From positions 284,890,001-284,954,000 of the forward strand of contig CM097883.1 in the NCBI GenBank assembly GCA_044892505.1: a DNA stretch of 64,000 nucleotides, in the 5' to 3' direction. A program made the translations under genes and the position numbers. This stretch comes from Schmidtea nova. Its lineage: Eukaryota. Below the pieces are notes generated by a model, which had not been told where the DNA came from, ran no database searches, and worked only from the letters and a program-made list of their open reading frames with translations. Below are positions 1 through 64,000 of the stretch, piece by piece. Numbering within the stretch: the first letter of the stretch is position 1; each line of letters begins with the position of its first letter.

Positions 1-1
1 T

Positions 2-151
2 GAAAATATTTTGAGTGATACAAAAATAAAGAAACCAAAATATAAAATAGGTGATCATGTTCGAATTAGTAAAATTAGTGCATCGCCATTCATTAAAAAT
101 TTTGATAGTAATTGGAATGATGAGGTATTTAAAATATCGAAAGTCAACACA
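2..151 (+). pseudogene. Polinton/Maverick retroviral-like integrase, C-terminal region, 5' piece (interrupted; starts before the window)
   Basis: Frame from base 2 reads ENILSDTKIKKPKYKIGDHVRISK...NWNDEVFKISKVNT, matching the Polinton integrase C-terminal motif KxKxGDxVRISK...NWxxEVF. It continues in frame at 43190 once the insertion and one TSD copy are removed. Confidence 0.85.
146..151. repeat. 6-bp target site duplication AACACA, left copy
   Basis: Identical AACACA at 43184-43189, immediately outside both TIR ends. 6-bp TSDs are typical of Polintons. Confidence 0.9.
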
Positions 152-1235
152 AATAGGCAGTTATGTGGAGCATGAGTCATCGCAGAACAAAGTAAATGAC
201 GCCACCCCCCCGGGGGGGTGAGAAAATTTTTTATGACTCATCGATGACGTCATCGATGACTCATCGATGACGTCATCGATGACTCATCCCGATGACTCAT
301 CGGCATGACTCATCGATGACGTCATCGATGACTCATTTCAAATTTGAATTTTATGACGTCATCGATGACTCATTTCAAATTCAAATTTTGAATTTGAATT
401 TCCAAAGGTCAAATAAGGTCAAACCTTCAAACAAGGGTATCATTCGAAAGGTCTTTGAGAGGTGCACACAATGGTCATACCCTCGAGGGTCTATGGTGTG
501 TCCTTAACCTTCAAAGGGTCAAAAACCTTCAGATTTTTCAAACCTTGTGTGTAATACATCATTCGAAAGGTAATACCGATGTGCACACAATGGTCATACC
601 TTCGAAGGTGTATGGTGTGTGCTCAACCTTCAAGGGGTCAAAATCCTTCAAATATTTTTAAACATTACAAGTTATATATCAAACAAAAGGTAATTGAGAT
701 TTGAGTATGATGGTCAACCCTCGAAGGTGGGTGGTCGACCCTTGAAGGGTCCAAGACTCAAAATTTTAAAAAATATATAATATATGTATCAAACAAAAGG
801 TAATTGAAGGGTGCACACAATGGTCATACCCTTAAAGGGTCCAAGGTTCAAATTTTTAAAACTATATAATATGTATATCAAACAAAAGGTAATTGTGAGA
901 TGAGTGTGTGTGTTACAATTTGCCAGACGAGTGTGTGTTACAAATCCTTATTCAAACCTTATAATATACATATCATTCGAAAGGTAATTATGGTGTGTGT
1001 GTGTTATAATTTTTTCTATTTCCTACCTGAATTACAACAAAGACATTGCAATCCATGTGCAACGAAACAAAGACTAATAAAACTTGTAATAATAATTTTT
1101 GCACACGTATCTTAGTGTTTAATAAGGATCACAGTACGCATTGAACGCGCGTGGAACGCGCGTTCTTCTCCTCTTGTTGTTTAAGACAAATAACAGTACG
1201 CATTGAACGCGCGTGGAACGCGCGTTCTTCTTCTC
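152..1235 (+). repeat. Left Polinton-type terminal inverted repeat (visible part, up to the N block)
   Basis: Reverse complement of 42119-43183 and of 53149-54225. Contains degenerate sub-repeats CACAATGGTCATACC and AACAAAAGGTAATTG, and ACGCATTGAACGCGCG units next to the N run. Confidence 0.9.
173..372. promoter_or_regulatory. Array of AP-1 (TGACTCA/TGAGTCA) and CRE (TGACGTCA) consensus sites in the TIR
   Basis: AP-1 at 173, 234, 257, 280, 293, 306, 329 and 366; CRE at 245, 268, 317 and 354. Similar arrays occur at ~42985-43165 and ~54050-54205. Confidence 0.6.
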
Positions 1236-1571
1236 NNNNNNNNNNNNNNNNNNNNNNNNNNNNNNNNNNNNNNNNNNNNNNNNNNNNNNNNNNNNNNNNN
1301 NNNNNNNNNNNNNNNNNNNNNNNNNNNNNNNNNNNNNNNNNNNNNNNNNNNNNNNNNNNNNNNNNNNNNNNNNNNNNNNNNNNNNNNNNNNNNNNNNNNN
1401 NNNNNNNNNNNNNNNNNNNNNNNNNNNNNNNNNNNNNNNNNNNNNNNNNNNNNNNNNNNNNNNNNNNNNNNNNNNNNNNNNNNNNNNNNNNNNNNTATAA
1501 AAATTCAAACAATCAAAAACTAAAATTGAAATTACTAAATTTTATTGAATATAACATTTATAAAATAACAA

Positions 1572-1988
1572 TTATGCATATCGTGCACTGTCAATTCTCC
1601 AAATTGGAGTTATAACATCTTTTGTATCGATTTTATATCCCTGAATGATTATGGTAATAAACCAATTTTCTTGATCCTTGTATTCGATAGATTGGAAAGC
1701 ATCATGGAAACGAGTTTTCCGGTTGTTGATCCATATAGTTTCCTTGCAACTTAAATTGTTATTGATTTTAAATAAAATTTTATTTAGTGCAACAACATCT
1801 TCTTTACATAGATTTGCAGCTAAATTGTCATACAATGACTTTGTTAATTTCACTGGATACGACAAACGAAACGGTATTTCTTGTACCAAGAAATAAATTT
1901 TGTAATCGTAATACATTTGCACTGGTTTCACTTCATTATTGATTTTTCTTTCTTCACTGATATCATAAGTTGATTTACGTGCTGGCAT
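1572..1988 (-). CDS. Foldback-arm hypothetical protein ORF138, left copy
   Basis: Intact 138-aa ORF with the same translation as 12800-13216. Upstream CCAAT and TATA-like motifs. A decayed homologue lies at 57289-57653. Confidence 0.7.
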   Translation of the reverse strand: MPARKSTYDISEERKINNEVKPVQMYYDYKIYFLVQEIPFRLSYPVKLTKSLYDNLAANLCKEDVVALNKILFKINNNLSCKETIWINNRKTRFHDAFQSIEYKDQENWFITIIIQGYKIDTKDVITPIWRIDSARYA

Positions 1989-2572
1989 TTTTGAAATTGT
2001 GACAATCTCTACTAAATGTCTTTGTATTTATAATGATGAGTAATACCTTTGCCCAATCAAAATGACGCATTCTAACTGCACATGTTATGCATGTCTTCAT
2101 ACATGTCTTTGTTGCAAGCATGTCGTTGTTGCAGGTATGTCTTTGTTGCATGTCTTTGTCGTGTGTTAATTATACATGTATGTTTATTTTGTTGAAACTG
2201 GTTATATAATACATGACTTTGTTGTAATTAATTGATGCATATGCATTTATTATTGAAATTGTCTTTATTTATAAAAATTACTATTAAACATAATTCATTT
2301 AAATAAAACTTATTTAAAACTTAATAAAAATTACTAGTAAACCTATTTCATTTCAAAAAAAAAACTAATTAAAAATTATTTTAAAATTATTTAAAAAATT
2401 TATTTAAAAACCGAATAAATAACTCATTAACAAAATAAAAAAAAACTGAAACAGAAAAAACTAAAATAACAATAATAAAAGATTTATTAAATAATAAAAT
2501 GTGAATACATAAAATGTGTCTACATAAAAAGAAAATACACAAATAAATAAAAACATATAACATTTATAATGT

Positions 2573-3247
2573 TTATTCTGCAATCTCTATATTTGAAAGC
2601 TTGCGATGGCATTGATCGCAATCAGGCGATTGAGGCGATTCAATACATTTGTTTTCGTCGGATTGATCCATAGCAGTCCAACAACCAAAAGATAATTGTA
2701 ATTCTGGCAATTCATCTAAATGATCAGGTGAATTATCGCAATCATGCGATTTATCGCAATCATGCGATTTATCGCAATCATGCGATTTATCCCAATCTGG
2801 CGATTTTTCATCATCCGACGCTTCGGGTGTTGAATTTGGCCATTGCTTTGGAATCTCGTCCTCCTCGTCAATTTTTTCCAATTTCTTGGAATCCATTTCA
2901 AATTGGTGGAGGGCGTTTCGTAACATCCAGACCCGATACTTCTGTATACGGTCCATACAATGGCCGCATTGGTATGCGCACAAGATGTGCTCCGCCATAT
3001 ATGGCATTTCACTGTCCCGATTAGTCAGATGATCCAGTAAGACCTGATGAATATCGATCCCAGTCAGGCATTGAATTTTGTAGGGAAAGAGCTCCGGTGC
3101 TGCATAGGTCAGCTTCGGCATCAGCATCGGATAGATTTCCTCAAGTTTACCGTAAAGTACGGAAATTAATTTCTCTAAAATGAAAAAATTATAAAAATGA
3201 AAAAATAGTAAACTTTAAAATTTACCATATTTCATTATCTCGGGCAT
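2573..3247 (-). CDS. Foldback-arm spliced protein (~207 aa), acidic with Cys/His and a (DKSHDC)x3 repeat, left copy
   Basis: 184-aa ORF 2573-3127 extended by a 51-nt GT-AG intron to an ATG at 3247; mirror image of 11541-12215. Confidence 0.6.
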
Positions 3248-3299
3248 TTTGTGATTGTGAATATAAATGATAGCAAAATGTTAATTGTATATATATATA

Positions 3300-6200
3300 C
3301 GATAGAAACACAAGGCATGTACAAAATATTACACACTGAACCAATCAGATTCGAGTATGCATAACATGTATTTATTATCGAAATATACATTGGACCAATC
3401 AGAATAGTGCATTAATATTGCAGATTTATTGCAATCATGAGTCACATGTTATTATAAAATCAACAAAGGCTTTATCTTCGATAATTTATTTTATATCGAT
3501 AATAATATTATCAACTATATTTAAATAATCCCTAGTTTTTAAACCTAATACAACTACTTTACCACTTGCAAATATACTAACACACATGTGGTTATATTTT
3601 ATATATCTCAAAGCTGGAAATATTTTCAGGTTCGTAAACACACTATTAATTTAGACTAATAATATGAATATCATCACACTGAGCAGGTAAATACATGACA
3701 AATTATCATACTATACAGATCATTACACAAATTATTTTTATACTAGAGTACAAATATATCAAAAATATATGAAATATATATATAAATGAAATATCAGAAC
3801 AAAGTATCTTTAAATACATCAAATATTATTATACTATTATGCAAACTACATACAAAATGTCATCATACTATAGTTTAATAACATAGTTTAATAACATAGA
3901 AAATCATTAAAAGTACACACAAAATATCTAAAATACATATAAATTCATCACACACACATATAAAATAACATTACATATATGAAATATTATTACACAAAAG
4001 GTTATCACATGAAAGAAATATCTACGTACTATTGAGAATCATACACACAAAATATATAGAAATTCATCACACACACACATGAAATATTATTACACAAAAG
4101 ATTATCACATGCACAAAATATTATCATACTATAATGCAAAATACACACAAAATATCATTACATGAAATATTATCACAAAGTAACGTTATATACATGAAAT
4201 ATCATCCGATACATGAAATTTCATCACAAAAAATCATCATACACACAAATTATATACAAAGTTTATCATAAATACTAGAAATACAGACAATAATAATCAT
4301 AAAAAGAAATATTATCACACTAGTGGAAATATATACACAAAAGCTTATCAGATGTACGAAATATTATTATTGTACCATAATGCAAAATACAAATAAAATG
4401 TCAAAATTAAAAGCATATACACAAAGTATTATCACATTATAGTGTAAAAACATTAGAAATACATACAAAATATATGAAATGTCATCACAAAATATCCAAG
4501 ATTCACAAAGAAAATATTAAAAATACAAACAAAAGATTATCATATTATTGTTTGATAACATAAAAATACATAGAAAATCATCAAAATACGTACAAGTATC
4601 ATTACATAGATAAACTATAATTATCACATACATGAAATATCTTCATAGAAAATATCAAAAGTACATAGAAATAAATCCTATACACAAAGGATATCATTAC
4701 ACATGTGAAATATCTTTACATACATAAAATGTCATCATGCTTTAATGCAAATACGGACAAGAAATATCTTCATGTTATAATGCAAATACACATAATATTA
4801 AAAGTTATATCATATACACACACAAAGGGTATCATACACATGAAAACTTGTCATGTTATAGTCAGTCAAATGAATGAAATATTATTATACTAGTGTAAAA
4901 TACATACATAATTTCAAAGAATGCATCATACAAAGGATATCATCACAATATATCATCATACTATAGTGCAATTACATAGATAATCATCAAAAAGATACAA
5001 AAATTAATCAAATTCACAACAATAATCATTAAAGAAATATCTACATACACAAAGAAAATCATATACACATACTTAGAAAATCATCATATACAAAATATCA
5101 AAAGTTCATTACACATACAAAATATAATCACATATATCATAAATCTATAATGTAACAGTAATAAATGTTCAAGTAATGAGCTTTTGCACATGAAAACCAT
5201 CACAAAAGATGTTATGCTTCTAGGGTTCTGATAGCAATGTTCTGTTCGCAATGTTCTGCTACTGTATAAAATTAATGAAAATTATATGAATGAAAATAAA
5301 TCTTTCAAACATTACAGTAAATTCTACTTTAAAATGAGATCGAATGCATGAAATGTCATCATACTATAGCGAAAATACATGAAAATATTCACAAAGTGAC
5401 ATTAGATACATCAAATATTATCTTACTAGTTTGATAACATTGAGAAAGAAAATATATAGAAATCATCAAAAATATACACACAAAATATTAAAAATAAGTC
5501 ATATGAAATCTCATCACAAAATACATAGATATTCATGACACACGTACAAAATATCAAAAATACAAACATACACAAAATATTATCACATTATAGTGCAACA
5601 ATATTAGAAATACATACAAAATATGAAATATATATGAAATGTCATCACAAAGTATCATTAAATACATAATATATCATCATGAAATATCATTACATACATG
5701 AAATATCATCCTTCTATAGTGCAATTACAAGAATATACCCACACAATATCAAAAATATATTGAAATTCATCAAAATACATAGAAATTCATCAAACAAGAA
5801 ATATGTACATAATAGTTGTCATTAAAAGTGTATCAGTAAATGTAATATGCTTTCACAATTAGTTTGTTACATTGATCGAAGCTCATATGATTAAGCTAAT
5901 GATTGTTATTTTAGTATATGTGTGAATAATAAACTTTTGCACATAAAAACCATCACAAAAGATGTTCTGTTACTAAAGGTTCTGCTAGCAATGGTCTGTT
6001 AGCAATGTTCTGCTACTGAATAAAATTGATGAAAATATAACAATAATGAATTATGAGTGAAAATAAATCTTTCAAACATTACAGTAGGTTCTACTTTAAA
6101 GTGAGAAAAACCAATAGATATTTTAAAAGCAATGTAGAAAATATTAATGGGTGAGAATATTAGAACAATTAATGTTGAATGAAGTTGAATTGTAACAGTA

Positions 6201-6975
6201 ATAATTAAATAAATGTTCGAGTAATAAGCTTTTGCAGATAAAAACCATCACAAAAGATGTTCTGCTACTAGTGTTCTGTTAGCAAGGTTTTGCTACTAGG
6301 GTTCTGATAGAAACGTTAGACTACTTATCATATTTCAAGTCTGAATTGTTGATATAAATCACTGTGACGCATGTTTAAAACACTTGTACTGTCATGTTAT
6401 GCATGTGTCATGCACTTGTATTGCAACTTGATTGCATTTGTATTGCAACTTGATTGCATTTGTATTGAAACTTAATTACACTTGTATTTCTTGTGTCATT
6501 CACTTGTGATATTCAAGAACATGTATATTTTCTTTCATTTTCCTTAAATATTAATCATTTTTACATAATTTAATTATTTTCAGAGTAAATTTAATACAAA
6601 ATAGTAAAGATATTGACAATTCCTGTATTTATTAAGCAATGATTTTGGATACTTTGTGATGATACAAAATGGTTGTAAAATGATAAAACATTATTTCCTC
6701 CGTAGAAGTGTATAAAACCATAAATTGATTCAAGGAAATATTCAATGGATTTGTCTAATAAGTTAAAAAAGTTGTATTTTAATCAAACTGTACATATTGA
6801 ATCATAGTTTTTAGAGTCAATTTCTTGCAAAAAACAAAGCGGATTTTCAAAATTCATGTTATAGTTCTAAATCAAACTTTAAAATTTAAAATACCACAAC
6901 GTAAAATATTTTTAAAGTACCACAACGTAATAAAAGTTGGTATATATCTATTAGAATTTTATAAGTAATTCATTT
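3300..6975. repeat. AT-rich degenerate low-complexity region of the left arm
   Basis: Recurring AAATATCATCACA and ATACATGAAATAT-like units; no credible ORF; mirrored at 7789-~11480. Confidence 0.65.
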
Positions 6976-7425
6976 GAGATAATAAATATATTACGTTAGT
7001 GGTAATTGCCAGATGTTTAAAAAACTCCAACATTAGAAAAAGTATCAAGCAAGTTAACCTTATTCCAAAAAAAAAAACATATTTATATACATGATAAGGT
7101 TTTTCTCTTCAAACTTTTGAATATTTTATAATTTCATTGGAAGATCAAAAAAAAAAAAATAAAATAAAATAAAATAAAATATGGCCTGAAATAATATATG
7201 AATTAACTCTATTATTTCGTCTCTTCATATTTTAAAATAGCCACAATATTATATATTCTCAATAGCTTTACTATAAATAATTTATTTATAAATATTCAAA
7301 ACGTTTTCCCGTTATTTACTTTATTTTTATTATTCAATAATTACTACAATAATAATCAAAAATTAAATCAGATGATATATAAATCTTATAATAAAAGTCA
7401 AAAACTCTTAAAATAATTTATTTCA

Positions 7426-7782
7426 TTAAAATTCTTTAGCTTCTCGCATTTGATTCATCAATTGTTCATTTTCAATTTTCAATTTTAGTATTTCTAAATT
7501 CTTTCTGCGAAGCTTCTGTATCATTCTTTCCTTTGATTCCCGGTAGAGATTGATCATTTTCTCTAGTTCCTCCATTCGACTCTTAATGTGAACCTTTGAA
7601 CCATTGACCTTTGGAATTTCATGACTTTTTCCTAATAAATGTAATAATATTAATAATAATTTTAGAAAAATAAGTATAATTTTACTTGAACTTTTAGAAC
7701 TTTCAGGTAGCGAACTTCCATGTACCGAGATTGATTCATTCTCTGCGTTATTATTATTATTGCTAGTTTGTTGACTGTTCAT
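7426..7782 (-). CDS. Loop gene of the foldback: ~100-aa coiled-coil protein after removal of a 54-nt in-frame intron (7632-7685)
   Basis: Only ORF in the unique 813-bp spacer 6976-7788. The apparent hydrophobic stretch coincides with gtaaaa...ttattag. C-terminal heptads LKIENEQLMNQM. Confidence 0.55.
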   Translation of the reverse strand: MNSQQTSNNNNNAENESISVHGSSLPESSKSSSKIILIFLKLLLILLHLLGKSHEIPKVNGSKVHIKSRMEELEKMINLYRESKERMIQKLRRKNLEILKLKIENEQLMNQMREAKEF

Positions 7783-7788
7783 TGTTTA

Positions 7789-10700
7789 AAATGAATTACT
7801 TATAAAATTCTAATAGATATATACCAACTTTTATTACGTTGTGGTACTTTAAAAATATTTTACGTTGTGGCATTTTAAATTTTAAAGTTTGATTTAGAAC
7901 TATAACATGAATTTTGAAAATCCGCTTTGTTTTTTGCAAGAAATTGACTCTAAAAACTATGATTCAATATGTACAGTTTGATTAAAATACAACTTTTTTA
8001 ACTTATTAGACAAATCCATTGAATATTTCCTTGAATCAATTTATGGTTTTATACACTTCTACGGAGGAAATAATGTTTTATCATTTTACAACCATTTTGT
8101 ATCATCACAAAGTATCCAAAATCATTGCTTAATAAATACAGGAATTGTCAATATCTTTACTATTTTGTATTAAATTTACTCTGAAAATAATTAAATTATG
8201 TAAAAATGATTAATATTTAAGGAAAATGAAAGAAAATATACATGTTCTTGAATATCACAAGTGAATGACACAAGAAATACAAGTGTAATTAAGTTTCAAT
8301 ACAAATGCAATCAAGTTGCAATACAAATGCAATCAAGTTGCAATACAAATGCAATCAAGTTGCAATACAAGTGCATGACACATGCATAACATGACAGTAC
8401 AAGTGTTTTAAACATGCGTCACAGTGATTTATATCAACAATTCAGACTTGAAATATGATAAGTAGTCTAACGTTTCTATCAGAACCCTAGTAGCAAAACC
8501 TTGCTAACAGAACACTAGTAGCAGAACATCTTTTGTGATGGTTTTTATCTGCAAAAGCTTATTACTCGAACATTTATTTAATTATTACTGTTACAATTCA
8601 ACTTCATTCAACATTAATTGTTCTAATATTCTCACCCATTAATATTTTCTACATTGCTTTTAAAATATCTATTGGTTTTTCTCACTTTAAAGTAGAACCT
8701 ACTGTAATGTTTGAAAGATTTATTTTCACTCATAATTCATTATTGTTATATTTTCATCAATTTTATTCAGTAGCAGAACATTGCTAACAGACCATTGCTA
8801 GCAGAACCTTTAGTAACAGAACATCTTTTGTGATGGTTTTTATGTGCAAAAGTTTATTATTCACACATATACTAAAATAACAATCATTAGCTTAATCATA
8901 TGAGCTTCGATCAATGTAACAAACTAATTGTGAAAGCATATTACATTTACTGATACACTTTTAATGACAACTATTATGTACATATTTCTTGTTTGATGAA
9001 TTTCTATGTATTTTGATGAATTTCAATATATTTTTGATATTGTGTGGGTATATTCTTGTAATTGCACTATAGAAGGATGATATTTCATGTATGTAATGAT
9101 ATTTCATGATGATATATTATGTATTTAATGATACTTTGTGATGACATTTCATATATATTTCATATTTTGTATGTATTTCTAATATTGTTGCACTATAATG
9201 TGATAATATTTTGTGTATGTTTGTATTTTTGATATTTTGTACGTGTGTCATGAATATCTATGTATTTTGTGATGAGATTTCATATGACTTATTTTTAATA
9301 TTTTGTGTGTATATTTTTGATGATTTCTATATATTTTCTTTCTCAATGTTATCAAACTAGTAAGATAATATTTGATGTATCTAATGTCACTTTGTGAATA
9401 TTTTCATGTATTTTCGCTATAGTATGATGACATTTCATGCATTCGATCTCATTTTAAAGTAGAATTTACTGTAATGTTTGAAAGATTTATTTTCATTCAT
9501 ATAATTTTCATTAATTTTATACAGTAGCAGAACATTGCGAACAGAACATTGCTATCAGAACCCTAGAAGCATAACATCTTTTGTGATGGTTTTCATGTGC
9601 AAAAGCTCATTACTTGAACATTTATTACTGTTACATTATAGATTTATGATATATGTGATTATATTTTGTATGTGTAATGAACTTTTGATATTTTGTATAT
9701 GATGATTTTCTAAGTATGTGTATATGATTTTCTTTGTGTATGTAGATATTTCTTTAATGATTATTGTTGTGAATTTGATTAATTTTTGTATCTTTTTGAT
9801 GATTATCTATGTAATTGCACTATAGTATGATGATATATTGTGATGATATCCTTTGTATGATGCATTCTTTGAAATTATGTATGTATTTTACACTAGTATG
9901 ATAATATTTCATTCATTTGACTGACTATAACATGACAACTTTTCATGTGTATGATACCCTTTGTGTGTGTATATGATATAACTTTTAATATTATGTGTAT
10001 TTGCATTATAACATGAAGATATTTCTTGTCCGTATTTGCATTAAAGCATGATGACATTTTATGTATGTAAAGATATTTCACATGTGTAATGATATCCTTT
10101 GTGTATAGGATTTATTTCTACGTACTTTTGATATTTTCTATGAAGATATTTCATGTATGTGATAATTATAGTTTATCTATGTAATGATACTTGTACGTAT
10201 TTTGATGATTTTCTACGTATTTTTATGTTATCAAACAATAATATGATAATCTTTTGTTTGTATTTTTAATATTTTCTTTGTGAATCTTGGATATTTTGTG
10301 ATGACATTTCATATATTTTGTATGTATTTCTAATGTTTTTACACTATAATGTGATAATACTTTGTGTATATGCTTTTAATTTTGACATTTTATTTGTATT
10401 TTGCATTATGGTACAATAATAATATTTCGTACATCTGATAAGCTTTTGTGTATATATTTCCACTAGTGTGATAATATTTCTTTTTATGATTATTATTGTC
10501 TGTATTTCTAGTATTTATGATAAACTTTGTATATAATTTGTGTGTATGATGATTTTTTGTGATGAAATTTCATGTATCGGATGATATTTCATGTATATAA
10601 CGTTACTTTGTGATAATATTTCATGTAATGATATTTTGTGTGTATTTTGCATTATAGTATGATAATATTTTGTGCATGTGATAATCTTTTGTGTAATAAT

Positions 10701-11480
10701 ATTTCATGTGTGTGTGTGTGATGAATTTCTATATATTTTGTGTGTATGATTCTCAATAGTACGTAGATATTTCTTTCATGTGATAACCTTTTGTGTAATA
10801 AAATTTCATATATGTAATGTTATTTTATATGTGTGTGTGATGAATTTATATGTATTTTAGATATTTTGTGTGTACTTTTAATGATTTTCTATGTTATTAA
10901 ACTATGTTATTAAACTATAGTATGATGACATTTTGTATGTAGTTTGCATAATAGTATAATAATATTTGATGTATTTAAAGATACTTTGTTCTGATATTTC
11001 ATTTATATATATATTTCATATATTTTTGATATATTTGTACTCTAGTATAAAAATAATTTGTGTAATGATCTGTATAGTATGATAATTTGTCATGTATTTA
11101 CCTGCTCAGTGTGATGATATTCATATTATTAGTCTAAATTAATAGTGTGTTTACGAACCTGAAAATATTTCCAGCTTTGAGATATATAAAATATAACCAC
11201 ATGTGTGTTAGTATATTTGCAAGTGGTAAAGTAGTTGTATTAGGTTTAAAAACTAGGGATTATTTAAATATAGTTGATAATATTATTATCGATATAAAAT
11301 AAATTATCGAAGATAAAGCCTTTGTTGATTTTATAATAACATGTGACTCATGATTGCAATAAATCTGCAATATTAATGCACTATTCTGATTGGTCCAATG
11401 TATATTTCGATAATAAATACATGTTATGCATACTCGAATCTGATTGGTTCAGTGTGTAATATTTTGTACATGCCTTGTGT
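7789..11480. repeat. AT-rich low-complexity region of the right arm (inverted copy of 3300-6975)
   Basis: Reverse complement of the left arm with small differences, e.g. three versus two copies of the unit CAATACAAATGCAATCAAGTTG near 8295-8365. Confidence 0.7.
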
Positions 11481-11540
11481 TTCTATCGTATATATATATA
11501 CAATTAACATTTTGCTATCATTTATATTCACAATCACAAA

Positions 11541-12215
11541 ATGCCCGAGATAATGAAATATGGTAAATTTTAAAGTTTACTATTTTTTCATTTTTATAAT
11601 TTTTTCATTTTAGAGAAATTAATTTCCGTACTTTACGGTAAACTTGAGGAAATCTATCCGATGCTGATGCCGAAGCTGACCTATGCAGCACCGGAGCTCT
11701 TTCCCTACAAAATTCAATGCCTGACTGGGATCGATATTCATCAGGTCTTACTGGATCATCTGGCTAATCGGGACAGTGAAATGCCATATATGGCGGAGCA
11801 CATCTTGTGCGCATACCAATGCGGCCATTGTATGGACCGTATACAGAAGTATCGGGTCTGGATGTTACGAAACGCCCTCCACCAATTTGAAATGGATTCC
11901 AAGAAATTGGAAAAAATTGACGAGGAGGACGAGATTCCAAAGCAATGGCCAAATTCAACACCCGAAGCGTCGGATGATGAAAAATCGCCAGATTGGGATA
12001 AATCGCATGATTGCGATAAATCGCATGATTGCGATAAATCGCATGATTGCGATAATTCACCTGATCATTTAGATGAATTGCCAGAATTACAATTATCTTT
12101 TGGTTGTTGGACTGCTATGGATCAATCCGACGAAAACAAATGTATTGAATCGCCTCAATCGCCTGATTGCGATCAATGCCATCGCAAGCTTTCAAATATA
12201 GAGATTGCAGAATAA
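11541..12215 (+). CDS. Foldback-arm spliced protein (~207 aa), right copy
   Basis: Exon 1 at 11541-11562 (MPEIMKY), intron 11563-11613 (gt...ttttag, 51 nt), exon 2 in frame with the 184-aa ORF. Differs from the left copy at HLANR versus HLTNR. Confidence 0.6.
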
Positions 12216-12799
12216 ACATTATAAATGTTATATGTTTTTATTTATTTGTGTATTTTCTTTTTATGTAGACACATTTTATGTATTCACATTTTATTATTTA
12301 ATAAATCTTTTATTATTGTTATTTTAGTTTTTTCTGTTTCAGTTTTTTTTTATTTTGTTAATGAGTTATTTATTCGGTTTTTAAATAAATTTTTTAAATA
12401 ATTTTAAAATAATTTTTAATTAGTTTTTTTTTTGAAATGAAATAGGTTTACTAGTAATTTTTATTAAGTTTTAAATAAGTTTTATTTAAATGAATTATGT
12501 TTAATAGTAATTTTTATAAATAAAGACAATTTCAATAATAAATGCATATGCATCAATTAATTACAACAAAGTCATGTATTATATAACCAGTTTCAACAAA
12601 ATAAACATACATGTATAATTAACACACGACAAAGACATGCAACAAAGACATACCTGCAACAACGACATGCTTGCAACAAAGACATGTATGAAGACATGCA
12701 TAACATGTGCAGTTAGAATGCGTCATTTTGATTGGGCAAAGGTATTACTCATCATTATAAATACAAAGACATTTAGTAGAGATTGTCACAATTTCAAAA

Positions 12800-13216
12800 A
12801 TGCCAGCACGTAAATCAACTTATGATATCAGTGAAGAAAGAAAAATCAATAATGAAGTGAAACCAGTGCAAATGTATTACGATTACAAAATTTATTTCTT
12901 GGTACAAGAAATACCGTTTCGTTTGTCGTATCCAGTGAAATTAACAAAGTCATTGTATGACAATTTAGCTGCAAATCTATGTAAAGAAGATGTTGTTGCA
13001 CTAAATAAAATTTTATTTAAAATCAATAACAATTTAAGTTGCAAGGAAACTATATGGATCAACAACCGGAAAACTCGTTTCCATGATGCCTTCCAATCTA
13101 TCGAATACAAGGATCAAGAAAATTGGTTTATTACCATAATCATTCAGGGATATAAAATCGATACAAAAGATGTTATAACTCCAATTTGGAGAATTGACAG
13201 TGCACGATATGCATAA
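12800..13216 (+). CDS. Foldback-arm hypothetical protein ORF138, right copy
   Basis: Intact ORF with the same translation as 1572-1988. Confidence 0.7.
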   Translation: MPARKSTYDISEERKINNEVKPVQMYYDYKIYFLVQEIPFRLSYPVKLTKSLYDNLAANLCKEDVVALNKILFKINNNLSCKETIWINNRKTRFHDAFQSIEYKDQENWFITIIIQGYKIDTKDVITPIWRIDSARYA

Positions 13217-13800
13217 TTGTTATTTTATAAATGTTATATTCTGCTGGGATTATGGGTGGGTTTTAAGTAATTCAGGTAAATCATTAATCATTACTGAACG
13301 GCTAGTGATGAGTACTTATACTAGGGATTCCACGCCCATAACCATACATAACATGACTACTACACGCGTATGCCCTTGACTATTCCCTACTAGTCAAGTT
13401 GGTACTGCATACGGTGGTGGAAAAATGATGGGCAGGTGAGCTTTGTTGCCAAAACTACTCCCCATTTATCTTCCCGCGGGTCCTTGCTGCCGATAGAAGG
13501 TCTTACGCATTTACATTCTATGGATGTTCGTTTCTTACTGCATTTTATACTACATATCCTTATGATCTATCATACGCTTTTCCCAATGACTTTCCTTAAT
13601 GAATCTACAATGTAATTAATCAGTCCCTGCGTAGAAACGGTCGGTTTGAGAAAATTACGGATGCGATTTTCTATTTCGATGATTTCAGTGTTGTTAATTT
13701 AATTTTATTTAGTAACCTCGCCCGATGAGAGACAAAATTTACACAGAAAATACTTTTATTAAAATACTAAAACAGGTTGTTATTTTACATGGATGTTTTC

Positions 13801-14385
13801 CTAAGCGAATTCCAGACTAATCTCCTGAATCAACTCCGCTTCGGTTAAGGAGTTCAAGTGGTGGATTTGTTCGTCCAGGCGCTTCGCAAATTCTCGGCGA
13901 CGACGACGCTGTCGCGATCCCATTCGATGTTTTCGAAGCTGTTGGTTTATGACCGGCGCTGACGCTATTGTTCTCGGGGGATCACTGAGAAAAATAGGCA
14001 AATCTTCCGTTGCGAGAGTGGGGGTCATGATGATTCCCTCTTCCGTCCCGCAAGCGACATCTTGGTGAGTGCATTGTATCCAGCGCTGAGCCGTGATCGG
14101 CCGGATTAGCGCTCGCAATTCGGAGTCGATGTAACTTCTTGTTACTGCGTTCAGGCAATTTCGTAGTTCTCTCTGGACAGCGTCTAGTTCCAATTTAGTT
14201 GCGGCCAGTGCTTCCTGCATTCGCTCAAGTTTTTTCGACTGGTCCTTCATTTGTTCGGGCGAGAACCACTTCGCTCTCAATTCATCATTGGCGACCGTGA
14301 GTCGCTTGATCTGTCGCTGCTGGTCCCTCAACTTCCTCTCTTGGATTTGTCCCATGATTTTCTTGGAATTTTCTGAAGTCGGCAT
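13801..14385 (-). CDS. LTR-encoded coiled-coil protein (194 aa) with an Arg-rich NLS-like motif
   Basis: ATG in a CAACATG context, AATAAA downstream, motif RQRRRRREF; same translation at 39014-39598. Confidence 0.6.
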   Translation of the reverse strand: MPTSENSKKIMGQIQERKLRDQQRQIKRLTVANDELRAKWFSPEQMKDQSKKLERMQEALAATKLELDAVQRELRNCLNAVTRSYIDSELRALIRPITAQRWIQCTHQDVACGTEEGIIMTPTLATEDLPIFLSDPPRTIASAPVINQQLRKHRMGSRQRRRRREFAKRLDEQIHHLNSLTEAELIQEISLEFA

Positions 14386-14714
14386 GTTGTCTGAATATTA
14401 TAACCATAAATTCGCTGGAGGACCTATCAACAATGATATTTTATTTAGTCTATTATTTACTATCATTAAACGAGATGCATACTAATGTTTTTAATTATTA
14501 AGTTTGTTGCAAAATTAATTAACTATCTAATTATTGAAGGCTCAAAAATTTTATTGAACTAATTTGAGATTATTAAATGAAATTCCTAATGACTATAACA
14601 ACTACAATACTGGATATTAATAAATCTACATTACGACACTATTAACAAAATGAGACACTTCAGAAATTTTTTAAAACATTTATTAAATTCAAAAATAGGT
14701 GGCCATTTATTCAA

Positions 14715-15191
14715 TTATCCATCTTCGGTCATTTTTCCCCGATACGAAAATATCGATTTAATTTGCAAATTTGTGTGGATCCCTGGGCTATTGGACGAGG
14801 CTTGCTGGAAGCGGATTCTCTCAGCTTCTCGAAGGGGTCGTATGGCTGTATTGAACTTGAACCCCAATTCCTTGAAGGTAGAGGCTGGAATGAACCCCCA
14901 ATAAATGACACATTTCGGGAATCCACCTTTGTCCAACATCAGGATGAACCAGGCGGCGTGCCATGATTCGAATTCCTCGTCTGGAATGATTGGCCAACTA
15001 GCGCATCCCCGGTACCATACGTGATGCCGTGGATGGTCCCATACTGTAAATGGACAGGCGGTTTCAAGCTCTCGGCGCCATGCCCACATTTTTTGATGGA
15101 TTTGTTGTAAAATTTCGAAAGGAGCCGGCTTTAATGGGCTAACTCGGGCTCGTTCTTGTCGCTTTTTGATAGTGTATCTATGTTTAGTCAT
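14715..15191 (-). CDS. LTR-encoded hypothetical protein (158 aa, Trp-rich)
   Basis: GC-richer than its flanks, AATAAA directly after the stop; same translation at 39928-40404. Confidence 0.55.
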   Translation of the reverse strand: MTKHRYTIKKRQERARVSPLKPAPFEILQQIHQKMWAWRRELETACPFTVWDHPRHHVWYRGCASWPIIPDEEFESWHAAWFILMLDKGGFPKCVIYWGFIPASTFKELGFKFNTAIRPLREAERIRFQQASSNSPGIHTNLQIKSIFSYRGKMTEDG

Positions 15192-16786
15192 GATTCTAAA
15201 ACGATGCTACATTTTATAATAGTTACAATTTACATCAATAATTAATCATAGTAAATGTTATCTCTCATCGTGATACCCTTATTATTTGCCTTCCCCTTAG
15301 ACCTTAGCTGAAATCAAGAAAAAACTGTTGCTTGTTACGGTATACATTACTCTCGTATCTACTTAGATTTATCTGTTTACGATCAATTTTATAGTCGAAA
15401 AAAAGGGTGATTTGTCTGCTTGGATTTTTAAGATATTGATACCTCAAAACGGAAGTTCTCTCACGTCATGTATCCCTAGCTTATTCGAAAACGCTCTTTT
15501 GTATCAAATGCGGTCGACATAAATTTTCTAAGGTTTATTAGATGTTTATCTAGCAGCTGTGCTGCGGTGAGGGGGAACAATTTGTGCCTCCTCACGGTTA
15601 AAAAATTCTTTCATATCTTTAAGCTTTATCGAAAAATTATCGTCCCCTCTGTAGCTAAATTGATCGGAAAATAATTCCCCGGATTTGTTGGGTGTCCCAT
15701 GTGCAAATCTCATCCATCACTAACAAAATTATGTTTTGTTATTTATTACTTTACCGTGTGTGGAGCCCTCGAGCACCACGCCACGGACGGACACCTTGGG
15801 AACCTAAAGCTCCCAACGGCGCAAGATTAATATGCTAGGTTAAATAGTTTAAATATAACATAAATCATAATGAGACAAATAATAAATTATAATATGATAA
15901 TGACATATGAATACAGCGATATCAAATAATAAACGTAAATATACCAAAAATACCTCAATTGAATTCTGAAAATTTATTGATCAAAATCGGTCTAAACGGT
16001 GATCGTCGTCGGGGCAATGTGCAATCTAATGTAAATTTTTAGTCTGAACACAAGTCTAAATTTTTGTCTCAAACAAAGTCACAAGTCTACAATCTATATT
16101 CTAACAAAGTCTAAGTTTTTACACAGTCTAACAACGTCTCTATTCTACCAAAGTCTGATTTTATGAGAAATCTGATCAGTATTTATACTGATCAGTCGTG
16201 TCTAGACTGACCAATCAGGTTTGGCCAGTTTCATGGTGGTTTTTAATTATTGTTTTTGATTCTAATTAATTTTTATTTTTTAGATTGTATTCTTCCTTGG
16301 AGGTCCGGGTTTCAAAAACAATTATTCAATAACAAGTACTTTTATTTGGTTTTAATTATTATTATTTGTATTTTATTTGTTTTTAGATGTCTCCTGGGCC
16401 CGTTAATATCTATAAATTCATTTATTTTTATTTATAGCTTGTACTTAGTTATTCTATATTTTTACTATATTATTCCTTTCTTTTAATAAATAAATATTCC
16501 CCTTTTTACCTTATTTTTCTCTTTTTTGTTTTAATTAATCTACTTTTATTTCACTGTTCCCTCTATTTGGCTGGCCCAACATCACTCGGGGACCCCTAAA
16601 ATTGCGTCCCGCAATTAATTATACATTTACACCTATATCATCATACATAAAAATTAAGCAGATAAATGTCAATTTACATATACACAAAGAATCACATAAG
16701 GTGATAAGTTTTTATACTTAAGCACAAAGTCATATTATTGTTAATTGTACGTGGATCATACATAAAGTGAATGTAATTTATCAGTT

Positions 16787-17359
16787 TTACACAAGCTCTT
16801 TGATTTCATGATTGGTATTGGATTGGATTGGGGTTCTTTCGCTGATTGTTCGTAGTTCGTAGTGGCTTTGGATTCGGTTTAGGTGTTTTCCCATTGGCTT
16901 TTGGGTTCTGCTGTCTTGTATTGTTGTTCGATTCAGGATGACTTGTTTTTGTTTTAGGATCTTCACTCGGTATGATGTTATGAGGATTGTGATCGCGATA
17001 ATGGTCACGCTGAGTGCAAGGATTATTATAATTGCGATGATCCATTTTTCTTGATATTCTATCTCTGCTTGGGCTAAGCTTTTTATGGGTTCTCGACCTT
17101 CTTTTAGGGTTTTTCTGATTGTTTTCAATTTGATTCGATGTTCATATAGGACCTGTTGAAATTTTCCATCGTTTGGGTTGTCTGATGTTATCTGTTGAAG
17201 TTGGGTGATTTCTTGTGTTGCTTCGCTGATTAGTTTATCCAGCTCTTGATAGGTTTTCTCGGGTAGGGCTCGTAGCTCCTTCTCTGTGAGTTGAAGATCT
17301 TCTCTTTGTAGGGTGATTGTTATTAGGTATAGGAATATCGGTATTCTGAGCTTTTTCAT
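16787..17359 (-). CDS. Small type I membrane protein (190 aa)
   Basis: Signal-like MKKLRIPIFLYLITITLQ, helical ectodomain, TM segment WIIAIIIILALSVTIIAITILI, basic tail. Confidence 0.65.
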   Translation of the reverse strand: MKKLRIPIFLYLITITLQREDLQLTEKELRALPEKTYQELDKLISEATQEITQLQQITSDNPNDGKFQQVLYEHRIKLKTIRKTLKEGREPIKSLAQAEIEYQEKWIIAIIIILALSVTIIAITILITSYRVKILKQKQVILNRTTIQDSRTQKPMGKHLNRIQSHYELRTISERTPIQSNTNHEIKELV

Positions 17360-17441
17360 ACTGTTTTCTTTACAGATAGATCAATACAATTTGACACTAC
17401 ATTTCATACAATTATTTACAAAAATATATTTTCCGCTTTAT

Positions 17442-18503
17442 TTACACAATCGTCTCGTTTGGTTCGTAGAAACCTTCGTCCTGAGGTTCTACCTGGTTCG
17501 TGGGGAGTGGTATCCAAACAACCCTGCTCCTCCACATTTCGACTTCATCTCGATACATGTGAGATATCTGGATCTCCTCGTCCAGCAAATATTCTAGGTA
17601 ATTTGCTTGTTCTGTTAATGTTTCTATTTGCTTCTCTAATTCGATTACTTTTGTCTTTTGTTCGTCTTCCTTCATCATTTTTGTTACGGCTGCCGTTATA
17701 CTTGCTTCTTTGGGTATTACTGATACTGTTACTCGTTTCTGTTTCAATTCTTCGTTTTCTTTCATCAAATTCGTTAAATTTTCCTCATAACTTTGTTTCT
17801 CTTCCTTTAACCTTTCTCTGGTTCTTTTTAGCTCTATTTTCTTCTGGGTAATCACTCCTTGGTAACCATTTATATCTCTCTTCATCTCTTCTTCTTTCTG
17901 ATTCCATATTCCGGTGAGCATAGTTTTCAGTTGTTCTTGATTAGCTAGTTCTTCTCCCATTCTTTGAACTTGATAGGTTAGTCCTTTAATTTTCTTTGCT
18001 TGTTCCCGGATAAATTGCTGTCTTTTTGTATTCCATCTTTTATTTAACACTTCCTGGTTGATTTTCTGCTCTAATTCGTCTTTTAGTTCATCGATCTCTT
18101 TATATAATTTCCAGTCATCACTATAAGCTGTCCTTTCTATTATTTCTCTAGCTTTTTCGTAAGATTCTTTCGCTTCTTTCTTCCAGTATCTTGCTTGTTC
18201 TGTAATCGAATACATCTTGTGTTCGGCTTCCATCTGCTGTCTGTCTCTTTCCTCTCGTCGCTCTTTCATCATTCTCTGATAATATTCCTTTTGTTGTTGT
18301 AGCATTTTGTATACTTCTTCTATTTTTTCTCGATTTCTTTGACTTGATCTTTCCGCTTCTTTTAATAATTCGGCTTGTCTCTCTATCTCCTCTTGCTTTC
18401 CATAATATGCATTGACCCATATTTCAATCTGTTCTAGATGATCGCTAATCGCTTCTGCTTGATGCATCGTAATTTCCTGTAAGCATACTTCGATATTTCC
18501 CAT
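17442..18503 (-). CDS. Coiled-coil protein (353 aa), unknown function
   Basis: Long E/K/Q/R-rich heptad ORF on the element's coding strand, with a possible N-myristoylation start (MG). Confidence 0.65.
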   Translation of the reverse strand: MGNIEVCLQEITMHQAEAISDHLEQIEIWVNAYYGKQEEIERQAELLKEAERSSQRNREKIEEVYKMLQQQKEYYQRMMKERREERDRQQMEAEHKMYSITEQARYWKKEAKESYEKAREIIERTAYSDDWKLYKEIDELKDELEQKINQEVLNKRWNTKRQQFIREQAKKIKGLTYQVQRMGEELANQEQLKTMLTGIWNQKEEEMKRDINGYQGVITQKKIELKRTRERLKEEKQSYEENLTNLMKENEELKQKRVTVSVIPKEASITAAVTKMMKEDEQKTKVIELEKQIETLTEQANYLEYLLDEEIQISHMYRDEVEMWRSRVVWIPLPTNQVEPQDEGFYEPNETIV

Positions 18504-18616
18504 TGCTATAATTTCAGAAAAAAAATTTTAATCGGTTTATATATCAGTTATTTTTGTTTATATAATAATTTTTGGGTATTTAACTGTACATATTATTTAC
18601 ATGATCACTTTTCTTG

Positions 18617-19999
18617 TTACGTCAACCATCCTTTTCTATCCGCTTTCTCATTCCTTTCCATTTCTATGTATAGGGTGTCTGCATATAATCGTTCCCATAG
18701 GCTTTCTTTTGTTATAAACATCGGTTCTCCCGCTGCTAATCCACATTCTGTGGTTGGTTTCTCGCTCGTACTCGCATGTTTCTCTGTCTCAAAGAATTTT
18801 TCCACTGGTTTTGCTACACTTCTGATTCTTATAATGACTCCTACTTTCAAGGGCCATTCTACTAGGTCGTCGTATTCTCCTTTAGATAGCGAGAAAAATA
18901 TTGACACATGTGTTCCTCGTCCTCTTCCGTCTCCATTTGGGTATAGCTTCAATCTCACTTTAGCTCCGTTTCTCCATAAATAAAATGGTGGGCTTATTAC
19001 TGCTGTTTTCGTCATATTTCTGGCCTCTGTTAATTTGTCTCTAAAATCTGTCACTTTCCACACATATGGTGCGATTGGTAACTTTTCCTCGGTATCCTGG
19101 GTGAGTTTGTTGTACTGGATTTTCATTCCTTTAGCCAATTCTTCGATAGCTTTTATCTTTTCCTCCATCTTTTCTCGTGTTAGTTCGAATTGCTCTCTGG
19201 TTTCCAACAGTAGGTTTACCATTATCTTGTGTGACTCTATTTCTCTTTCTAATTTTGTGATTGTTTGTTCGGTTTCTTTTGTTGTTTCGTTTGTCATTTC
19301 CGCATGCTTTAGCAATGCTTCCTCCAGATGTTGTTTCATGGTTTGTTGCGTTCTTTTCTCCATACATCCCTGTTTGTTATAAGGACATTCCCTTGGTTTC
19401 TCCGTGCACACTTTCCAATGTTCTTGTAATTTTACTTCTACCGTTATCTCGCATTCGTTTGAACATATTCCTACATATTGTCTACATACTTTCTCCTCTT
19501 TTACGTTCAGGTGTTCTTCTTCGATCTTTCTCCTCGTTTCTCGAGTTCCACAATATTCGCATAGACTTTCCTCTTCTTTACATTCATCTTTGTGCTGCTC
19601 TTTATTCTTTATAGTTATTTTTTGTTGGCATTTGTTACATTCGGTTCTCTTCTCCTCGCAGTTCTCCAGATGGTTCTCGAGATCGCGTATTTGTCCTTGC
19701 CATATACATGGTTGATTTATACATTCGGTTTTCGTGTTCATGATTTCTCTCTGAGTTGCTCTATCTGGTCCGGTTTCTTCGAATTTTATTTGTCCTTCTT
19801 TGCATTCTGGACATTCTGGTGGTCTTTTCATACTTAACTCGTGTATGCATTTGGTACATACTCTGCATCCGCATAGGGTTTGTCTTGGTTTCAATATTAT
19901 GTTTTTACAATTTACACAAGTGAGTCTCTGACTCCATTTCCTGTTCTCGGCTCTCAAAATTTCGATTATCCGCTCTTCGGCTTTTCCTTCTGTATTCAT
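18617..19999 (-). CDS. TRAF: Full-length intronless TRAF-family protein (RING, TRAF zinc fingers, coiled coil, MATH)
   Basis: RING CVNC...CGCRVCTKC...CPEC; zinc fingers CINQPC...HLENC and CPYNKQGC; MATH YVWKVTDF...SPPFY...LKLYPNGDGRGRGTHVSIFF...GEYDDLVEWP. Confidence 0.92.
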   Translation of the reverse strand: MNTEGKAEERIIEILRAENRKWSQRLTCVNCKNIILKPRQTLCGCRVCTKCIHELSMKRPPECPECKEGQIKFEETGPDRATQREIMNTKTECINQPCIWQGQIRDLENHLENCEEKRTECNKCQQKITIKNKEQHKDECKEEESLCEYCGTRETRRKIEEEHLNVKEEKVCRQYVGICSNECEITVEVKLQEHWKVCTEKPRECPYNKQGCMEKRTQQTMKQHLEEALLKHAEMTNETTKETEQTITKLEREIESHKIMVNLLLETREQFELTREKMEEKIKAIEELAKGMKIQYNKLTQDTEEKLPIAPYVWKVTDFRDKLTEARNMTKTAVISPPFYLWRNGAKVRLKLYPNGDGRGRGTHVSIFFSLSKGEYDDLVEWPLKVGVIIRIRSVAKPVEKFFETEKHASTSEKPTTECGLAAGEPMFITKESLWERLYADTLYIEMERNEKADRKGWLT

Positions 20000-20089
20000 T
20001 CTACAATGATATATACACTTGATTTGTTATCTATTTTTTGATTTTTCTTGTTTTTGTTTTACATATTTACAATTTTTCGCTTTATTTAT

Positions 20090-20446
20090 CTACGGCTCGT
20101 TTGTTGAATCTGGTTCTGGGTCATTTTCTGATCTGTTTATTGCCCAATTTGTCCATCCATCCTCTGCTTCTTCTATCTCTCCCATTGTTAAACGGTCTAT
20201 CTCTATTGCTTGTCTCTGATTTATGTAGCTCATCACTTGATTCTCTCTGGTAAGTTGCGTTATCAATCTCTGTTGCTCCTCGATTCTGTGGAGTTGTTCA
20301 AAACTATTATTATAACTTTCGGATAACAAATTCTGTTTCTCAATTAACTGATTTTGTAGTGAGTTGATTGTTCGTATTAACATGTCACACTGGGCTTTCC
20401 ATCGCATAGCCATAGTAGTTTCTGCTATTTCTTCTTGTTCGTTCAT
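20090..20446 (-). CDS. Short coiled-coil protein (118 aa)
   Basis: ORF on the coding strand bounded by AT-rich spacers, with a heptad pattern. Confidence 0.5.
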   Translation of the reverse strand: MNEQEEIAETTMAMRWKAQCDMLIRTINSLQNQLIEKQNLLSESYNNSFEQLHRIEEQQRLITQLTRENQVMSYINQRQAIEIDRLTMGEIEEAEDGWTNWAINRSENDPEPDSTNEP

Positions 20447-20571
20447 TTTCTAAATTATATACATTAATCGTTTTCTCGATTTCTCTTTTTATATTTTTAT
20501 AATATCGATACCCATACTATTACGGTAATGCATTGTTATTTACACTATTATTTACAGTCATATCCCGCCTC

Positions 20572-22491
20572 CTATATCACCATCACTGTCTTTCCTTCGT
20601 ACCGCTCTTCATCTTCTATTTGTCTCCAAAATTCTTTACCTTTCGTCCTCCTTTGGAATTCTTTCTGTACTTCTTCCGGTAATTCTATACTGTAGTTCAT
20701 AATCTTTATATCTGGCCAATGTGTTATTGGTTTCTTGTTGAATACATCATATATCCATATTATTAATAATACTGTTATTACTGGAATAGTTGCTGCTAGT
20801 ATTCCTAGACCAATTAGTTCTCTAACTTGTTTGTTTACGTCCATCTTCGTAATTTCACTCTGGTTAATCATTGGTCCGTATTGTCCCTTTAGTTTATTTA
20901 GTAGTTGTTCTCGTTCTTGTTGTTTTCTTTTAACTTCTTTAATTACTTCTTCCGGCGTCCATCTTGCGTAAGGGTCTATTACTACTTGTTCCGCGTCCAT
21001 TTGTTTCGTTGTCTGACTTAATTCTTTAAATTCGAGTTTTCTCACTTTCCCTTTGGACGTTGAGTTTACCGGTGTGTAGTATGTTTCGCATCTTTCCTGC
21101 TGATTTCCCAATATGTCCGTCTTTTCTACCGCACATATCTCGTATTCTCTATTAAATTTCAGATTTTTGATACTCATTTCTTCTTTTCCTTTTACGTTTT
21201 CGCAGTATCGTGGCTGTCTTTCTTTTTGTTCCTGAACTACTGCCCAACATATTTCTAACGTTTTATTGTCTATTCTCCATAGTATAAGAGTTGCTGTAGT
21301 ATTCTTTTCGGTTTTTATTTGTATTTCTTGGTTTTTCTGTTGTCCATTAGGTTTAAAAGTAGTGGTATACCTCGTTTTTCCTTTGTTCCGTTGTCTTCTG
21401 CTTTTTCGCGTTGTCTTTCCAATTCTTGTTCTGGTGGGTGTTTTATATATTTTGCATTCCAGTTCATTTACTGTTATTTTGTCGCTTTTCCTAATCAGGC
21501 ATATTTCGTACGTTTGATTGCTTTCTAATCCTTCTATCTGTATTGTGGTTGTTCCTCTGTTTGTTCGACATTGCGGCGGTGTATTCTGGTTTGTTTTCCT
21601 TTCCTGCTTCTTCCAGCATACGCCTTTGACGTCCGGTTCTATTCCGGTTAACTCCAACATTATTGTTGTTCTCCGTTTGGTGCGTATATTTCTTCTTCTT
21701 CTTCTTATGAACTTTATTGCCTCCCCAGGTTGAAATGTTTTACAAATTGTCGTTCCTTTCTTGTGTCTTTCTTTTTCTAGTAAACATAGTTCATACGTCC
21801 TGTCTGCTTTTACTTCTGATATCTTGGTTACTTTATTTGTTTTCCTTTTCCGACTCGTCTTTATTTCGCTTACGCCAATTTCTTCGTTGCTTTTGGCCCA
21901 ACACTTTGGGTTGGTGTTTTGGGTGTCGTTCATCTCTGTTACTGCCATTGTGTCAATGTCTATCCCTTCTTCTAACCGTTTTAACATTGTTAATATGAGT
22001 GCTAAACATAGTAATTCTGTTTGGTAGGTCACTCTTTCAGTTTCATTTGTGGTTACTCTTACTTCGGGCCTGTCTATGGTAATTTGTATAGTTGGCGTTG
22101 TTCGTCTGTCTATTGTCTGAGGTTTCTTGTTTTTTGTTCCTTGTGTCTCTGTTCCTCTACACTTTCCTACGACATAGTCTCCTTTGGATGGCTGCTGTAT
22201 TGTTATGGTTACTTTGGGTGTTAGGTAACTTGCACATGCAATTGTCTTATGTGATCTCGGATCCTTTGGTTTCCGAACGGTGCACATTCTGTACCAAGTA
22301 TCTAGCTCTAGGTCATCGATCTCTATGATTTCTTGTTCGTATTCTGAGATCCTGCAATCCATTGGACTATTTTGTCCCGATATTTTGTCCTTTTTTGACC
22401 AACATACTCGTTCGATTCCTTTTGCGTTTCCAATTTGTATTGTCGCTCTTTCTTCACATATTATTCCTTGAGTGGGACTAATTAAGGTCAT
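20572..22491 (-). CDS. Fibronectin type III-like repeat type I membrane protein (639 aa; frame open upstream to the TAA at 22666-22668)
   Basis: About four repeats ending in IxxLxxxxxYExC; TM segment LIGLGILAATIPVITVLLIIWIY; signal-like PELLLLTVIMTLISPTQG spans the annotated ATG. Confidence 0.65.
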   Translation of the reverse strand: MTLISPTQGIICEERATIQIGNAKGIERVCWSKKDKISGQNSPMDCRISEYEQEIIEIDDLELDTWYRMCTVRKPKDPRSHKTIACASYLTPKVTITIQQPSKGDYVVGKCRGTETQGTKNKKPQTIDRRTTPTIQITIDRPEVRVTTNETERVTYQTELLCLALILTMLKRLEEGIDIDTMAVTEMNDTQNTNPKCWAKSNEEIGVSEIKTSRKRKTNKVTKISEVKADRTYELCLLEKERHKKGTTICKTFQPGEAIKFIRRRRRNIRTKRRTTIMLELTGIEPDVKGVCWKKQERKTNQNTPPQCRTNRGTTTIQIEGLESNQTYEICLIRKSDKITVNELECKIYKTPTRTRIGKTTRKSRRQRNKGKTRYTTTFKPNGQQKNQEIQIKTEKNTTATLILWRIDNKTLEICWAVVQEQKERQPRYCENVKGKEEMSIKNLKFNREYEICAVEKTDILGNQQERCETYYTPVNSTSKGKVRKLEFKELSQTTKQMDAEQVVIDPYARWTPEEVIKEVKRKQQEREQLLNKLKGQYGPMINQSEITKMDVNKQVRELIGLGILAATIPVITVLLIIWIYDVFNKKPITHWPDIKIMNYSIELPEEVQKEFQRRTKGKEFWRQIEDEERYEGKTVMVI

Positions 22492-22665
22492 GATTACCGT
22501 TAGTAATAATAGTTCTGGTTTAAGGAATGGGTTTATTGTTTGTTTGTAGCCTGTTCTTTTTACTTCGTTTTTATTTTTATAGTTGTTGTTTCTTTGTTTC
22601 CCAAATTCATTTTTCTTATCATTTTTCTCTGTGTCCCTTCCTTTCTCTTCACTGTCCTCTTTATC

Positions 22666-25600
22666 TTATAACTCATGATCCTCTGGATTTTCTCGAGTAC
22701 TATCGTCGTCGTTTCCTGTATTGTCGCCTCCCCTTTGGTCGTTGAAAATGTCGTCCTCGACATTAATTGCTTCTATCATTTTTTCATACGTTATGGTTGT
22801 GAGTATACTTGCTTCATATTCTTGTGTTACTGCCTGCTTAGGTATTTCCTTATCGGTTAATTTACAATCTAGAATCTCTTTCTTGGCTTTTATCCAATTA
22901 TTAAGGTACGTTTTCATTAGTTCTTTCCATTTGTCCGTACGTTCTGTTTCCTTTGGGTTGTTTGTGAATCGCAAATCTTTTCTTCTCATGAAGATGTCTA
23001 TTATCTTTGGCCATTTGTTTATTATTAATGCACACTTTATATACAAATTTTGGCCTTGTTCCATGAACTCGTTGATCCTGAATGCTGGTTCATTGGTGTT
23101 TGGGTTCATCCAATTGAGTATTGTTTCGGTTAGTTCAGCGTTATGCATCATGGAATGTACGCTAGCTTTTTTAACTGTCCTTGTAAGGTATTCTATTTCC
23201 TCCTGATTTGTGATTGTTTTTATAAAGTTTATCACCTCCCAATTGTGCGCTAACAACGCTACGTCTAGTATTGAGCTGTCTTTGTTAGTTCTTCCCATGA
23301 GTCCTGCACCTGCTTCGTACAGTTCCTGTAACACTCGGGTTTTTGTGTTCGCTCTTGCTGCGAATATCATGAGAGTATCTCCCTTTTTATCTTTCATGTT
23401 CATGTCACTTCCGCACTCTTGCATCAACCGTGCAATTTCGACTATCCTCCTCTCTTTTCTTGCTCGTAAGGCTCTATGTATTGGCAATACTCCATTCTTT
23501 GTTAATAAGAAAGTCACTGGCATTTCTCTTTTTATGATCATCATATCGTTTTCATTGTAAGTTCCTTCCGCGTATGCGTGTATCTTTTCCACAATTGCTC
23601 CGAGTATCTCCAGTGTATGTTTAGAATTTTCGAATTCTGGTAATAGTTCTTTTGCTTTGTCCTGTATCGCATCTAACCTTTCTTGATAGGGTACCTCTGC
23701 GCTGAAAAGTGGTGTAAATTTCCTTTTGCTTTCTCTTTCCTTTCGACCTAGGAATTGTTTGCATTTTTCGGGGTGGTTTAATATGTCTACTAGTTTGTCA
23801 TACTCTTCCTCCACCGTTTTGTACTTATCTTGAAAATTGGATATATCTTTGTAAGTTATCGACTTGGTTAGCGATTTAGCACACCATTCCCTAATATTCC
23901 TGAATAATGCTTCTTTTTCACTTTCGAATTTCCACTCCTCTTTGTTTTTGGACATTATGATATTTCCTCTATCTAATAACGTTAACAGTGTTTTCTGATC
24001 ACAAACGAATTTTAATAGAAATCGTAATAACGCGTTTTGTCCTTCACTGTATACCTCGTTTATATTTAACACCCATGTATCATTTTCAGATCTTTTCCAT
24101 TTTATTAGCTTGCGTATTGTTTTGCAGTTACCGATTTTTATTGCCTCCTTGATTATATCACCTTTGATCAGTTCGTCTATTTCCCAAGTGGCCTTCTCGA
24201 TTATTTGTTTGAGCATTATCTGATTTGAGCTCCATATTGCGTGATTCAAGACCGTTTTGTTTTCTCTATCGCGTTCCGTCCAGTTGAAATTGGCATTTAT
24301 CAAAAGGTCTATTATTGCTTTATCCGATTTGTAGATGGCTGCTACCATTAATGGTATTTCTTGTTCGCTATTCCCAAAACCAAGGTATTGGTTTGTTTCC
24401 TTTGCGATTTTTAGAAATTCTTTTACTCTCTCTACTTCTCCCCATTTTATGGCGTTATGTAATGCTGGTTGTCCTCCTATGTCTTCTAGTGAAAGTATTT
24501 CTGGAATTTTTTCCAGTAGTTCTGAAATGACTGGTTTTGTTGGTAGTCCCCTTGCGTAATCACTAATTATCGACTGAATATCTCTTAATATATCGTCTCT
24601 GACATGCCATTTTCCCATTATTTCTCTGGCTTTTAGTACAATTTCCTTGTTTCTTTTTTCTTGTTGATTGTTTTCTGCTTCGGTACTTTCATTGGTTGCT
24701 CTGAGCATATTCATTCTGGCTGTCTGGGATCTGGTTATTATTCGTTCTTCTGGCGCTGTGGTTATTGTCTTTGGTACTTTTTTACATCTGCATGTATTAA
24801 CGTATATTGGTCGTATCAATGGTCGATTAACAAGTTTTACCTTCACATTGTTTTCCTTTTTGTATATAACTTCGTAAGGGCCTTTTCCTGGTCTTTGTAG
24901 TTTTTTAACGGTTCCTGGTATTATTTCTGGGGTTTCTATCATTACCCAATCTCCGGGTTTAAGATCATTTGTTTTAACATTTTTCTTTTGATCGTGTAGG
25001 TCCTTGTAACTTTCTTGATAAAACTTTATGTTCAGTTCTGCTGTCTTCCATATCTCTTGCATTCGTTCTTTGAATTTGGTGACGTAATCATCTTCCTCCA
25101 TATATTGAGACAAAGGTGGTTGATATTCAAGATCTATTGGCATATTGCATTCCCTTCCATACATTAATTGAAATGGACTCAATTTTGTTGCTGCGTGTAT
25201 CGACATTCGGTATGCCATTAGACATAGCTTTATGTACTCATCCCAATCTGTTTGGTGTTTGCTTACATAATTGGATAACATTCGAATCAATGTGCCGTTA
25301 AATCTTTCCGTTTGTCCATTGGTTTGCGGATGATATGGTGACGTTCGTAATTTGGCTATTCTGAAGTAATTTGTTACTTCATCTAGTATTTCGCTCATAA
25401 AATTTGTTCCTTGATCTGTTAGTATTTGTTTCGGGGTTCCGTATCGACAACATATTTCCTCTACTAAAATTCTTGCTACGGTCTTTGCTTTTTGATCCGG
25501 CATCGCAAATGCTTCAGGGAATTTAGTCAAATAATCCGTTATTACCAATATATATTGATTCCCGTTTAAACTTTCTGGCAATGGTCCTATTACATCCATT

Positions 25601-25962
25601 GCAATGGTAGTCATTGGTTCTGCTGGTATCGGCATGGGTTTTAAGGGATTTTTCCATTTCTTCCCACTATCCTTTCTTGTGGCACAAGTTAAACAGTTCT
25701 TTATCCATTCCTTTACGTCCTCGTCCATTGTTGGCCAATAATATTTTTGTCTCATGCGATCTAATGTTTTCTTGTCTGACATATGTCCTCCCAATTTTCC
25801 GTCGTGGTATTGAGTTATTATCTCTTTTCGTCTATTACCTGGCAAACACATTAACCGTTTCTCTCCATCTTGTATTAACAACCATCCTTTTTCTATTGTG
25901 TATCGATGTTGGTATTTCCTCATGTGTTCTTTTAACTCCGCATTGTCTTTGAATACATCCAT
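22666..25962 (-). CDS. pol: Integrase (HHCC, DDE, GPY/F) fused to a ~600-aa ankyrin-repeat extension
   Basis: H...GH...C..C zinc finger; MDVIGP, LTDQGTNF, NGQTERFN; GKGPYEV; ankyrin motifs GQPALHNAIKWG, IPLMVAA, GVLPIHRAL, GDTLMIFAAR. Confidence 0.9.
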   Translation of the reverse strand: MDVFKDNAELKEHMRKYQHRYTIEKGWLLIQDGEKRLMCLPGNRRKEIITQYHDGKLGGHMSDKKTLDRMRQKYYWPTMDEDVKEWIKNCLTCATRKDSGKKWKNPLKPMPIPAEPMTTIAMDVIGPLPESLNGNQYILVITDYLTKFPEAFAMPDQKAKTVARILVEEICCRYGTPKQILTDQGTNFMSEILDEVTNYFRIAKLRTSPYHPQTNGQTERFNGTLIRMLSNYVSKHQTDWDEYIKLCLMAYRMSIHAATKLSPFQLMYGRECNMPIDLEYQPPLSQYMEEDDYVTKFKERMQEIWKTAELNIKFYQESYKDLHDQKKNVKTNDLKPGDWVMIETPEIIPGTVKKLQRPGKGPYEVIYKKENNVKVKLVNRPLIRPIYVNTCRCKKVPKTITTAPEERIITRSQTARMNMLRATNESTEAENNQQEKRNKEIVLKAREIMGKWHVRDDILRDIQSIISDYARGLPTKPVISELLEKIPEILSLEDIGGQPALHNAIKWGEVERVKEFLKIAKETNQYLGFGNSEQEIPLMVAAIYKSDKAIIDLLINANFNWTERDRENKTVLNHAIWSSNQIMLKQIIEKATWEIDELIKGDIIKEAIKIGNCKTIRKLIKWKRSENDTWVLNINEVYSEGQNALLRFLLKFVCDQKTLLTLLDRGNIIMSKNKEEWKFESEKEALFRNIREWCAKSLTKSITYKDISNFQDKYKTVEEEYDKLVDILNHPEKCKQFLGRKERESKRKFTPLFSAEVPYQERLDAIQDKAKELLPEFENSKHTLEILGAIVEKIHAYAEGTYNENDMMIIKREMPVTFLLTKNGVLPIHRALRARKERRIVEIARLMQECGSDMNMKDKKGDTLMIFAARANTKTRVLQELYEAGAGLMGRTNKDSSILDVALLAHNWEVINFIKTITNQEEIEYLTRTVKKASVHSMMHNAELTETILNWMNPNTNEPAFRINEFMEQGQNLYIKCALIINKWPKIIDIFMRRKDLRFTNNPKETERTDKWKELMKTYLNNWIKAKKEILDCKLTDKEIPKQAVTQEYEASILTTITYEKMIEAINVEDDIFNDQRGGDNTGNDDDSTRENPEDHEL

Positions 25963-25994
25963 ATTTCGTGAGCTTAGGAATTCTATGATGGGTT

Positions 25995-27122
25995 TTAGTT
26001 CTTTTTATCCTCTTGCTGATCTTTCTTTAACTCACTGAAATCCAAATCCTCTGCTATCACTATGCATATTCTTTGCACTTCTGGATCTGTTAGTTCTGGA
26101 AACGTCAATCTTGACATACAATCCGCGTTGGCATTCGCTTTCTCTGATTTGAATTTTATATCTGGTGAATATTCTTGTAATTGCATCGCCCATCTCCTTA
26201 ATCTGCTGGATGTTTCCTTGTGTTGTCCTAGCCATACAAGTGGTTGATGATCCGTGGTTATGCATATAACGTGTCCCCATAATAGATATTTAAAGTGTTT
26301 TATTGCTAATATTATTGCCAATGCTTCTCTTTCCGTTACTGAATAATTCTTCTCGTGTTTCTTGAATGTTCTGCTATAATATCCGATTACTCGTTCTTTA
26401 CCTTCGTCATCATATTGTCCTAACACTGCTCCTGCTGCATATCCACTTGCGTCAGTCGCGAGTAAAAATGGCTTCTTGAAATCCGGGTGAACCAATATTG
26501 GTGCAGTTATTAGCTTATCTCTCAATGTTTCAAAGGCGGTTTGTTGTTCGCTTCCCCATATGAATGATACGTCTTTCTTTACTAGCTCTTGGATTGGTTT
26601 TGCAATTCCTGCGTAATCCTTTATGAATTTCCTATAATAACCGCATAATCCGAGAAATTCTTGGATCTGCGTTATCGTCTTTGGTACTGGACATTCTTTT
26701 ACTTTATCAATGTTTCTGGGATCTGGTTCCTTTCCTTTTGCGGACACAATATGTCCTAAGAATGTCACTTTCTCCTTTGCCCAATCGCATTTCGATGGTT
26801 TGAGTTTGAGTTTCCATTGTCTCAATCTAACAAATACATCTCTGATATCTTGGATGTGTTGTTCAAATGTGCTTGAGTAGATCAGTAGGTCGTCAATGTA
26901 AACCATGCATTGTTTTATGCCGTGGGTAACGAAATTCATACATCTTTGAAATGATGCTGGCGCATTGGTTAGTCCGAATGGCATTTTCCTAAATTGGTAC
27001 AAGTCTCTTCCAATGGTGAAAGCAGTTTTCTCTTTGTCTTCCTCCTTCATTTTAATTTGCCAGTATCCGCTTTTCAAATCCAATGATGTAAAATATGCCG
27101 CTCCTTGTAATGTCAATAACAT
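25995..27122 (-). pseudogene. pol: Reverse transcriptase (C-terminal part) and RNase H
   Basis: LDLKSGYWQ, MPFGLTNAPASFQR, YIDD, ATDASG, REALAI. Separated from the RT N-terminus by an in-frame TAG (27123-27125) and from integrase by a 1-nt deletion at ~26000. Confidence 0.92.
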
Positions 27123-28180
27123 CTAGTTGATGTCTGGTAATGGGTATGTATCCCGTTTTGTTACCGCATTTAATCTCCGATAATCAATACAAAATCGTTG
27201 TGTTCCGTCTTTCTTTTTCACCATTACAACTGGGAATTGCCACGGTGAGCAGCTTGGTTCAATTACTTCTGCGTCTAGCATTTTCTGTACTTCTGCTTCT
27301 GCTACTGATTTCTGCGCTTCAGCTAACTTGTATGGTCTTAACGCAATAGGCGTTTCGTCTGTTAGTGGAATCGTATGTAGTGTGACGTCGCATGTCCCTA
27401 GATCTAAATCGGATGCTGCGAATATGTCTTTATATTCTATCAGTAATCTTTCTAGCTGCTTCTTTTGATCCTCATTTAATAGTTGGCTATCAATGTTCCA
27501 AGTGGGTTCCTCCTCTTTTACTCCTTCTTTTATTGGTATTTCGATATCTATCATTGGAGTTAGTTTACCCAATCTTTCGTTTTCATAAATTATTTTATCC
27601 TCTTCATCGAAATTTACTACATTTATTGGGATTTCTCCGTTGTCATTCGCACTCACTAATCCCCTTGCCATTGGCAACGACTTTCTCTTTTCAAATCTTT
27701 TACTGGGTTCAAAGATCATGTCACCTTCTATTGTAGGGTCTATTTTTACGAAACATATTTTCTCTCTCCGTGCTGGTACGATTATTTGTTTCGAACTTGT
27801 TACTTTTGCTTCTATTGCGCATATCTGTCCTGTCCTGTCCTTTAGTCTCATTGTTCCGAGATCAATAACTATTTCTTTAAATAATGCTGGCATTAAATCT
27901 GTGCCTATAATGCATGGTACGCTCAGTGCTGGTATTACTGCTACGTACGTTTCGATTTCTGTGTTTTGATGTTTTATCTTCACCCACCATCTTCCGGCAA
28001 CTTCTACTACTTCTTTACTGCATGCTATTACGTGAACGTTGGTTCTCTCGATATCCCGTCTTTGTTCTTGTGGTATCCATTTTATATCTATTGCTGAGAT
28101 ATTTGCTCCTGTATCAATCATCGCTTCTATTTCCCTTCCGTTAATTTCGATTGTTGTAGTTAATACTGGACCGGTGTTTG
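27123..28180 (-). CDS. pol: Aspartic protease, post-protease beta domain and RT N-terminus (C-terminal part of the 1114-aa ORF)
   Basis: [47 protein letters not shown]. Confidence 0.9.
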
Positions 28181-28639
28181 ATGACATTACTGCAATTGTA
28201 TGTGAGTCTCCTTGCGGATCTACGCTTCTGCACCGTCTCGTTCTATAGTCTTCTGGTATCATAGGATATATGTTTGTCATCGGCATCATTTGCATTGTAT
28301 TTTGTCTCATCCCTGGTGTTGGTTCTTGGTACATGGTTGGTGGGGGTGCGTAACACTTCCACATTTCCGCTGGATTCTTTTCGACGTACTGTGGTACTTG
28401 ATTTTTAAATACTTGACCTCCTTCGTTATCATCATCATCGTCGTCACTGGAATCGTCTTGGGTTCTGTACCCTTTCATTCTTTCCCATAGTCCTTTTCTC
28501 TCTTTCTTTAGTTGTTGTCTTGCTTGCTCGTTATTCATTATCTTTTTAAATTTTCGTCCCACCTCTTCATCGGTTCCTTTCATTTTTGCCAGTATTTTTA
28601 GGAGTCTCTTTATTCGGTGAATATCTTTTGAATGACCGT

Positions 28640-30473
28640 GTAATACCATTGTTTTAGCCAAAAATGGTAAGAATCCTACCACCAATTTCCAATTTACTTT
28701 CTTTTCTCGTTTATAGATGTCAAAACAGGCTAACATTTGCGTTATTATTACTCGTATTATTTGTATAATTAGTATAACACCAAGTATTCCTGCCATCATT
28801 TGTCCAAATATTAAAAATCTTCCCCACATCGCTTTCATCATGTTCTCCGTTGCCTTCTTAAAGTGGGCTGGTGACAATAATAATTCGTAATTTGGTCCAC
28901 CTTGGTAATTTGTTCCTCCTGTTATTGTTACAATACTGGATAGCACCGCTTCCCTTCTTGCTGGAAATAGTATGTTTTGCCTCGCTGCCTCTAAGTCTTT
29001 TGCGCTATAGAATCCCATATTACTTACATCTACGTCTTTAAATTTTCGTCCTTTTGATAGTTGCATCAATTCAAATTCCCTTGGTGCTGGTACCTCTGTT
29101 CTTGATGGAAACATAACCCAATTTCCGTCTGGTTTTTGGTATAGTGGTCCATATGCGTTGCTGCAATTGAAAGGGTTTGGTTCGAAGCTTATTGGATTTA
29201 TGATTCTTGTCACTGGTTGCACATATCTTACTTTCCCTTTATATTCGATTTCTAGTTCGTTAGTACACTGACCTGGTTGTAGTTTTGTCATTGTTGCCAC
29301 CTTTGCGTTCGTCTTTTTACATATGTATACGTACATGACCTCTCCGACTACCCTTCCAAAATGACCTTCTCTTAATGGTAATAATGGCATTGCACTATCC
29401 GGGTTTGTGATTGCAACTGCTAATTTTGTCTTTAATATTTCCCTATTTAATATGCAATCGTTGTTAATTAAATCGTAATACACTTTTTGTAGTGACGCTT
29501 GTCCTCTATGGAATAGAAAATCCATTTTATTGTTCATGTACAGGTGTAATTTAACATCGTTCGTGTGTACTTTGCGTTTCGCACTAGGTACTTCTTGTTT
29601 TGATACAAAAATGCCGGGGTAGTTGGTTTCCAACATAGCTACTCCGCATTTCAAGGCTGTTTTTCCTTTTACAAACCTCATTCCGATATCTGCATCTGAG
29701 GTAATTAGTACCGTTGGTGTATTTCTCATTTTAATTTGTTTTTCTTGTGTTCGGGTTTCAATCTTTTTCTCTCCTCGTACTGTGTCTTGAAGTATTTTTC
29801 CTCTTGCTGCCTCGTCTTCTTCTTCCTCTTGGAAGGTTTTCCCTTGTATCTCATCGAATTCTGCTTCCTTTAACAGTTGTAGTTGACATTCCTTTCCTCG
29901 TATCTGGTAGGTTAGGGTTGACATACCAGTCTGACAAGTGTTTGACTCGATTTTGCACATAGGTAGAGTTTTCATTTCTCCCGTCGTTGGATCGAAGAAT
30001 GCCTCGTACGTTTTTAGTTCCACTGTATACGTATCTATTACCACTAGGTTTGTTGCTGCTACTTCGAATATTGGATATGTTGCTCCTTGGCAGTACCCTT
30101 CTCCTCCCGTAATAGCTCCTGCTACATAATATGTTTGTTGTAATATCACTCCCGTTTTTCCTCTTATCTTTACTCTATCTCTAGTCTCTACTTCTCCATG
30201 TTTGAATAATTTTTCACAGTCTTCTCCTTGCAGCATTACCGATTCTCTTTCCGTTCCTGGCATCACGATTGCTGAATAATGGCGGTGCCCACAATAAAAA
30301 GCAAATCTGGTTTTATAAACTTTGCATTCTCTGACAATTGTTCTTATCAGTTCAGCTTCCTGATATACGTGGTATAATTGTCTCTTTTTTAATGTTTTTA
30401 GCTCCGTTGGGGTTGCGTCCTTACATTGTTCTGTCCCTCGTAGTGAATATTTCTCACCTAATGCCATTTGATC
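28640..30473 (-). CDS. env: Envelope glycoprotein, class III fusion type (chuvirus G / retroelement gB-like)
   Basis: Cys-spaced ectodomain beginning FEVFD(*)DQ, with [13 protein letters not shown], [33 protein letters not shown] and GFYS, then TM segment [21 protein letters not shown]. Family assignment is from recalled motif patterns. Confidence 0.75.
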
Positions 30474-33400
30474 TCAATCGAATACTTCAAATGCTGTTGC
30501 TCCGTCAGTACTAATCATCCATATTAACATCATCATAATGATAGAACTCAAGTTTAGTGATGATTTCCCGTTTCCTGTTCCCGACTTTTCCTTTTCCAAT
30601 TCTCCCAATATCTCTTCGAATTTCCTTTTCATATTTTTGGCTTGGTTTTTCTTTTGGTTCGTTTTTGTGAATGTTTCCCATCCTCCTTTACTGATGATGT
30701 ACGGTTCTATTTCCTTCTCTATAATTTTGGCTGTATTCTTTATATGTCTTTCAAGTGCTGTGGGTTTCAGTCGACCTCTACTCAGTGTCAGCAGATTGTA
30801 AATGGTGTATGCCATAGCTATTAAATATTTGTTATCCGTCTCTGCTCCTTCCGTTAACTTCTTTATCAACATCGTGGTTCCTTGCCAATCTAGGTGGTTT
30901 GACCTTGTCTTCTCTTTTATTAATTCTGGTAGGATTGGTGCGATGGCGCTATGCAGTGATTTCGCCCTTTCGCCTATTTCGTTTATTCTCCACCATTTCT
31001 TTAATTCCGGATCGATTATTGCCAGTATTTCCATTAACATCTTTGATATCCATTCCTCGCCTTGGTATGTTTGTGTTGTTTCTTTTTCTTTCGTTTCGGC
31101 TATTTTATTTAGTTTCTTTAGACACAAATCCCATTGATCCCGTCTTTTTTCCTCTCTTGATTTTATAACTACATTTGCTGGATCCATCTTGGGTCTACCT
31201 CTAGGTCGTTTATCCATTGTCGTGCCCGTTTCTACTAATCTTGTTTCTCGTCCAGTTTCTTCTGTGACGTCTCTTGGTTCATTGGCTCTTTCTTCTAACC
31301 ATCTTTCCATTTCTTGTGTGAATTGTACATTTTCTACATTTGCCCTCCTTGCTTCCTCTTCTGCTATTTCATTTACTTCCTCTATGATTATTTCTTGTTC
31401 GACTTCATCTTCGGTGTTGGTTACCGGTATTGCTGTTGGTAATTCTTGGATTCTTTCGAAAATGTTATCATCTTTCTCTTTTGTTAGCTCTATTAACTCC
31501 TCTAACATATCATCGCTATCTGTAAAAATTTCGTCTACATCGTATGGTTCTGGTGGTGTTCTTTCTCTTGTCTCTCTTGGTGTTGTTCTAGCTTGTTCTG
31601 AGCTTGTTCCTGGAGTCATTACCGATTTCATTGGGCTCGGCGTACTCATACTTCCTTTTGGTTTCTTTTCCTCTTTCAATTTCAATGGTTGACCTGCTAT
31701 TGCTGCTACTGTCAATGTATTTGCGATATCTAATTGCGCTGGCGTTATTCCAATTTCTAAGCTGTTATCTAATGATCGTCCTTGGTGTTGTAAATGGAAT
31801 GGTGGTTCATATCTCAATTTCTTTTTAATGTCTCGGACTTTCTCCACTATTCCTACCCAAAACTCTTCCTTTTCTTGGTTCGGATATACTATTCTTAGGT
31901 GTACTTTCTGTGGCGATTCCTGCGAGAATTCTTGGTTTCTCCATTTTTTAATTACGTGATCCAATTGTTCTGGACACCACTCGTTAACTCTTTTGTATTC
32001 GGCGATTGCTTTTGCTACTTTACGCAGGCAGGTTATGTCTTCTCCATTAACTACGAAAAAATCTGCGAGACCTTTTACTAATTTTCTCTTGCCATGAGCA
32101 TTGGTTTTTAATATTTCGACAAATTCTTCCGTTTTTTGTTTTTCTCTTTCCAACCACATGGTTGCCGTTTCTGGTCCGTCTAAATCCGCTGGCATGGCTT
32201 TTCTTGTTACCATACAGACTCTTCCGGTTTCCGGTTTGTGATCGTCTTCTATGCTTATTTCATATTCCTCTTCGTATTCGCCTGCTTTTGGTTCCCAACA
32301 TTTTCCTCGTTCGTTCCATTGTTTTTCTACAGGTGTTCGTAATCGTCTGTTGAGATTGAGTTCTTCTAATACGTCTTCCCATTCTGGCCAAATCCGCCAA
32401 TTTCGATAAATGTCTACTATTTGTTGTAATTTATGCACAACTTCTTTTTGTCGTTCCCGTTCTCTTTTCTCATCTTTAGCAGTTTCTCTTGGTGTATCGT
32501 CCATTCTGATAACGTGGATGGTTTGGTGATTATCCCATATACCAATTTTATATAGCCGTCTTTCGTCGTGATCCCACAATACATGTTCGTTGTATTTCAT
32601 GATTATGTCATCTTCCCATTCTTCTTCTGGTTCTCTTTGTAATAGGGTCTCGTTGATGACATTTACTAATTCTTTTATGGTACAATCTGCTACCACTTCA
32701 ATTTCTTTGGTATCCTCATTAGGCAATTCCACTGAAATTTTTAGATCTGTTATTTTCCCTTGTCTGAACATTGCTTTTCCCATTTTGGCAACTACTTTTC
32801 CGTATGAGATCTGTGACCATCTCGTGTGACTTGTGTCACGTATGCATTCGATACATCGTTTCAGCTTTTCGTATTCGCTTCTCATTAACTCCTTTCTATG
32901 TTTTTTGATTTGTGGGATGATTTGTTCTATCATGGAGTTTAGATTTCCTCGTAAGATTCGACCTTTCTCATATTCTAACCGTGGTTTTATCTTCTTCTCG
33001 AAACACGTATTCGCTTCCTTTGCTACTTCTTGTAGGTTCTCTTCTCTCTTATCATCGCATATCGATAATGTTGTCACCTCTCCTGGCCATATGCCTGTTT
33101 CTATCAAATGCGTCCTTTTCTTCACTAGTCCATTCTGTGAATAGAGGAATTTGTTTTTATATGAACTCCCTAATCTGTCTTCCACCCATTGATAAATATC
33201 TTCCGTGAGTGGAGCTTTGATCCAAATCCTTGGCAAACATGTTTTTATCTCTATTAGTATTATATATTCATGGAGTGGTTCTTTTAATAATTTTCCTACG
33301 TACTGGCTTAGTGTTTCTACTTCTCGGCCTGGTAACCACTCTTTATAGTTCATTTGTAATATCGCTCTCATGAATTTCCGATAGTGTTTCTTGTCGATGA

Positions 33401-35963
33401 ATTCCTCATTATATATTACTTCTAGCGCATTATCTAGTAATTTCTGGATCTCGTCCTCTTTTACTTGAATAGTTTCTGGTGTCTTTACTACTTCTATCTT
33501 TTTGTCTTCGATTTCCGGTTCGTTTAGCATGTCCCCTGCTAGACTACTGACGTCACTATCCTCTTCGTCATCTGAAAAATTCTTTGCCTGGCCTCTCAAC
33601 ATGTTAATGTGTTTTATTTGGTTGATTTCACTTGGTGTATTTTCCGTTGGTCTTGTTTCACTTTTAATAGCTTTTTGTGTTGATTCACTCTTGTCGTCTA
33701 CTACTTCGACCTTTCTCATTTTTCGTTCTAACTCGTCTATTTCTCCCAACCGTCTTCGTATCATTTTCCCTTTAAATATTCGACTGATTCGTGTTTCGTG
33801 ACGCACTGGCGATGGAATTCCTTCTGGTTCTATTTCCTTGATTACCATCACATTTCTTTTTGTCTCTACTACTCCCATGTTTTCCCATGTATCCGTTAGT
33901 TTCAATTTTACTTCTGGTGCACCTTCTATTTTTAGGAATGCTTCTCTGGGCAGTTTCGTTACTCCTGGAGCCATTTCATTCACTTTATTGAACAATATTT
34001 CTACTTCTTCCTTTATGTTATATTGGAATCGAAACACGTGCTTGTTTGGCAAAATTACCATCATTCCTCTTTTCCCGAGTTTCCTTTTCTCTTCTTGGTT
34101 CCCTTCTTTTTCTACTTCCTTTTCTGTTTCTTTTTCTGCTTCTTCATCTTCTTGTATTATCTCTTTTCGGCCTTCGTTGTTGGTTGGATTCGGGTTTGTT
34201 GGATTTATTTCTGGCACAGTCTCTTTCTCGTGGGTATTTGTTTGATTGGTTGCTCTCATCATATTAATTCTTAGAGGTTGTCGTTCTCTTTCTTGCTGTT
34301 TTTGTTCCTCTTCTCTTTGTATTCTTGCCCATTCCTGAGCATGTCGTGCTTGACTTTCCCGATTCAATCGTTCGTTTTCGCTTTCTATTTTTCTCATCAT
34401 ATTGATTTGTTGTTGACCTGTTTGCGGATTTCCTCTGGTTGTATTGTTTATCAGCTCCGTCAATCTTTGGACCTCTTGCATTAAATGTATCTCTTTAGTG
34501 GTATTTTTATTTTGGTTGTTATTATTACTATTTGGTTGGTTTCCGTATTCCGGTTGGTTTCCATTATTTGGCTGATTTCCATAATTCTGTCGGTTTCCAC
34601 CAGTTGGTTGGTTTCCATAGTTTTGTCGGTTTCCGGTATTCTGCCAGTTTCCTCGTTGATTGCTTCTTTGTCCGCAATTTCTTGATAGGTGTCCAGGTCG
34701 TCCACAATTAAAACAGGTTATTGTGTAACATCTGCTCTCTGAATGCCCTTTTACTCCACATTTTCCACAATTCAAGTTCTGATAACATTCTTGTTGCCAA
34801 TGTCCCAATTTCCCACATGTTTTGCATTGTTTCGTTGGTCCTTGGGGGTTGTAATTGTTTTGATTTCCGTAATTTGATACTTTATTCCCTTCATTCCTTC
34901 GTTGCGGTGGTGGTAGGTTTAATTGTTGTGAATTTGGAATGTGGTTATTCAGGTTCACTTCTTGTTCGTTTTGTGCTGTATCCATAGCTAAATAGATTCT
35001 ACCATCATTTCCTATCATGTGTAGTTCAAATCTATTAGCTGTTTCTAGTGCTTGGTCGATGGTTTTACAACCTTGACATCCAACTTGCGCTCTTATGTCG
35101 GGTCTTCTTAATCCTCCCACAAAGATAGCTGCCATTAACTCCTCATTTATTGGACTGTCTTGATTGAAAATCAACTTTGCTAACTTTTTCAATTCGCTTG
35201 CATATACCGCATTCGATTCATTTATCTTTTGTTTCCTCATTGAGAATTCCGTAAATGCCTCATTCAATACTTTATTTATTCCGAAGGTTTGTTGGAAAAA
35301 GTCCTTTATCGCTGACCAACTTGTAGGTGGATTAATTCCATTTTTTGCTTCCAAATATAGATCTAATGCGCTATCTTTTAAATATAGCTGAATTCTGCTT
35401 ACAGTTGTTTCTGGTTTCCACTTGCATACTTCCACGAATATGCCAAATTCCTTTAAGAAAGTTTCTAATTTACTCGCATCTCCATTAAACGGTTCTCCGG
35501 AAAATTTGTCTTTTATCTCTTCTCTTGGTTCGCTCATTTCAATTCCGCTGTCTGTAGTTATTTTACTTTCGTTTCCTCTTGTTTCTAGTTCACTGTTAGG
35601 TTCGTCACTCGAATTTCGGTCGATCTCAGTTTCTTTTGCTGATTCGTTATCTGATGCTTTACTATCGTTATCGGTATCGTCACTTTCTGTTTCTTGTTCT
35701 ACTTCGTCTTCTATTTCTTCTATATAATCGTTGTTGGTTTTGTCGACTTCTATTTCACTTATTGGGTTTCTCTCGGGTTCTGCTTGATTTTCTTTGTTGC
35801 TTGGACTGTTGCTTGTTACTGATAATTTATCGTTTTCGATAATCGATTTGTGTATTATTATCTTCCTCGCTTTACTTCCTTTTAGGCCTTTCTGCTTATT
35901 ATTCTTGGTAGCTTTATTCTTTTCTGCTGGTTTTATTATGACACTCTTTTCTCCTTTTCTCAA
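30474..35963 (-). CDS. gag: Extended Gag polyprotein: capsid, three CCHC zinc knuckles, N/Q/G repeats, ubiquitin-like domains, AT-hook, Bcl-2-like domain, C-terminal hydrophobic segment
   Basis: Knuckles CKTCGKLGHWQQEC, CGKCGVKGHSESRC and CFNCGRPGHLSRNC (34674-34826); BH2-like EPYIISKGGWETF. The track start is TTG; the first ATG is near codon 143, so the true start is unresolved. Confidence 0.88.
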   Translation of the reverse strand: MRKGEKSVIIKPAEKNKATKNNKQKGLKGSKARKIIIHKSIIENDKLSVTSNSPSNKENQAEPERNPISEIEVDKTNNDYIEEIEDEVEQETESDDTDNDSKASDNESAKETEIDRNSSDEPNSELETRGNESKITTDSGIEMSEPREEIKDKFSGEPFNGDASKLETFLKEFGIFVEVCKWKPETTVSRIQLYLKDSALDLYLEAKNGINPPTSWSAIKDFFQQTFGINKVLNEAFTEFSMRKQKINESNAVYASELKKLAKLIFNQDSPINEELMAAIFVGGLRRPDIRAQVGCQGCKTIDQALETANRFELHMIGNDGRIYLAMDTAQNEQEVNLNNHIPNSQQLNLPPPQRRNEGNKVSNYGNQNNYNPQGPTKQCKTCGKLGHWQQECYQNLNCGKCGVKGHSESRCYTITCFNCGRPGHLSRNCGQRSNQRGNWQNTGNRQNYGNQPTGGNRQNYGNQPNNGNQPEYGNQPNSNNNNQNKNTTKEIHLMQEVQRLTELINNTTRGNPQTGQQQINMMRKIESENERLNRESQARHAQEWARIQREEEQKQQERERQPLRINMMRATNQTNTHEKETVPEINPTNPNPTNNEGRKEIIQEDEEAEKETEKEVEKEGNQEEKRKLGKRGMMVILPNKHVFRFQYNIKEEVEILFNKVNEMAPGVTKLPREAFLKIEGAPEVKLKLTDTWENMGVVETKRNVMVIKEIEPEGIPSPVRHETRISRIFKGKMIRRRLGEIDELERKMRKVEVVDDKSESTQKAIKSETRPTENTPSEINQIKHINMLRGQAKNFSDDEEDSDVSSLAGDMLNEPEIEDKKIEVVKTPETIQVKEDEIQKLLDNALEVIYNEEFIDKKHYRKFMRAILQMNYKEWLPGREVETLSQYVGKLLKEPLHEYIILIEIKTCLPRIWIKAPLTEDIYQWVEDRLGSSYKNKFLYSQNGLVKKRTHLIETGIWPGEVTTLSICDDKREENLQEVAKEANTCFEKKIKPRLEYEKGRILRGNLNSMIEQIIPQIKKHRKELMRSEYEKLKRCIECIRDTSHTRWSQISYGKVVAKMGKAMFRQGKITDLKISVELPNEDTKEIEVVADCTIKELVNVINETLLQREPEEEWEDDIIMKYNEHVLWDHDERRLYKIGIWDNHQTIHVIRMDDTPRETAKDEKRERERQKEVVHKLQQIVDIYRNWRIWPEWEDVLEELNLNRRLRTPVEKQWNERGKCWEPKAGEYEEEYEISIEDDHKPETGRVCMVTRKAMPADLDGPETATMWLEREKQKTEEFVEILKTNAHGKRKLVKGLADFFVVNGEDITCLRKVAKAIAEYKRVNEWCPEQLDHVIKKWRNQEFSQESPQKVHLRIVYPNQEKEEFWVGIVEKVRDIKKKLRYEPPFHLQHQGRSLDNSLEIGITPAQLDIANTLTVAAIAGQPLKLKEEKKPKGSMSTPSPMKSVMTPGTSSEQARTTPRETRERTPPEPYDVDEIFTDSDDMLEELIELTKEKDDNIFERIQELPTAIPVTNTEDEVEQEIIIEEVNEIAEEEARRANVENVQFTQEMERWLEERANEPRDVTEETGRETRLVETGTTMDKRPRGRPKMDPANVVIKSREEKRRDQWDLCLKKLNKIAETKEKETTQTYQGEEWISKMLMEILAIIDPELKKWWRINEIGERAKSLHSAIAPILPELIKEKTRSNHLDWQGTTMLIKKLTEGAETDNKYLIAMAYTIYNLLTLSRGRLKPTALERHIKNTAKIIEKEIEPYIISKGGWETFTKTNQKKNQAKNMKRKFEEILGELEKEKSGTGNGKSSLNLSSIIMMMLIWMISTDGATAFEVFD

Positions 35964-36513
35964 CGGGATTACTTTTGTATACTCAATTTTCCTGTCTTAT
36001 CGTGTTCCGATTCTTTTCTTCCTTGGTTGCTTGGTTTGGTTTGATTGATTTATCTAAAATACAAATGTCACTTCAACGATACTCTATTGTTATCGTTGCG
36101 CTTTTATTCCCTTTTTACGGGACTTCTCATTACTGGGTTTCTATTATTTTTCCCCATTCCCAGATTCCCCTTTATTTAAGTCTATTTAAATTATCTATAT
36201 ACTAGTCACAATTATCCATTTAGTCATAACAATTATCTATCGGTTATTCAAATACATCAATTATTTTTCCCGCGGTCTCCCAATTTATTTGTCGTTCGAA
36301 CGCTCTAATTCCCTGAGTCATTTGACTCGATTATTATTTTATCATCTCTTTATCTTTCTCTCTGCTAGCCTCTAATTATTAATTCTGCCGGTCTTTCCGG
36401 TCAGCTCCTATTTCTCAATTCTACTTGCATGCATTATTTTAGGTCGCATAATCAGCTTTACTCGCATTTCTCAATTCCTGGTGCGCACTATTCTCATTAT
36501 CGTCGACGATCAC

Positions 36514-36725
36514 AACTCTGGGCCTATATTCCCTCTGTTGTTATTTCTTATCACTTGCAACCCTGGGCCTATATTCCCTCCGTTGCTACTCAAACGATTG
36601 TAACCCTGGGCTTATATTCCCTCCGTTACTATCTTCCTTTAATTTTAAATAATTGCAACCCTGGGCCTATATTCCCTCCGTTGCTACTCAACAATTGTAA
36701 CCCTGGGCCTATATTCCCTCCGTTA
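36514..36725. repeat. Five dispersed copies of AACCCTGGGCCTATATTCCCTCCGTT in the 5' leader
   Basis: Copies begin near 36514, 36559, 36603, 36657 and 36699. Confidence 0.85.
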
Positions 36726-36749
36726 CTATATATCCGGATATCCCTATTG

Positions 36750-36935
36750 GCTCCTTTGGCCTCTAATTAATATCAATTATCTCAAATGGCTCTTATGGCC
36801 TCAAATTCATATCTCAACTATCTCAAATGGCTCTATTGGCCTTAAATCATATCTCAATTATCTCAAATGGCTCTATTGGCCTTAAATCATATCTCAATAA
36901 CGCCTAGCTAGGTCATTCAATATGGCTCTTTGGCC
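36750..36935. repeat. ~40-bp tandem repeat with core ATCTCAAATGGCTCTATTGGCCT
   Basis: About five degenerate GGCTCxxxTGGCCT units visible. Confidence 0.75.
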
Positions 36936-36937
36936 TC

Positions 36938-37152
36938 AACCCTTTGTTTCAAGGGACAAACCGCTGATAACCCTTTGTTTCAAGGGACAAATTCTAATAA
37001 CCCTTTGTTTCAAGGGACAAACCGCTGATAACCCTTTGTTTCAAGGGACAAATTCTAATAACCCTTTGTTTCAAGGGACAAACCGCTGATAACCCTTTGT
37101 TTCAAGGGACAAATTCTAATAACCCTTTGTTTCAAGGGACAAACCGCTGATA
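36938..37152. repeat. Seven-copy tandem hairpin repeat AACCCTTTGTTTCAAGGGACAAA with alternating 8/7-nt linkers
   Basis: Exact 23-bp core seven times; linkers alternate CCGCTGAT and TTCTAAT; internal CCCTT/AAGGG stem. Confidence 0.9.
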
Positions 37153-37628
37153 ACTTTTCCTTAACCGGTTAATCGTAATTCTTAACTTCGCTAGCGACTA
37201 CAATTTCTCAGCTGAGTTCTCTCAATTTCATGCGAGCTGATTATGCACCTCTTATTTTTCTCTACAATTCCTCGATTCTTTGTTTTATTACTAATTCTTT
37301 CGCTGATCAGCCATAATTCAATTTTTATTATTTTCTCTGCGCGCATCTTAACTCATCGTGGTTTTCCCTATTTCTCTCCCCAACCAAAATATACAAAAAG
37401 ATCGCGTTGGTCTACTAGTGCGAGATGTGGTGATCAATCACATAGCAAAAGCTTTCCAACATTTGCGATTGGCCCCTTTCTATATACCCCGAGTGGGTTG
37501 ATCAACTGGTACCTCCCAATGGGTGCTTAACGGACTACTTGACAGTAGCTCAAAAATTAATTAACATTGTTGATTGCTCCCCTGACTTTGTCATTCGATA
37601 CAATATATTAACACACTCTAAATATTTA

Positions 37629-38090
37629 TTATAAATAAACTACAATTCTATCAGCTACAGAGAAATTGCACATGGGGCACTCATCACACTTATTCGCACA
37701 GTTTTTACAAAATCGAAAATGTCCGCATGGTAGAAACATTATTTGGATTTCACTGTCTTCGCATATGTAACATTGTTTATATTGTTTTGCTGCCTCGACC
37801 CCTTGCGACATCCATCGGTTATATGTTAGGTTTAACTGCTGTTCTATATGTCGGCATCTAATATTCAACTCGGCATCCTCTAATCGTGCTTTGTACCATT
37901 TATATCGCGTATTTATATCGAGTTTATTCACTTTCTCTATGATTTTTATTAACTCAGTTGTTTCCTCCGTTTGTGTCGTAGGTTCCTCATATTCGGATGC
38001 TCTTATTCGGGTTATTTTTTCGCAGACTGTCTCAAATGTATCGTTCTCGGTGTTGAAAAATTCCTCGATTTCTTTCAGTTTTTCCTCCAT
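37629..38090 (-). CDS. C-terminal RING finger protein of IAP/MDM2 type, no BIR visible (153 aa)
   Basis: CYIC...FLPCGH...CKNCA...CPMC...IVVYL at the extreme C-terminus. Lies between the PBS and gag. Confidence 0.8.
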   Translation of the reverse strand: MEEKLKEIEEFFNTENDTFETVCEKITRIRASEYEEPTTQTEETTELIKIIEKVNKLDINTRYKWYKARLEDAELNIRCRHIEQQLNLTYNRWMSQGVEAAKQYKQCYICEDSEIQIMFLPCGHFRFCKNCANKCDECPMCNFSVADRIVVYL

Positions 38091-38430
38091 TTCCTAGATA
38101 ATTTATTTAATTACTGTGTTAATATTATTCGAAAAGTAGTACTGTGTTTCGTTTCTGACAGTTTTATAGCCTAGTACTGTGTTTCGTTTCTGACAGTTTT
38201 ATAGCCTCCCCCCGTGTTTCGGTAAATTGTCGTCCCGACCTGTTATTTATGAATGCATTTGTTCAATTTATCTACTAATTTGTTTTAATTCTCTGTTTGT
38301 AATTATCTATTTCCACGCAACTCACTTTTATCTCGTTTACTCTTTCGGTTACTATTTCTACTCACAAAATTCTGATTTTAAGTTTCTCTGTTGTCATTGG
38401 GTTCACCTTTTCCGCATAAAACAAAGTTGA

Positions 38431-38448
38431 ATCCCGGCTGAGCCCCCA
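38431..38448 (-). promoter_or_regulatory. Primer-binding site complementary to the 3' end of tRNA-Pro
   Basis: TGGGGGCTCAGCCGGGAT, 16/18 identical to the MLV tRNA-Pro PBS TGGGGGCTCGTCCGGGAT, 6 nt inside the 5' LTR. Confidence 0.8.
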
Positions 38449-39013
38449 AATTTATGCTGGGATTATGGGTGGGTTTTAAGTAATTCAGGTAAATCATTAA
38501 TCATTACTGAACGGCTAGTGATGAGTACTTATACTAGGGATTCCACGCCCATAACCATACATAACATGACTACTACACGCGTATGCCCTTGACTATTCCC
38601 TACTAGTCAAGTTGGTACTGCATACGGTGGTGGAAAAATGATGGGCAGGTGAGCTTTGTTGCCAAAACTACTCCCCATTTATCTTCCCGCGGGTCCTTGC
38701 TGCCGATAGAAGGTCTTACGCATTTACATTCTATGGATGTTCGTTTCTTACTGCATTTTATACTACATATCCTTATGATCTATCATACGCTTTTCCCAAT
38801 GACTTTCCTTAATGAATCTACAATGTAATTAATCAGTCCCTGCGTAGAAACGGTCGGTTTGAGAAAATTACGGATGCGATTTTCTATTTCGATGATTTCA
38901 GTGTTGTTAATTTAATTTTATTTAGTAACCTCGCCCGATGAGAGACAAAATTTACACAGAAAATACTTTTATTAAAATACTAAAACAGGTTGTTATTTTA
39001 CATGGATGTTTTC

Positions 39014-39598
39014 CTAAGCGAATTCCAGACTAATCTCCTGAATCAACTCCGCTTCGGTTAAGGAGTTCAAGTGGTGGATTTGTTCGTCCAGGCGCTTCGC
39101 AAATTCTCGGCGACGACGACGCTGTCGCGATCCCATTCGATGTTTTCGAAGCTGTTGGTTTATGACCGGCGCTGACGCTATTGTTCTCGGGGGATCACTG
39201 AGAAAAATAGGCAAATCTTCCGTTGCGAGAGTGGGGGTCATGATGATTCCCTCTTCCGTCCCGCAAGCGACATCTTGGTGAGTGCATTGTATCCAGCGCT
39301 GAGCCGTGATCGGCCGGATTAGCGCTCGCAATTCGGAGTCGATGTAACTTCTTGTTACTGCGTTCAGGCAATTTCGTAGTTCTCTCTGGACAGCGTCTAG
39401 TTCCAATTTAGTTGCGGCCAGTGCTTCCTGCATTCGCTCAAGTTTTTTCGACTGGTCCTTCATTTGTTCGGGCGAGAACCACTTCGCTCTCAATTCATCA
39501 TTGGCGACCGTGAGTCGCTTGATCTGTCGCTGCTGGTCCCTCAACTTCCTCTCTTGGATTTGTCCCATGATTTTCTTGGAATTTTCTGAAGTCGGCAT
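39014..39598 (-). CDS. LTR-encoded 194-aa protein, second copy
   Basis: Same translation as 13801-14385. Confidence 0.6.
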   Translation of the reverse strand: MPTSENSKKIMGQIQERKLRDQQRQIKRLTVANDELRAKWFSPEQMKDQSKKLERMQEALAATKLELDAVQRELRNCLNAVTRSYIDSELRALIRPITAQRWIQCTHQDVACGTEEGIIMTPTLATEDLPIFLSDPPRTIASAPVINQQLRKHRMGSRQRRRRREFAKRLDEQIHHLNSLTEAELIQEISLEFA

Positions 39599-39927
39599 GT
39601 TGTCTGAATATTATAACCATAAATTCGCTGGAGGACCTATCAACAATGATATTTTATTTAGTCTATTATTTACTATCATTAAACGAGATGCATACTAATG
39701 TTTTTAATTATTAAGTTTGTTGCAAAATTAATTAACTATCTAATTATTGAAGGCTCAAAAATTTTATTGAACTAATTTGAGATTATTAAATGAAATTCCT
39801 AATGACTATAACAACTACAATACTGGATATTAATAAATCTACATTACGACACTATTAACAAAATGAGACACTTCAGAAATTTTTTAAAACATTTATTAAA
39901 TTCAAAAATAGGTGGCCATTTATTCAA

Positions 39928-40404
39928 TTATCCATCTTCGGTCATTTTTCCCCGATACGAAAATATCGATTTAATTTGCAAATTTGTGTGGATCCCTGGG
40001 CTATTGGACGAGGCTTGCTGGAAGCGGATTCTCTCAGCTTCTCGAAGGGGTCGTATGGCTGTATTGAACTTGAACCCCAATTCCTTGAAGGTAGAGGCTG
40101 GAATGAACCCCCAATAAATGACACATTTCGGGAATCCACCTTTGTCCAACATCAGGATGAACCAGGCGGCGTGCCATGATTCGAATTCCTCGTCTGGAAT
40201 GATTGGCCAACTAGCGCATCCCCGGTACCATACGTGATGCCGTGGATGGTCCCATACTGTAAATGGACAGGCGGTTTCAAGCTCTCGGCGCCATGCCCAC
40301 ATTTTTTGATGGATTTGTTGTAAAATTTCGAAAGGAGCCGGCTTTAATGGGCTAACTCGGGCTCGTTCTTGTCGCTTTTTGATAGTGTATCTATGTTTAG
40401 TCAT
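39928..40404 (-). CDS. LTR-encoded 158-aa protein, second copy
   Basis: Same translation as 14715-15191. Confidence 0.55.
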   Translation of the reverse strand: MTKHRYTIKKRQERARVSPLKPAPFEILQQIHQKMWAWRRELETACPFTVWDHPRHHVWYRGCASWPIIPDEEFESWHAAWFILMLDKGGFPKCVIYWGFIPASTFKELGFKFNTAIRPLREAERIRFQQASSNSPGIHTNLQIKSIFSYRGKMTEDG

Positions 40405-42118
40405 GATTCTAAAACGATGCTACATTTTATAATAGTTACAATTTACATCAATAATTAATCATAGTAAATGTTATCTCTCATCGTGATACCCTTATTATTT
40501 GCCTTCCCCTTAGACCTTAGCTGAAATCAAGAAAAAACTGTTGCTTGTTACGGTATACATTACTCTCGTATCTACTTAGATTTATCTGTTTACGATCAAT
40601 TTTATAGTCGAAAAAAAGGGTGATTTGTCTGCTTGGATTTTTAAGATATTGATACCTCAAAACGGAAGTTCTCTCACGTCATGTATCCCTAGCTTATTCG
40701 AAAACGCTCTTTTGTATCAAATGCGGTCGACATAAATTTTCTAAGGTTTATTAGATGTTTATCTAGCAGCTGTGCTGCGGTGAGGGGGAACAATTTGTGC
40801 CTCCTCACGGTTAAAAAATTCTTTCATATCTTTAAGCTTTATCGAAAAATTATCGTCCCTTCTGTAGCTAAATTGATCGGAAAATAATTCCCCGGATTTG
40901 TTGGGTGTCCCATGTGCAAATCTCATCCATCACTAACAAAATTATGTTTTGTTATTTATTACTTTACCGTGTGTGGAGCCCTCGAGCACCACGCCACGGA
41001 CGGACACCTTGGGAACCTAAAGCTCCCAACGGCGCAAGATTAATATGCTAGGTTAAATAGTTTAAATATAACATAAATCATAATGAGACAAATAATAAAT
41101 TATAATATGATAATGACATATGAATACAGCGATATCAAATAATAAACGTAAATATACCAAAAATACCTCAATTGAATTCTGAAAATTTATTGATCAAAAT
41201 CGGTCTAAACGGTGATCGTCGTCGGGGCAATGTGCAATCTAATGTAAATTTTTAGTCTGAACACAAGTCTAAATTTTTGTCTCAAACAAAGTCACAAGTC
41301 TACAATCTATATTCTAACAAAGTCTAAGTTTTTACACAGTCTAACAACGTCTCTATTCTACCAAAGTCTGTTTTTTTGAGAAATCTGATCAGTATTTATA
41401 CTGATCAGTCGTGTCTAGACTGACCAATCAGGTTTGGCCAGTTTCATGGTGGTTTTTAATTATTGTTTTTGATTCTAATTAATTTTTATTTTTTAGATTG
41501 TATTCTTCCTTGGAGGTCCGGGTTTCAAAAACAATTATTCAATAACAAGTACTTTTATTTGGTTTTAATTATTATTATTTGTATTTTATTTGTTTTTAGA
41601 TGTCTCCTGGGCCCGTTAATATCTATAAATTCATTTATTTTTATTTATAGCTTGTACTTAGTTATTCTATATTTTTACTATATTATTCCTTTCTTTTAAT
41701 AAATAAATATTCCCCTTTTTACCTTATTTTTCTCTTTTTTGTTTTAATTAATCTACTTTTATTTCACTGTTCCCTCTATTTGGCTGGCCCAACAATTCAA
41801 TAAAATTTAGTAATTTCAATTTTAGTTTTTGATTGTTTGAATTTTTATANNNNNNNNNNNNNNNNNNNNNNNNNNNNNNNNNNNNNNNNNNNNNNNNNNN
41901 NNNNNNNNNNNNNNNNNNNNNNNNNNNNNNNNNNNNNNNNNNNNNNNNNNNNNNNNNNNNNNNNNNNNNNNNNNNNNNNNNNNNNNNNNNNNNNNNNNNN
42001 NNNNNNNNNNNNNNNNNNNNNNNNNNNNNNNNNNNNNNNNNNNNNNNNNNNNNNNNNNNNNNNNNNNNNNNNNNNNNNNNNNNNNNNNNNNNNNNNNNNN
42101 NNNNNNNNNNNNNNNNNN

Positions 42119-43183
42119 GAGAAGAAGAACGCGCGTTCCACGCGCGTTCAATGCGTACTGTTATTTGTCTTAAACAACAAGAGGAGAAGAACGCGCGTTG
42201 CACGCGCGTTCAATGCGTACTGTGATCCTTATTAAACACTAAGATACGTGTGCAAAAATTATTATTACAAGTTTTATTAGTCTTTGTTTCGTTGCACATG
42301 GATTGCAATGTCTTTGTTGTAATTCAGGTAGGAAATAGAAAAAATTATAACACACACACACACACCATAATTACCTTTCGAATGATATGTATATTATAAG
42401 GTTTGAATAAGGATTTGTAACACACACTCGTCTGGCAAATTGTAACACACACACTCATCTCACAATTACCTTTTGTTTGATATACATATTATATAGTTTT
42501 AAAAATTTGAACCTTGGACCCTTTAAGGGTATGACCATTGTGTGCACCCTTCAATTACCTTTTGTTTGATACATATATTATATAGTTTTTAAAATTTTGA
42601 GTCTTGGACCCTTCAAGGGTCGACCACCCACCTTCGAGGGTTGACCATCATACTCAAATCTCAATTACCTTTTGTTTGATATATAACTTGTAATGTTTAA
42701 AAATATTTGAAGGATTTTGACCCCTTGAAGGTTGAGCACACACCATACACCTTCGAAGGTATGACCATTGTGTGCACATCGGTATTACCTTTCGAATGAT
42801 GTATTACACACAAGGTTTGAAAAATCTGAAGGTTTTTGACCCTTTGAAGGTTAAGGACACACCATAGACCCTCGAGGGTATGACCATTGTGTGCACCTCT
42901 CAAAGACCTTTCGAATGATACCCTTGTTTGAAGGTTTGACCTTATTTGACCTTTGGAAATTCAAATTCAAAATTTGAATTTGAAATGAGTCATCGATGAC
43001 GTCATAAAATTCAAATTTGAAATGAGTCATCGATGACGTCATCGATGAGTCATACCGATGAGTCATCGGGATGGGTCATCGATGAGTCATCGATGAGTCA
43101 TAAAAAATTTTTCTCACCCCCCCGGGGGGGTGACGTCATTTCCTTTGTTCTGCGATGACTCATGCTCCACATAACTGCCTACT
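42119..43183 (-). repeat. Right TIR of the foldback element
   Basis: Reverse complement of 152-1235; ends CTGCCTACT, followed by TSD AACACA. Confidence 0.9.
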
Positions 43184-43408
43184 AACACAGTCCAGAATCC
43201 TGTCATGTATACTATTTCTGACTCTGATAACAATATAGTCAGTGGGAAATTCTATGAACAAGAATTACAAGTTATTCCCCCTCCGACAATATTTAGAATT
43301 CAAAAAATATTGAAAACTAAAATGGTAGGTAAGGATAAACAATACTATGTAAAGTGGCATGGATATAAAGAACCATCATGGATATCGTCAAAAGACCTAG
43401 TAAAGTGA
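43184..43408 (+). pseudogene. Polinton integrase C-terminus with chromodomain, 3' piece (starts with the right TSD)
   Basis: NTVQNPVMYTISD...GKFYEQELQ...FRIQKIL...QYYVKWHGY...SWI, in frame with 2-151. Confidence 0.88.
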
Positions 43409-44424
43409 ATTTCTATACTATATTACCAAGTAATAGCTGTCCACTAATACATCCAGACAATCAAGCCAGTAAATTCATGGTCAATCTTCAAAATCCAATT
43501 TATTTAGATGGTAATTGGGAAGTTGCATTACAAGATTTCACGTTTGTGTACAATACATTTCCATTTTATAGTCAATGTAAGATTGATTACAAAAGAATTG
43601 AAAATAGAACATGCAGTGGTCAATTCATCATCAACAATTTTGAAAGGATATATACTATTCCTAACCAAAATTTGAATGTTCATTGTAGTATGTATTTCAG
43701 CAATGATTGTTTAAATATTAATTGTGATTTTACTCCATATACAATTACATTTAAAAATATTAAAGAAGCCAAGCGAATGGGAAGTCATCAACTTAAAATT
43801 GTAAGTACACTAAAAGAATATCAATTAAAGTTCATATTATTTGAACCGAATAGTTATTTGAAAGAAGATATTACAGTGACAATATCATATGATGCAGAAA
43901 TTGAAGATACATTTACATTTGCAAATGATTTGTATATAATGCAACTGGAAGATTTATCTAAATATTTATCATTCAATTGTTCCCATATCTTTAAAACTCT
44001 AGAGATTAATAAATGGTTCCAATTCTGTCTCAATGATAATATTAGTGAAGTTACATTTGATAAAAACTTGGTCAATACTTTAGGATTAGCTAAACAAACG
44101 TATAGAGACCGAAACCTTGTCGATGGGACTGTGAAACCTAAAATACTTGTTCATCATCAACAAATGTTCATTTACAGTAACATTATTGAACCAATAATTG
44201 TCGGTGATTCTCTGGTTCCTCTACTGAAATCGGTATGGATCGAAAAATATGAACAGGATGAAGTTGTACAAATAGTAATGGATAATCCAATGTACTTACC
44301 TATTTCTACCTCATGTATAAACAATATAGAAATAAATATACGTGACGATAGTGGTAAATTAATAAATTTTCCAAAAGATTCAAAAACGCATTTGACATTA
44401 CATTTTCGTAGATTAAATGAGTAA
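43378..44424 (+). CDS. Polinton minor capsid (penton-like) protein
   Basis: FYTILPSNS...F.V.L..PI.L.G.WEVAL and IYSNIIEP.IVGD...PLL...IEINIRDDSG...LTLHFR motifs. Confidence 0.85.
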   Translation: MDIVKRPSKVNFYTILPSNSCPLIHPDNQASKFMVNLQNPIYLDGNWEVALQDFTFVYNTFPFYSQCKIDYKRIENRTCSGQFIINNFERIYTIPNQNLNVHCSMYFSNDCLNINCDFTPYTITFKNIKEAKRMGSHQLKIVSTLKEYQLKFILFEPNSYLKEDITVTISYDAEIEDTFTFANDLYIMQLEDLSKYLSFNCSHIFKTLEINKWFQFCLNDNISEVTFDKNLVNTLGLAKQTYRDRNLVDGTVKPKILVHHQQMFIYSNIIEPIIVGDSLVPLLKSVWIEKYEQDEVVQIVMDNPMYLPISTSCINNIEINIRDDSGKLINFPKDSKTHLTLHFRRLNE

Positions 44425-44797
44425 TTCCGATATAATTTCATTGTACAGTAATAGCCAAACCGGTGGCGAATTACCGTATTTTGTAGGTAAACAGAATGGA
44501 TCAGGTTGGTTGAAAACTATTGGTAGATTTGCACTTCCAATACTTAAGCGACTAGGTAGTTTTGGATTCAATACTGCCAAGGATGTAATCATGAAAGATA
44601 ATAAACTATTACCGTCATTGAAAACAAATGCTTTGGCCGCAGTTAATAAAGCTATACCTGCTGTAACACAAATGATTCCTTCAATTACAAATATGTTTAC
44701 AAAAAATGAACCGGAACCTGTACCAGTAGGACCAAGACGTAAACGAAGACGTATAAACAAACGAATGAAAGGTCATGGAACTATATTTGAAGAATGA
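44417..44797 (+). CDS. Polinton core protein (adenovirus pVII/pX-like)
   Basis: QTGG and QNGSGW adenain-type cleavage sites, amphipathic FALPILKRLG, basic RRKRRR tail. Confidence 0.7.
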   Translation: MSNSDIISLYSNSQTGGELPYFVGKQNGSGWLKTIGRFALPILKRLGSFGFNTAKDVIMKDNKLLPSLKTNALAAVNKAIPAVTQMIPSITNMFTKNEPEPVPVGPRRKRRRINKRMKGHGTIFEE

Positions 44798-46013
44798 TTT
44801 GCGGTAAATCTGAATTATGTATTTTTGATCGACCAAGCCCCAAGCAGTTATTGAATATGGGGTGTTTGAAGATGTGTTTCCAATGAATTCTGTTACAGAT
44901 AGTAGAAATGATGTGGAATTTTACATTAATGGTTCACAAACCGAATATTTGGATTTGAACGATACGCTATTATCCGTTACGGTCAAAGTTGTAGATAAAG
45001 ATAAAAAGAACTTAGTTGATGCGAGTGATGTAGTACCTAATAATTACTTGTTTCATACACTTTTCAAAGATGCAATTCTTGGATTTAATAATATAAAAAT
45101 CGAGGGTGGAAACAATACATATGCACACAAGGCAATAATCGAAACTATTTTAAATTATACGAATGATTCAAAAGAAACTTGTCTTACTCCAATGGGATAT
45201 GGGGCAAGTGACGATAGAAAAAAGTGGATCAAGGGATCGAAACTTTTTAACATGTGTTCTTCATTACAACTCGATTTTATGGATCAACCTAAATACTTAC
45301 TTCCCGGAGTTAATGTACATATTAGATTGAAGCGATCTGATTCTGCATTATCATTAAAATCAGCAACTGGGAAACCAATACTCCAATTAGTAGACGCTAA
45401 ATTAATGGTTCGAAGAGTTCGGTGTGAATCTTCAGTTTTGGCCGGTCATCAAATTGGTTTAAATAGCAAACATGCAATTTATCCGATAAAATCCAAAGAA
45501 ATCGTATCGTTTGCAATTGGTAAAGGTGCATCATCATTTTACAAGGAGCAAATATTTGGAGATAGAAGAATGCCTAATTTCATTCTTGTGGCTTTTCAAA
45601 CAAAAAATCAATATAACGGGTCTTATGCTGAATCTTCATCTACATTCAAACACTTTAATGTAACTTCATTATCATTATCGAAAAATACCGATTATCGAGA
45701 AACTTATACTCAAGATTTTGAAAATGATAATTTTAGTGCCACATATATGCAAAGTCTTGTTAGAAATTTAGGATATTTAGATAAAAACTTGAATTGTGGT
45801 ATAAGTCTCGATGAATTTAAATCAAGTTATCCATTCTTTACTTTTGTTCTTGCTCCTGATTTTGACTTGAATCAAAGTCAAATCCCGCAAAATGGGAATT
45901 TACGATTAGATATCAAATTTGGTAAAGCCATTGACGAACCGGTTCATGTAATAATATATGGATTGTTTGAAAATGAAGTACAAATTACTGCGAATCGAAC
46001 TGTATTAGTTTGA
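44794..46013 (+). CDS. Polinton double jelly-roll major capsid protein, with a 1-nt frameshift near 44838
   Basis: ATG at 44794 gives ICGKSELCIFDRPSP, which joins QAVIEYGVFEDVFP if one base is restored. Body has YLDLNDT, HTLFKD, YAHKA.IETILNY and GNLRLDIKF. May be a sequencing error or a real lesion. Confidence 0.85.
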
Positions 46014-46049
46014 GCAGAGCTCAAACATTATTAGTTTGTGCAGGTATAA

Positions 46050-46453
46050 ATGAACCAAAAGATAGAAATAATTGTCATGGAGTAAGTTTTTTAATTACTA
46101 AAATAATTAATTAAATTAGTTCTGTTCAGGTATATAGACTTGGTAAAAAACTATTGGGAAATCAATTTATTGGAGTTTATCCACTAGATAAAATTCCGTA
46201 TTTAGATATTAATCAGGCCATCATTGTAAATACTCAGACATCTACTTTGGGCGGCGAGCATTGGATTGCTGTTTACGTGAAACCGGATCGAATACATGTA
46301 TTTGATCCATTTGGATATTATTATCCCAATTTACTAGTTCGAAAATTGCAGACTATGGGTAAACCGATTGTATATAATAGAATTCGGTATCAACATCCAT
46401 TCTCGACCACTTGTGGTCAACATTGCCTTGCATGGCTAAAATCTATGTTATAA
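46050..46453 (+). CDS. Polinton adenain-like cysteine protease (5' end unresolved; candidate 48-nt intron 46082-46129)
   Basis: IVNT...GEHW, FDPFG and YQ...STTCGQHC supply the catalytic H, D, Q and C. The ORF track starts at a TTG. Confidence 0.8.
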
Positions 46454-46486
46454 ACAATTTAGTTTAATAAATTTTGTTGTGAAAAA

Positions 46487-46903
46487 ATGACTTGTTATTT
46501 TATTGATATTTACGGTTATAATGATATGGGAGGATTAATTATTAAAGAATTATGTATTATGAATGTTAATAATATTTTTAAACCAAAGTATTATATATAC
46601 AATGATTTACCGTTCTGGGCTGGAATTGGAATTCCCGATCGATTAGAATGGTATGAAGGACAAGATTACTTTTGCCCAACATGTATTATGAATGATATTG
46701 AAGATACTAGTGCTATTTTCTATGTCACTGATGCTGATAAACTCCAAGTCTTGAAGAAATATTTCCCGAAATTGAGATTAATTAAATATAATTTTAAAGA
46801 AATTGAAGATGTTCCAGATAATATATCATGTCCATATAGGGATCATAGTATGTGTGCCTATAAAGGATGTTTGAGTGCAGTTATTGATTATTTAAAGCAA
46901 TAA
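46487..46903 (+). CDS. Conserved Polinton accessory protein (possibly an inactive DEDD/DnaQ-like fold with a C-terminal Cys/His cluster)
   Basis: FIDIYGY...IIKELCI...IFYV...K...L...CP...H..CA pattern, recalled from Maverick ORFs. Confidence 0.45.
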   Translation: MTCYFIDIYGYNDMGGLIIKELCIMNVNNIFKPKYYIYNDLPFWAGIGIPDRLEWYEGQDYFCPTCIMNDIEDTSAIFYVTDADKLQVLKKYFPKLRLIKYNFKEIEDVPDNISCPYRDHSMCAYKGCLSAVIDYLKQ

Positions 46904-46945
46904 ATGTATTGTTATTTTAATAAATTTTAATAATGTGTATTAATG

Positions 46946-46950
<5 letters not shown>

Positions 46951-47008
<58 letters not shown>
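46951..47008. repeat. (ATT)n microsatellite
   Basis: Uninterrupted ATT run. Confidence 0.95.
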
Positions 47009-47369
47009 TTATAAATATTATTATCAACTCTTTATTTTATAAATGTAATTATTATTATTATTTTATAAATGTTATTAAATTATTCGTCACATGTATATCA
47101 TAAAGCATGATGACATCAACAAAGCCTTTGTCAATAAAGTCACGACATAAAGACACATGGGGTCGTGAACTTACATGTCTTTATGTAGTCACATAACAAC
47201 TATCGTGACATAAACAAACATGCAGTATGTGTGCATTTATTTCCCTATCCTATCTCGATTCTGATTGGATGGTTAATAAAACTTGAAATTATCTGCTTTA
47301 TATAGTCTATACTTGTATTATTTCGTCACTTTTAATCACAAAATCTATTATCAAGTTTTTTAAACAAAA

Positions 47370-47807
47370 ATGAATAATTTAATGAATCAAGGACGAGTTT
47401 CTCGAAAATCATACGGAGCTGGAGTCAATGGTAAATTTACTTTTTATTTATTTACTTATTTATTTTTAATATTATTAGAAGTTAATATAGCGAACAATAT
47501 CGCGAACAATATCTTAAATAACAACGGATCTGTCACTGGGACTGGAGTCATTGGAACTGGAGTCATTGGAAATAGAGTCAATGGTATATTTACTTTTATT
47601 ATTGTTAATTTTAATTGACAATAATCTTTAGAAATTAATAATGTAATAAATTACGGCCAAACTGATGCTCAAATTACTGCTGGTTCTCGTTTTTATGCCC
47701 CAAATGCAGCTGGTTCTACTTGCAATGGATCAAATTTTAATGCTGCTGGATTAACGATTGGATTGAAAAAATGTAAATATTTTGATGATTTTTTATATTA
47801 TATCTAA
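47370..47807 (+). CDS. Three-exon Gly/Asn-rich Polinton protein (~114 aa)
   Basis: Exons 47370-47430, 47479-47583 and 47632-47807; two 48-nt phase-1 GT-AG introns; frame open to the TAA at 47805. Confidence 0.6.
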
Positions 47808-48476
47808 GAAAATATATTATTAAATATTTTATTATTTTATAATATTAGAAATGATGATATTATTAAAAAATAATAATAATATTTTTAAAATTTTATGAAT
47901 TTTATGAAAATTAAATGCGTTATGAATTTTAAGAAGTAAAAGTAAATATTTTATTATTTTATAATAATAATATTAGAAATGATAATATTATTATAAAACA
48001 ATAATAATATTTTAAACATTTATGAATTTATTAAAGATGAAATGATTTATATATTTTTATGAAAATGATTTATTTATGACCATTTATTTACGAAGAAGAA
48101 ATTATTTATTTATTTATTTTATTTATTTATGAAAATAAAATGATTTATTTATAAAAAATGATTTATATATATGAAAAAGAATGATTAATGTATTTATGAT
48201 TAAGAAACCTTTTTATGAACGATAATTTTATGATAACATATTATTTTTAATAATTTACAGTCACAATATTATCAAAAGTTATTTTAAAAATTTTAAATAT
48301 TTTTTATTTAAACTTAATATAATACGTAATAGTTTTTGTAAATCATTACGTAATATGTTAAAGGTAAATAAAATGTTTTTTTTTATACTTGAATTTAATA
48401 TTTTATTTCCTGTTATATAGGCAATTTATACCCGCAATACTGCAACAGTACTTCCCATAATAACTGCCACGTCATA

Positions 48477-51400
48477 ATGGAAAAGTATTACTCTTATAAG
48501 TATAACGGTATCACCCACCTTTTATGCCCTAATATTAATATTATTGATAACATACCATATATACAATTTTATGAAAAACACTGTATTCATTTGAGTCAGT
48601 ATATGACATCTAAAAAATCACTTTTTAATAAATTATATTCAACACATAACCAACAAACACTTAACCAACAAACAATAATTAATCAACAAATACCAGACCA
48701 AGTACGAAATATTAACAAAGAGCTTGATAACAATCAAATAAATGAATTAATTAATATTAATAAACAATTAAATAATAACCTAAATATTTTAATTAATAAT
48801 TTAAATAATAATAAAAGAAAAATTTTTAATGAGGATTCAATTCCTCAAAAATATCAAATAATTGAAATAAGTGACGATGAAATCATCGAAATCAGTGATG
48901 ATGATGATCAAATAATTAATAATAATTTAATTAATCAAGTAGGATGCGGAAATGTCGAGGTTATTTCCGACTTAAACGATTCCCACATAATTTTAAAAAT
49001 GGATGTATCATCCTTAAACTTAAAAATTGTTGTTGTTCCAGATATTTTAATTAATAAATTAAATTTAACAGTTTCGCAGATGAGTTCTGTAAAAATTCAG
49101 TTTTGTATAAAGGTAGAATTTGAGAAAGATGACGAACTCCAATCTTTCGTAATCTCAAATTCTGCCAGAACTATGAGTGATACCTTCATTGATGAAGCTA
49201 TTGCTCTTTTAAACGAAAAAATTATTAAAATTAACGAAAAGGGTTCAAATTGGACGATACATAAAATTGAATATATAAGTTTTTTATTAACAAAATATAG
49301 TGAAATTAGTCGCTTAAGTGGTCGTCGATTTCTCGCAACTCCTAAAACTTTACTTCGTAAATACTGCATTGTTAATATTGAAAATCAGGATGAGTTTTGC
49401 TTTCTTTATAGCATTTTGGCTATTTTAAAATATGATAGTATTATTCCTGAGTTGAGACATCTTCCTTCCTCTTATAACCTTTCACAACTAAAGTATGATG
49501 CTGCTGATATGCCCATGAAACTTGGAAATATTTCTAAGTTTGAACGACAAAATCCAGGGTATGCAATTAATGTTTTGTCGTATGATGAAACTGCGTTGAT
49601 TGATATAAGTAATGCCGGCTCTATAATGAAACATCCCTTTATAGATATAATTTATAAAAGTAAGGTTGTAGGAGGAACACCAATTAACTTACTGCTTTTA
49701 GATAATAATAAAAATTTTCATTACACCGCCATAACTGATTTAAATCGATTCTTAAATTGCAGAAATGCATCAATAACTTCTGTCCGTATTTGCTGTCAAT
49801 GGTGTCCTCGGTGTCTTAACGGTTTCCGAACTGATGATTGTTTTAATCGTCATCGTGGTCTTTGTGAAAATAATCAATTGGGTACAACTTTGTACACTTT
49901 GCCTAAAAACCCTTTGCTTGAATTTACTGATTGGAAGAAAACTGTAACTCCTCCCTTTGTCATTTATGCCGATTTTGAGGCAATTTTACCGAAAGACACC
50001 AAATATTATCAAAAACATTTACCGATTGCAGCTGACTTATTACTAATTAATAACTTCACCGGTGAAAAAATCTACAAATCATTTTTAGGGCTTGATTGTG
50101 TAGATCAATTTCTTCACGAAATTGAAGATATAAGAAAATATATTGTAAGTCCCTATTTTTATAAAAATTACAATAAGAAAATGATCTTCACTGGCGATGA
50201 TCAAATAACTTTTAATAACAGCACAAACTGTCATTTGTGCAAGAAACTGTTAGTAGAACCAGTTAGAGATCACGACCATTTTTCAGGTCAATTTATTGGT
50301 GCAGCTTGCAAAAAGTGTAATCTTAGCAGGCAAATAAGACACACTTTGCCTGTTGTCTTTAATAATTTGAGAGGGTATGATCTCCATCATATCCTCAAAT
50401 TTGGCTTATCTCGGTATACATCTTGGAATATAAGCTGCATTCCAATTACTAGCGAGAAATTTCTTTCACTTTTTGCTAATATTGATTCTTTGTCTGTGAA
50501 ATTTATTGACTCTTGTCAATTTGTGTCTGAATCATTAAAAGGTGCTGTAGCAACACTAACATCTTTGCCATTAACATCTTCAGAGTTCAGGGGAACTATA
50601 ATTAACAGCAAGGGAATTTTTCCTTACGATGTTGCGACCTCTTTAGATGTTTTAAGGTCAACATCAGAATTACCACCAATTTGGAAAGGTGTTGACGCAG
50701 AGGAATATGAGTTGGCTAAAGTAATATGGCGAGAAACATCATGTACTTGCCTTTTGGATTACATGATGGTGTATCTAAAACTTGATGTGTTTTTACTGGC
50801 TGACTTTTTTCAGCAATTTCGGGCTAAGAGCATTGCCCATAACAAACTTGAGCCCCTTAATTTCTTGGGGATTCCCGGTATGAGTTGGAGTTCGGCTTTG
50901 ATGACTCTTGAGAAACCGATAACATTATTGACTGACATTGAAATGTACAATTTCTTTGAAGGGGGAATTCGTGGGGGGCTTACTTTTGTAAACAAACATT
51001 ATGTTAAAAGTAGTGCGGATACAGAGTTGTTGTATATCGATATCAACAACCTGTATGGATGGGCTTTATCACAAAAGCTACCCGAGGGTAATTTTCAATG
51101 GGTGACCGATGATAATTTATTAACTAATTTATTAATTGAATGCGCTACGGTAGATCTAAGTTTGCTTAGCTATGGTTATACCATAGAAGTAGATTTAGAA
51201 ATACCGGCATCTATTCACGATAAATTGGATGATTTTCCAATTGCCGCTGAAAAGATGTGCGCTCTTTTTTCCAAAGTTAAGAAGCTGTTGCTAACGCACA
51301 ACTCCAAAAAGAACTACGTTCTTCATTGGAGGCTTCTACAGATTTTTATTAATTTAGGTGCACTTGTAACAAAAATACATAGGGCAATTAAATACGACCA

Positions 51401-52403
51401 AAGCTATGTATTTAAAAATTACATTGACACAAACACACAGTTAAGAGCAACATCGACAAGTAAATTAGACAAAAATTACTACAAGTTGCTCAACAACAGT
51501 TTGTATGGAAAAACTGTTGAGAACTTGAAAAAACGAATTAATCTGCGACTCTGCAATTCAGCACAAAAACTAATCACATATGCCTCAAAACCGGCATTTA
51601 GGAAAACCACAAGGATAGACGACGATTTGATTTCGGTTTTGCTTAGGAAGGAATCAGTGTGTTTGGATAGACCTAGTTACATTGGGCAAACTGTACTAGA
51701 TTTATCCAAACTGAGAATGTACGAGTTGCAGTACAATGAGTTACAAAAATATCGTAATGAATTGAACTGTCAGATTAATATAGTTGCTGGAGACACTGAT
51801 TCCTTCTTTTTGGAGATTAAAAATTGTAGTCTTGACATTCTTTTAGCTGCTATGATTAGAGACCAGTTGCTTGACACATCCAATTATGACCCTAATCATC
51901 CGTTATATAATAGGAACCTTGACTCTGTCATTGGCAAGTTCAAAGACGAGAGTAAAGGACTATTATATAAGGAGTGGGTGTTCCTGAGGCCTAAATGTTA
52001 CAGTTTGTTGGGTGATGCGAGTAACATGAAGGCTAAGGGAGTTGATTTGAAAGATACTGGACTGAGTCATGAGTCGTATCTTGATTGTTATGTGAACAAT
52101 AGGATTTACAAGGTACCGCAATTTAGAATATGCAGCAAAAATCATCAGCTATATAGCATTAAGAACAACAAAAAAGCACTGACAAATATGGACGACAAAA
52201 GGTTTTGGGTAACAAAAAATAAAAGTTTAGCCTATGGCAATTTTCGGGTGGGTGATACCTTTATTGATGAACCAGATGATGATCCAGAACCTTTCAATCA
52301 GCCAATCTCTCCAGTTTTGTATCAAAATAATGAAGGAAATGATCCAGACAATCCAGATGATTTTATTGATGATTTTAACAATGATCATGATTATTTTGCT
52401 TGA
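48477..52403 (+). CDS. pPolB: Protein-primed family B DNA polymerase of the Polinton
   Basis: YADFE, VRDHDH...AACKKCN, FNNLRGYD, KGIFPYD, YLKLDV, YIDINNLYG, KLLNNSLYGK, GDTDS; uninterrupted 1308 aa. Confidence 0.95.
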   Translation: MEKYYSYKYNGITHLLCPNINIIDNIPYIQFYEKHCIHLSQYMTSKKSLFNKLYSTHNQQTLNQQTIINQQIPDQVRNINKELDNNQINELININKQLNNNLNILINNLNNNKRKIFNEDSIPQKYQIIEISDDEIIEISDDDDQIINNNLINQVGCGNVEVISDLNDSHIILKMDVSSLNLKIVVVPDILINKLNLTVSQMSSVKIQFCIKVEFEKDDELQSFVISNSARTMSDTFIDEAIALLNEKIIKINEKGSNWTIHKIEYISFLLTKYSEISRLSGRRFLATPKTLLRKYCIVNIENQDEFCFLYSILAILKYDSIIPELRHLPSSYNLSQLKYDAADMPMKLGNISKFERQNPGYAINVLSYDETALIDISNAGSIMKHPFIDIIYKSKVVGGTPINLLLLDNNKNFHYTAITDLNRFLNCRNASITSVRICCQWCPRCLNGFRTDDCFNRHRGLCENNQLGTTLYTLPKNPLLEFTDWKKTVTPPFVIYADFEAILPKDTKYYQKHLPIAADLLLINNFTGEKIYKSFLGLDCVDQFLHEIEDIRKYIVSPYFYKNYNKKMIFTGDDQITFNNSTNCHLCKKLLVEPVRDHDHFSGQFIGAACKKCNLSRQIRHTLPVVFNNLRGYDLHHILKFGLSRYTSWNISCIPITSEKFLSLFANIDSLSVKFIDSCQFVSESLKGAVATLTSLPLTSSEFRGTIINSKGIFPYDVATSLDVLRSTSELPPIWKGVDAEEYELAKVIWRETSCTCLLDYMMVYLKLDVFLLADFFQQFRAKSIAHNKLEPLNFLGIPGMSWSSALMTLEKPITLLTDIEMYNFFEGGIRGGLTFVNKHYVKSSADTELLYIDINNLYGWALSQKLPEGNFQWVTDDNLLTNLLIECATVDLSLLSYGYTIEVDLEIPASIHDKLDDFPIAAEKMCALFSKVKKLLLTHNSKKNYVLHWRLLQIFINLGALVTKIHRAIKYDQSYVFKNYIDTNTQLRATSTSKLDKNYYKLLNNSLYGKTVENLKKRINLRLCNSAQKLITYASKPAFRKTTRIDDDLISVLLRKESVCLDRPSYIGQTVLDLSKLRMYELQYNELQKYRNELNCQINIVAGDTDSFFLEIKNCSLDILLAAMIRDQLLDTSNYDPNHPLYNRNLDSVIGKFKDESKGLLYKEWVFLRPKCYSLLGDASNMKAKGVDLKDTGLSHESYLDCYVNNRIYKVPQFRICSKNHQLYSIKNNKKALTNMDDKRFWVTKNKSLAYGNFRVGDTFIDEPDDDPEPFNQPISPVLYQNNEGNDPDNPDDFIDDFNNDHDYFA

Positions 52404-53148
52404 TTTATTTTCATTCAATAGATTTGTTAATTTATTTGTTATCGTTTTTTAATTGTTTTTATTTGTAAAACTTTGTATTAGTTTTTGAAAGTTTTTNNNN
52501 NNNNNNNNNNNNNNNNNNNNNNNNNNNNNNNNNNNNNNNNNNNNNNNNNNNNNNNNNNNNNNNNNNNNNNNNNNNNNNNNNNNNNNNNNNNNNNNNNNNN
52601 NNNNNNNNNNNNNNNNNNNNNNNNNNNNNNNNNNNNNNNNNNNNNNNNNNNNNNNNNNNNNNNNNNNNNNNNNNNNNNNNNNNNNNNNNNNNNNNNNNNN
52701 NNNNNNNNNNNNNNNNNNNNNNNNNNNNNNNNNNNNNNNNNNNNNNNNNNNNNNNNNNNNNNNNNNNNNNNNNNNNNNNNNNNNNNNNNNNNNNNNNNNN
52801 NNNNNNNNNNNNNNNNNNNNNNNNNNNNNNNNNNNNNNNNNNNNNNNNNNNNNNNNNNNNNNNNNNNNNNNNNNNNNNNNNNNNNNNNNNNNNNNNNNNN
52901 NNNNNNNNNNNNNNNNNNNNNNNNNNNNNNNNNNNNNNNNNNNNNNNNNNNNNNNNNNNNNNNNNNNNNNNNNNNNNNNNNNNNNNNNNNNNNNNNNNNN
53001 NNNNNNNNNNNNNNNNNNNNNNNNNNNNNNNNNNNNNNNNNNNNNNNNNNNNNNNNNNNNNNNNNNNNNNNNNNNNNNNNNNNNNNNNNNNNNNNNNNNN
53101 NNNNNNNNNNNNNNNNNNNNNNNNNNNNNNNNNNNNNNNNNNNNNNNN

Positions 53149-54225
53149 GAGAAGAAGAACGCGCGTTCCACGTGCGTTCAATGCGTACTGTTATTTGTCT
53201 TAAACAACAAGAGGAGAAGAACGCGCGTTTTACGCGCGTTCAATGCGTACTGTGATCCTTATTAAACACTAAGATACGTGTGCAAAAATTATTATTACAA
53301 GTTTTATTAGTCTTTGTTTCGTTGCACATGGATTGCAATGTCTTTTTTTCGTTGCACATGGATTGCAATGTCTTTGTTGTAATTCAGGTAGGAAATAGAA
53401 AAAATTATAACACACACACACACCATAATTACCTTTCGAATGATATGTATATTATAAAATTTGAATAAGGATTTGTAACACACACTCGTCTGGCAAATTG
53501 TAACACACACACACACACTCATCTCACAATTATCTTTTGTTTGATATACATATTATATAGTTTTTAAAATTTGAACCTTGGACCCTTTAAGGGTATGACC
53601 ATTGTGTGCACCCTTCAATTACCTTTTGTTTGATACATATATTATATAGTTTTTAAAATTTTGAGTCTTGGACCCTTCAAGGGTTGACCACCCACCTTCG
53701 AGGGTTGACCATCATACTCAAATCTCAATTACCTTTTGTTTGATATATAAATTGTAATGTTTAAAAATATTTGAAGGATTTTGACCCCTTGAAGGTTGAG
53801 CACACACCATACACCTTCGAAGGTATGACCATTGTGTGCACATCGGTATTACCTTTCGAATGATGTATTACACACAAGGTTTGAAAAATCTGAAGGTTTT
53901 TGACCCTTTGAAGGTTAAGGACACACCATAGACCCTCGAGGGTATGACCATTGTGTGCACCTCTCAAAGACCTTTCGAATGATACCCTTGTTTGAAGGTT
54001 TGACCTTATTTGACCTTTGGAAATTCAAATTTAAAATTTGAATTTGAAATGAGTCATCGGTGACGTCATAAAATTCAAATTTGAAATGAGTCATCGATGA
54101 GTCATGCCGATGAGTCATCGATGACGTCATCGTTGAGTCATAAAAATTTTCTTACCCCCCTCCCCCGGGGGGTGACGTCATTTCCTTTGTTCGGCGATGA
54201 CTCATGCTCCACATAACTGCCTACT
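53149..54225 (-). repeat. Right TIR of the host Polinton
   Basis: Highly similar to 42119-43183, with small differences such as a ~25-bp duplication near 53320-53370. Confidence 0.9.
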
Positions 54226-55378
54226 CTTATTACAACATTTCGTGAGGAATAGCACTAATGTATAATTCCTAAAATTTAACAATCACTGACCACTGAGTTG
54301 TATTCAACAATCAACAAATTTTATTTCGGTTGTTCTCTTGCTCTGACTTGGAAATTTGTTCAATAGATTTCGATTCTTCTCTTGTTCGATTAATTCTTGT
54401 TTTTCTACGTTAAATTTAATCTCCTCAAATTCATGTTTTCTAATAATTTAATTTTAATTGACTCAATAAGTTTCTTTTCAATCTATTCTATTACAATTTT
54501 CATTTCTCCAATTTCTCTAATCTAAATTCTCCAATATTAACTCTTAACTGACTTCTCTCCAAATTTGAATTCTCTCCAATTTGAATTCTAATTCATCTAC
54601 TGTGGCTTCTCCCTTTTATGGCACATCATTCTCTAGTACTTGAAATTATTTTTGTTTTTCCCATTTATTTGCCTCCACAGCATACTATATTCTTCTTTCA
54701 TGGCTCTTGTATTATCTCTTACAGCTGTCGAGATATGTCATTCTTTTTCTTTTCCCACTTTTCCTCCACACTCCTGATATTTCTGTCAGGCTGTAAAGAT
54801 ATGAATTTTTTTCTTGTTTTTGTTTTCCAATTTTGTAAATTCTTTTTCCTTTTTCCTTTTGCACTTATTAATTATGTATTAACTTTTCTTTCTTTATTGT
54901 TCGATTTCTTTTATTTTGATAATAATTTCTGATTTCTCCATTTTATTGCTTTTGCCTCTACTTTTCCAAGTACCAGAACATCGTCTCGTTTACTCTGTCA
55001 ATCCCCCCCAATTATTTTATTTATTTATGATATTATTTAATTTTATTATTTAGGTATCCTCAACACTTTGAATTATTTAGTGGTATTGTATATTTTTAAT
55101 TAACTTTCATTTGCGTGTGTATTTTCAAGACATTTTAACAAATCAAAAATTTGACTTCTGTCAACACAAGAAAATGAGAAAAAAAGTTAAAGATCAATGT
55201 GATCGAATACAGATTTTATAAAAATCAATGATCAATAGTGAGTGTACTAAAAGAAGAGTTAAATAGTTAAATAGAGTTAAAGAGTTAATAATTTGTTGAG
55301 TTATTTATTAAGTTTTATATAATTTTTAAATAATTTTTATTTAGTTTTTGAAATTAAATAGGTTTACTAGTAATTTTT

Positions 55379-55701
55379 CCATGCTTTATATAAGGTTGCT
55401 TTCTATATATATGTGTGTGCCACAAAATTACAAATCAATTTTTTAGTGCTTTTCTCTCAACCGATTCACTTCAAATTTTGCACACTTGCTCACTTCCGGT
55501 GACAATACATGGAAATTGATAAATTTGACCAAAAAAAGTTAATTAAGTTAACTAAATAACAATTTGAATTTCCCCATACATTTAACAATGGACGAGAGGT
55601 AAATGTGTTGGTGTCTTCAGAGAAATTTTGCGTGTAAATGTAATATAAATTGCAAAAAAAAATTTCTCAGCCAAGTGGAGTTCTGCTCGCATAAAGCATG
55701 G
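55379..55701. mobile_element. Possible MITE with an 11-bp TIR (CCATGCTTTAT)
   Basis: Inverted 11-mer at both ends of a segment that interrupts the arm homology; no TSD found. Confidence 0.35.
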
Positions 55702-56056
55702 ATTTGAAAAAAGAATTTTTTTTTGATTTACTAGTTATAAAGTTTTAAATATGTTTTATTTAATTTTTTAAATTAAATAGGTTTAATAGTAATTTTTATA
55801 AATAAAGACAATTTCAATAATAAATACACATGCATCAATTAATTACAACAAAGACATGCATTACATAACCAGTTTCAACAATATAATCATACATGTAATA
55901 TTTACACACGACAAAGACATGTAACAAAGACATACCTGCAACGACATGCTTGCAACAAAGACATATATGAAGACATGCATAACATGTGCAGTTAGAATTC
56001 GTCATTTTGATTGGACAAAGACATTACTCATCACTATAAATACAAAGACAATCTTA

Positions 56057-57263
56057 CAGACCTATCGAGAATTATAAAAAATTTATTTAATGTTATAAAA
56101 AATTTATCTATAATTATAAATAATTTATCGAAGGTTATAAATAATTTATCTATAATTATAAATAAATTATTAAATTTAGCAATAAAGAATTATATTTTCT
56201 AAACCATATGGAAACGCTAGAAACCGCATCCGCACCTTCTAATCTTAACAGAAAGACAAGAAGATCAATTACTAAGGAAATGCTTGAAATCATAAAGGAT
56301 ATGGTAAATGAAGGCGATTCCATACAAAAAATTTCCAGAGTAATGAAAATATCTGTTTCTGCTACCTATAAATGGGTGGCAATGTTGAAGGACATTGAAA
56401 TTGAAAACGTGCAACTCAATGGTTTATTTAAAGCACCCGGCCCAAAACCTTTAGATTTTACTGAAAAGGTTTTAAAAGTTGGGGAATGCATACAGAACGA
56501 TCCTACTTTTACTCAAAAGGGATTATAGAAGCCTTGGCGCTAGATCAAGTTAATATTAGCCAATTAGTTAATATTAGTTAATATTAGTTAATATTAGCCT
56601 TTACTCTCGTTCCAGCAAATAGGGGAAGAAATGTTAGCTTGCTTGCAATAATTTCCTCAGAAAAAATAATTCATCAAAAGATTTTATCAGGTTCATTTAA
56701 TACTATAATTTCTTTAGAATTTTTACAAGAATGTTATGATTTAAATATATTTACAAAAGGAAAAAGGTTAATTATGGACAATGTTAAATTTAATAGGTCC
56801 GCTGCTGTTCAAAATTGGTTTTCGGACAACAATATAGTACATGACTACCTTCTTCCGTACAGCCTATCGAAAGAGGTATTTTCTTCTTCAAAAAACAAAT
56901 ATCATGGAATAAGACCGCTCGCTCAAAATTCGAATCAAATTATGGGCTATATTGAAAGGGCGATTGATTGTATGAATGGTGAAAATAGTGTATGTTTTGC
57001 GAATTACTTTAGAAATCTGCGAAGATATCTAGAGCTAGCATTCTCCGAGGGGGATTTTAATAGTATTTAAAATAAAGTATTCGTTACTTTGTTTAATAAA
57101 GTTATTTAAACATTTTAATTTATGTCCCGCCATTGAATATAGCAATTATTTTTTAGAATTTAATTATTAAAAAATATAATAATATAATTTAATAATTTAT
57201 TTATAATTATAGATAATTTATTTATAACATTAAATAAATTATTTATAATTCTCGATAGGTCTG
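56057..57263 (+). mobile_element. Tc1/mariner-IS630 superfamily transposon with a broken transposase
   Basis: TIRs begin CAGACCTATCGAGAATTATAAA (~70 bp), with TA on both sides. HTH-like ORF 56208-56528; DDE-like ORF 56639-57070 (LIMDNV, YLLPYS). Confidence 0.85.
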
Positions 57264-57288
57264 TAAGATATTATCACAATTTCAAAAA

Positions 57289-57653
57289 TGCCAGCACCTA
57301 AATCAACTTATGACATTAGTGAAGAATGAAAAATAAATAATGAAATGAAACGGGTTTAAATGTATTACGATTACAAAATTTATTTCTTGGTACAAGAAAT
57401 ACCGTTTCGATTGTCGTATCCAGGGAAATTAACAAAGTCTTTGTATGACAATTTAGCTGTAAATCAAAGTAAAGAGGATGTTGATGCACCAACTAAAGTT
57501 TTATTCAAAATCAATAACAATTTAAGTTGCAAGGAAACTATATGGATCAACAACCGAAAAACCCGTTTCCATGATGCTTTCCAATCTATCAAATACAAGG
57601 ATCAAGAAAATTGGTTTATTACCATAATCATTTAGGGATATAAAATCGATACA
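57289..57653 (+). pseudogene. ORF138 homologue with premature stops
   Basis: MPAPKSTYDISEE* ... YYDYKIYFLVQEIPFRLSYP..., clearly alignable to 12800-13216. Confidence 0.85.
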
Positions 57654-60460
57654 NNNNNNNNNNNNNNNNNNNNNNNNNNNNNNNNNNNNNNNNNNNNNNN
57701 NNNNNNNNNNNNNNNNNNNNNNNNNNNNNNNNNNNNNNNNNNNNNNNNNNNNNNNNNNNNNNNNNNNNNNNNNNNNNNNNNNNNNNNNNNNNNNNNNNNN
57801 NNNNNNNNNNNNNNNNNNNNNNNNNNNNNNNNNNNNNNNNNNNNNNNNNNNNNNNNNNNNNNNNNNNNNNNNNNNNNNNNNNNNNNNNNNNNNNNNNNCG
57901 GAGTTACAACGCGCGTTGAATGCGTACTGTTACTTGTCTTAAACACACACAAGGAAAACACAACTCGCATTTCACATGCGTTGAATGCGTACTGTTATTT
58001 GTCTTAAACACACACACCATCTCTCATACTCATCTGTCAATTACCTTTTGATTGATATAGATATTATATAGTTTTAAAAATTTGAAAATTGGATCCTTCA
58101 AGGGTGTGACCTTCAAACTCACCATCAAAAGTCCTTTTGAATGATATGTATATTATAAGGTTTGAAAAGATTTGAAGGTTTTGCACCCCTTGAAGGTTTT
58201 TGACCCACTATATACCGAGTGTATGACCATTATACTTAGCTCTCAACTACCTTTCGAATGATATATAACTTGTAAGGTTTGAAATTGTTTTAAGGTTTTG
58301 TACCCTTTGTGGGTTGAGCACTCACCATAGACCTTCAAGGGTATGACCATCATACTTACCTCTCAATGACATTTCAAATGATATGTATATTATACGGATT
58401 GAAAAAGGTTGAAGGTTTTTGACCCTTTGAGGGTTGAGCACCCATCATAAACCTTCAAGGGTATGACCATCATACTAACCTCTTAATTACCTTTCGAATG
58501 ATATGTATATTATAAGGATGGAAAAAGGTTGAAGGTATTTGACCCTTTGAAGGTTCAGGACCCACCATAAACCTTCGAGGGTATGCCCATTGTATATACC
58601 TCTCCAAGACCTTTCAAATGATACACTTGTTTGAAGTTTTGACCTTATTAGACCTTTGGAAATTTAAATTTAAAATTTGAATTTGAAATGAGTCATCGAT
58701 GAGTCATTGGGGGTGGGTGACTCATTGTCTTTGTTATGAGTCAACGATGATTCATTGTCTTTGTTTAAGTATGACTCATGGTGGACACTTCTGTCTACTT
58801 ACATAAATATATACGTATTATATTTAAAAGTACAAGAATTTAAATTTAAAGCACCTAACCTTAAATTTAGTTAAGAGCCTAAATAATTAAAAAATTAATT
58901 AAAATCAAAAATCAATATTTTCCAGGTTAAAAAGTACGATCGAGTAGCAATTAAAAGTTTACATTCTAATATAATAATTTAAAATTAATGGGATCCCATG
59001 TAATAATAATGCAAAATAGAGTATTAATGAATTAACTTTTCAAAAAGTTGTTGATACTCCTATGAGGAAAACAAATTGCCGAATGTGTCAAGCAGCCTGT
59101 CAGATTGGGGCTAGAAAATGGAGTAATAATTGTAATTATATTTTCTGTAGATCTAGCGTTTCATGGAAACAGCATTGAAATAGTCATCGTCAGAAAATCC
59201 CATTGACTCGCTGGAGTTAAATCAATAATTGGGTTTTATTCCAAGTAGTAGAAAAGGGAGACAACAAATAGACTAACACCAGATATTACACCAATCTTGT
59301 CAAAAATACAATAAATTACAAATTATAAGTATATTTCGATTAAACAGTAAGCTTGCCAGAAAACAGTTACATTAAGATGCGACTATATTGAGGCATTATC
59401 CAGGGGTTGGGTAAATAGAATCAGGAAACCATTTCTAGAAATAGTATTTATTGATTATTCAGTGCATTAAATAAATTTTGATGTGGATGAAATTTAGTTA
59501 TCGTTAGTTTTATTTACAACTTAACTCATGGTAATTTTATTTAGAAATATTATACTTTTAAATTAATTGTAGAATTTCATTAATATCGAAATTTATTATA
59601 ATTATAATTAATCAACTTTAAAAAATATTAAATATTGTAAAAGAATTTAATTCATTTTAATAAACAAATTGTTTTTCGTTTTCAACTCATTAAATTTGAA
59701 TGTTACTATTCATTCAGTTACCATAACCTTGATAAATTTATGAATTTACTACAACTGAACGCATTTATGGTGCCATAGCGACTATATGGTGACTACGTTG
59801 GAACTGTGCATAGTGGTCTGAGAAACATTTAGTAGGTGATCTTCGTTAATACAACTACTCCTCATTGCATCCTACATGGTTGTCAAAAGAAAATCTAAGC
59901 TTTCCAGAACATACTCGATCGTTGAATTGAGTTTATTCCAAAAGGTAATATATCACTGTCTAGCACTTACACCGACGAATGTGCAAAATATTTGCGAGGC
60001 GTTCCTCTATTATTTAAGTTATGATTTGGAATTTGCTATGTAAATTCAGAGCTTTTTTTACGGCACGCACCGGTACGGCGTACCGGCACCTTTTTCAACT
60101 TATAAAAAATAAAATATAATTAATTGTAACTAATAGTAAAATTAATAGTAATTAATTAATAGTAATTAATAGTAACTTTTAAGAGTACATTTAATTCATA
60201 TTTCCACATAGAAACAAGCACATGCCACCAAAACGAGTCCAGACAGCCTTAATTTATAAGCAAACTCTTAATAAGACGTCATTAATTGATAACTCATTGC
60301 CGGCCATTTGTTTAAAATTAATGGGATCCCATGTAATAATATGCACAGAAGACTAAAAGCAAGTTAAAAAATTAAAACTTACAAAATTAAAATTTATAAT
60401 TAATTCTAAATATCGCAAAAATGATGGCCTATTATTAATAAAAACATGAAAACGCCAAAC

Positions 60461-60505
60461 AATAGAAATATATTTCAAGGACATAGTCCTCATCATCAGT
60501 CTGCC
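60461..60505 (-). ncRNA. Minimal type I hammerhead ribozyme motif of a Penelope-like element
   Basis: GGCAGA-CTGATGA-T-GAGGAC(TAT)GTCCTT-GAAA-TATA-TT-TCTATT, about 65 nt downstream of the GIY-YIG stop. Confidence 0.6.
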
Positions 60506-60570
60506 ATCATAATCTAAATCAAATGCTATATACGGAAACAGTAATGACGTAATGGCCATGATTTAATGAG

Positions 60571-61110
60571 TTAATTAAATAATTTCAATAAATTCGTTGC
60601 TGATTGAATATTAATTGTAGGGGATTGTGATTTAATCACCAACGCCTCACATAAAATTCTTTCCCATTTATTATTAAAGTTTTTAAATATAATTTTAAAA
60701 TCTTTTAAATCAGTTTCTCCTATACACATTTTTCTATGCTCAATAATATTACTCACACCTTTCAATCGGCTATGTTCCTGAACCCGTGTGCGGAGATGAC
60801 GGGAAGTCTCTCCAATGTATGTGGCATTGCACCCATTACAAGAAAACTTATACACTAGATCAAAAACTAAACCTATTGGGGTTTGAGATTTATTACTAAA
60901 CATATTTACTGATTTTAAAGACTTTGACACTATGGTAAATATGTTAGAATTTCCTAAGGATTTCATTATAGAACACTTAAAGTTTTTAAAACCTTCCGAA
61001 TATGGAATTACTAAAACGTGCGTTTTTAAATGTTCACTATCATTAGATGGACTGCCATTTCCAATGCTTTCTTGAGCCTGATGAAAGCATTGGAAATGGT
61101 AGTAATGGTA
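60571..61110 (-). mobile_element. 5'-truncated Penelope-like element fragment encoding a GIY-YIG endonuclease
   Basis: LVYKFSCNGCNATYIGETSRHLRTRVQEH...IIEH...FKII...ERILCEALVI...PTIN. Confidence 0.85.
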
Positions 61111-64000
61111 GTTTACTCTATCTATAACGTTCTCGTTGATATTTAGCCAATAGTATCTTTCTTTGGCTGCTCTCGTGGTTCTTTCAATGCTGACATGTCC
61201 CGATTCCCGATGTAACTCGTCAATATATATATATATATATATATATATTTCTTTCTTCTTCTGGTAGTATTTTCCCATGTCCTTCTGCTTTCTTAATCAT
61301 AAGATTTTCTTCGCTGACATACATAAGCTCCGCTTTTCTCCATAGTTCTAAGTGTTTCCGGTTTTGTTCTTTTCTCCCTTGCTGTATCCAATCGATTATT
61401 TGCCTAACTTCTGAATCCGTCTTCGTATTTATTTGACATATAATTATTTCTGACTTGTTCTCTTCTGTAGAATTGTTTTCTTCCTCGTAAACTTTAACAT
61501 TTCGTTTCTTTCTTGGGTCCGCGTGTTTCAGTCGGCATTGTTCGCATGGTGTAATTCTTGACAATGCATCCGCATTGCAATGGTCTTTCCCTTTTCTAAA
61601 TTCCACTTTCATGTCATATATTTCTAGTTCTGCTTTCCATACACAATATTGAGAGGTATTTGGACTACTCCAATCTAATAACCATTTAAGTGCTTGATGA
61701 TCTGTTCTTACTGTGAACTTTTTACCTACTAAATAATACTTGTATTTTAAAACAAATGTGTAAATTGCCAAAAGTTCCTTGCGTGTGATACAGTATTTCC
61801 TCTGCGTTTTCGTCATAGTCTTCGATCCATACGCAATAACTCTCTCCTTCCCATCTTGGATTTGAGACAGGACGGCCCCTATTGAATCGTTAGACGCGTC
61901 TGTGTCTAAAACGTAGTATCCATCTGTAGTTGGTAATGCTAATATTGGTGGTGATAGTAAAGCCTGTCTTAATCTCTCGAACGATCCTTGTCTTTCCTCC
62001 GTCCATTCAAATTTGTTTTCTGTTCTAAGCATTTCGTTTAAAGGTTCTGTCGTCTTAGAGTAGTCTTTAATGAAGTTTCTGTAATATCCCGTCATCCCTA
62101 GAAATGTTCTTAGCTCTTTCTGACACATTGGCTTCTTATATTCTCTTATCGCTTTGGTTTTGTCTGGGTCCGTCTGTACTCCTTCTTCGTTTATAATGTG
62201 TCCCAAATATCTTACCTCGTTTTTTAGCAAGTGGAATTTCTCCGGTGATAACTTTAGTCCCCCTTCTCTCATCTTCTGTAGTACTCTATCTAATCTTTCG
62301 TTATGTTCTTCAATTGTTTTCCCGAATACCAGAATATCGTCCAAATATATCACACAGTTAGTCCAGTTCTCTCCTCTTAAGACTACGTTCATTATTCTTT
62401 GAAATGTTGCTGGTGCGGCACACAATCCGAATGGCATTCTTGTGAACTCGTATTGGCCGAATCTCGTGCTGAATGCTGTTTTCCTTATATCCTCTTCTGC
62501 GATTGTAATTTGATAGTATCCACTGGACATATATAATGTGGAAAAGAATTTCGCGTTTCCGATCGTATCAAAGACTTCGTTTGTTGATGGTTTGCTCTTT
62601 CTGTTTTTGCATTTAAAGCTCTGTAGTCGATGCACATTCTCATGTCCCCATTCTTTTTTTTTGTTACCACTATGGGAAAGTTCCATGGTGAATTGCTTTC
62701 TCTAATAATTCCCGCTTCTTCCAATTCTGTGATGTATCTTCTCACATCTTCCTCCAATCCCCTTGGTATCCTTCTATGTTTGAATGCTATCGGTGTTGTT
62801 TTCCCCGTTTCTATAGTGTGTTGTCCCACATTTGTCTTCCCAATATCAATTTTGTAACTACTGAATACATCTTTGTTCCGCCATAAAATTTGTGAAATCT
62901 TCTGTTTTTCTGATTTTGTTAATCTATCGTCTAGCTTGTTTATCAACCCTTTCACAATTTTGTCTATACTTCTCTTTTCTTTGTTTTGGTCGATTGTTGA
63001 CAATTTCATCAATGTGTTATTTTTTCCCTCCTTGTCCGTCCATTCTTCCGCTTCTCCCAGTGTTGTTCCTGTATGTAGACTTTTCACTCCTCCTTCCTGC
63101 ATATTAATTTGGACCCAAATCAATCCCTCGGAACATGTTGCTAGTCCGTCTGCTACCAGTATACCTCTTTCCTCCATCTTGTTCTTGTTTCCTGTAAATA
63201 AACAATTAGTTACGTCTTCCTTTATCCTCTCGTTCTCCTTATCTACTATCATCCCTTTGATCCAATACTCTCCCTCTCCTTTCAATGTCACATTTTCTGC
63301 TAACACTACTTTTCTCGTTTCTTCTTCCGTCCCCTTAACTAGTCTTCCCACTCCTGGACGCCTGGGAGTGGTCTTTAACAGTTTTAAGACGATGGTATCG
63401 ATGTCTTGGATAGAAATGGAATTTGAATACCCTTTACCTCGATACAGTCTTCTGCTGGTTTCATTATTACTCCCAGTTCTTTCATGCATCTGAGTCCGAT
63501 ATACGCATGTGGGAATACCCCGTTCATTATTTCGAATTTGTGTTTGGTCATCCTTGGACCCAAATTCAGTGATAATACTAATTGTCCTCGGCTTTTTCCT
63601 TTACTTCCATCAGCGTACGCTACTCTAACGTTTGAATCCCTGATTTCTATTGTCGAATCTCGTTGAATTGTTTTCTCTGCCAGTTCCTCGCTAATGACAT
63701 TCAGATCTGCTCCCGTATCGAATAGTGCTTTAACTTCTTCTCCTTGGATTTTGCAACAAATGATTGGCTTGTTGGTTGCCCTTTCCGATCGTCTTTGTGA
63801 TATTACTGTTGTGGCTTTTTTAAATATTTTTTTCCTTTGGTTTGTCGCCATTACCTCCGATAAACTGTGCCCACTTCTCTTCCATTGTTAGCTTACTTTT
63901 CTTTGTCTTCTTTTCTTTTTGTGTAATCGTTTTCATAATTCGTTCTGATTGGTCGTCTTCTTCGTATTCGCTATCTGAACTTGTGACTTGTACGGATACT
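61111..64000 (-). pseudogene. pol: Second Ty3/Gypsy pol (protease, RT, RNase H, start of integrase), frameshifted and truncated
   Basis: LFDTGAD, SPWNFP...CIDYRALN, YLDD, DTDAS, LHRESGH...RYYW. Shifts near 63400, near 62590 and at the (TA)n run 61223-61248. Confidence 0.9.

What the first reader, a model, noticed from the sequence alone, without database searches (positions are those of the whole stretch)
146..43408. The satellite inserted into the integrase gene of a Polinton with the same TIRs
Seen: left flank ...FKISKVNT and right flank VQNPVMYTISD... rejoin in frame across AACACA, so the insertion splits the integrase upstream of the chromodomain. Inference: the satellite was mobilised by this Polinton family's integrase and disabled a helper copy. 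Targeting of helper genes would be a self-limiting or defensive behaviour; one event cannot show preference.
Basis: partly seen in the sequence, partly recalled or inferred. Interest (0 to 1): 0.7.

Follow-up and report, generated by a model that had tools for sequence, protein, structure and literature searches.

The report
Palindromic Polinton passenger inside its helper
A mirror-symmetric, helper-dependent DNA element has jumped into the integrase gene of a related virus-like transposon and cut it in two; the event is real, but a single case in a region packed with mobile DNA does not show that it seeks out its helper.

Summary
An element at 152-43183, bounded by a 6-bp target-site duplication (146-151, 43184-43189), interrupts a Polinton integrase. 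The two flanks map to adjacent residues in 18 of 19 intact homologues. The break is near residue 270 of about 341, so the last 72 residues, chromodomain included, are cut off.

Without a nested Burro-like LTR element the insert is about 14.5 kb and 94% palindromic. No Polinton integrase, polymerase or capsid gene was found in it, but each arm carries a predicted viral-type ssDNA-binding protein. Its TIRs belong to the host Polinton's family without being identical: 10 host-private changes in 893 columns, against 2 differences between the insert's own TIRs. Mobilisation in trans by this family's integrase is likely.

Targeting or defence is unsupported. There is one event, about 96% of the window is mobile DNA, and the host also has a capsid frameshift that cannot be dated. 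All TIR-to-interior links cross N gaps.

An older relic nearby pairs the same arm (92.6% identical) with a TIR only about 75% identical, hinting at TIR exchange between helper families. Verdict: a new variant of the non-autonomous Polinton, probably nested by chance.

The parts
1..151 (+). Host Polinton integrase, upstream piece (window starts inside the gene; about residues 220-269 of a 341-aa homologue)
146..151 (+). Left copy of the 6-bp target-site duplication
152..1235 (+). Left TIR of the insert (ends at an N gap in a 62-bp tandem array; 3 private substitutions in its outer 57 nt)
1236..1495 (.). Assembly gap (260 N)
1496..6975 (+). Left arm of the foldback; inner 3.7-6.9 kb is AT-rich degenerate repeats without long ORFs
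1572..1988 (-). 138-aa OB-fold protein resembling viral T7 gp2.5 / ASFV CP312R-type SSBs (left copy)
2573..3235 (-). Orphan gene of about 200 aa with a probable 51-nt intron (left copy)
6976..7788 (.). Unique 813-bp loop of the foldback; holds a small gene (7782-7426, minus strand) with a probable 54-nt intron
7789..13241 (-). Right arm (8 substitutions and 2 indels against the left arm in about 5425 columns)
11553..12215 (+). Orphan gene, right copy (probable intron 11563-11613)
12800..13216 (+). 138-aa SSB-like gene, right copy
13242..41794 (-). Nested 28.5-kb Burro-like gypsy LTR element (LTRs 13242-16581 and 38455-41794, 3 of 3340 different; 4-bp TSD 13238-13241 / 41795-41798)
41799..41849 (-). 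Remainder of the right arm, exact mirror of 1496-1546
41850..42118 (.). Assembly gap (269 N)
42119..43183 (-). Right TIR of the insert
43184..43189 (+). Right copy of the 6-bp target-site duplication
43190..43408 (+). Host integrase, downstream piece with chromodomain (72 aa)
43369..44424 (+). Host ORF (stop to stop), probable minor capsid protein; inferred from gene order, no library hit
44417..44797 (+). Host ORF, probable PW protein; inferred from gene order only
44794..46013 (+). Host double jelly-roll major capsid gene, frameshifted near 44,840
46115..46453 (+). Host adenovirus-type cysteine protease (ORF stop to stop; probable short 5' intron just upstream)
48399..52403 (+). Host family B DNA polymerase, presumed protein-primed; open frame with Exo I-III, Pol A-C and KxY motifs
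53149..54225 (-). Host Polinton right TIR (after a 652-N gap); about 98% identical to the insert TIRs
55276..58799 (+). Older relic of the same arm (SSB-like gene with 3 stops, split by an IS630/Tc1-like element at 56051-57269), joined across a 245-N gap to a divergent TIR (57899-58799)

Best explanation
The insert is a non-autonomous, foldback (palindromic) Polinton derivative of about 14.5 kb. SHOWN: Polinton-family TIRs, a 6-bp TSD, no detectable Polinton integrase, polymerase, ATPase motif or capsid gene, and position inside the integrase of a related, capsid-encoding Polinton. INFERRED: it replicates from its TIR origins with a helper's protein-primed polymerase; a displaced strand self-anneals along 94% of its length and so rebuilds a double-stranded origin; its own SSB-like protein supports strand displacement; and a helper integrase of this TIR family inserted it. 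It landed in this integrase opportunistically, in a nest of mobile DNA where insertions are tolerated. That cut the C-terminal 72 residues from this copy's integrase, a local accident with little effect on a presumably multicopy helper family. A Burro-like LTR element then inserted into one arm.
For: TSD and in-frame split. TIR identity about 98%. No Polinton integrase inside the insert; capsid and integrase homologue searches hit only the host flanks and the LTR integrase; no interior similarity to the visible host genes beyond AT-rich noise. SSB-like fold: AF2 pLDDT 92; best solved matches ASFV CP312R Z 7.7 (rmsd 4.0, 128 aligned), Enc34 SSB Z 7.1 (4.1, 107), T7 gp2.5 Z 7.0 (2.9, 102); 26 viral models at E<=1e-3 in BFVD, mostly large DNA viruses. 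Window about 96% mobile DNA with four layers of nesting. Size within the 12.7-24.6 kb range of intact vertebrate Mavericks (PMC8097293, section 7 read). Polintons lacking polB that stay mobile are reported (10.1101/2025.02.07.637071, section 13 read).
Against: One locus only, so chance landing is assumed, not measured. Three Polinton-TIR elements within 60 kb suggest at least regional clustering. TIR-to-arm links cross N gaps. The host's left end is outside the window, so the arm may simply be a normal Polinton end. SSB Z-scores of 7-8 are in the range the tool flags as possibly a common arrangement, Foldseek PDB gave no match at E<=1e-3, and ssDNA binding is untested. No other full foldback copy was seen, so repeated mobility is not shown.
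Confidence: 0.6

Rival explanations
1. Biased but not gene-specific integration: the satellite inserts preferentially into Polinton DNA, either because helper genomes are abundant next to it during co-replication or because the chromodomain integrase is drawn to silenced repeat clusters.
For: Host, insert and relic share one 60-kb neighbourhood. The host looks young: 0 in-frame stops in 7608 coding nt, where 3.1-4.5 would be expected if its 1.1% TIR distance were neutral decay (P0 0.012-0.044). Precedents: 91% of type-1 Ngaro retrotransposons lie in EMALE virophages, and chromodomain guidance of rve integrase is proposed there (PMC8547959, passages); repeated Polinton insertions at one nematode locus (PMC11414722, passages).
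Against: n=1. The relic lies outside the host. Unrelated LTR and Tc1-like elements crowd the same region, so clustering is not Polinton-specific.
Confidence: 0.22
2. Sequence- or gene-specific targeting of helper genes such as the integrase, acting as self-limitation or host defence.
For: The hit falls in an essential helper gene of the same TIR family.
Against: Single event. No evident similarity between target and TIR end (by eye). The host carries another lesion. Destroying one copy does not stop trans-supply from others, and the satellite needs the integrase itself (inference). Retroviral-type integrases are generally not sequence-specific (established knowledge, recalled).
Confidence: 0.07
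3. Origin rival, compatible with chance landing: the insert is not an independent satellite lineage but a snap-back (copy-back, defective-interfering type) product of one end of an autonomous Polinton, whose terminal genes include the SSB-like gene; or the foldback formed in place after a fuller element inserted.
For: The right arm runs directly into a loop gene whose start codon lies 7 nt inside the loop, as expected if arm plus loop is natural sequence and the other arm is its copy. Arms differ by only 0.15%. Insert and host genes share short AT-rich GT-AG intron candidates. Viral-type SSB fold.
Against: The relic carries the same arm beside a different TIR. About 3 kb per arm is non-coding degenerate repeat, unlike compact Polinton gene modules. 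A profile search found no SSB homologue in the visible 11 kb of the host.
Confidence: 0.35
4. Scaffolding artefact: the outer junctions are real, but the palindromic interior was wrongly linked across the N gaps or is a read-through chimera.
For: All four TIRs stop at N gaps in or next to a tandem array of about 62 bp.
Against: Arms differ at 8 sites plus 2 indels, and only one arm holds the LTR element with its own 4-bp TSD. The gaps flanking the arms are mirror-placed and similar in size (260 and 269 N), unlike the host's 652 N. The TIRs carry copy-specific variants.
Confidence: 0.07

Closest known systems
Polinton/Maverick elements (host element)
   Same: rve-chromodomain integrase followed by putative minor capsid, putative PW, DJR major capsid and C5 protease, matching the int-mcp-pw-Mcp-pro module described in PMC8097293 (section 7 read); polymerase with PolB motifs; TIR over 1 kb; AGTAG terminus.
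   Different: Polymerase lies downstream on the same strand; probable short introns; integrase split and capsid gene frameshifted; ATPase and left end lie outside the window and were not seen.
Non-autonomous Polintons (recalled from Kapitonov and Jurka 2006 and Repbase, neither readable here; polB-less mobile Polintons in 10.1101/2025.02.07.637071, section 13)
   Same: Polinton TIRs and 6-bp TSD without the replication and integration genes; depends on a helper in trans.
   Different: 94% palindromic, helper-genome sized, retains an SSB-like gene in both arms, nested in a same-family integrase. Whether palindromic forms are already in Repbase could not be checked.
Snap-back / copy-back defective-interfering genomes of linear DNA viruses and plasmids (recalled, no call)
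   Same: Two copies of one terminus joined through a loop, able to re-form a duplex origin.
   Different: Here integrated with a TSD and apparently persisting as a family (older relic); interference with the helper is not shown.
Transpovirons (PMC5499653, passages)
   Same: Linear, TIR-bounded, capsid-less passengers that can integrate into their helper virus genome.
   Different: Transpovirons are about 7 kb, encode an SF1 helicase and ride mimiviruses; this element has none of these features and shares TIRs with its helper.
Ngaro retrotransposons in EMALE virophages (PMC8547959, passages) and retrotransposons nested in PLVs (PMC12220804, passages)
   Same: A mobile element nested in, and sometimes breaking core genes of, a Polinton-class element.
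   Different: Those invaders are unrelated retrotransposons, and Ngaro preference rests on 80 copies; here the invader uses the host's own TIR family and there is one event.

Membership tests
Polinton/Maverick (host) | Retroviral-type (rve) integrase | tested here: met
   Both flanks are 58-84% identical to homologues, 14 of 19 with precomputed rve; the catalytic core itself is outside the window
Polinton/Maverick (host) | Protein-primed family B polymerase | tested here: inconclusive
   1334-aa open frame with Exo I-III, Pol A-C and KxY motifs (motif patterns recalled); no Pfam, PHROG or PDB polymerase hit; protein-priming subdomains not tested
Polinton/Maverick (host) | Double jelly-roll major capsid protein | tested here: met
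   AF2 pLDDT 92.7; Foldseek best SGIV MCP E 4.6e-17, PBCV-1 and mavirus MCPs follow; gene frameshifted near its 5' end
Polinton/Maverick (host) | Adenovirus-type cysteine protease | tested here: met
   Pfam Peptidase_C5 E 1.3e-6, above cut-off
Polinton/Maverick (host) | Packaging ATPase | not testable with these tools
   No Walker A motif in the window; the left part of the host lies upstream of the window
Polinton/Maverick (host) | Paired TIRs with 6-bp TSD | tested here: inconclusive
   Only the right TIR (53149-54225) is in the window, beyond an N gap
Non-autonomous Polinton (insert) | Polinton-type long TIRs with AG/AGT-like termini | tested here: met
   TIRs over 1 kb, about 98% identical to the host TIR; right end AGTAG, left end has one change at position 2
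Non-autonomous Polinton (insert) | 6-bp target-site duplication | tested here: met
   146-151 and 43184-43189; chance about 2e-4 to 5e-4
Non-autonomous Polinton (insert) | Lacks its own integrase, polymerase and capsid genes | tested here: met
   ORF list, Pfam, tblastn and profile scans; 529 N inside the insert are too short to hide them
Non-autonomous Polinton (insert) | Multiple independent insertions (a mobile family) | not testable with these tools
   Only one full copy and one truncated relic in the window; no eukaryotic genome collection was available
T7 gp2.5 / large DNA virus SSB group (138-aa protein) | OB fold of the gp2.5/CP312R type | tested here: inconclusive
   Top four VIA hits are CP312R, DUF2815, Enc34 SSB and gp2.5, Z 7.0-7.7, rmsd 2.6-4.1, 99-128 aligned; 26 BFVD hits at E<=1e-3; none at E<=1e-3 in PDB Foldseek
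T7 gp2.5 / large DNA virus SSB group (138-aa protein) | Binds single-stranded DNA | not testable with these tools
   Needs a binding assay
Helper-targeting hyperparasite (Ngaro-EMALE type) | Statistical enrichment of insertions inside the helper | not testable with these tools
   One event; the relic copy is outside the host
Burro giant gypsy retroelements (nested LTR element) | About 30 kb, long LTRs, env between gag and pol, TRAF-MATH, ankyrin and RING accessory domains | tested here: met
   28.5 kb, 3.34-kb LTRs, Monjiviricetes fusion domain upstream of protease, MATH, Ank and RING hits, against the description in PMC6431247 (passages); no direct sequence comparison with Burro was possible

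The most novel reading that the evidence does not exclude
A true Polinton satellite lineage in an animal genome: a capsid-sized palindromic replicon that brings its own SSB, swaps TIRs to track whichever helper Polinton family is active, and integrates preferentially into helper genomes, crippling them. It would be a defective-interfering, virophage-like hyperparasite of an endogenous animal DNA virus. The hint for TIR swapping is the same arm joined to a TIR 98% identical to the host here and to one about 75% identical in the relic, plus a mosaic left tip.
Probability: 0.12. Interest if true: 0.8.

Novelty: new variant of a known kind. Interest (0 to 1): 0.45.

Why it matters
Animal Polintons are known mainly from sequence, and how they replicate and choose targets is largely untested. 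A palindromic, helper-sized passenger with an SSB-like gene fits strand-displacement replication with panhandle formation and hints at a packaging-size constraint. If many copies exist, their insertion sites would directly test whether Polinton integrase is biased towards its own kind or towards silenced repeats. The locus also gives a clean order of events: host Polinton, then foldback, then giant LTR element. As it stands, the hit on the integrase is one nested insertion in a repeat cluster and is not evidence of defence.

Tried and rejected
Homologue search for the ~200-aa orphan: 0 of 84 candidates at E<=1e-3 (near lengths only); Atlas best score 0.78, uninformative. Atlas for the SSB-like protein: best 0.87, no family. 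Pfam, PHROG and PDB-sequence scans of its 35-member alignment gave no convincing family; 35 of 39 available sequences were aligned, P0141, P0170, P0175 and P0177 being left out as repetitive or long. PDB sequence searches for the capsid and polymerase found nothing significant; the phage DNA search found nothing; Rfam had 0 matches. No homology between the insert interior and host interior beyond low-complexity AT matches; one shared 16-nt motif near 47,101 was judged too weak to use.

Rejected: intramolecular autointegration of the host (both inner TIRs lead to the SSB arm, neither to the polymerase); a read-through palindrome artefact (arms differ and only one holds the LTR element); the host being a ten-fold older neutral fossil (too few stop codons).

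Rows dropped: 4 of the 12 arm substitutions lie beyond the true arm boundary at 6975 and were excluded; TIR columns 58-174 and columns within 3 of a gap were excluded.

Unchecked: other genomic copies, the host's left end, the genomic context and source organisms of the homologues (cluster look-up unavailable; viral and metagenome contig collections closed), Kapitonov and Jurka 2006 (not held) and Repbase. Literature searches (listings and abstract starts only) showed no report of a palindromic SSB-bearing Polinton satellite nested in a helper integrase; the library lacks most subscription papers. No supplements were read; those of PMC8097293 and PMC11410931 might hold relevant repeat annotations.
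Full report
VERDICT. It is most likely a helper-dependent, palindromic Polinton derivative that a same-family integrase placed, by chance, in a related Polinton's integrase gene. Targeting or defence is not shown.

1. THE SPLIT GENE. The element runs from 152 to 43183 with the same hexamer on both sides (146-151, 43184-43189); chance is about 2e-4 to 5e-4. A search with the right flank for longer proteins returned 19 homologues among 24 candidates, 14 with a precomputed rve domain. Compared separately, the last residue of the left flank and the first of the right flank fall on adjacent positions in 18 of 19; the other is one residue shorter. So intact, empty-site homologues exist at family level; the orthologous empty allele was not available. 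In the 341-aa homologue P0002 the rve domain is at 63-151, the break at 269/270 and the chromodomain at 305-339. The left frame stops 7 codons into the TIR. The catalytic core lies upstream of the window and was not seen.

2. THE HOST. Downstream come a 351-aa ORF and a 126-aa ORF (minor capsid and PW by gene order only; PMC8097293 section 7). Next are a major capsid gene (183 homologues among 2545 candidates; double jelly-roll fold, Foldseek E 4.6e-17 to SGIV capsid) and a C5 protease. A 1334-aa frame carries all family B polymerase motifs (motif patterns recalled; no library hit). A right TIR follows at 53149-54225. The capsid gene is frameshifted near 44,840: the ATG-frame peptide matches homologue N-termini in 57 of the 60 best homologues tested (of 120 listed), and the long frame matches from residue 16 onward. 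This may be a mutation or an assembly error and cannot be dated against the insertion, so 'disabled a working helper' is unproven.

3. ARE THE TIRS THE SAME? They are the same family but a different lineage. Insert left versus right differ at 7 of 1060 columns; host versus insert at 23 of 1036 and 25 of 1039. In the 893 clean inner columns, 10 changes are private to the host, 1 is private to the left TIR and 1 is three-way; Fisher p 1.5e-7 against the insert's per-copy rate. If the host's 1.1% were neutral decay, 3.1-4.5 stops would be expected in 7608 coding nt; none is present (P0 0.012-0.044). The host is therefore more likely a fairly young copy of a sister subfamily. It need not be the copy that supplied the integrase.

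4. THE INSERT. Without the nested LTR element it is 14,475 bp (gap sizes as given), with two 6.8-kb arms around an 813-bp loop, 94% self-complementary. The arms differ at 8 of about 5425 sites plus 2 indels; 4 further mismatches lie past the arm boundary and were dropped. A 28.5-kb gypsy element with a 4-bp TSD and LTRs differing at 3 of 3340 sites sits in one arm only. Its fusion-protein, TRAF-MATH, ankyrin and RING domains match the description of planarian Burro elements (PMC6431247, passages), which suggests a planarian host (inference). Arm and LTR divergences are statistically indistinguishable (p 0.56), so both events are recent and close in time. Profile, tblastn and motif scans found no Polinton integrase, capsid gene or Walker A motif inside, and no arm ORF is long enough for a polymerase.

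Each arm carries a 138-aa protein with 38 homologues at E<=1e-3 among 1.84 billion representatives. It folds confidently (pLDDT 92) and most resembles viral OB-fold SSBs: ASFV CP312R Z 7.7, Enc34 Z 7.1, T7 gp2.5 Z 7.0, with 26 BFVD models at E<=1e-3. These Z-scores are middling and PDB Foldseek had no hit at E<=1e-3, so SSB function is a prediction. A second, probably spliced gene of about 200 aa has no homologues.

5. MECHANISM. Shown: cis ends, TSD, absence of trans genes, nesting order. Inferred from protein-primed strand-displacement replication of adenovirus-like linear genomes (established knowledge, recalled): the helper polymerase starts at a TIR and the displaced strand snaps back over most of its length. 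That regenerates an origin and keeps the arms homogeneous, and the element's SSB-like protein may assist. The size lies within the 12.7-24.6 kb range of intact vertebrate Mavericks, and 3 kb per arm is non-coding filler. That would fit capsid-size selection but does not prove packaging. Whether this is an old satellite lineage or a snap-back of an ordinary Polinton end cannot be settled, because the host's left end is outside the window.

6. TARGETING? There is one event. By my annotation 95.6% of the window is mobile DNA, gaps included: Polinton, foldback, Burro-like element, relic, IS630/Tc1-like element and another gypsy. The target site does not resemble the TIR end by eye. The one related element lies about 1 kb outside the host. 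Real targeting of Polinton-class elements is known for an unrelated invader (91% of type-1 Ngaro in EMALEs; PMC8547959, passages). Retrotransposons breaking PLV integrases are also reported (PMC12220804, passages), as is local clustering of Polintons (PMC11414722, passages). In vertebrates 96% of Maverick copies are defective (PMC8097293, passages), so a broken copy is the norm. I give chance nesting 0.6, regional or proximity bias 0.22 and gene-specific targeting 0.07.

7. THE RELIC. At 55276-58799 the same arm recurs: the SSB-like gene differs at 27 of 366 nt and has 3 stops. Its TIR, however, differs from the insert's at 155 of 630 columns. The insert's TIR is thus 98% identical to an autonomous Polinton's, while its arm's relative sits by a TIR three times more distant than the arm. 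TIR exchange between helper families would explain this, but so would faster turnover of repeat-rich TIRs or a wrong link across the 245-N gap. The left TIR's three private changes in its outer 57 nt (raw p 1.5e-5, about 6e-4 after a rough correction) may be a second trace of end exchange, or an assembly effect.

8. CAVEATS AND NOVELTY. Every TIR is cut from its interior by an N gap. Mirror-placed gaps of 260 and 269 N, copy-specific variants and the one-sided LTR insertion argue against an artefact. Non-autonomous Polintons are known (recalled from Kapitonov and Jurka 2006, which was not held; polB-less mobile copies in 10.1101/2025.02.07.637071, section 13). Searches (listings only) showed no palindromic, SSB-bearing form nested in a helper gene, but Repbase and most subscription papers were out of reach. 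I also read passages of PMC3014272, PMC11410931, PMC5499653 and 10.64898/2026.10.13.758929; only PMC5499653 (transpovirons) bore on the comparison. Rating: new variant of a known kind, interest 0.45. The foldback satellite is more interesting than the fact that it hit the integrase.

Noticed in passing
window 153, 193, 202: Three substitutions private to the left TIR cluster in its outer 57 nt, one changing the terminal AG dinucleotide, against one private change in 893 inner columns; unexplained.
   Followed up: partly
window 55276-58799: Older relic of the same arm with a much more divergent TIR across a 245-N gap; possible TIR exchange between helper families.
   Followed up: partly
window 13242-41794: Burro-like element with near-identical LTRs (3 of 3340) whose gag-env-pol chain is nevertheless split by in-frame stops near 30,474, 27,123 and 22,666 and a frame change near 26,000; either defective when inserted, recoded, or assembly errors.
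   Followed up: no
window 11563-11613, 7632-7685, 46082-46120, 47431-47478, 48364-48420: Short (about 40-57 nt) AT-rich GT-AG intron candidates in both insert and host Polinton genes, whereas intact vertebrate Mavericks are described as intronless.
   Followed up: partly
window 43405-43410: The putative minor capsid frame has no ATG where it overlaps the integrase stop; its first methionine is some 37 codons later. Possibly a further lesion in the host; no homologue was available to test it.
   Followed up: no
window 56051-57269: Decayed IS630/Tc1-like element (HTH and DDE_3 remnants, about 100-bp TIRs with internal 21-bp repeats) inserted just upstream of the relic's SSB-like gene.
   Followed up: partly
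window 3700-5900 and mirror 8900-11100: Strongly strand-biased (48% A, 8% G) degenerate repeat filler without long ORFs; may be size filler.
   Followed up: no
window 47370-47810: Small, probably multi-intron host gene with low-complexity Gly/Asn/Ile repeats between ORF146 and the polymerase; unidentified.
   Followed up: no
window 1115-1235, 42119-42238, 53149-53268, 57899-58016: All four TIRs break into N gaps at a roughly 62-bp tandem unit containing a small GC-rich hairpin; could be an origin-associated array.
   Followed up: no
window 60571-64000: A second, decayed gypsy retrotransposon (RT, RNase H, integrase zinc-finger remnants) on the minus strand.
   Followed up: no
window ~50,200-50,330: The host polymerase contains an endonuclease VII-like zinc-finger segment (Pfam E 0.0019).
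   Followed up: no

Follow-up and report, generated by a model that had tools for sequence, protein, structure and literature searches.

The window analysed here, a stretch of 64,000 nucleotides of the Schmidtea nova genome, contains a foldback unit with Polinton-type ends, which raises the question of what such an element is and how it could be replicated and spread. A sequence-only reading had taken it for a helper-dependent Polinton parasite whose displaced strand would fold into a hairpin. The following features were delineated.

1..151, + strand: part of the host integrase gene upstream of the insertion (the left end of the host is in L021, 5.75 kb ahead of the window)
146..151: left TSD AACACA, 6 bp, of which the empty site in L087 has just one copy
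152..43183: whole foldback unit, with a nested LTR element inside the right arm
152..1495, + strand: left Polinton-type TIR, starting with AATAGG (AGTAGG in other copies)
1572..1988, - strand: ORF138, left-arm copy, a Polinton left-end gene
2573..3127, - strand: ORF184, left-arm copy, a Polinton left-end gene
3420..3655, - strand: 3' remnant of a TBP-like Polinton gene, missed by the sequence-only reading
3655..6975, + strand: AT-rich degenerate-repeat core of the left arm
6976..7788: loop, 813 bp
7426..7782, - strand: ORF118, in the loop, with its ATG six bases inside the arm end
7789..13241, - strand: inner part of the right arm, the mirror of 1547-6975, with ORF184 and ORF138 inside
11661-12215, + strand: ORF184, right-arm copy
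12800-13216, + strand: ORF138, right-arm copy
13242..41794, - strand: nested Burro-like Ty3/gypsy LTR element, 28,553 bp, TG...CA, 4-bp TSD ATTC
13242-16581 and 38455-41794: LTRs of the nested element, 3,340 bp each
41799..43183, - strand: outer part of the right arm with the right TIR, ending in ...CCTACT (41850-42118 is N)
43184..43189: right TSD AACACA, 6 bp
43190..54225, + strand: right part of the host Polinton, with the integrase end and its chromodomain, capsid-like ORFs, polymerase and right TIR
48477-52403: family-B polymerase of the host Polinton (1,308-aa ORF)
54226-54231: host Polinton TSD CTTATT

Once the nested 28.6-kb LTR element is subtracted, 14,475 bp remain: two arms (6,824 and 6,838 bp), which make up about 94% of the element, and a loop of 813 bp. 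The near-total inverted repeat described earlier was borne out by inverted alignments, with 99.4% identity between 1547-6975 and 7789-13241 (5,453 columns) and 97% between 154-1235 and 42119-43181, a comparison that excludes the N stretches within the TIRs at 1236-1495 (260 bases) and 41850-42118 (269 bases). The 6-bp TSD was likewise found on both sides, and the AGTAG-type TIRs are indeed nearly identical to those of the Polinton, the TIR body differing at 2-7 of ~736 positions; read inward, the right end is AGTAGG, and the left end carries one change (AATAGG at 152). The left TIR includes a repeat block at 233-390 (ATCGAT/TGACGTCA/TGA(C/G)TCA) and 119-bp repeats at 439-729. As judged from the alignments, each arm is composed of a 3.5 kb Polinton left end and a 3.3-kb AT-rich core: positions 152-3669 match the left end of the host Polinton, and similarity to Polintons stops near 3655. 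The core was not found in the Polintons examined, the host included, and is about 70-80% similar to the core of a second set of foldbacks (family B, the present one being family A).

The Polinton that had been described as a neighbour is present, but it is actually the host, the integrase gene of which is interrupted by the foldback; in L087, the same integrase site is uninterrupted and contains one AACACA. The host integrase has an rve domain above cut-off, and the ATPase of a family-2 Polinton matches Pox_A32 above cut-off. The 1,308-aa ORF shows DINNLYG, KLLNNSLYGK, and AGDTDS, which we take to be polymerase motifs, and it has no polymerase match in Pfam, PHROG, or PDB. The capsid-like ORFs are candidates named from motifs and Polinton gene order; they have no Pfam or PHROG match, and no protease match was found among the ORFs scanned. 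With an integrase, an A32-like ATPase, a family-B polymerase, and a 6-bp TSD, the host element fits a Polinton. The nested LTR element is a later passenger in one arm only, with no mirror copy, and is not part of the foldback. Its domains comprise gag, a mononegavirus-type fusion protein, PR, RT, RH, IN, ankyrin, MATH/TRAF, and RING, and it resembles planarian Burro elements as described in PMC6431247 in size, MATH/TRAF and ankyrin domains, and the position of the fusion protein between gag and pol.

The unit encodes three small proteins, as had been stated, the ORFs of 138 and 184 aa occurring twice each and that of 118 aa once. Synonymous variants are in excess in ORF138, which has three homologues, all unnamed. 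A role of ORF138 as an ssDNA-binding protein was considered and found no support from homologues, PDB, models, Foldseek, or Atlas: there was no sequence match in PDB and no Foldseek match in PDB or BFVD, the structure models had pLDDT values of 34 and 58, and Atlas scores were at most 0.87. For the TBP-like remnant, PF00352 matches the corresponding gene copy of the host Polinton with an E value of 2e-14. No homologue of ORF118 was found; among the loop matches it is intact in 26 and broken or partial in 12, and its status as a selected satellite gene was rejected (8 synonymous vs 26 non-synonymous variants in family A, p 0.35). No ORF for pPolB or integrase is present in 152-13241 or 41795-43183, nor is there a transposase ORF in the unit, and ATPase and capsid-like genes are absent from the foldbacks of both families. 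Symmetric copies in general lack pPolB and integrase, the exceptions being an integrase in L127 and a pPolB-like match in L179.

The genome search for other TSD-flanked copies that the sequence-only reading had suggested gave a clear outcome. An exact 26-mer of the loop occurs 243 times, corresponding to at least 243 loop copies, compared with 501 exact inner-arm matches (about 1:2), and controls gave 0. Both ends were in range for 15 of 19 other copies, and all 15 have distinct exact 6-bp TSDs, so that a single local inverted duplication, which would have spoken against the proposal, is not what was found. The loop is 808-829 bp long among copies whose main alignment extended into it, and by extrapolation the genome holds about 900 or more two-armed cores. 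No fixed difference separates 28 foldback TIRs from 12 Polinton TIRs. Type-1 ends were seen on both cores, type-3 ends on the family-A core, and type-2 ends on the family-B core; each of the three types also has gene-complete Polintons. By this comparison, ends have been exchanged symmetrically among three Polinton families. Left and right Polinton TIRs proved to have no side-specific variants by which the source end could be typed. The idea that core and loop form a free-standing transposon inserted in a Polinton also found no support, as a Polinton end adjoins the core at 8 of the 10 loci with a lone inner-arm motif (the other two, L076 and L079, are partial), and the matches listed include no isolated core flanked by a TSD of its own. 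No gene-complete Polinton was found in which the core, the loop, or the RING gene is an integral component.

The foldback has helper-type ends and no enzymes of its own, and would therefore depend on a Polinton in trans. The proposed helper-dependent parasite gains support from these ends, from the lack of polymerase, integrase, ATPase, and capsid-like genes, and from the TSDs at all 15 complete copies. It is a multi-copy, enzyme-less palindromic Polinton derivative with its own TSDs, the copies of which are likely replicated and integrated by a Polinton.

A further property is the similarity of the two arms within each copy. In 13 copies, the two arms of a copy differ by a median of 0.18%, compared with about 1.0% for different copies; the partner arm is the closest match for 24 of 26 arms, and 124 of 126 doubleton SNPs are common to the two arms of one copy. 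A count of shared alleles across 19 copies gave 1,095 two-armed and 69 one-armed calls; L005, L019, L023, and L009 carry one-armed shared alleles. The short TIRs of gene-complete Polintons behave similarly, with 7/7 doubletons within one copy (6 copies). L011 carries a 615-bp TA-flanked MITE in both arms at a site that is empty in all other copies; no one-armed parent was found, so in-place conversion explains this case equally well. A 1.1-kb deletion affects both arms at 14 of 24 loci, while three are complete with unequal arms (L053, L161, and L175) and seven are truncated or interrupted. Arm equalisation is thus strong, not complete, and the notion that one arm was wholly copied at birth in every copy is too strong, given L053 and L161. 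The TSDs of L175 are unmatched, therefore chromosomal recombination between copies does occur. Differences number 9/768 in the host TIR pair, 8/5,422 in the foldback arms, and 3/3,340 in the nested LTRs (one flanking mismatch set aside), a nested order that fits equalisation at birth. Any increase in identity toward the loop is no steeper than 0.15-0.28% per kb. The numbers of one-arm variants are overdispersed and show no correlation with private variants in two arms, which fits a spread of ages and also long conversion tracts. No difference in mutation spectrum was seen between one-armed and two-armed variants (p 0.14).

One locus, L127, appears to preserve the mirroring event itself. It is a 17.7-kb element with the TSD AGTGAT and no pPolB, in which 7.9 kb from the left end of a family-2 Polinton occur in mirrored form. 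Its arms differ from each other at 29/7,001 positions and from other copies by 5-9%, and its junction contains a 31-nt filler, unique in the genome, with part of the terminal motif. The alignment shows a Polinton with a de novo mirrored left half. With regard to size, the 31 elements with at least 80% symmetry span 12,582-17,694 bp, a floor based on loci selected by loop motif or end spacing and subject to variation in microsatellite length, and 12 of 13 copies of gene-complete Polintons span 16,476-17,973 bp. None of 12 loci chosen for shortness reached 80% symmetry.

Taken as a whole, the comparisons suggest that the foldback is probably a helper-dependent copy-back Polinton satellite, the arms of which are corrected in a fold-back intermediate. 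It may have originated in a template switch (copy-back) by a strand-displacing polymerase, an event that would be fossilised in L127. The helper pPolB would initiate protein-primed synthesis at the AGTAG ends, and the displaced single strand would fold back on itself as a hairpin of roughly 7 kb, where either arm could serve to correct its partner. Mismatches, deletions, and insertions in this duplex might be corrected patchwise, or one arm copied to the other, before the helper integrase would carry out integration. Both arm equalisation and the mirrored Polinton L127 fit such folding, and a lower size limit, which may lie at about three quarters of the helper length, would point to packaging. 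A more ambitious version, which we hold to be possible and put forward tentatively, sees in the foldbacks capsid-sized snap-back satellites that form an old and heritable lineage, with its own core, hairpin replication, packaging in helper particles, and repeated change of helper by one-sided gain of a terminus followed by mirroring. If this were true, the single-stranded 'racket' intermediate of Polinton replication would have left its record in the genome in the form of these arms.

Other explanations have to be weighed. Long palindromes are a known sequencing artefact, and an assembly error (fold-back of reads or collapsed repeats) could be suspected since, of the Logan contigs listed, which cover the loop, none spans the arm-loop joint or the junction at 43183 with 31 letters on each side. 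Such an error, or a single local inverted duplication, has almost no chance of being correct and was rejected: the loop boundaries are identical at 40 of 40 loci scored, the TSDs are distinct and exact, the empty site exists in another Polinton copy, the TSD-flanked LTR element sits in a single arm, the arms differ by true substitutions and indels, and the loop sequence is present in four public sequencing runs (contig sets from one study, with no RNA run listed). It is also very improbable that the host keeps foldbacks, spread as described above, as a brake on Polintons that titrates polymerase and capsids or supplies dsRNA against left-end genes. The copies are young and scattered, their breakage is at ordinary rates, and their hundreds fit selfish spread; in favour of a brake, the TIR, ORF138, and ORF184 sequences of the arms are within a few percent of the helper's, and a putative promoter region of both arms faces the loop, where the ORF118 start codon lies so close to the arm end.

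A Galileo-like foldback seems unlikely, though less so than these. In that case, the helper integrase alone would move double-stranded DNA, TIRs would be extended by break repair, and arms would later be converted on the chromosome, with no snap-back intermediate. Extension via repair from the other TIR has been proposed for Galileo (PMC3573991), unequal-armed copies and the recombinant with unmatched TSDs show chromosomal rearrangement, one-sided deletions are frequent near the loop base, and the two-armed MITE has no parent. However, the nested clock follows insertion order, there is no steep gradient from the loop, one-sided insertions and deletions persist, the L127 junction contains terminal-motif filler, and lengths remain near helper size, without the shrinkage typical of ordinary non-autonomous elements.

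If the foldbacks are indeed copy-back satellites, they would bear on a process that is still argued from gene content, namely Polinton replication and particle formation in animals, for which a single-stranded racket model has been proposed (PMC4196379). Arm differences could be used as an insertion clock in the style of LTR pairs, hairpin DNA could be purified as a marker for strand displacement, and the size rule could serve as a packaging test. Copy-back defective genomes would then be known not only from infections by RNA viruses but also among inherited DNA elements. Surveys seeded by polymerase or integrase matches, as in two survey papers, would miss foldbacks despite their hundreds in this genome.

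Compared with Polintons/Mavericks (PMC8097293; bioRxiv 10.1101/2023.08.22.554363), the foldback has similar AGTAG-type termini, a 6-bp TSD, and a length near 17 kb, and its TIR and left-end genes were taken from a resident Polinton. The same sources give Polinton TIR lengths of 46-1,447 bp for vertebrates or of 100-1,500 bp, whereas the foldback arms reach ~6.8 kb and no pPolB, integrase, ATPase, or capsid-like gene is present; a unique interior framed by TIRs of 0.1-1.5 kb is replaced by 6.8-kb arms and a 0.8-kb loop. Butterfly Polintons come closer, with gene-bearing TIRs of about 2 kb, that is, extended TIRs with duplicated genes, and polB-less mobile derivatives in the form of Polinton-related insertions with LINE cargo (bioRxiv 10.1101/2025.02.07.637071). 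Unlike the foldback, they keep a large unique interior as far as described there, and neither 'palindrom' nor 'foldback' occurs in that preprint (bioRxiv 10.1101/2025.02.07.637071). No palindromic Polinton satellite was found in the literature searched; a non-autonomous Polinton entry in Repbase could bear on novelty.

Galileo/Foldback or MULE-type foldbacks use a transposase system of their own and have TSDs of 7-11 bp, whereas the present element has 6-bp TSDs, Polinton termini, and no transposase ORF. Galileo and other foldback DNA transposons also have long, internally repetitive inverted arms, copies with extended TIRs, and chimeric copies, but Galileo is described as a P-superfamily transposase system with arms on the scale of 1 kb (PMC3573991). 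The foldback further differs in being helper-sized and in the equalisation of its arms within copies over 7 kb. Defective adenovirus genomes, and mini-genomes derived from inverted repeats in which the left end is duplicated, were reportedly described by Daniell and by Steinwaerder and Lieber (1999). Such mini-genomes are protein-primed strand-displacement replicons, organised like the foldback as left end, inverted repeat, spacer, inverted repeat, and left end, and replicated by a helper; they differ in being laboratory products with no integrase-mediated insertion or heritable families. Copy-back/snap-back defective viral genomes similarly carry the same genome end at their two termini, are almost fully self-complementary, and depend on a helper polymerase; they are known mainly from negative-strand RNA viruses as short-lived, non-integrated molecules (PMC13506859). 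In the foldback, one genome end is also inversely duplicated at both termini and replication genes have been lost, but it is DNA, integrated with TSDs, inherited, and equipped with a long-lived core of its own. By analogy, it would represent at the DNA level what 'snap-back' defective genomes are among RNA viruses.

With the nested LTR element subtracted, the palindromic Polinton derivative (foldback) at 152-43183 is a unit of 14,475 bp, and self-comparison of the window bore out the sequence-only reading, which had described one inverted repeat of ~14.5 kb around a loop at 6976-7788: the inverted arms (1547-6975 and 7789-13241) are 99.4% identical over 5,453 columns, and their outer parts (154-1235 and 42119-43181) 97%. 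The 6-bp TSD named there was also recovered, as AACACA on either side; the ends of this copy read AATAGG on the left and AGTAGG on the right. The unit comprises the following parts.

152 to ~3655: Polinton left end of the host type (TIR, ORF138, ORF184 and the 3' part of a TBP-like gene)
3655-6975: AT-rich degenerate repeat DNA (core)
6976-7788: loop, delimited by self-comparison of the window
13242-41794: Ty3/gypsy element, confined to the right arm; its LTRs (TG...CA) are 3,340 bp long and its TSD, ATTC, is 4 bp

Relative to the host Polinton, the TIR has <1% substitutions, the genes and the spacer have 2-5%, and the TBP remnant has 12%. The TIR body shows no fixed difference when 28 foldback TIRs are compared with 12 from Polintons, in keeping with the near identity claimed earlier. 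The TIR tip (152-420) carries four TGACGTCA and eight TGA(C/G)TCA motifs, which we take to be CRE-like and AP-1-like, inside palindromic ATCGAT repeats. No long match to the AT-rich core or the loop was found in the host Polinton or the gene-complete copies checked. The foldback fails as an autonomous Polinton and is a non-autonomous Polinton derivative.

The Polinton previously taken for a neighbour is present, but is actually the host, since the foldback flanks are two halves of its integrase gene and align end to end with an uninterrupted copy (L087) that has one AACACA at the site. The host Polinton extends from 5.75 kb upstream of the window to 54225, with CTTATT as its own TSD; the order of insertion is host Polinton, foldback, LTR element. 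In L021 (L021:9709-9755; the locus holding the host's left end), L087 and L123 alike, the integrase frame is interrupted at the same position by a short, AT-rich segment bounded by GT...AG, probably an intron; vertebrate Mavericks are reported to lack introns (PMC8097293). The host Polinton (L021:7521-7988) and Polinton families 2 and 3 encode a TATA-binding-protein-like protein of 155 aa (PF00352, E 2e-14 for the host copy). The nested Ty3/gypsy element resembles the planarian Burro elements in size and domains (PMC6431247), which makes a planarian host organism likely. It is young, its LTRs differing at 3 of 3,340 positions; each LTR contains two ORFs, and there are several accessory ORFs. 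Further along, at 55313-58707, is a Polinton end that is older, broken and reversely oriented; a small inverted-repeat element containing an HTH ORF splits it at ~56051-57269. A second, degenerate Ty3/gypsy element follows (60571-63851). Foldbacks and Polintons are frequently nested in each other (window 1-151/43184, L107, L115, L171, L027).

The foldbacks form a dispersed, TSD-flanked family. An arm-loop-arm DNA search yielded 2,192 candidates, and all 40 scored loci matched at 96-100% identity; an exact inner-arm 29-mer occurs 501 times and an exact loop 26-mer 243 times in the genome (reversed controls, 0). Fifteen of the 19 best other loci had both ends in range, at a spacing of 13.1-16.4 kb, and each of these two-ended copies has an exact 6-bp TSD that none of the others shares; the single local duplication that the sequence-only reading had named as the opposite outcome is thus not what was found. 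A 28-mer at the inner end of the arm was counted 3,101 times (at most one mismatch). Of the first 100 hits listed, 58 belong to head-to-head pairs <1 kb apart (hand count); extrapolated from this sample, which covers the first 87 Mb of a single contig, the genome would hold ~900 two-armed cores.

Related foldbacks (family B) have a core ~70-80% like that of the window type (family A) and a related loop ORF; a RING-finger ORF (PF13920; for example L029:5327-5773) replaces ORF138 and ORF184 in both arms, and its source element was not found among the gene-complete Polintons examined. Outer parts are exchanged symmetrically: 5 of 19 loop-selected copies (L015, L017, L029, L031, L033) combine a family-A loop with family-B outer arms on both sides, and the end type was always equal on the two sides in the copies examined. 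Three end types were distinguished (1 and 3 with family A, 1 and 2 with family B), for each of which gene-complete Polintons are known. The Polinton load is very high, exact terminal 26-27-mers occurring 1,322 (type 1), 6,128 (type 2) and 266 times (type 3); a fourth end type was seen in L025 and L111.

The foldbacks encode no enzymes. At non-autonomous loci, synonymous to non-synonymous changes were 47:43 in ORF138 and 29:37 in the N-terminal part of ORF184, an excess over the ~19% of synonymous sites, and the loop ORF118 showed none (8:26). Foldback and Polinton alleles of ORF138 are interleaved, with seven polymorphisms common to both; for 3 of 21 copies, a Polinton allele is at least as close as that of any other foldback. 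The synonymous excess may therefore have been imported from helpers (gene-complete Polintons). An ssDNA-binding role proposed for ORF138, the ORF with the ARKST start, was not borne out, its structural models being of too low quality.

The two arms of a copy are equalised. In the 13 of 20 copies compared (anchors missed the other 7), the median divergence is 0.18% between a copy's own arms, as against ~1.0% for arms taken from different copies, the nearest relative is the partner arm for 24 of 26 arms, and 124 of the 126 alleles present in exactly two arms lie within one copy. Over 19 copies, alleles common to several copies were two-armed 1,095 times and one-armed 69 times, and private alleles 239 times (118 from one divergent copy) and 154 times, respectively. 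Mirroring extends to deletions, 159-1,126 alignment columns long, and to a 615-bp TA-flanked MITE that L011 carries in both arms and whose junction occurs exactly twice in the genome. A strict rule is contradicted by the 1.1-kb deletion, whose junction occurs 38 times, because it sits in one arm at 10 loci (both arms at 14); three of the 10 are complete with unequal arms (L053 and L161 with matching TSD, L175 unmatched) and seven truncated or interrupted. In six gene-complete Polintons, 7 of 7 doubletons are common to the element's own two TIRs, which are 0.5-1.8% apart, more than foldback arms.

Differences within the nested pairs of the window follow insertion order: 9/768 for host TIRs, 8/5,422 for foldback arms and 3/3,340 for LTRs (computed as 4/3,343, one difference lying in three flanking bases). 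Outside the terminal repeat block, 2/884 positions differ between the outer parts of the arms, which 41 kb now separate, and isolated mismatches amount to 0.15-0.28% per kb by distance from the loop (26 copies), which fits arms equal at the start and ageing afterwards. One-sided deletions retaining both ends and TSD were observed at L071, L072, L074, L075, L041, L155 and L156, the break often lying no more than ~70 bp from the base of the loop (6908-6975), a pattern to be expected if palindromes are unstable in the chromosome.

Mirrored forms also arise de novo. A 17.7-kb element (L127+L128, G000:C1:6524689-6542382; TSD AGTGAT) carries the leftmost 7.9 kb of a family-2 Polinton twice, in mirror image, and has lost the polymerase. 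Its arms differ from each other at 29/7,001 positions, as against 5-9% when other copies of family 2 are compared over the mapped region, and its joint holds a 31-nt filler with part of the terminal motif, unique in the genome and absent at that place in three other copies. Two further independent refoldings are L145+L146 (G000:C1:113671379-113688577; 17.2 kb, TSD GTTTTG), a family-A foldback with a new centre and 8.5-kb arms including a second piece of the ORF184/TBP-like region, and L151 (G000:C1:3326708-3333567; 6.9 kb, TSD matching), a short copy-back-like form in which the left portion of a Polinton, reaching to where a minor-capsid-like gene begins, is closed by inverted TIR and ORF138. 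Mirrored products therefore arise repeatedly and integrate with clean TSDs, and were presumably made by template switching during strand-displacement synthesis.

We consider it fairly probable that helper pPolB would start at the foldback ends and displace one strand, which would fold back on itself as a stem of 7 kb closed by a loop of 0.8 kb; arm differences would mostly, not always, be removed in the folded strand, and the product would be inserted as a duplex by helper integrase. Such a stem and loop would take to its limit the racket-shaped intermediate that has been proposed for Polintons (PMC4196379). The main rival, that helper integrase and chromosomal arm conversion suffice, appears unlikely; it is compatible with the arm-ageing data, and a one-armed parent of the L011 MITE, looked for, was not found. 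A process of this kind was proposed for extended Galileo TIRs in PMC3573991, which also mentions inverted-repeat expansion as having been reported for Polintons, two of the three references cited there being by title not about Polintons.

The size comparison covered retrieved elements for which both ends were present and the two TSD copies agreed at 5 or 6 bases. Elements at least 80% symmetric (n = 31) span 12,582-17,694 bp, and gene-complete copies (n = 13) 16,476-17,973 bp apart from one of 13,650 bp with a deletion. Such symmetry occurred in none of the 12 loci picked for short end spacing, which were one-sided deletions, partial Polintons or unmatched ends. A lead from this non-random sample is a size floor near 73% of helper length, which recalls the lower packaging limit of adenovirus. 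Maverick size has been argued to be constrained at ~17 kb (PMC8097293).

Published Polinton TIRs reach 1.5 kb (PMC8097293; bioRxiv 10.1101/2023.08.22.554363), and butterfly Polintons have ~2-kb TIRs with duplicated genes (bioRxiv 10.1101/2025.02.07.637071). Among the listings, abstracts and openly accessible papers searched, no description of near-wholly palindromic Polinton derivatives was found. Foldbacks make questions of Polinton replication and packaging directly testable, and correspond, in structure alone, to the copy-back or snap-back defective genomes described in PMC13506859.

Follow-up and report, generated by a model that had tools for sequence, protein, structure and literature searches.

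A full-length TRAF gene in the accessory region of Burro-type giant LTR retroelements of Schmidtea nova

The window studied here, a 64,000-nt stretch of Schmidtea nova DNA (contig CM097883.1), carries a full-length TRAF gene within a Burro-type giant LTR retroelement. The gene recurs in hundreds of element copies, evolves under purifying selection, and likely goes back to a single old capture from the planarian host TRAF lineage. We regard it as fairly probable that the element TRAF serves as survival and immune-signaling cargo, kept so that cells expressing the element survive. The coordinates of the element and its genes are given in Table 1.

Table 1. Features of the TRAF-carrying element, in window positions and in the orientation of the element from 5′ to 3′
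Feature	Positions	Strand	Description	Evidence or constraint
Whole element	13242..41794	minus	Burro-type giant LTR retroelement, 28,553 nt	LTR pair, TG...CA ends, 4-bp target-site duplication ATTC
5′ LTR	38455..41794	minus	3340 nt, with short ORFs at 39014-39598 and 39928-40404
5′ accessory ORF	37629..38090	minus	153 aa, C-terminal IAP-type RING	XIAP/cIAP matches, E about 1e-10
Polyprotein piece 1	30474..35537	minus	gag with CCHC knuckle; weak BCL2-like stretch near the end	Pfam
Polyprotein piece 2	27123..30467	minus	Mononegavirus-like fusion glycoprotein (env), aspartic protease, start of RT	Monjiviricetes_fusion E 1e-66, RVP
Polyprotein piece 3	25995..27122	minus	RT and RNase H	Pfam
Polyprotein piece 4	22666..25962	minus	Integrase and ankyrin repeats	Pfam
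Polyprotein piece 5 (orf639)	20572..22491	minus	Predicted FN3-like repeats, transmembrane helix, conserved tail	Low-confidence model, pLDDT 48
orf118	20090..20446	minus	118 aa, likely coiled coil, conserved acidic tail	dN/dS A-B 0.08-0.13
Spacer ahead of TRAF	20000..20089	minus	90 nt; AATAAA past the upstream stop, two TGTAHATA, TTGTAG right before the ATG	TTGTAG kept in families A, B, and C
TRAF	18617..19999	minus	460 aa; C8-type RING (aa 28-66), zinc fingers (about 93-231), coiled coil (229-302), MATH (312-447)	Single ORF, ATG to stop, no intron required
cc353	17442..18503	minus	353 aa, likely coiled coil, conserved C-terminal motif	dN/dS A-B 0.06-0.09
tm190	16787..17359	minus	190 aa, likely single-pass membrane protein	dN/dS A-B 0.21-0.23
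3′ LTR	13242..16581	minus	3340 nt, with the same two ORFs at 13801-14385 and 14715-15191

Structure of the TRAF gene

The TRAF ORF lies between the LTRs, downstream of pol in the orientation of the element. An earlier note, made from the sequence alone, had described it as a complete RING–zinc finger–coiled coil–MATH protein in the 3′ accessory region, and this description was confirmed by the ORF itself, Pfam and PDB matches, alignment, and an AlphaFold model. The product combines a C-terminal MATH/TRAF-C domain, a TRAF-N coiled coil, and an N-terminal RING with TRAF zinc fingers, as is characteristic of the TRAF family. The MATH domain exceeds the Pfam cut-off for both MATH_2 (E 7e-21) and TRAF-mep_MATH (E 2e-18), the two models being PF22486 and PF21355, and in a phmmer search against PDB it resembles the structures of TRAF5, TRAF3, TRAF2, and TRAF1 (E 1e-22 to 1e-17). 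The zf-TRAF match (E 8e-5) falls below the Pfam cut-off and Pfam makes no call for the RING; the region of the RING and the first zinc finger matches TRAF6, TRAF5, TRAF2, and TRAF3 in PDB (E 4e-11 to 6e-4, phmmer). In a 14-row alignment, the RING ligands C28, C31, C43, C48, C51, C63, and C66 are invariant and C45 is nearly so. The last of these occupies the position of the usual TRAF histidine, where planarian host TRAFs likewise have a cysteine (CGC-type RING). The model (mean pLDDT 84) places a helix at residues 229-302 upstream of the MATH domain, with high pLDDT to about residue 290, and a beta-sandwich at 312-450. An initial homolog search with the ORF returned 12 distant matches only, and the best whole-length matches among 1.84 billion representatives are only about 30-35% identical.

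The binding class of TRAF1, TRAF2, TRAF3, and TRAF5 is characterized by three conserved receptor hot spots, namely a hydrophobic pocket, a serine triad, and an Arg/Tyr pair, according to the available part of the source (PMC6125299). In an alignment with TRAF3, TRAF5, and the host rows, with pocket residues mapped to TRAF2 numbering by inference, the element TRAF departs from this set: the Arg is replaced by Lys, the Tyr is kept, SSSF becomes ASTS, and the Cys becomes Glu. The full triad is missing from planarian host TRAFs as well. The Glu at the site equivalent to TRAF2 C469 is found in the element TRAFs of families A, B, and C (see below) and in none of the seven host rows, and the aromatic residue after the serine-triad position, present in six of the seven host rows, is Ser in families A and B.

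Organization of the carrier element

The carrier was identified as a Burro-type element by its giant size and multi-kilobase LTRs, the location of env between gag and protease, the PR-RT-RH-IN order, and the ankyrin repeats. The two LTRs are 99.88% identical, which together with the ATTC duplication indicates a young insertion. All N stretches of the window lie outside the element. The polyprotein of the window copy is broken by three stops and one frame change, and its last piece, orf639, corresponds to the end of a single long frame in other copies. The BCL2-like stretch of the gag piece has a single, weak match to Bcl-xL (E 1.7), and no BIR was seen to accompany the IAP-type RING of the 153-aa ORF. 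The tail of the polyprotein resembles a receptor and conserves the motifs WPD(I/V)K and IEDEExYE (window 20572-22491; L034:6286-9699), and in family B the FN3-like/transmembrane tail module is internally duplicated. In the leader that separates the RING ORF from gag, units of 30-45 nt are repeated in tandem (window 36496-37154). The two LTR-borne ORFs (194 and 158 aa) have no Pfam match; both have homologues in the LTRs of family B, and the 194-aa one also in those of family C.

The insertion lies at the margin of a large inverted repeat (window 1547-13241), whose 5.4-kb arms are 99.4% identical and which contains short ORFs that belong to no known family. On its other side, ORFs of 348, 376, and 1308 aa lie between direct repeats about 11 kb apart (window 43378-52403); the 1308-aa ORF has a weak Endonuclease_7 match (E 0.002), and the segment is perhaps another mobile element. 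Fragmented RT, RNase H, and integrase sequences of an unrelated gypsy element occupy positions 60571-63851.

Copies and families

The TRAF is multi-copy cargo of the element rather than a peculiarity of the window copy, which the earlier note had named as a refuting outcome: it is present in hundreds of copies in three families (A, B, and C). Among 6173 candidates, 92 scored matches to the TRAF protein were obtained, comprising 87 from family A (86-100%) and five from family B (79%). Exact 20-mer counts over the whole genome, which are lower bounds (reversed-pattern controls gave 0), amount to 254 for families A and B, 106 for family C, and 239 for the polyprotein-borne MATH of family D, totaling 599. 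All 40 TRAF loci that were retrieved could be aligned to the element. A TRAF match lies 1.5-4.5 kb downstream of 80 of the 88 family-A marker matches; the remaining eight have no listed TRAF at the expected distance, two of them having a TRAF 20-25 kb away and two more showing the TRAF 20-mer there. An open frame of at least 5000 codons is found in 33 of the 88 family-A matches, and the commonest long open frame of this family has 5140 codons.

The gene order is common to families A, B, and C. Family C is 53% identical to family A in the TRAF and 88.5% in RT-RNase H, and orf118, cc353, and orf639 were present at all seven family-C loci. Family D (239 copies) has dropped the RING and the zinc fingers and retains only a MATH domain, located inside the polyprotein (4706-codon frame). 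Divergence varies along the elements. In the family-B copy L091, env is 98% identical to that of a family-C copy (L074) and 80% to that of family A (window 28668-30467), and the RT is 97.6% identical to that of family A; dS between families A and B is saturated in RT, 0.84 in the TRAF, and 0.37 in MATH. Modules have evidently been swapped between element families.

Accessory cassette and its expression signals

Following the FN3-like module on the minus strand, the element encodes orf118, the TRAF, cc353, and tm190, in this order. The spacers between the accessory ORFs are 82-125 nt long (window 17360-17441, 18504-18616, 20000-20089, and 20447-20571) and operon-like in appearance, with AATAAA, TGTAHATA, and YAG ahead of each ATG. 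Of the 15 accessory starts (five ORFs in three families, scored by eye), 14 have a YAG no more than 10 nt from the ATG, compared to a background of 20-27%, and TGTAHATA, which we take to be a Pumilio/CFIm-like motif, occurs seven times in 615 nt of spacer versus once in 17,178 nt of coding sequence; both patterns were spotted post hoc, and the three families are not independent. In the spacer ahead of the TRAF, AATAAA is predicted to act as a poly(A) signal and TTGTAG as a 3′ splice acceptor. Because the splice-acceptor-like YAG sites are conserved and the spacers short, the accessory ORFs are probably expressed. Spliced-leader trans-splicing is known in flatworms, and the spacer signals would fit separate mRNAs produced either by cis-splicing from an LTR leader or by spliced-leader trans-splicing.

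Canonical TRAF-binding motifs of the Px(Q/E)E, Px(Q/E)xxD, and Px(Q/E)xT types were found neither in the accessory ORFs nor in orf639. A PIQSN stretch in the tail of tm190 was considered as a TRAF ligand and rejected, as it is not conserved in families B or C.

Selection on the TRAF

Comparison of the window TRAF with five family-B copies yielded dN of 0.11, dS of 0.85-0.89, and ω of 0.12-0.14 (bootstrap confidence intervals within 0.09-0.19). These values indicate purifying selection rather than the neutral evolution that the earlier note had named as a refuting outcome. The per-domain ω is 0.16 for the RING, 0.12 for the zinc fingers, and 0.13 for MATH, dS being saturated in the coiled coil and likewise between the TRAFs of families A and C. 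The neighboring accessory ORFs are also constrained (0.06-0.23), and RT (0.003) and integrase (0.018) are much more constrained than the TRAF. The within-family dN/dS (0.14) is biased, the loci having been chosen by protein similarity, and the ratios for singleton and shared variants in family A (0.25 vs. 0.10), biased by the same choice, were set aside.

Open, full-length TRAFs constitute about 71 of 87 family-A copies (hand count), whereas 91% would be expected from the decay of the polyprotein. Host-level selection on inserted TRAF copies was rejected, as intact TRAFs are no more frequent than the decay of the polyprotein predicts; for the same reason, selection seems to act on replicating lineages, while inserted copies decay.

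Origin of the element TRAF

Both MATH trees group the element MATH domains of all four families, A to D, in a single clade (support 97/89 and 99/87). The MATH tree omitted element rows that were broken or nearly duplicated others, as well as frames with fewer than 105 MATH residues, and the long-branched L084 was dropped from the second one (99/87). Of two quick trees without bootstrap, one similarly unites the full-length element TRAFs of families A-C (100), and the other separates the element and planarian-type TRAFs from those of other animals (SH-aLRT 86-92). The element clade lies among planarian-type TRAFs, beside single-frame host TRAFs and proteins of Dugesia japonica and Dendrocoelum, with protein P0032 as its sister (96). 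The AU test did not reject a topology in which all host TRAFs are monophyletic next to the element clade (p-AU 0.19). Since all element MATH domains constitute one clade among planarian-type host TRAFs, a single old capture from this host lineage is likely. The simplest reading would be one capture, followed in family D by loss of the RING and zinc fingers and fusion of the remainder into the polyprotein.

Host TRAFs and the planarian TRAF expansion

An expansion of planarian TRAFs, with 121 MATH domains, is reported in the part of the source available to us (PMC6109357). The earlier note had raised the possibility that the element is a vehicle of such expansion; in that case, its TRAFs would settle as host genes. 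At least 360 copies of the full-TRAF families, compared with roughly 73 host-type matches seen, and the occurrence of several single-frame host TRAFs are in line with such a role. Nonetheless, we consider it highly improbable: none of the 25 sampled MATH rows and none of the 11 full-length rows of host TRAFs fall inside the element clade, the genes examined in the main host cluster are often split into separate frames, and none of the 30 host TRAF loci has the accessory genes that neighbor the TRAF in the element. An env/protease match was observed near three of these 30 loci. As the host loci are those scoring best against a Pfam model, the sample might not include an element-derived gene that had settled.

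The best 150 MATH matches include about 73 of host type, about 63 of which are concentrated in one tandem region (C2:405-455 Mb; hand count), where the genes examined often have the RING/zinc fingers and MATH in separate frames. A cluster of three single-frame host TRAFs was also observed at C3:43.80-43.90 Mb. Because the host MATH matches are clustered and none of those sampled is nested in the element clade, the reported expansion has its source in host tandem duplication; as judged from these loci, it is mainly a tandem cluster, on top of which the elements add hundreds of genomic copies. What stands of the proposed role in TRAF numbers is that the element inflates genomic TRAF/MATH counts, whereas a role as the source of host genes does not agree with the position of the sampled host TRAFs outside the element clade. 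The gene was also correctly described as intronless, in that its ORF needs no intron. Intronlessness as a mark of retro-capture was, however, rejected, since host TRAF reading frames are often single-exon too, and several run from RING to MATH in one frame.

Possible function of the element TRAF

TRAF family proteins are trimeric adaptors and RING ligases. As survival cargo, the TRAF, likely captured once from the planarian host lineage by Burro-type elements and retained under purifying selection as an accessory gene, would have an mRNA of its own, processed at the splice-acceptor and poly(A)-like sites that each spacer provides. Like other TRAFs, it would form trimers, and it would keep a zinc-bound RING and work with the IAP-type RING, BCL2-like, and ankyrin modules of the element on survival signaling, while its altered receptor pocket may bind partners other than those of host TRAFs. 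In this way, it would steer host death and immune signaling, and element-expressing cells would stay alive. The available parts of previous studies report that host TRAFs are required for planarian cell survival, their knock-down raising cell death (PMC7586133), and that Burro1 is transcribed in S. mediterranea tissue under PIWI control (PMC8532177).

Several observations count against the survival reading. With respect to the direction of the effect, the viral TRAF ISKNV ORF111L is described in the accessible text as promoting apoptosis (PMC3352826), which by analogy would allow the opposite outcome. Ligase activity is apparently not needed by all families, because family D is devoid of the RING and zinc fingers. 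Finally, the BCL2-like match is weak, and the search of the accessory ORFs and orf639 yielded no partner motif.

Some features of the element would also suit a TRAF selected for the life cycle of the element itself, where it would act as a scaffold for the other accessory proteins or assist particles bearing env in their ubiquitin-dependent maturation, trafficking, or budding. Besides a fusion glycoprotein, two membrane proteins are encoded by the element, the TRAF is flanked by two conserved ORFs that are likely coiled coils, the pocket Glu sets it apart from all seven host rows, and one family has relocated MATH into the polyprotein. We regard this explanation as rather unlikely, since the co-cargo (IAP-type RING, BCL2-like stretch, and ankyrins) points to death and immune pathways, as far as the available part of the source goes (PMC6431247), and the accessory ORFs contain no element-encoded TRAF-binding motif.

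The reshaped pocket also invites comparison with a decoy or dominant-negative protein that enters host trimers or sequesters their partners, so that a response against the element would be weakened and death possibly even promoted in some cells. The replacement of the aromatic residue by Ser in families A and B and the element-only Glu agree with this explanation, and a pro-apoptotic viral TRAF exists (PMC3352826, in the part available). It appears very unlikely, however, given that all RING and zinc-finger ligands are kept with the domain ω values cited above, beyond the needs of a bare decoy, and that the coiled coil is only 14-22% identical to those of host TRAFs.

A more elaborate form of the survival reading, and by our own estimate a quite unlikely one, is an operon-like survival kit whose spacers are cut by splicing or trans-splicing into separate mRNAs. 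The TRAF with its reshaped pocket would then dock on the FN3-like tail of the polyprotein, resulting in ligand-independent signaling, a possible retroelement counterpart of the hijacking of TRAFs by herpesvirus LMP1, with hundreds of copies in an animal that regenerates.

Comparison with known systems

To our knowledge, it is unusual for a retroelement to keep a full signaling adaptor, the known cases being large DNA viruses. Recent work reportedly deals with an anti-apoptotic Burro1 protein. The element TRAF turns the published suspicion that Burro meddles with apoptosis and ubiquitination into a testable gene. It also follows that planarian TRAF/MATH counts mix a host tandem expansion with at least about 600 element-borne MATH copies.

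Burro/GYPSM1 elements are described in the available part of the source as giant gypsy-like planarian LTR retrotransposons with MATH_TRAF_C cargo, including a Burro-like element with a 5,140-aa ORF1 that has this domain in an accessory ORF (PMC6431247). The elements studied here share with them the size of about 30 kb, the multi-kb LTRs, the gag-env-PR-RT-RH-IN-ankyrin polyprotein, and the MATH_TRAF_C cargo; the commonest long open frame of family A, at 5140 codons, has the length of the published ORF1, and family D, with MATH inside its long frame, matches the Burro1 layout. Of the BCL2-like motif and the BIR of Burro elements, only the former has a match here, and a weak one. Unlike here, where a TRAF extending from RING to MATH lies downstream of pol in a four-gene cassette common to three families, the same text names only the MATH_TRAF_C domain and places the accessory ORF upstream, and it does not give selection, single origin, or the relation to host expansion (PMC6431247). 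No report of a full-length TRAF gene, its selection, single origin, or cassette signals in Burro elements was found in the literature searched, the original Burro paper, supplements, Repbase, and subscription papers lying outside its scope. The presence of the MATH_TRAF_C domain in Burro elements, including its location in an accessory ORF, is already published (PMC6431247).

The planarian host TRAF2-like proteins (Smed-TRAF-2A/B and D. japonica TRAF-2A), as presented in the accessible parts of PMC7586133 and PMC6109357, resemble the element TRAF in architecture, CGC-type RING, TRAF2/3/5-like MATH, and tree clade. The latter differs from planarian host TRAFs in being element-borne, in its altered receptor pocket, and in sharing only 25-31% identity with them; because of this low identity, family-specific RNAi is possible and can spare host TRAFs. 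Similar to the viral TRAFs, i.e., ISKNV ORF111L and other TRAF-like proteins of iridoviruses and giant viruses (PMC3352826, in the part available), it is a host TRAF taken by a selfish element, probably to act on signaling of the TNF-receptor type. Those genes reside in large DNA viruses, whereas here an LTR retroelement spreads the gene to hundreds of chromosomal sites.

Follow-up and report, generated by a model that had tools for sequence, protein, structure and literature searches.

A Burro-type giant retroelement of Schmidtea nova with a predicted class III fusogen between Gag and Pol in one reading frame, and a related lineage that lacks Pol

The env genes of retroviruses and errantiviruses lie 3′ of pol in a separate ORF, and non-autonomous derivatives of LTR elements are common in general. 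The polyproteins of flaviviruses and alphaviruses are threaded through membranes and cut by host signal peptidase and by a protease of their own, the capsid being anchored by the signal of the next protein; these viruses carry class II fusogens and do not use reverse transcription. Giant gypsy-like LTR elements, known as Burro or GYPSM1, have been described from planarians (PMC6431247, citing Grohme 2018 and Jurka 2007). These are ~28-30 kb long with long LTRs, and carry env in frame with gag on one side and pol on the other, in a single ORF that measures 5,140 aa in D. tigrina and 4,873 aa in S. mediterranea (Arkhipova and Yushenova 2019, PMC6431247). GAG-ENV-POL elements with a gB-type ENV have also been reported from Nematoda, Bryozoa and Platyhelminthes (Chary and Hayashi 2026, PMC13524379). 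They include Smed_errantivirus_1-6 of S. mediterranea, with coding spans of 14.5-18 kb and up to 215 copies; the ectodomain of these HSV/gB-type errantiviruses is flanked by a signal peptide and a TM or by two TMs, and infectious enveloped particles are not shown for most of them (PMC13524379). The layout with env between gag and pol is therefore already published and is not new, and the caution in an earlier note on this DNA, that a relationship to Burro be checked before novelty was claimed, was well placed.

The window analysed here is a stretch of 64,000 nt from Schmidtea nova. It holds an LTR element of 28,553 bp on the minus strand, flanked by a 4-bp target-site duplication and enclosing five large collinear frames on the same strand (30474-35996, 27123-30473, 25995-27122, 22666-26004 and 20572-22665). 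The boundaries between them are a TGA, a TAG, a frame change at 25995-26004 and a TAA, in agreement with the five ORFs, three stops and one frame change read earlier from the letters. The parts of the element are given below in the order of transcription; subfamily 2 is a related subfamily, 80% identical, to which we return.

38455..41794, minus strand: 5′ LTR, 3,340 bp, TG...CA, with 3 mismatches in 3,340 bp against the 3′ LTR
38430..38454, minus strand: primer-binding-site-like sequence, the same motif being present in subfamily 2 copies
37629..38093, minus strand: upstream accessory ORF of 154 aa, C3HC4 RING finger like that of IAP proteins (PF13920, E 6.8e-12)
35540..36060, minus strand: acceptor-like TTTAG at 36054, then 515 ATG-free nt, with 153 open codons before the first ATG
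34662..35537, minus strand: Gag, a capsid-like region and three CCHC knuckles (two by Pfam, the third by eye)
31689..34079, minus strand: up to four weak candidate ubiquitin-like units with helical inserts (best Pfam E 0.005-0.03, below cut-offs; dN/dS 0.13-0.26)
30627..31154, minus strand: weak Bcl-2-like domain, BH2-like stretch only (Bcl-xL E 0.35; dN/dS 0.05)
30492..30563, minus strand: internal signal-peptide-like stretch 1, with a 13-residue hydrophobic core at 30513-30551
28854..30473, minus strand: Env ectodomain of Monjiviricetes/chuvirus type, predicted class III (gB-like) fusogen (PF24664, E 1.3e-66)
28743..28799, minus strand: Env transmembrane helix by hydropathy, then a 170-residue tail; identical in subfamily 2
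27819..28178, minus strand: aspartic protease (PR; PF00077, E 1.1e-8)
27519..27818, minus strand: conserved 100-residue insert between PR and RT, at the place of a published dUTPase-like domain (dN/dS 0.05; no family match by Pfam)
26073..27506, minus strand: reverse transcriptase (RT) and RNase H (RH) by Pfam, broken in the window copy by the stop at 27123
24715..25887, minus strand: integrase (IN; PF17921, PF00665)
22855..24597, minus strand: two ankyrin-repeat blocks (PF12796, E 2.6e-13, two stretches)
22465..22536, minus strand: internal signal-peptide-like stretch 2 by hydropathy, after the ankyrins
21055..22467, minus strand: four related Cys-bearing repeats of ~85 aa each, with invariant W, C and C; FN3-like as a lead only
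20572..20814, minus strand: second transmembrane helix by hydropathy and a 60-residue tail, at the end of the polyprotein
18617..20026, minus strand: downstream accessory ORF, TRAF-like (RING by eye, TRAF zinc fingers, MATH; PF22486, E 7e-21; dN/dS 0.14-0.26)
16787..18527, minus strand: two further accessory ORFs, both retained in subfamily 2, one coiled-coil-like (361 aa) and one for a membrane protein (197 aa)
13242..16581, minus strand: 3′ LTR, TG...CA

The element has the TG...CA LTRs, the short target-site duplication and the PR-RT-RH-IN order (Pfam) of Ty3/gypsy (Metaviridae). The nearest solved structure to its RT is Ty3 RT (E 7.5e-67), with retroviral RTs at ~1e-24. We take the primer-binding-site-like sequence to resemble that for tRNA-Pro; no tRNA genes were found in the 64-kb window. 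Its size and multi-kb LTRs, a single ORF1 of ~4,900-5,140 aa in sister copies, an env in frame between a BCL2-like region and PR, ankyrin repeats and MATH/TRAF in an accessory ORF (downstream in this element) are all as in Burro. In the Burro account these traits go together with a CCHC Gag, Ubl, a PR-RT insert, and TRAF/MATH in either ORF1 or an accessory ORF (PMC6431247), and here the BCL2-like and Ubi/SUMO-like matches, although sub-threshold only, fall at the places expected for Burro. In contrast to the D. tigrina Burro, where the TRAF ORF is upstream (PMC6431247), that of the window element lies downstream of the polyprotein. Burro1 has a BIR/IAP domain, whereas here there is an upstream RING ORF and no BIR match in any of the ORFs scanned with Pfam, the RING ORF included. 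As in the HSV/gB-type errantiviruses, a gB-type ENV is placed between gag and pol (PMC13524379), the Env of Smed_1 resembling that of the window by eye; the family also shares with them a predicted gB-like class III ENV and many intact, near-identical copies. The element is best filed under the Burro/gB-type errantivirus kind, the named Burro families (Burro1-4/GYPSM1) having been compared by description.

Sister copies were then compared at the breaks. A search of the genome (1.25 Gb) with the first junction gave 395 candidates, and from the best 40, which were scored, the matching 10-kb stretch was taken from 39 other copies. The four break sites were open in 39/39, 39/39, 39/39 and 38/38 of these, one copy ending before the fourth site, and 24/39 were stop-free across the whole 10 kb compared. 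A second search, with the Env domain, yielded 85 matches of at least 95% identity among the best 117 of 3,134 candidates. A single open frame of 5,134-5,162 codons was present in 30 of the 85 (exactly 5,140 codons in 23); both lists of copies are biased toward the most similar ones. The four breaks are thus private to the window copy: the stops are far from being fixed in all copies, and the stop-free ORF that the earlier note expected elsewhere in the genome exists. Its length of ~5,130 codons also holds as a frame length, although that count begins at a TTG, and the first ATG (35537) gives ~4,988 codons.

Mean divergence between copies was 1.7%, and that of the window copy 2.2%. The mutation spectrum was symmetric, also for transitions, which rules out hypermutation of the window copy. 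Its private substitutions amounted to 16 per 10 kb (3 synonymous, 10 replacement and 3 stops). These 16 changes fit neutral decay after insertion, with three stops in 16 being high, and inheritance of the breaks from a defective parent is not needed to explain them. This pattern, with the near-identical LTRs, marks a copy that is young and has been decaying since it inserted. The window element is a young, abundant giant retroelement represented by a slightly damaged copy.

Pfam places the Gag zinc knuckle, fusion glycoprotein, PR, RT, RH, IN and ankyrins in exactly the order claimed from the letters, and this order, together with the open sister copies, backs a single polyprotein with env between gag and protease. 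The fuller domain string proposed (Gag-Ubl-Bcl2-TM-Env-TM-PR-RT-RH-IN-ankyrin-TM-FN3-TM) stands for the domains scored by Pfam, but its Ubl, Bcl-2 and FN3 members fall below Pfam cut-offs. A fusion domain followed by a protease in one chain was found in 11/20 relatives scanned, with RT also present in 5. Six distant relatives appear to bear two or more protease domains 3′ of Env. Against a subfamily-2 copy without the deletion described below, dN/dS was 0.01-0.36 in every segment with unsaturated dS, four segments being saturated. All parts of the polyprotein are therefore under purifying selection wherever dS is unsaturated.

The labels Ubl, Bcl-2 and FN3 are weakly supported by their sequences. 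A profile of the Ubl region against PDB sequences returned no ubiquitin match, and an Atlas search with the Bcl-2-like region returned no usable match; in one relative, however, Pfam recognises Bcl-2 directly 5′ of Env (E 9.6e-4). For the C-terminal repeats the first Atlas match was fn3 (0.81), which we treat as a lead, and neither Pfam nor a profile against PDB sequences matched FN3. A third subfamily (86%) has a second, diverged block of repeat domains behind the first. The three downstream accessory ORFs (16787-20026) are retained in subfamily 2 at 50-67% identity.

The identity of the envelope domain was approached through structure prediction. A model of Env built on an alignment of 118 sequences reached a pLDDT of 88.7, while a fold from the single sequence was unusable (pLDDT 35). 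All top Foldseek matches of this model in the PDB were herpesvirus gB (E 4e-13, TM ~0.42). By VIA, Env and gB aligned over 382 residues (Z 10.8, rmsd 5.5), and the next matches were the glycoproteins of rabies virus, VSV and thogotovirus (Z ~6.4). Among viral models the top Foldseek matches were chuvirus glycoproteins (E 1e-37). A word-index homolog search with Env found none at E<=0.001 among proteins of 325-1,035 residues. Cysteines of the gB-like ectodomain are near-invariant in the alignment of relatives, and Env dN/dS was 0.06-0.08 against the non-deleted subfamily-2 copy. These predictions support a class III fusogen; the earlier suspicion of such a fusogen is borne out by the resemblance of the model to herpesvirus gB, and the Cys-rich domain does not, on this model, lack a fusogen fold. 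The Burro env had been likened to gypsy Env (PMC6431247), whereas the model of the window Env is class III and gB-like. The same family of fusion proteins, PF24664, is held in common with the chuvirus/Monjiviricetes glycoproteins and with Anakin, but chuviruses are negative-strand RNA viruses and Anakin is a BEL/Pao element with its glycoprotein 3′ of integrase (PMC7642597, PMC12440569). The window element adds a young, high-copy family to those described, and gives the Burro envelope a predicted class III fold.

The sequence ahead of the first ATG hints at how translation may begin. The 515 nt after TTTAG contain no ATG in any frame, against 6.7 expected (2/2,000 shuffles), and TTTAG sits 54-61 nt ahead of the frame in all three subfamilies. 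The 153 codons before the first ATG are also open in the 80%-identical subfamily, with dN/dS of 0.29 and pN/pS of 0.36-0.47. From these signals the mRNA is likely spliced at TTTAG, possibly with a non-ATG start upstream of the first ATG. No joint was found at the acceptor-like site in four contig sets of unknown kind, such contigs being uninformative on splicing. A shared AAA-ATT-G context near 35987 could serve as a non-ATG start. The 5′ leader also carries tandem repeats with units of 40/81 bp and 31/61 bp (36748-37154). Within the LTRs there are two ORFs of 198 and 163 aa (39014-39610 and 39928-40419, minus strand), repeated in the 3′ LTR and without a convincing Pfam match.

A closer inspection of hydrophobic segments suggests how such a chain may lie in the membrane. 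Stretch 1 is missed by a 19-residue hydropathy scan, its 13-residue core being of signal-peptide type. A hydrophobic run ending in small residues directly before Env is nevertheless seen by eye in 14/14 relatives, and in 7/9 by a hydropathy cut-off. After IN, a second signal-like run and a helix occur in three long distant relatives. The topology likely runs from cytosol (Gag-Ubl-Bcl-2) to lumen (Env), cytosol (PR-RT-RH-IN-ankyrin), lumen (repeats) and cytosol (tail). Two extra hydrophobic stretches, at 28641-28685 behind the Env helix and at 21982-22020 between repeats 1 and 2, might themselves span the membrane and so change the parity. Sequons were not enriched in the predicted luminal parts (7.3 vs 5.0 per 1,000 residues), nor were they better kept there (4/8 vs 11/20). 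A motif resembling a protease site recurs at the PR, RH/IN and IN borders, with 11 cytosolic and 2 luminal matches, and was defined post hoc. The membrane-threaded polyprotein of the earlier note therefore agrees with hydropathy and with the relatives, but we still infer it, and the sequons give it no support.

Taken together, we regard it as probable that the window holds a recent, since-damaged copy of a Burro-type Ty3/gypsy element, in whose intact sisters one frame spans Gag, a fusion protein of predicted class III, Pol and what is likely another membrane protein, the product being likely threaded through the ER during translation. In the mechanism that we propose, a likely spliced mRNA would be scanned to the Gag start. 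The hydrophobic stretch behind the Bcl-2-like domain would act as an internal signal peptide, signal peptidase freeing Env into the lumen, while Gag-Ubl-Bcl-2 would stay tied to the membrane through stretch 1. The Env helix would bring the chain back to the cytosol, leaving PR-RT-RH-IN-ankyrin suspended there from the Env tail at one end and the second signal at the other. That signal would send out the repeat domains as parts of a second surface protein. The cytosolic parts would be cut by the element's own protease at the motif recurring at the PR, RH/IN and IN borders. Enveloped particles could then bud and spread between cells, and the Bcl-2, RING, TRAF and ankyrin cargo would likely tune host death and immune signalling. 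If signal peptidase cuts after stretch 1, no lasting Gag-Pol fusion would exist; packaging of Pol would then depend on the Env tail, and that of Gag on its C-terminal anchor. One frame also means that Gag, Env and Pol are made 1:1:1, so some other control of their ratio would be needed. If its internal signals are real, the element works like flavivirus and alphavirus polyproteins, without homology to them.

Subfamily 2 bears on the question of ratios. Frames of 4,108-4,140 codons were found in 12/25 of its matches listed. Six of the nine copies examined have lost 3,021 nt in frame. The gap opens shortly behind PR and closes where IN ends, so that the PR-RT insert, RT, RH and IN are gone; Gag, Env, PR, the ankyrins, the repeat protein and all three ORFs downstream are kept. 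The junction is common to the deleted copies and has microhomology and no GT-AG ends, which rules out a spliced RNA that was copied back. It was matched over its full length in at least 40 copies (40/40 scored matches), against 26 undeleted, and the Pol-less lineage thus outnumbers its full-length helpers. It is also still inserting: LTR pairs were 99.96-100% identical in 6/6 deleted copies, five of which have a clear and distinct target duplication. Among Pol-less copies Env pN/pS was 0.03. However, the 5′ parts do not set deleted copies apart from full ones, being up to 99.6% alike between the two, and recombination with helpers can partly explain this low value.

This lineage allows a broader, tentative picture, which we hold to be possible rather than probable. 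Burro-type elements may need neither a Gag-Pol fusion nor a matrix anchor at the N terminus for assembly. They would be built from an ER-stitched chain in which one stretch is both the tail anchor of the Bcl-2-like domain and the signal peptide of Env, Pol travels looped onto the tail of Env and a second surface protein comes last. A Pol-less satellite that has lost exactly the RT-RH-IN block in frame, paired with its helper, would supply extra Gag and Env and thereby replace a frameshift. If the topology is true, it answers how a retroelement packages Pol with a luminal protein between Gag and Pol. The Pol-less, still-inserting lineage is a natural test of which parts are required in cis, and of protein ratios without a frameshift. 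The passages on Burro in PMC6431247 are silent on signal peptides, the C-terminal repeat/TM protein and Pol-less copies, and those on HSV/gB-type errantiviruses in PMC13524379 on single-chain topology, Pol packaging, cargo domains and a second membrane protein. Our literature search found no description of internal signal peptides, of Pol-less Burro copies or of an LTR derivative in which Env and protease stay in frame. Topology, FN3 or copies without Pol may already be covered by Lee et al. 2026 (Dev Cell, Burro1). Potentially novel are the packaging of Pol by a membrane-threaded route, which we infer, and the Pol-less lineage, which is descriptive.

Other explanations lead to different products from the same DNA. 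The stops and the frame change might be programmed read-through and frameshift signals that set protein ratios, or the borders of separate genes. Gypsy elements often use such signals, but none of the breaks is shared by any other copy (0/39, or 0/38 at the fourth site) and one of them falls inside RT. With all four private to the window copy, programmed read-through is ruled out and we give this explanation practically no weight. A further alternative accepts the continuous DNA frame, but has most Env and Pol translated from spliced subgenomic mRNAs; little of the full polyprotein would then be made, and stretch 1 would be a signal peptide of the usual N-terminal kind. The splice acceptor apparently used (the conserved TTTAG ahead of the Gag frame), the Met-rich residues that open stretch 1 and a Gag:Pol ratio that a single frame leaves unexplained would all suit it. 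However, neither the 39 copies nor subfamily 2 have a fixed stop or frameshift between the parts, the linkers are under purifying selection, and in distant relatives Env is still joined to PR in a single chain, so that we judge such subgenomic expression to be quite improbable.

It is also conceivable, though unlikely, that Env no longer makes infectious particles, and that these elements move only within cells, their membrane proteins serving as an assembly scaffold or in a host-side role (cell fusion or a block to superinfection). Particles and their transfer are here predictions from sequence, and the Pol-less lineage retains Env at the low pN/pS given above. Burro1, moreover, has been reported to benefit its host through an anti-apoptotic role (Lee et al. 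2026, cited in PMC13465017). Against this, the gB-like ectodomain is complete with near-invariant cysteines, Env is under the kind of selection that an entry protein should show, and recombination between Pol-less and full copies can carry the signal of selection over into the former.

Several other features lie in the window outside the element. A large, near-perfect inverted repeat (1547-13241), with arms of ~5.4 kb and a centre of 800 bp, adjoins the element's 3′ LTR with its own right end. On the plus strand there are two ORFs without a family in 43369-46013 and an ORF of 1,334 aa at 48399-52403 with a weak match to endonuclease VII (E 0.002). These are bracketed by copies of a 600-700-bp repeat (42354-43085 and 53509-54100), and the whole is possibly a large DNA element. 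Finally, a second, broken gypsy-type pol (RT, RH and IN) is found on the minus strand at 60571-63887, where it is partial and continues past the edge of the window.
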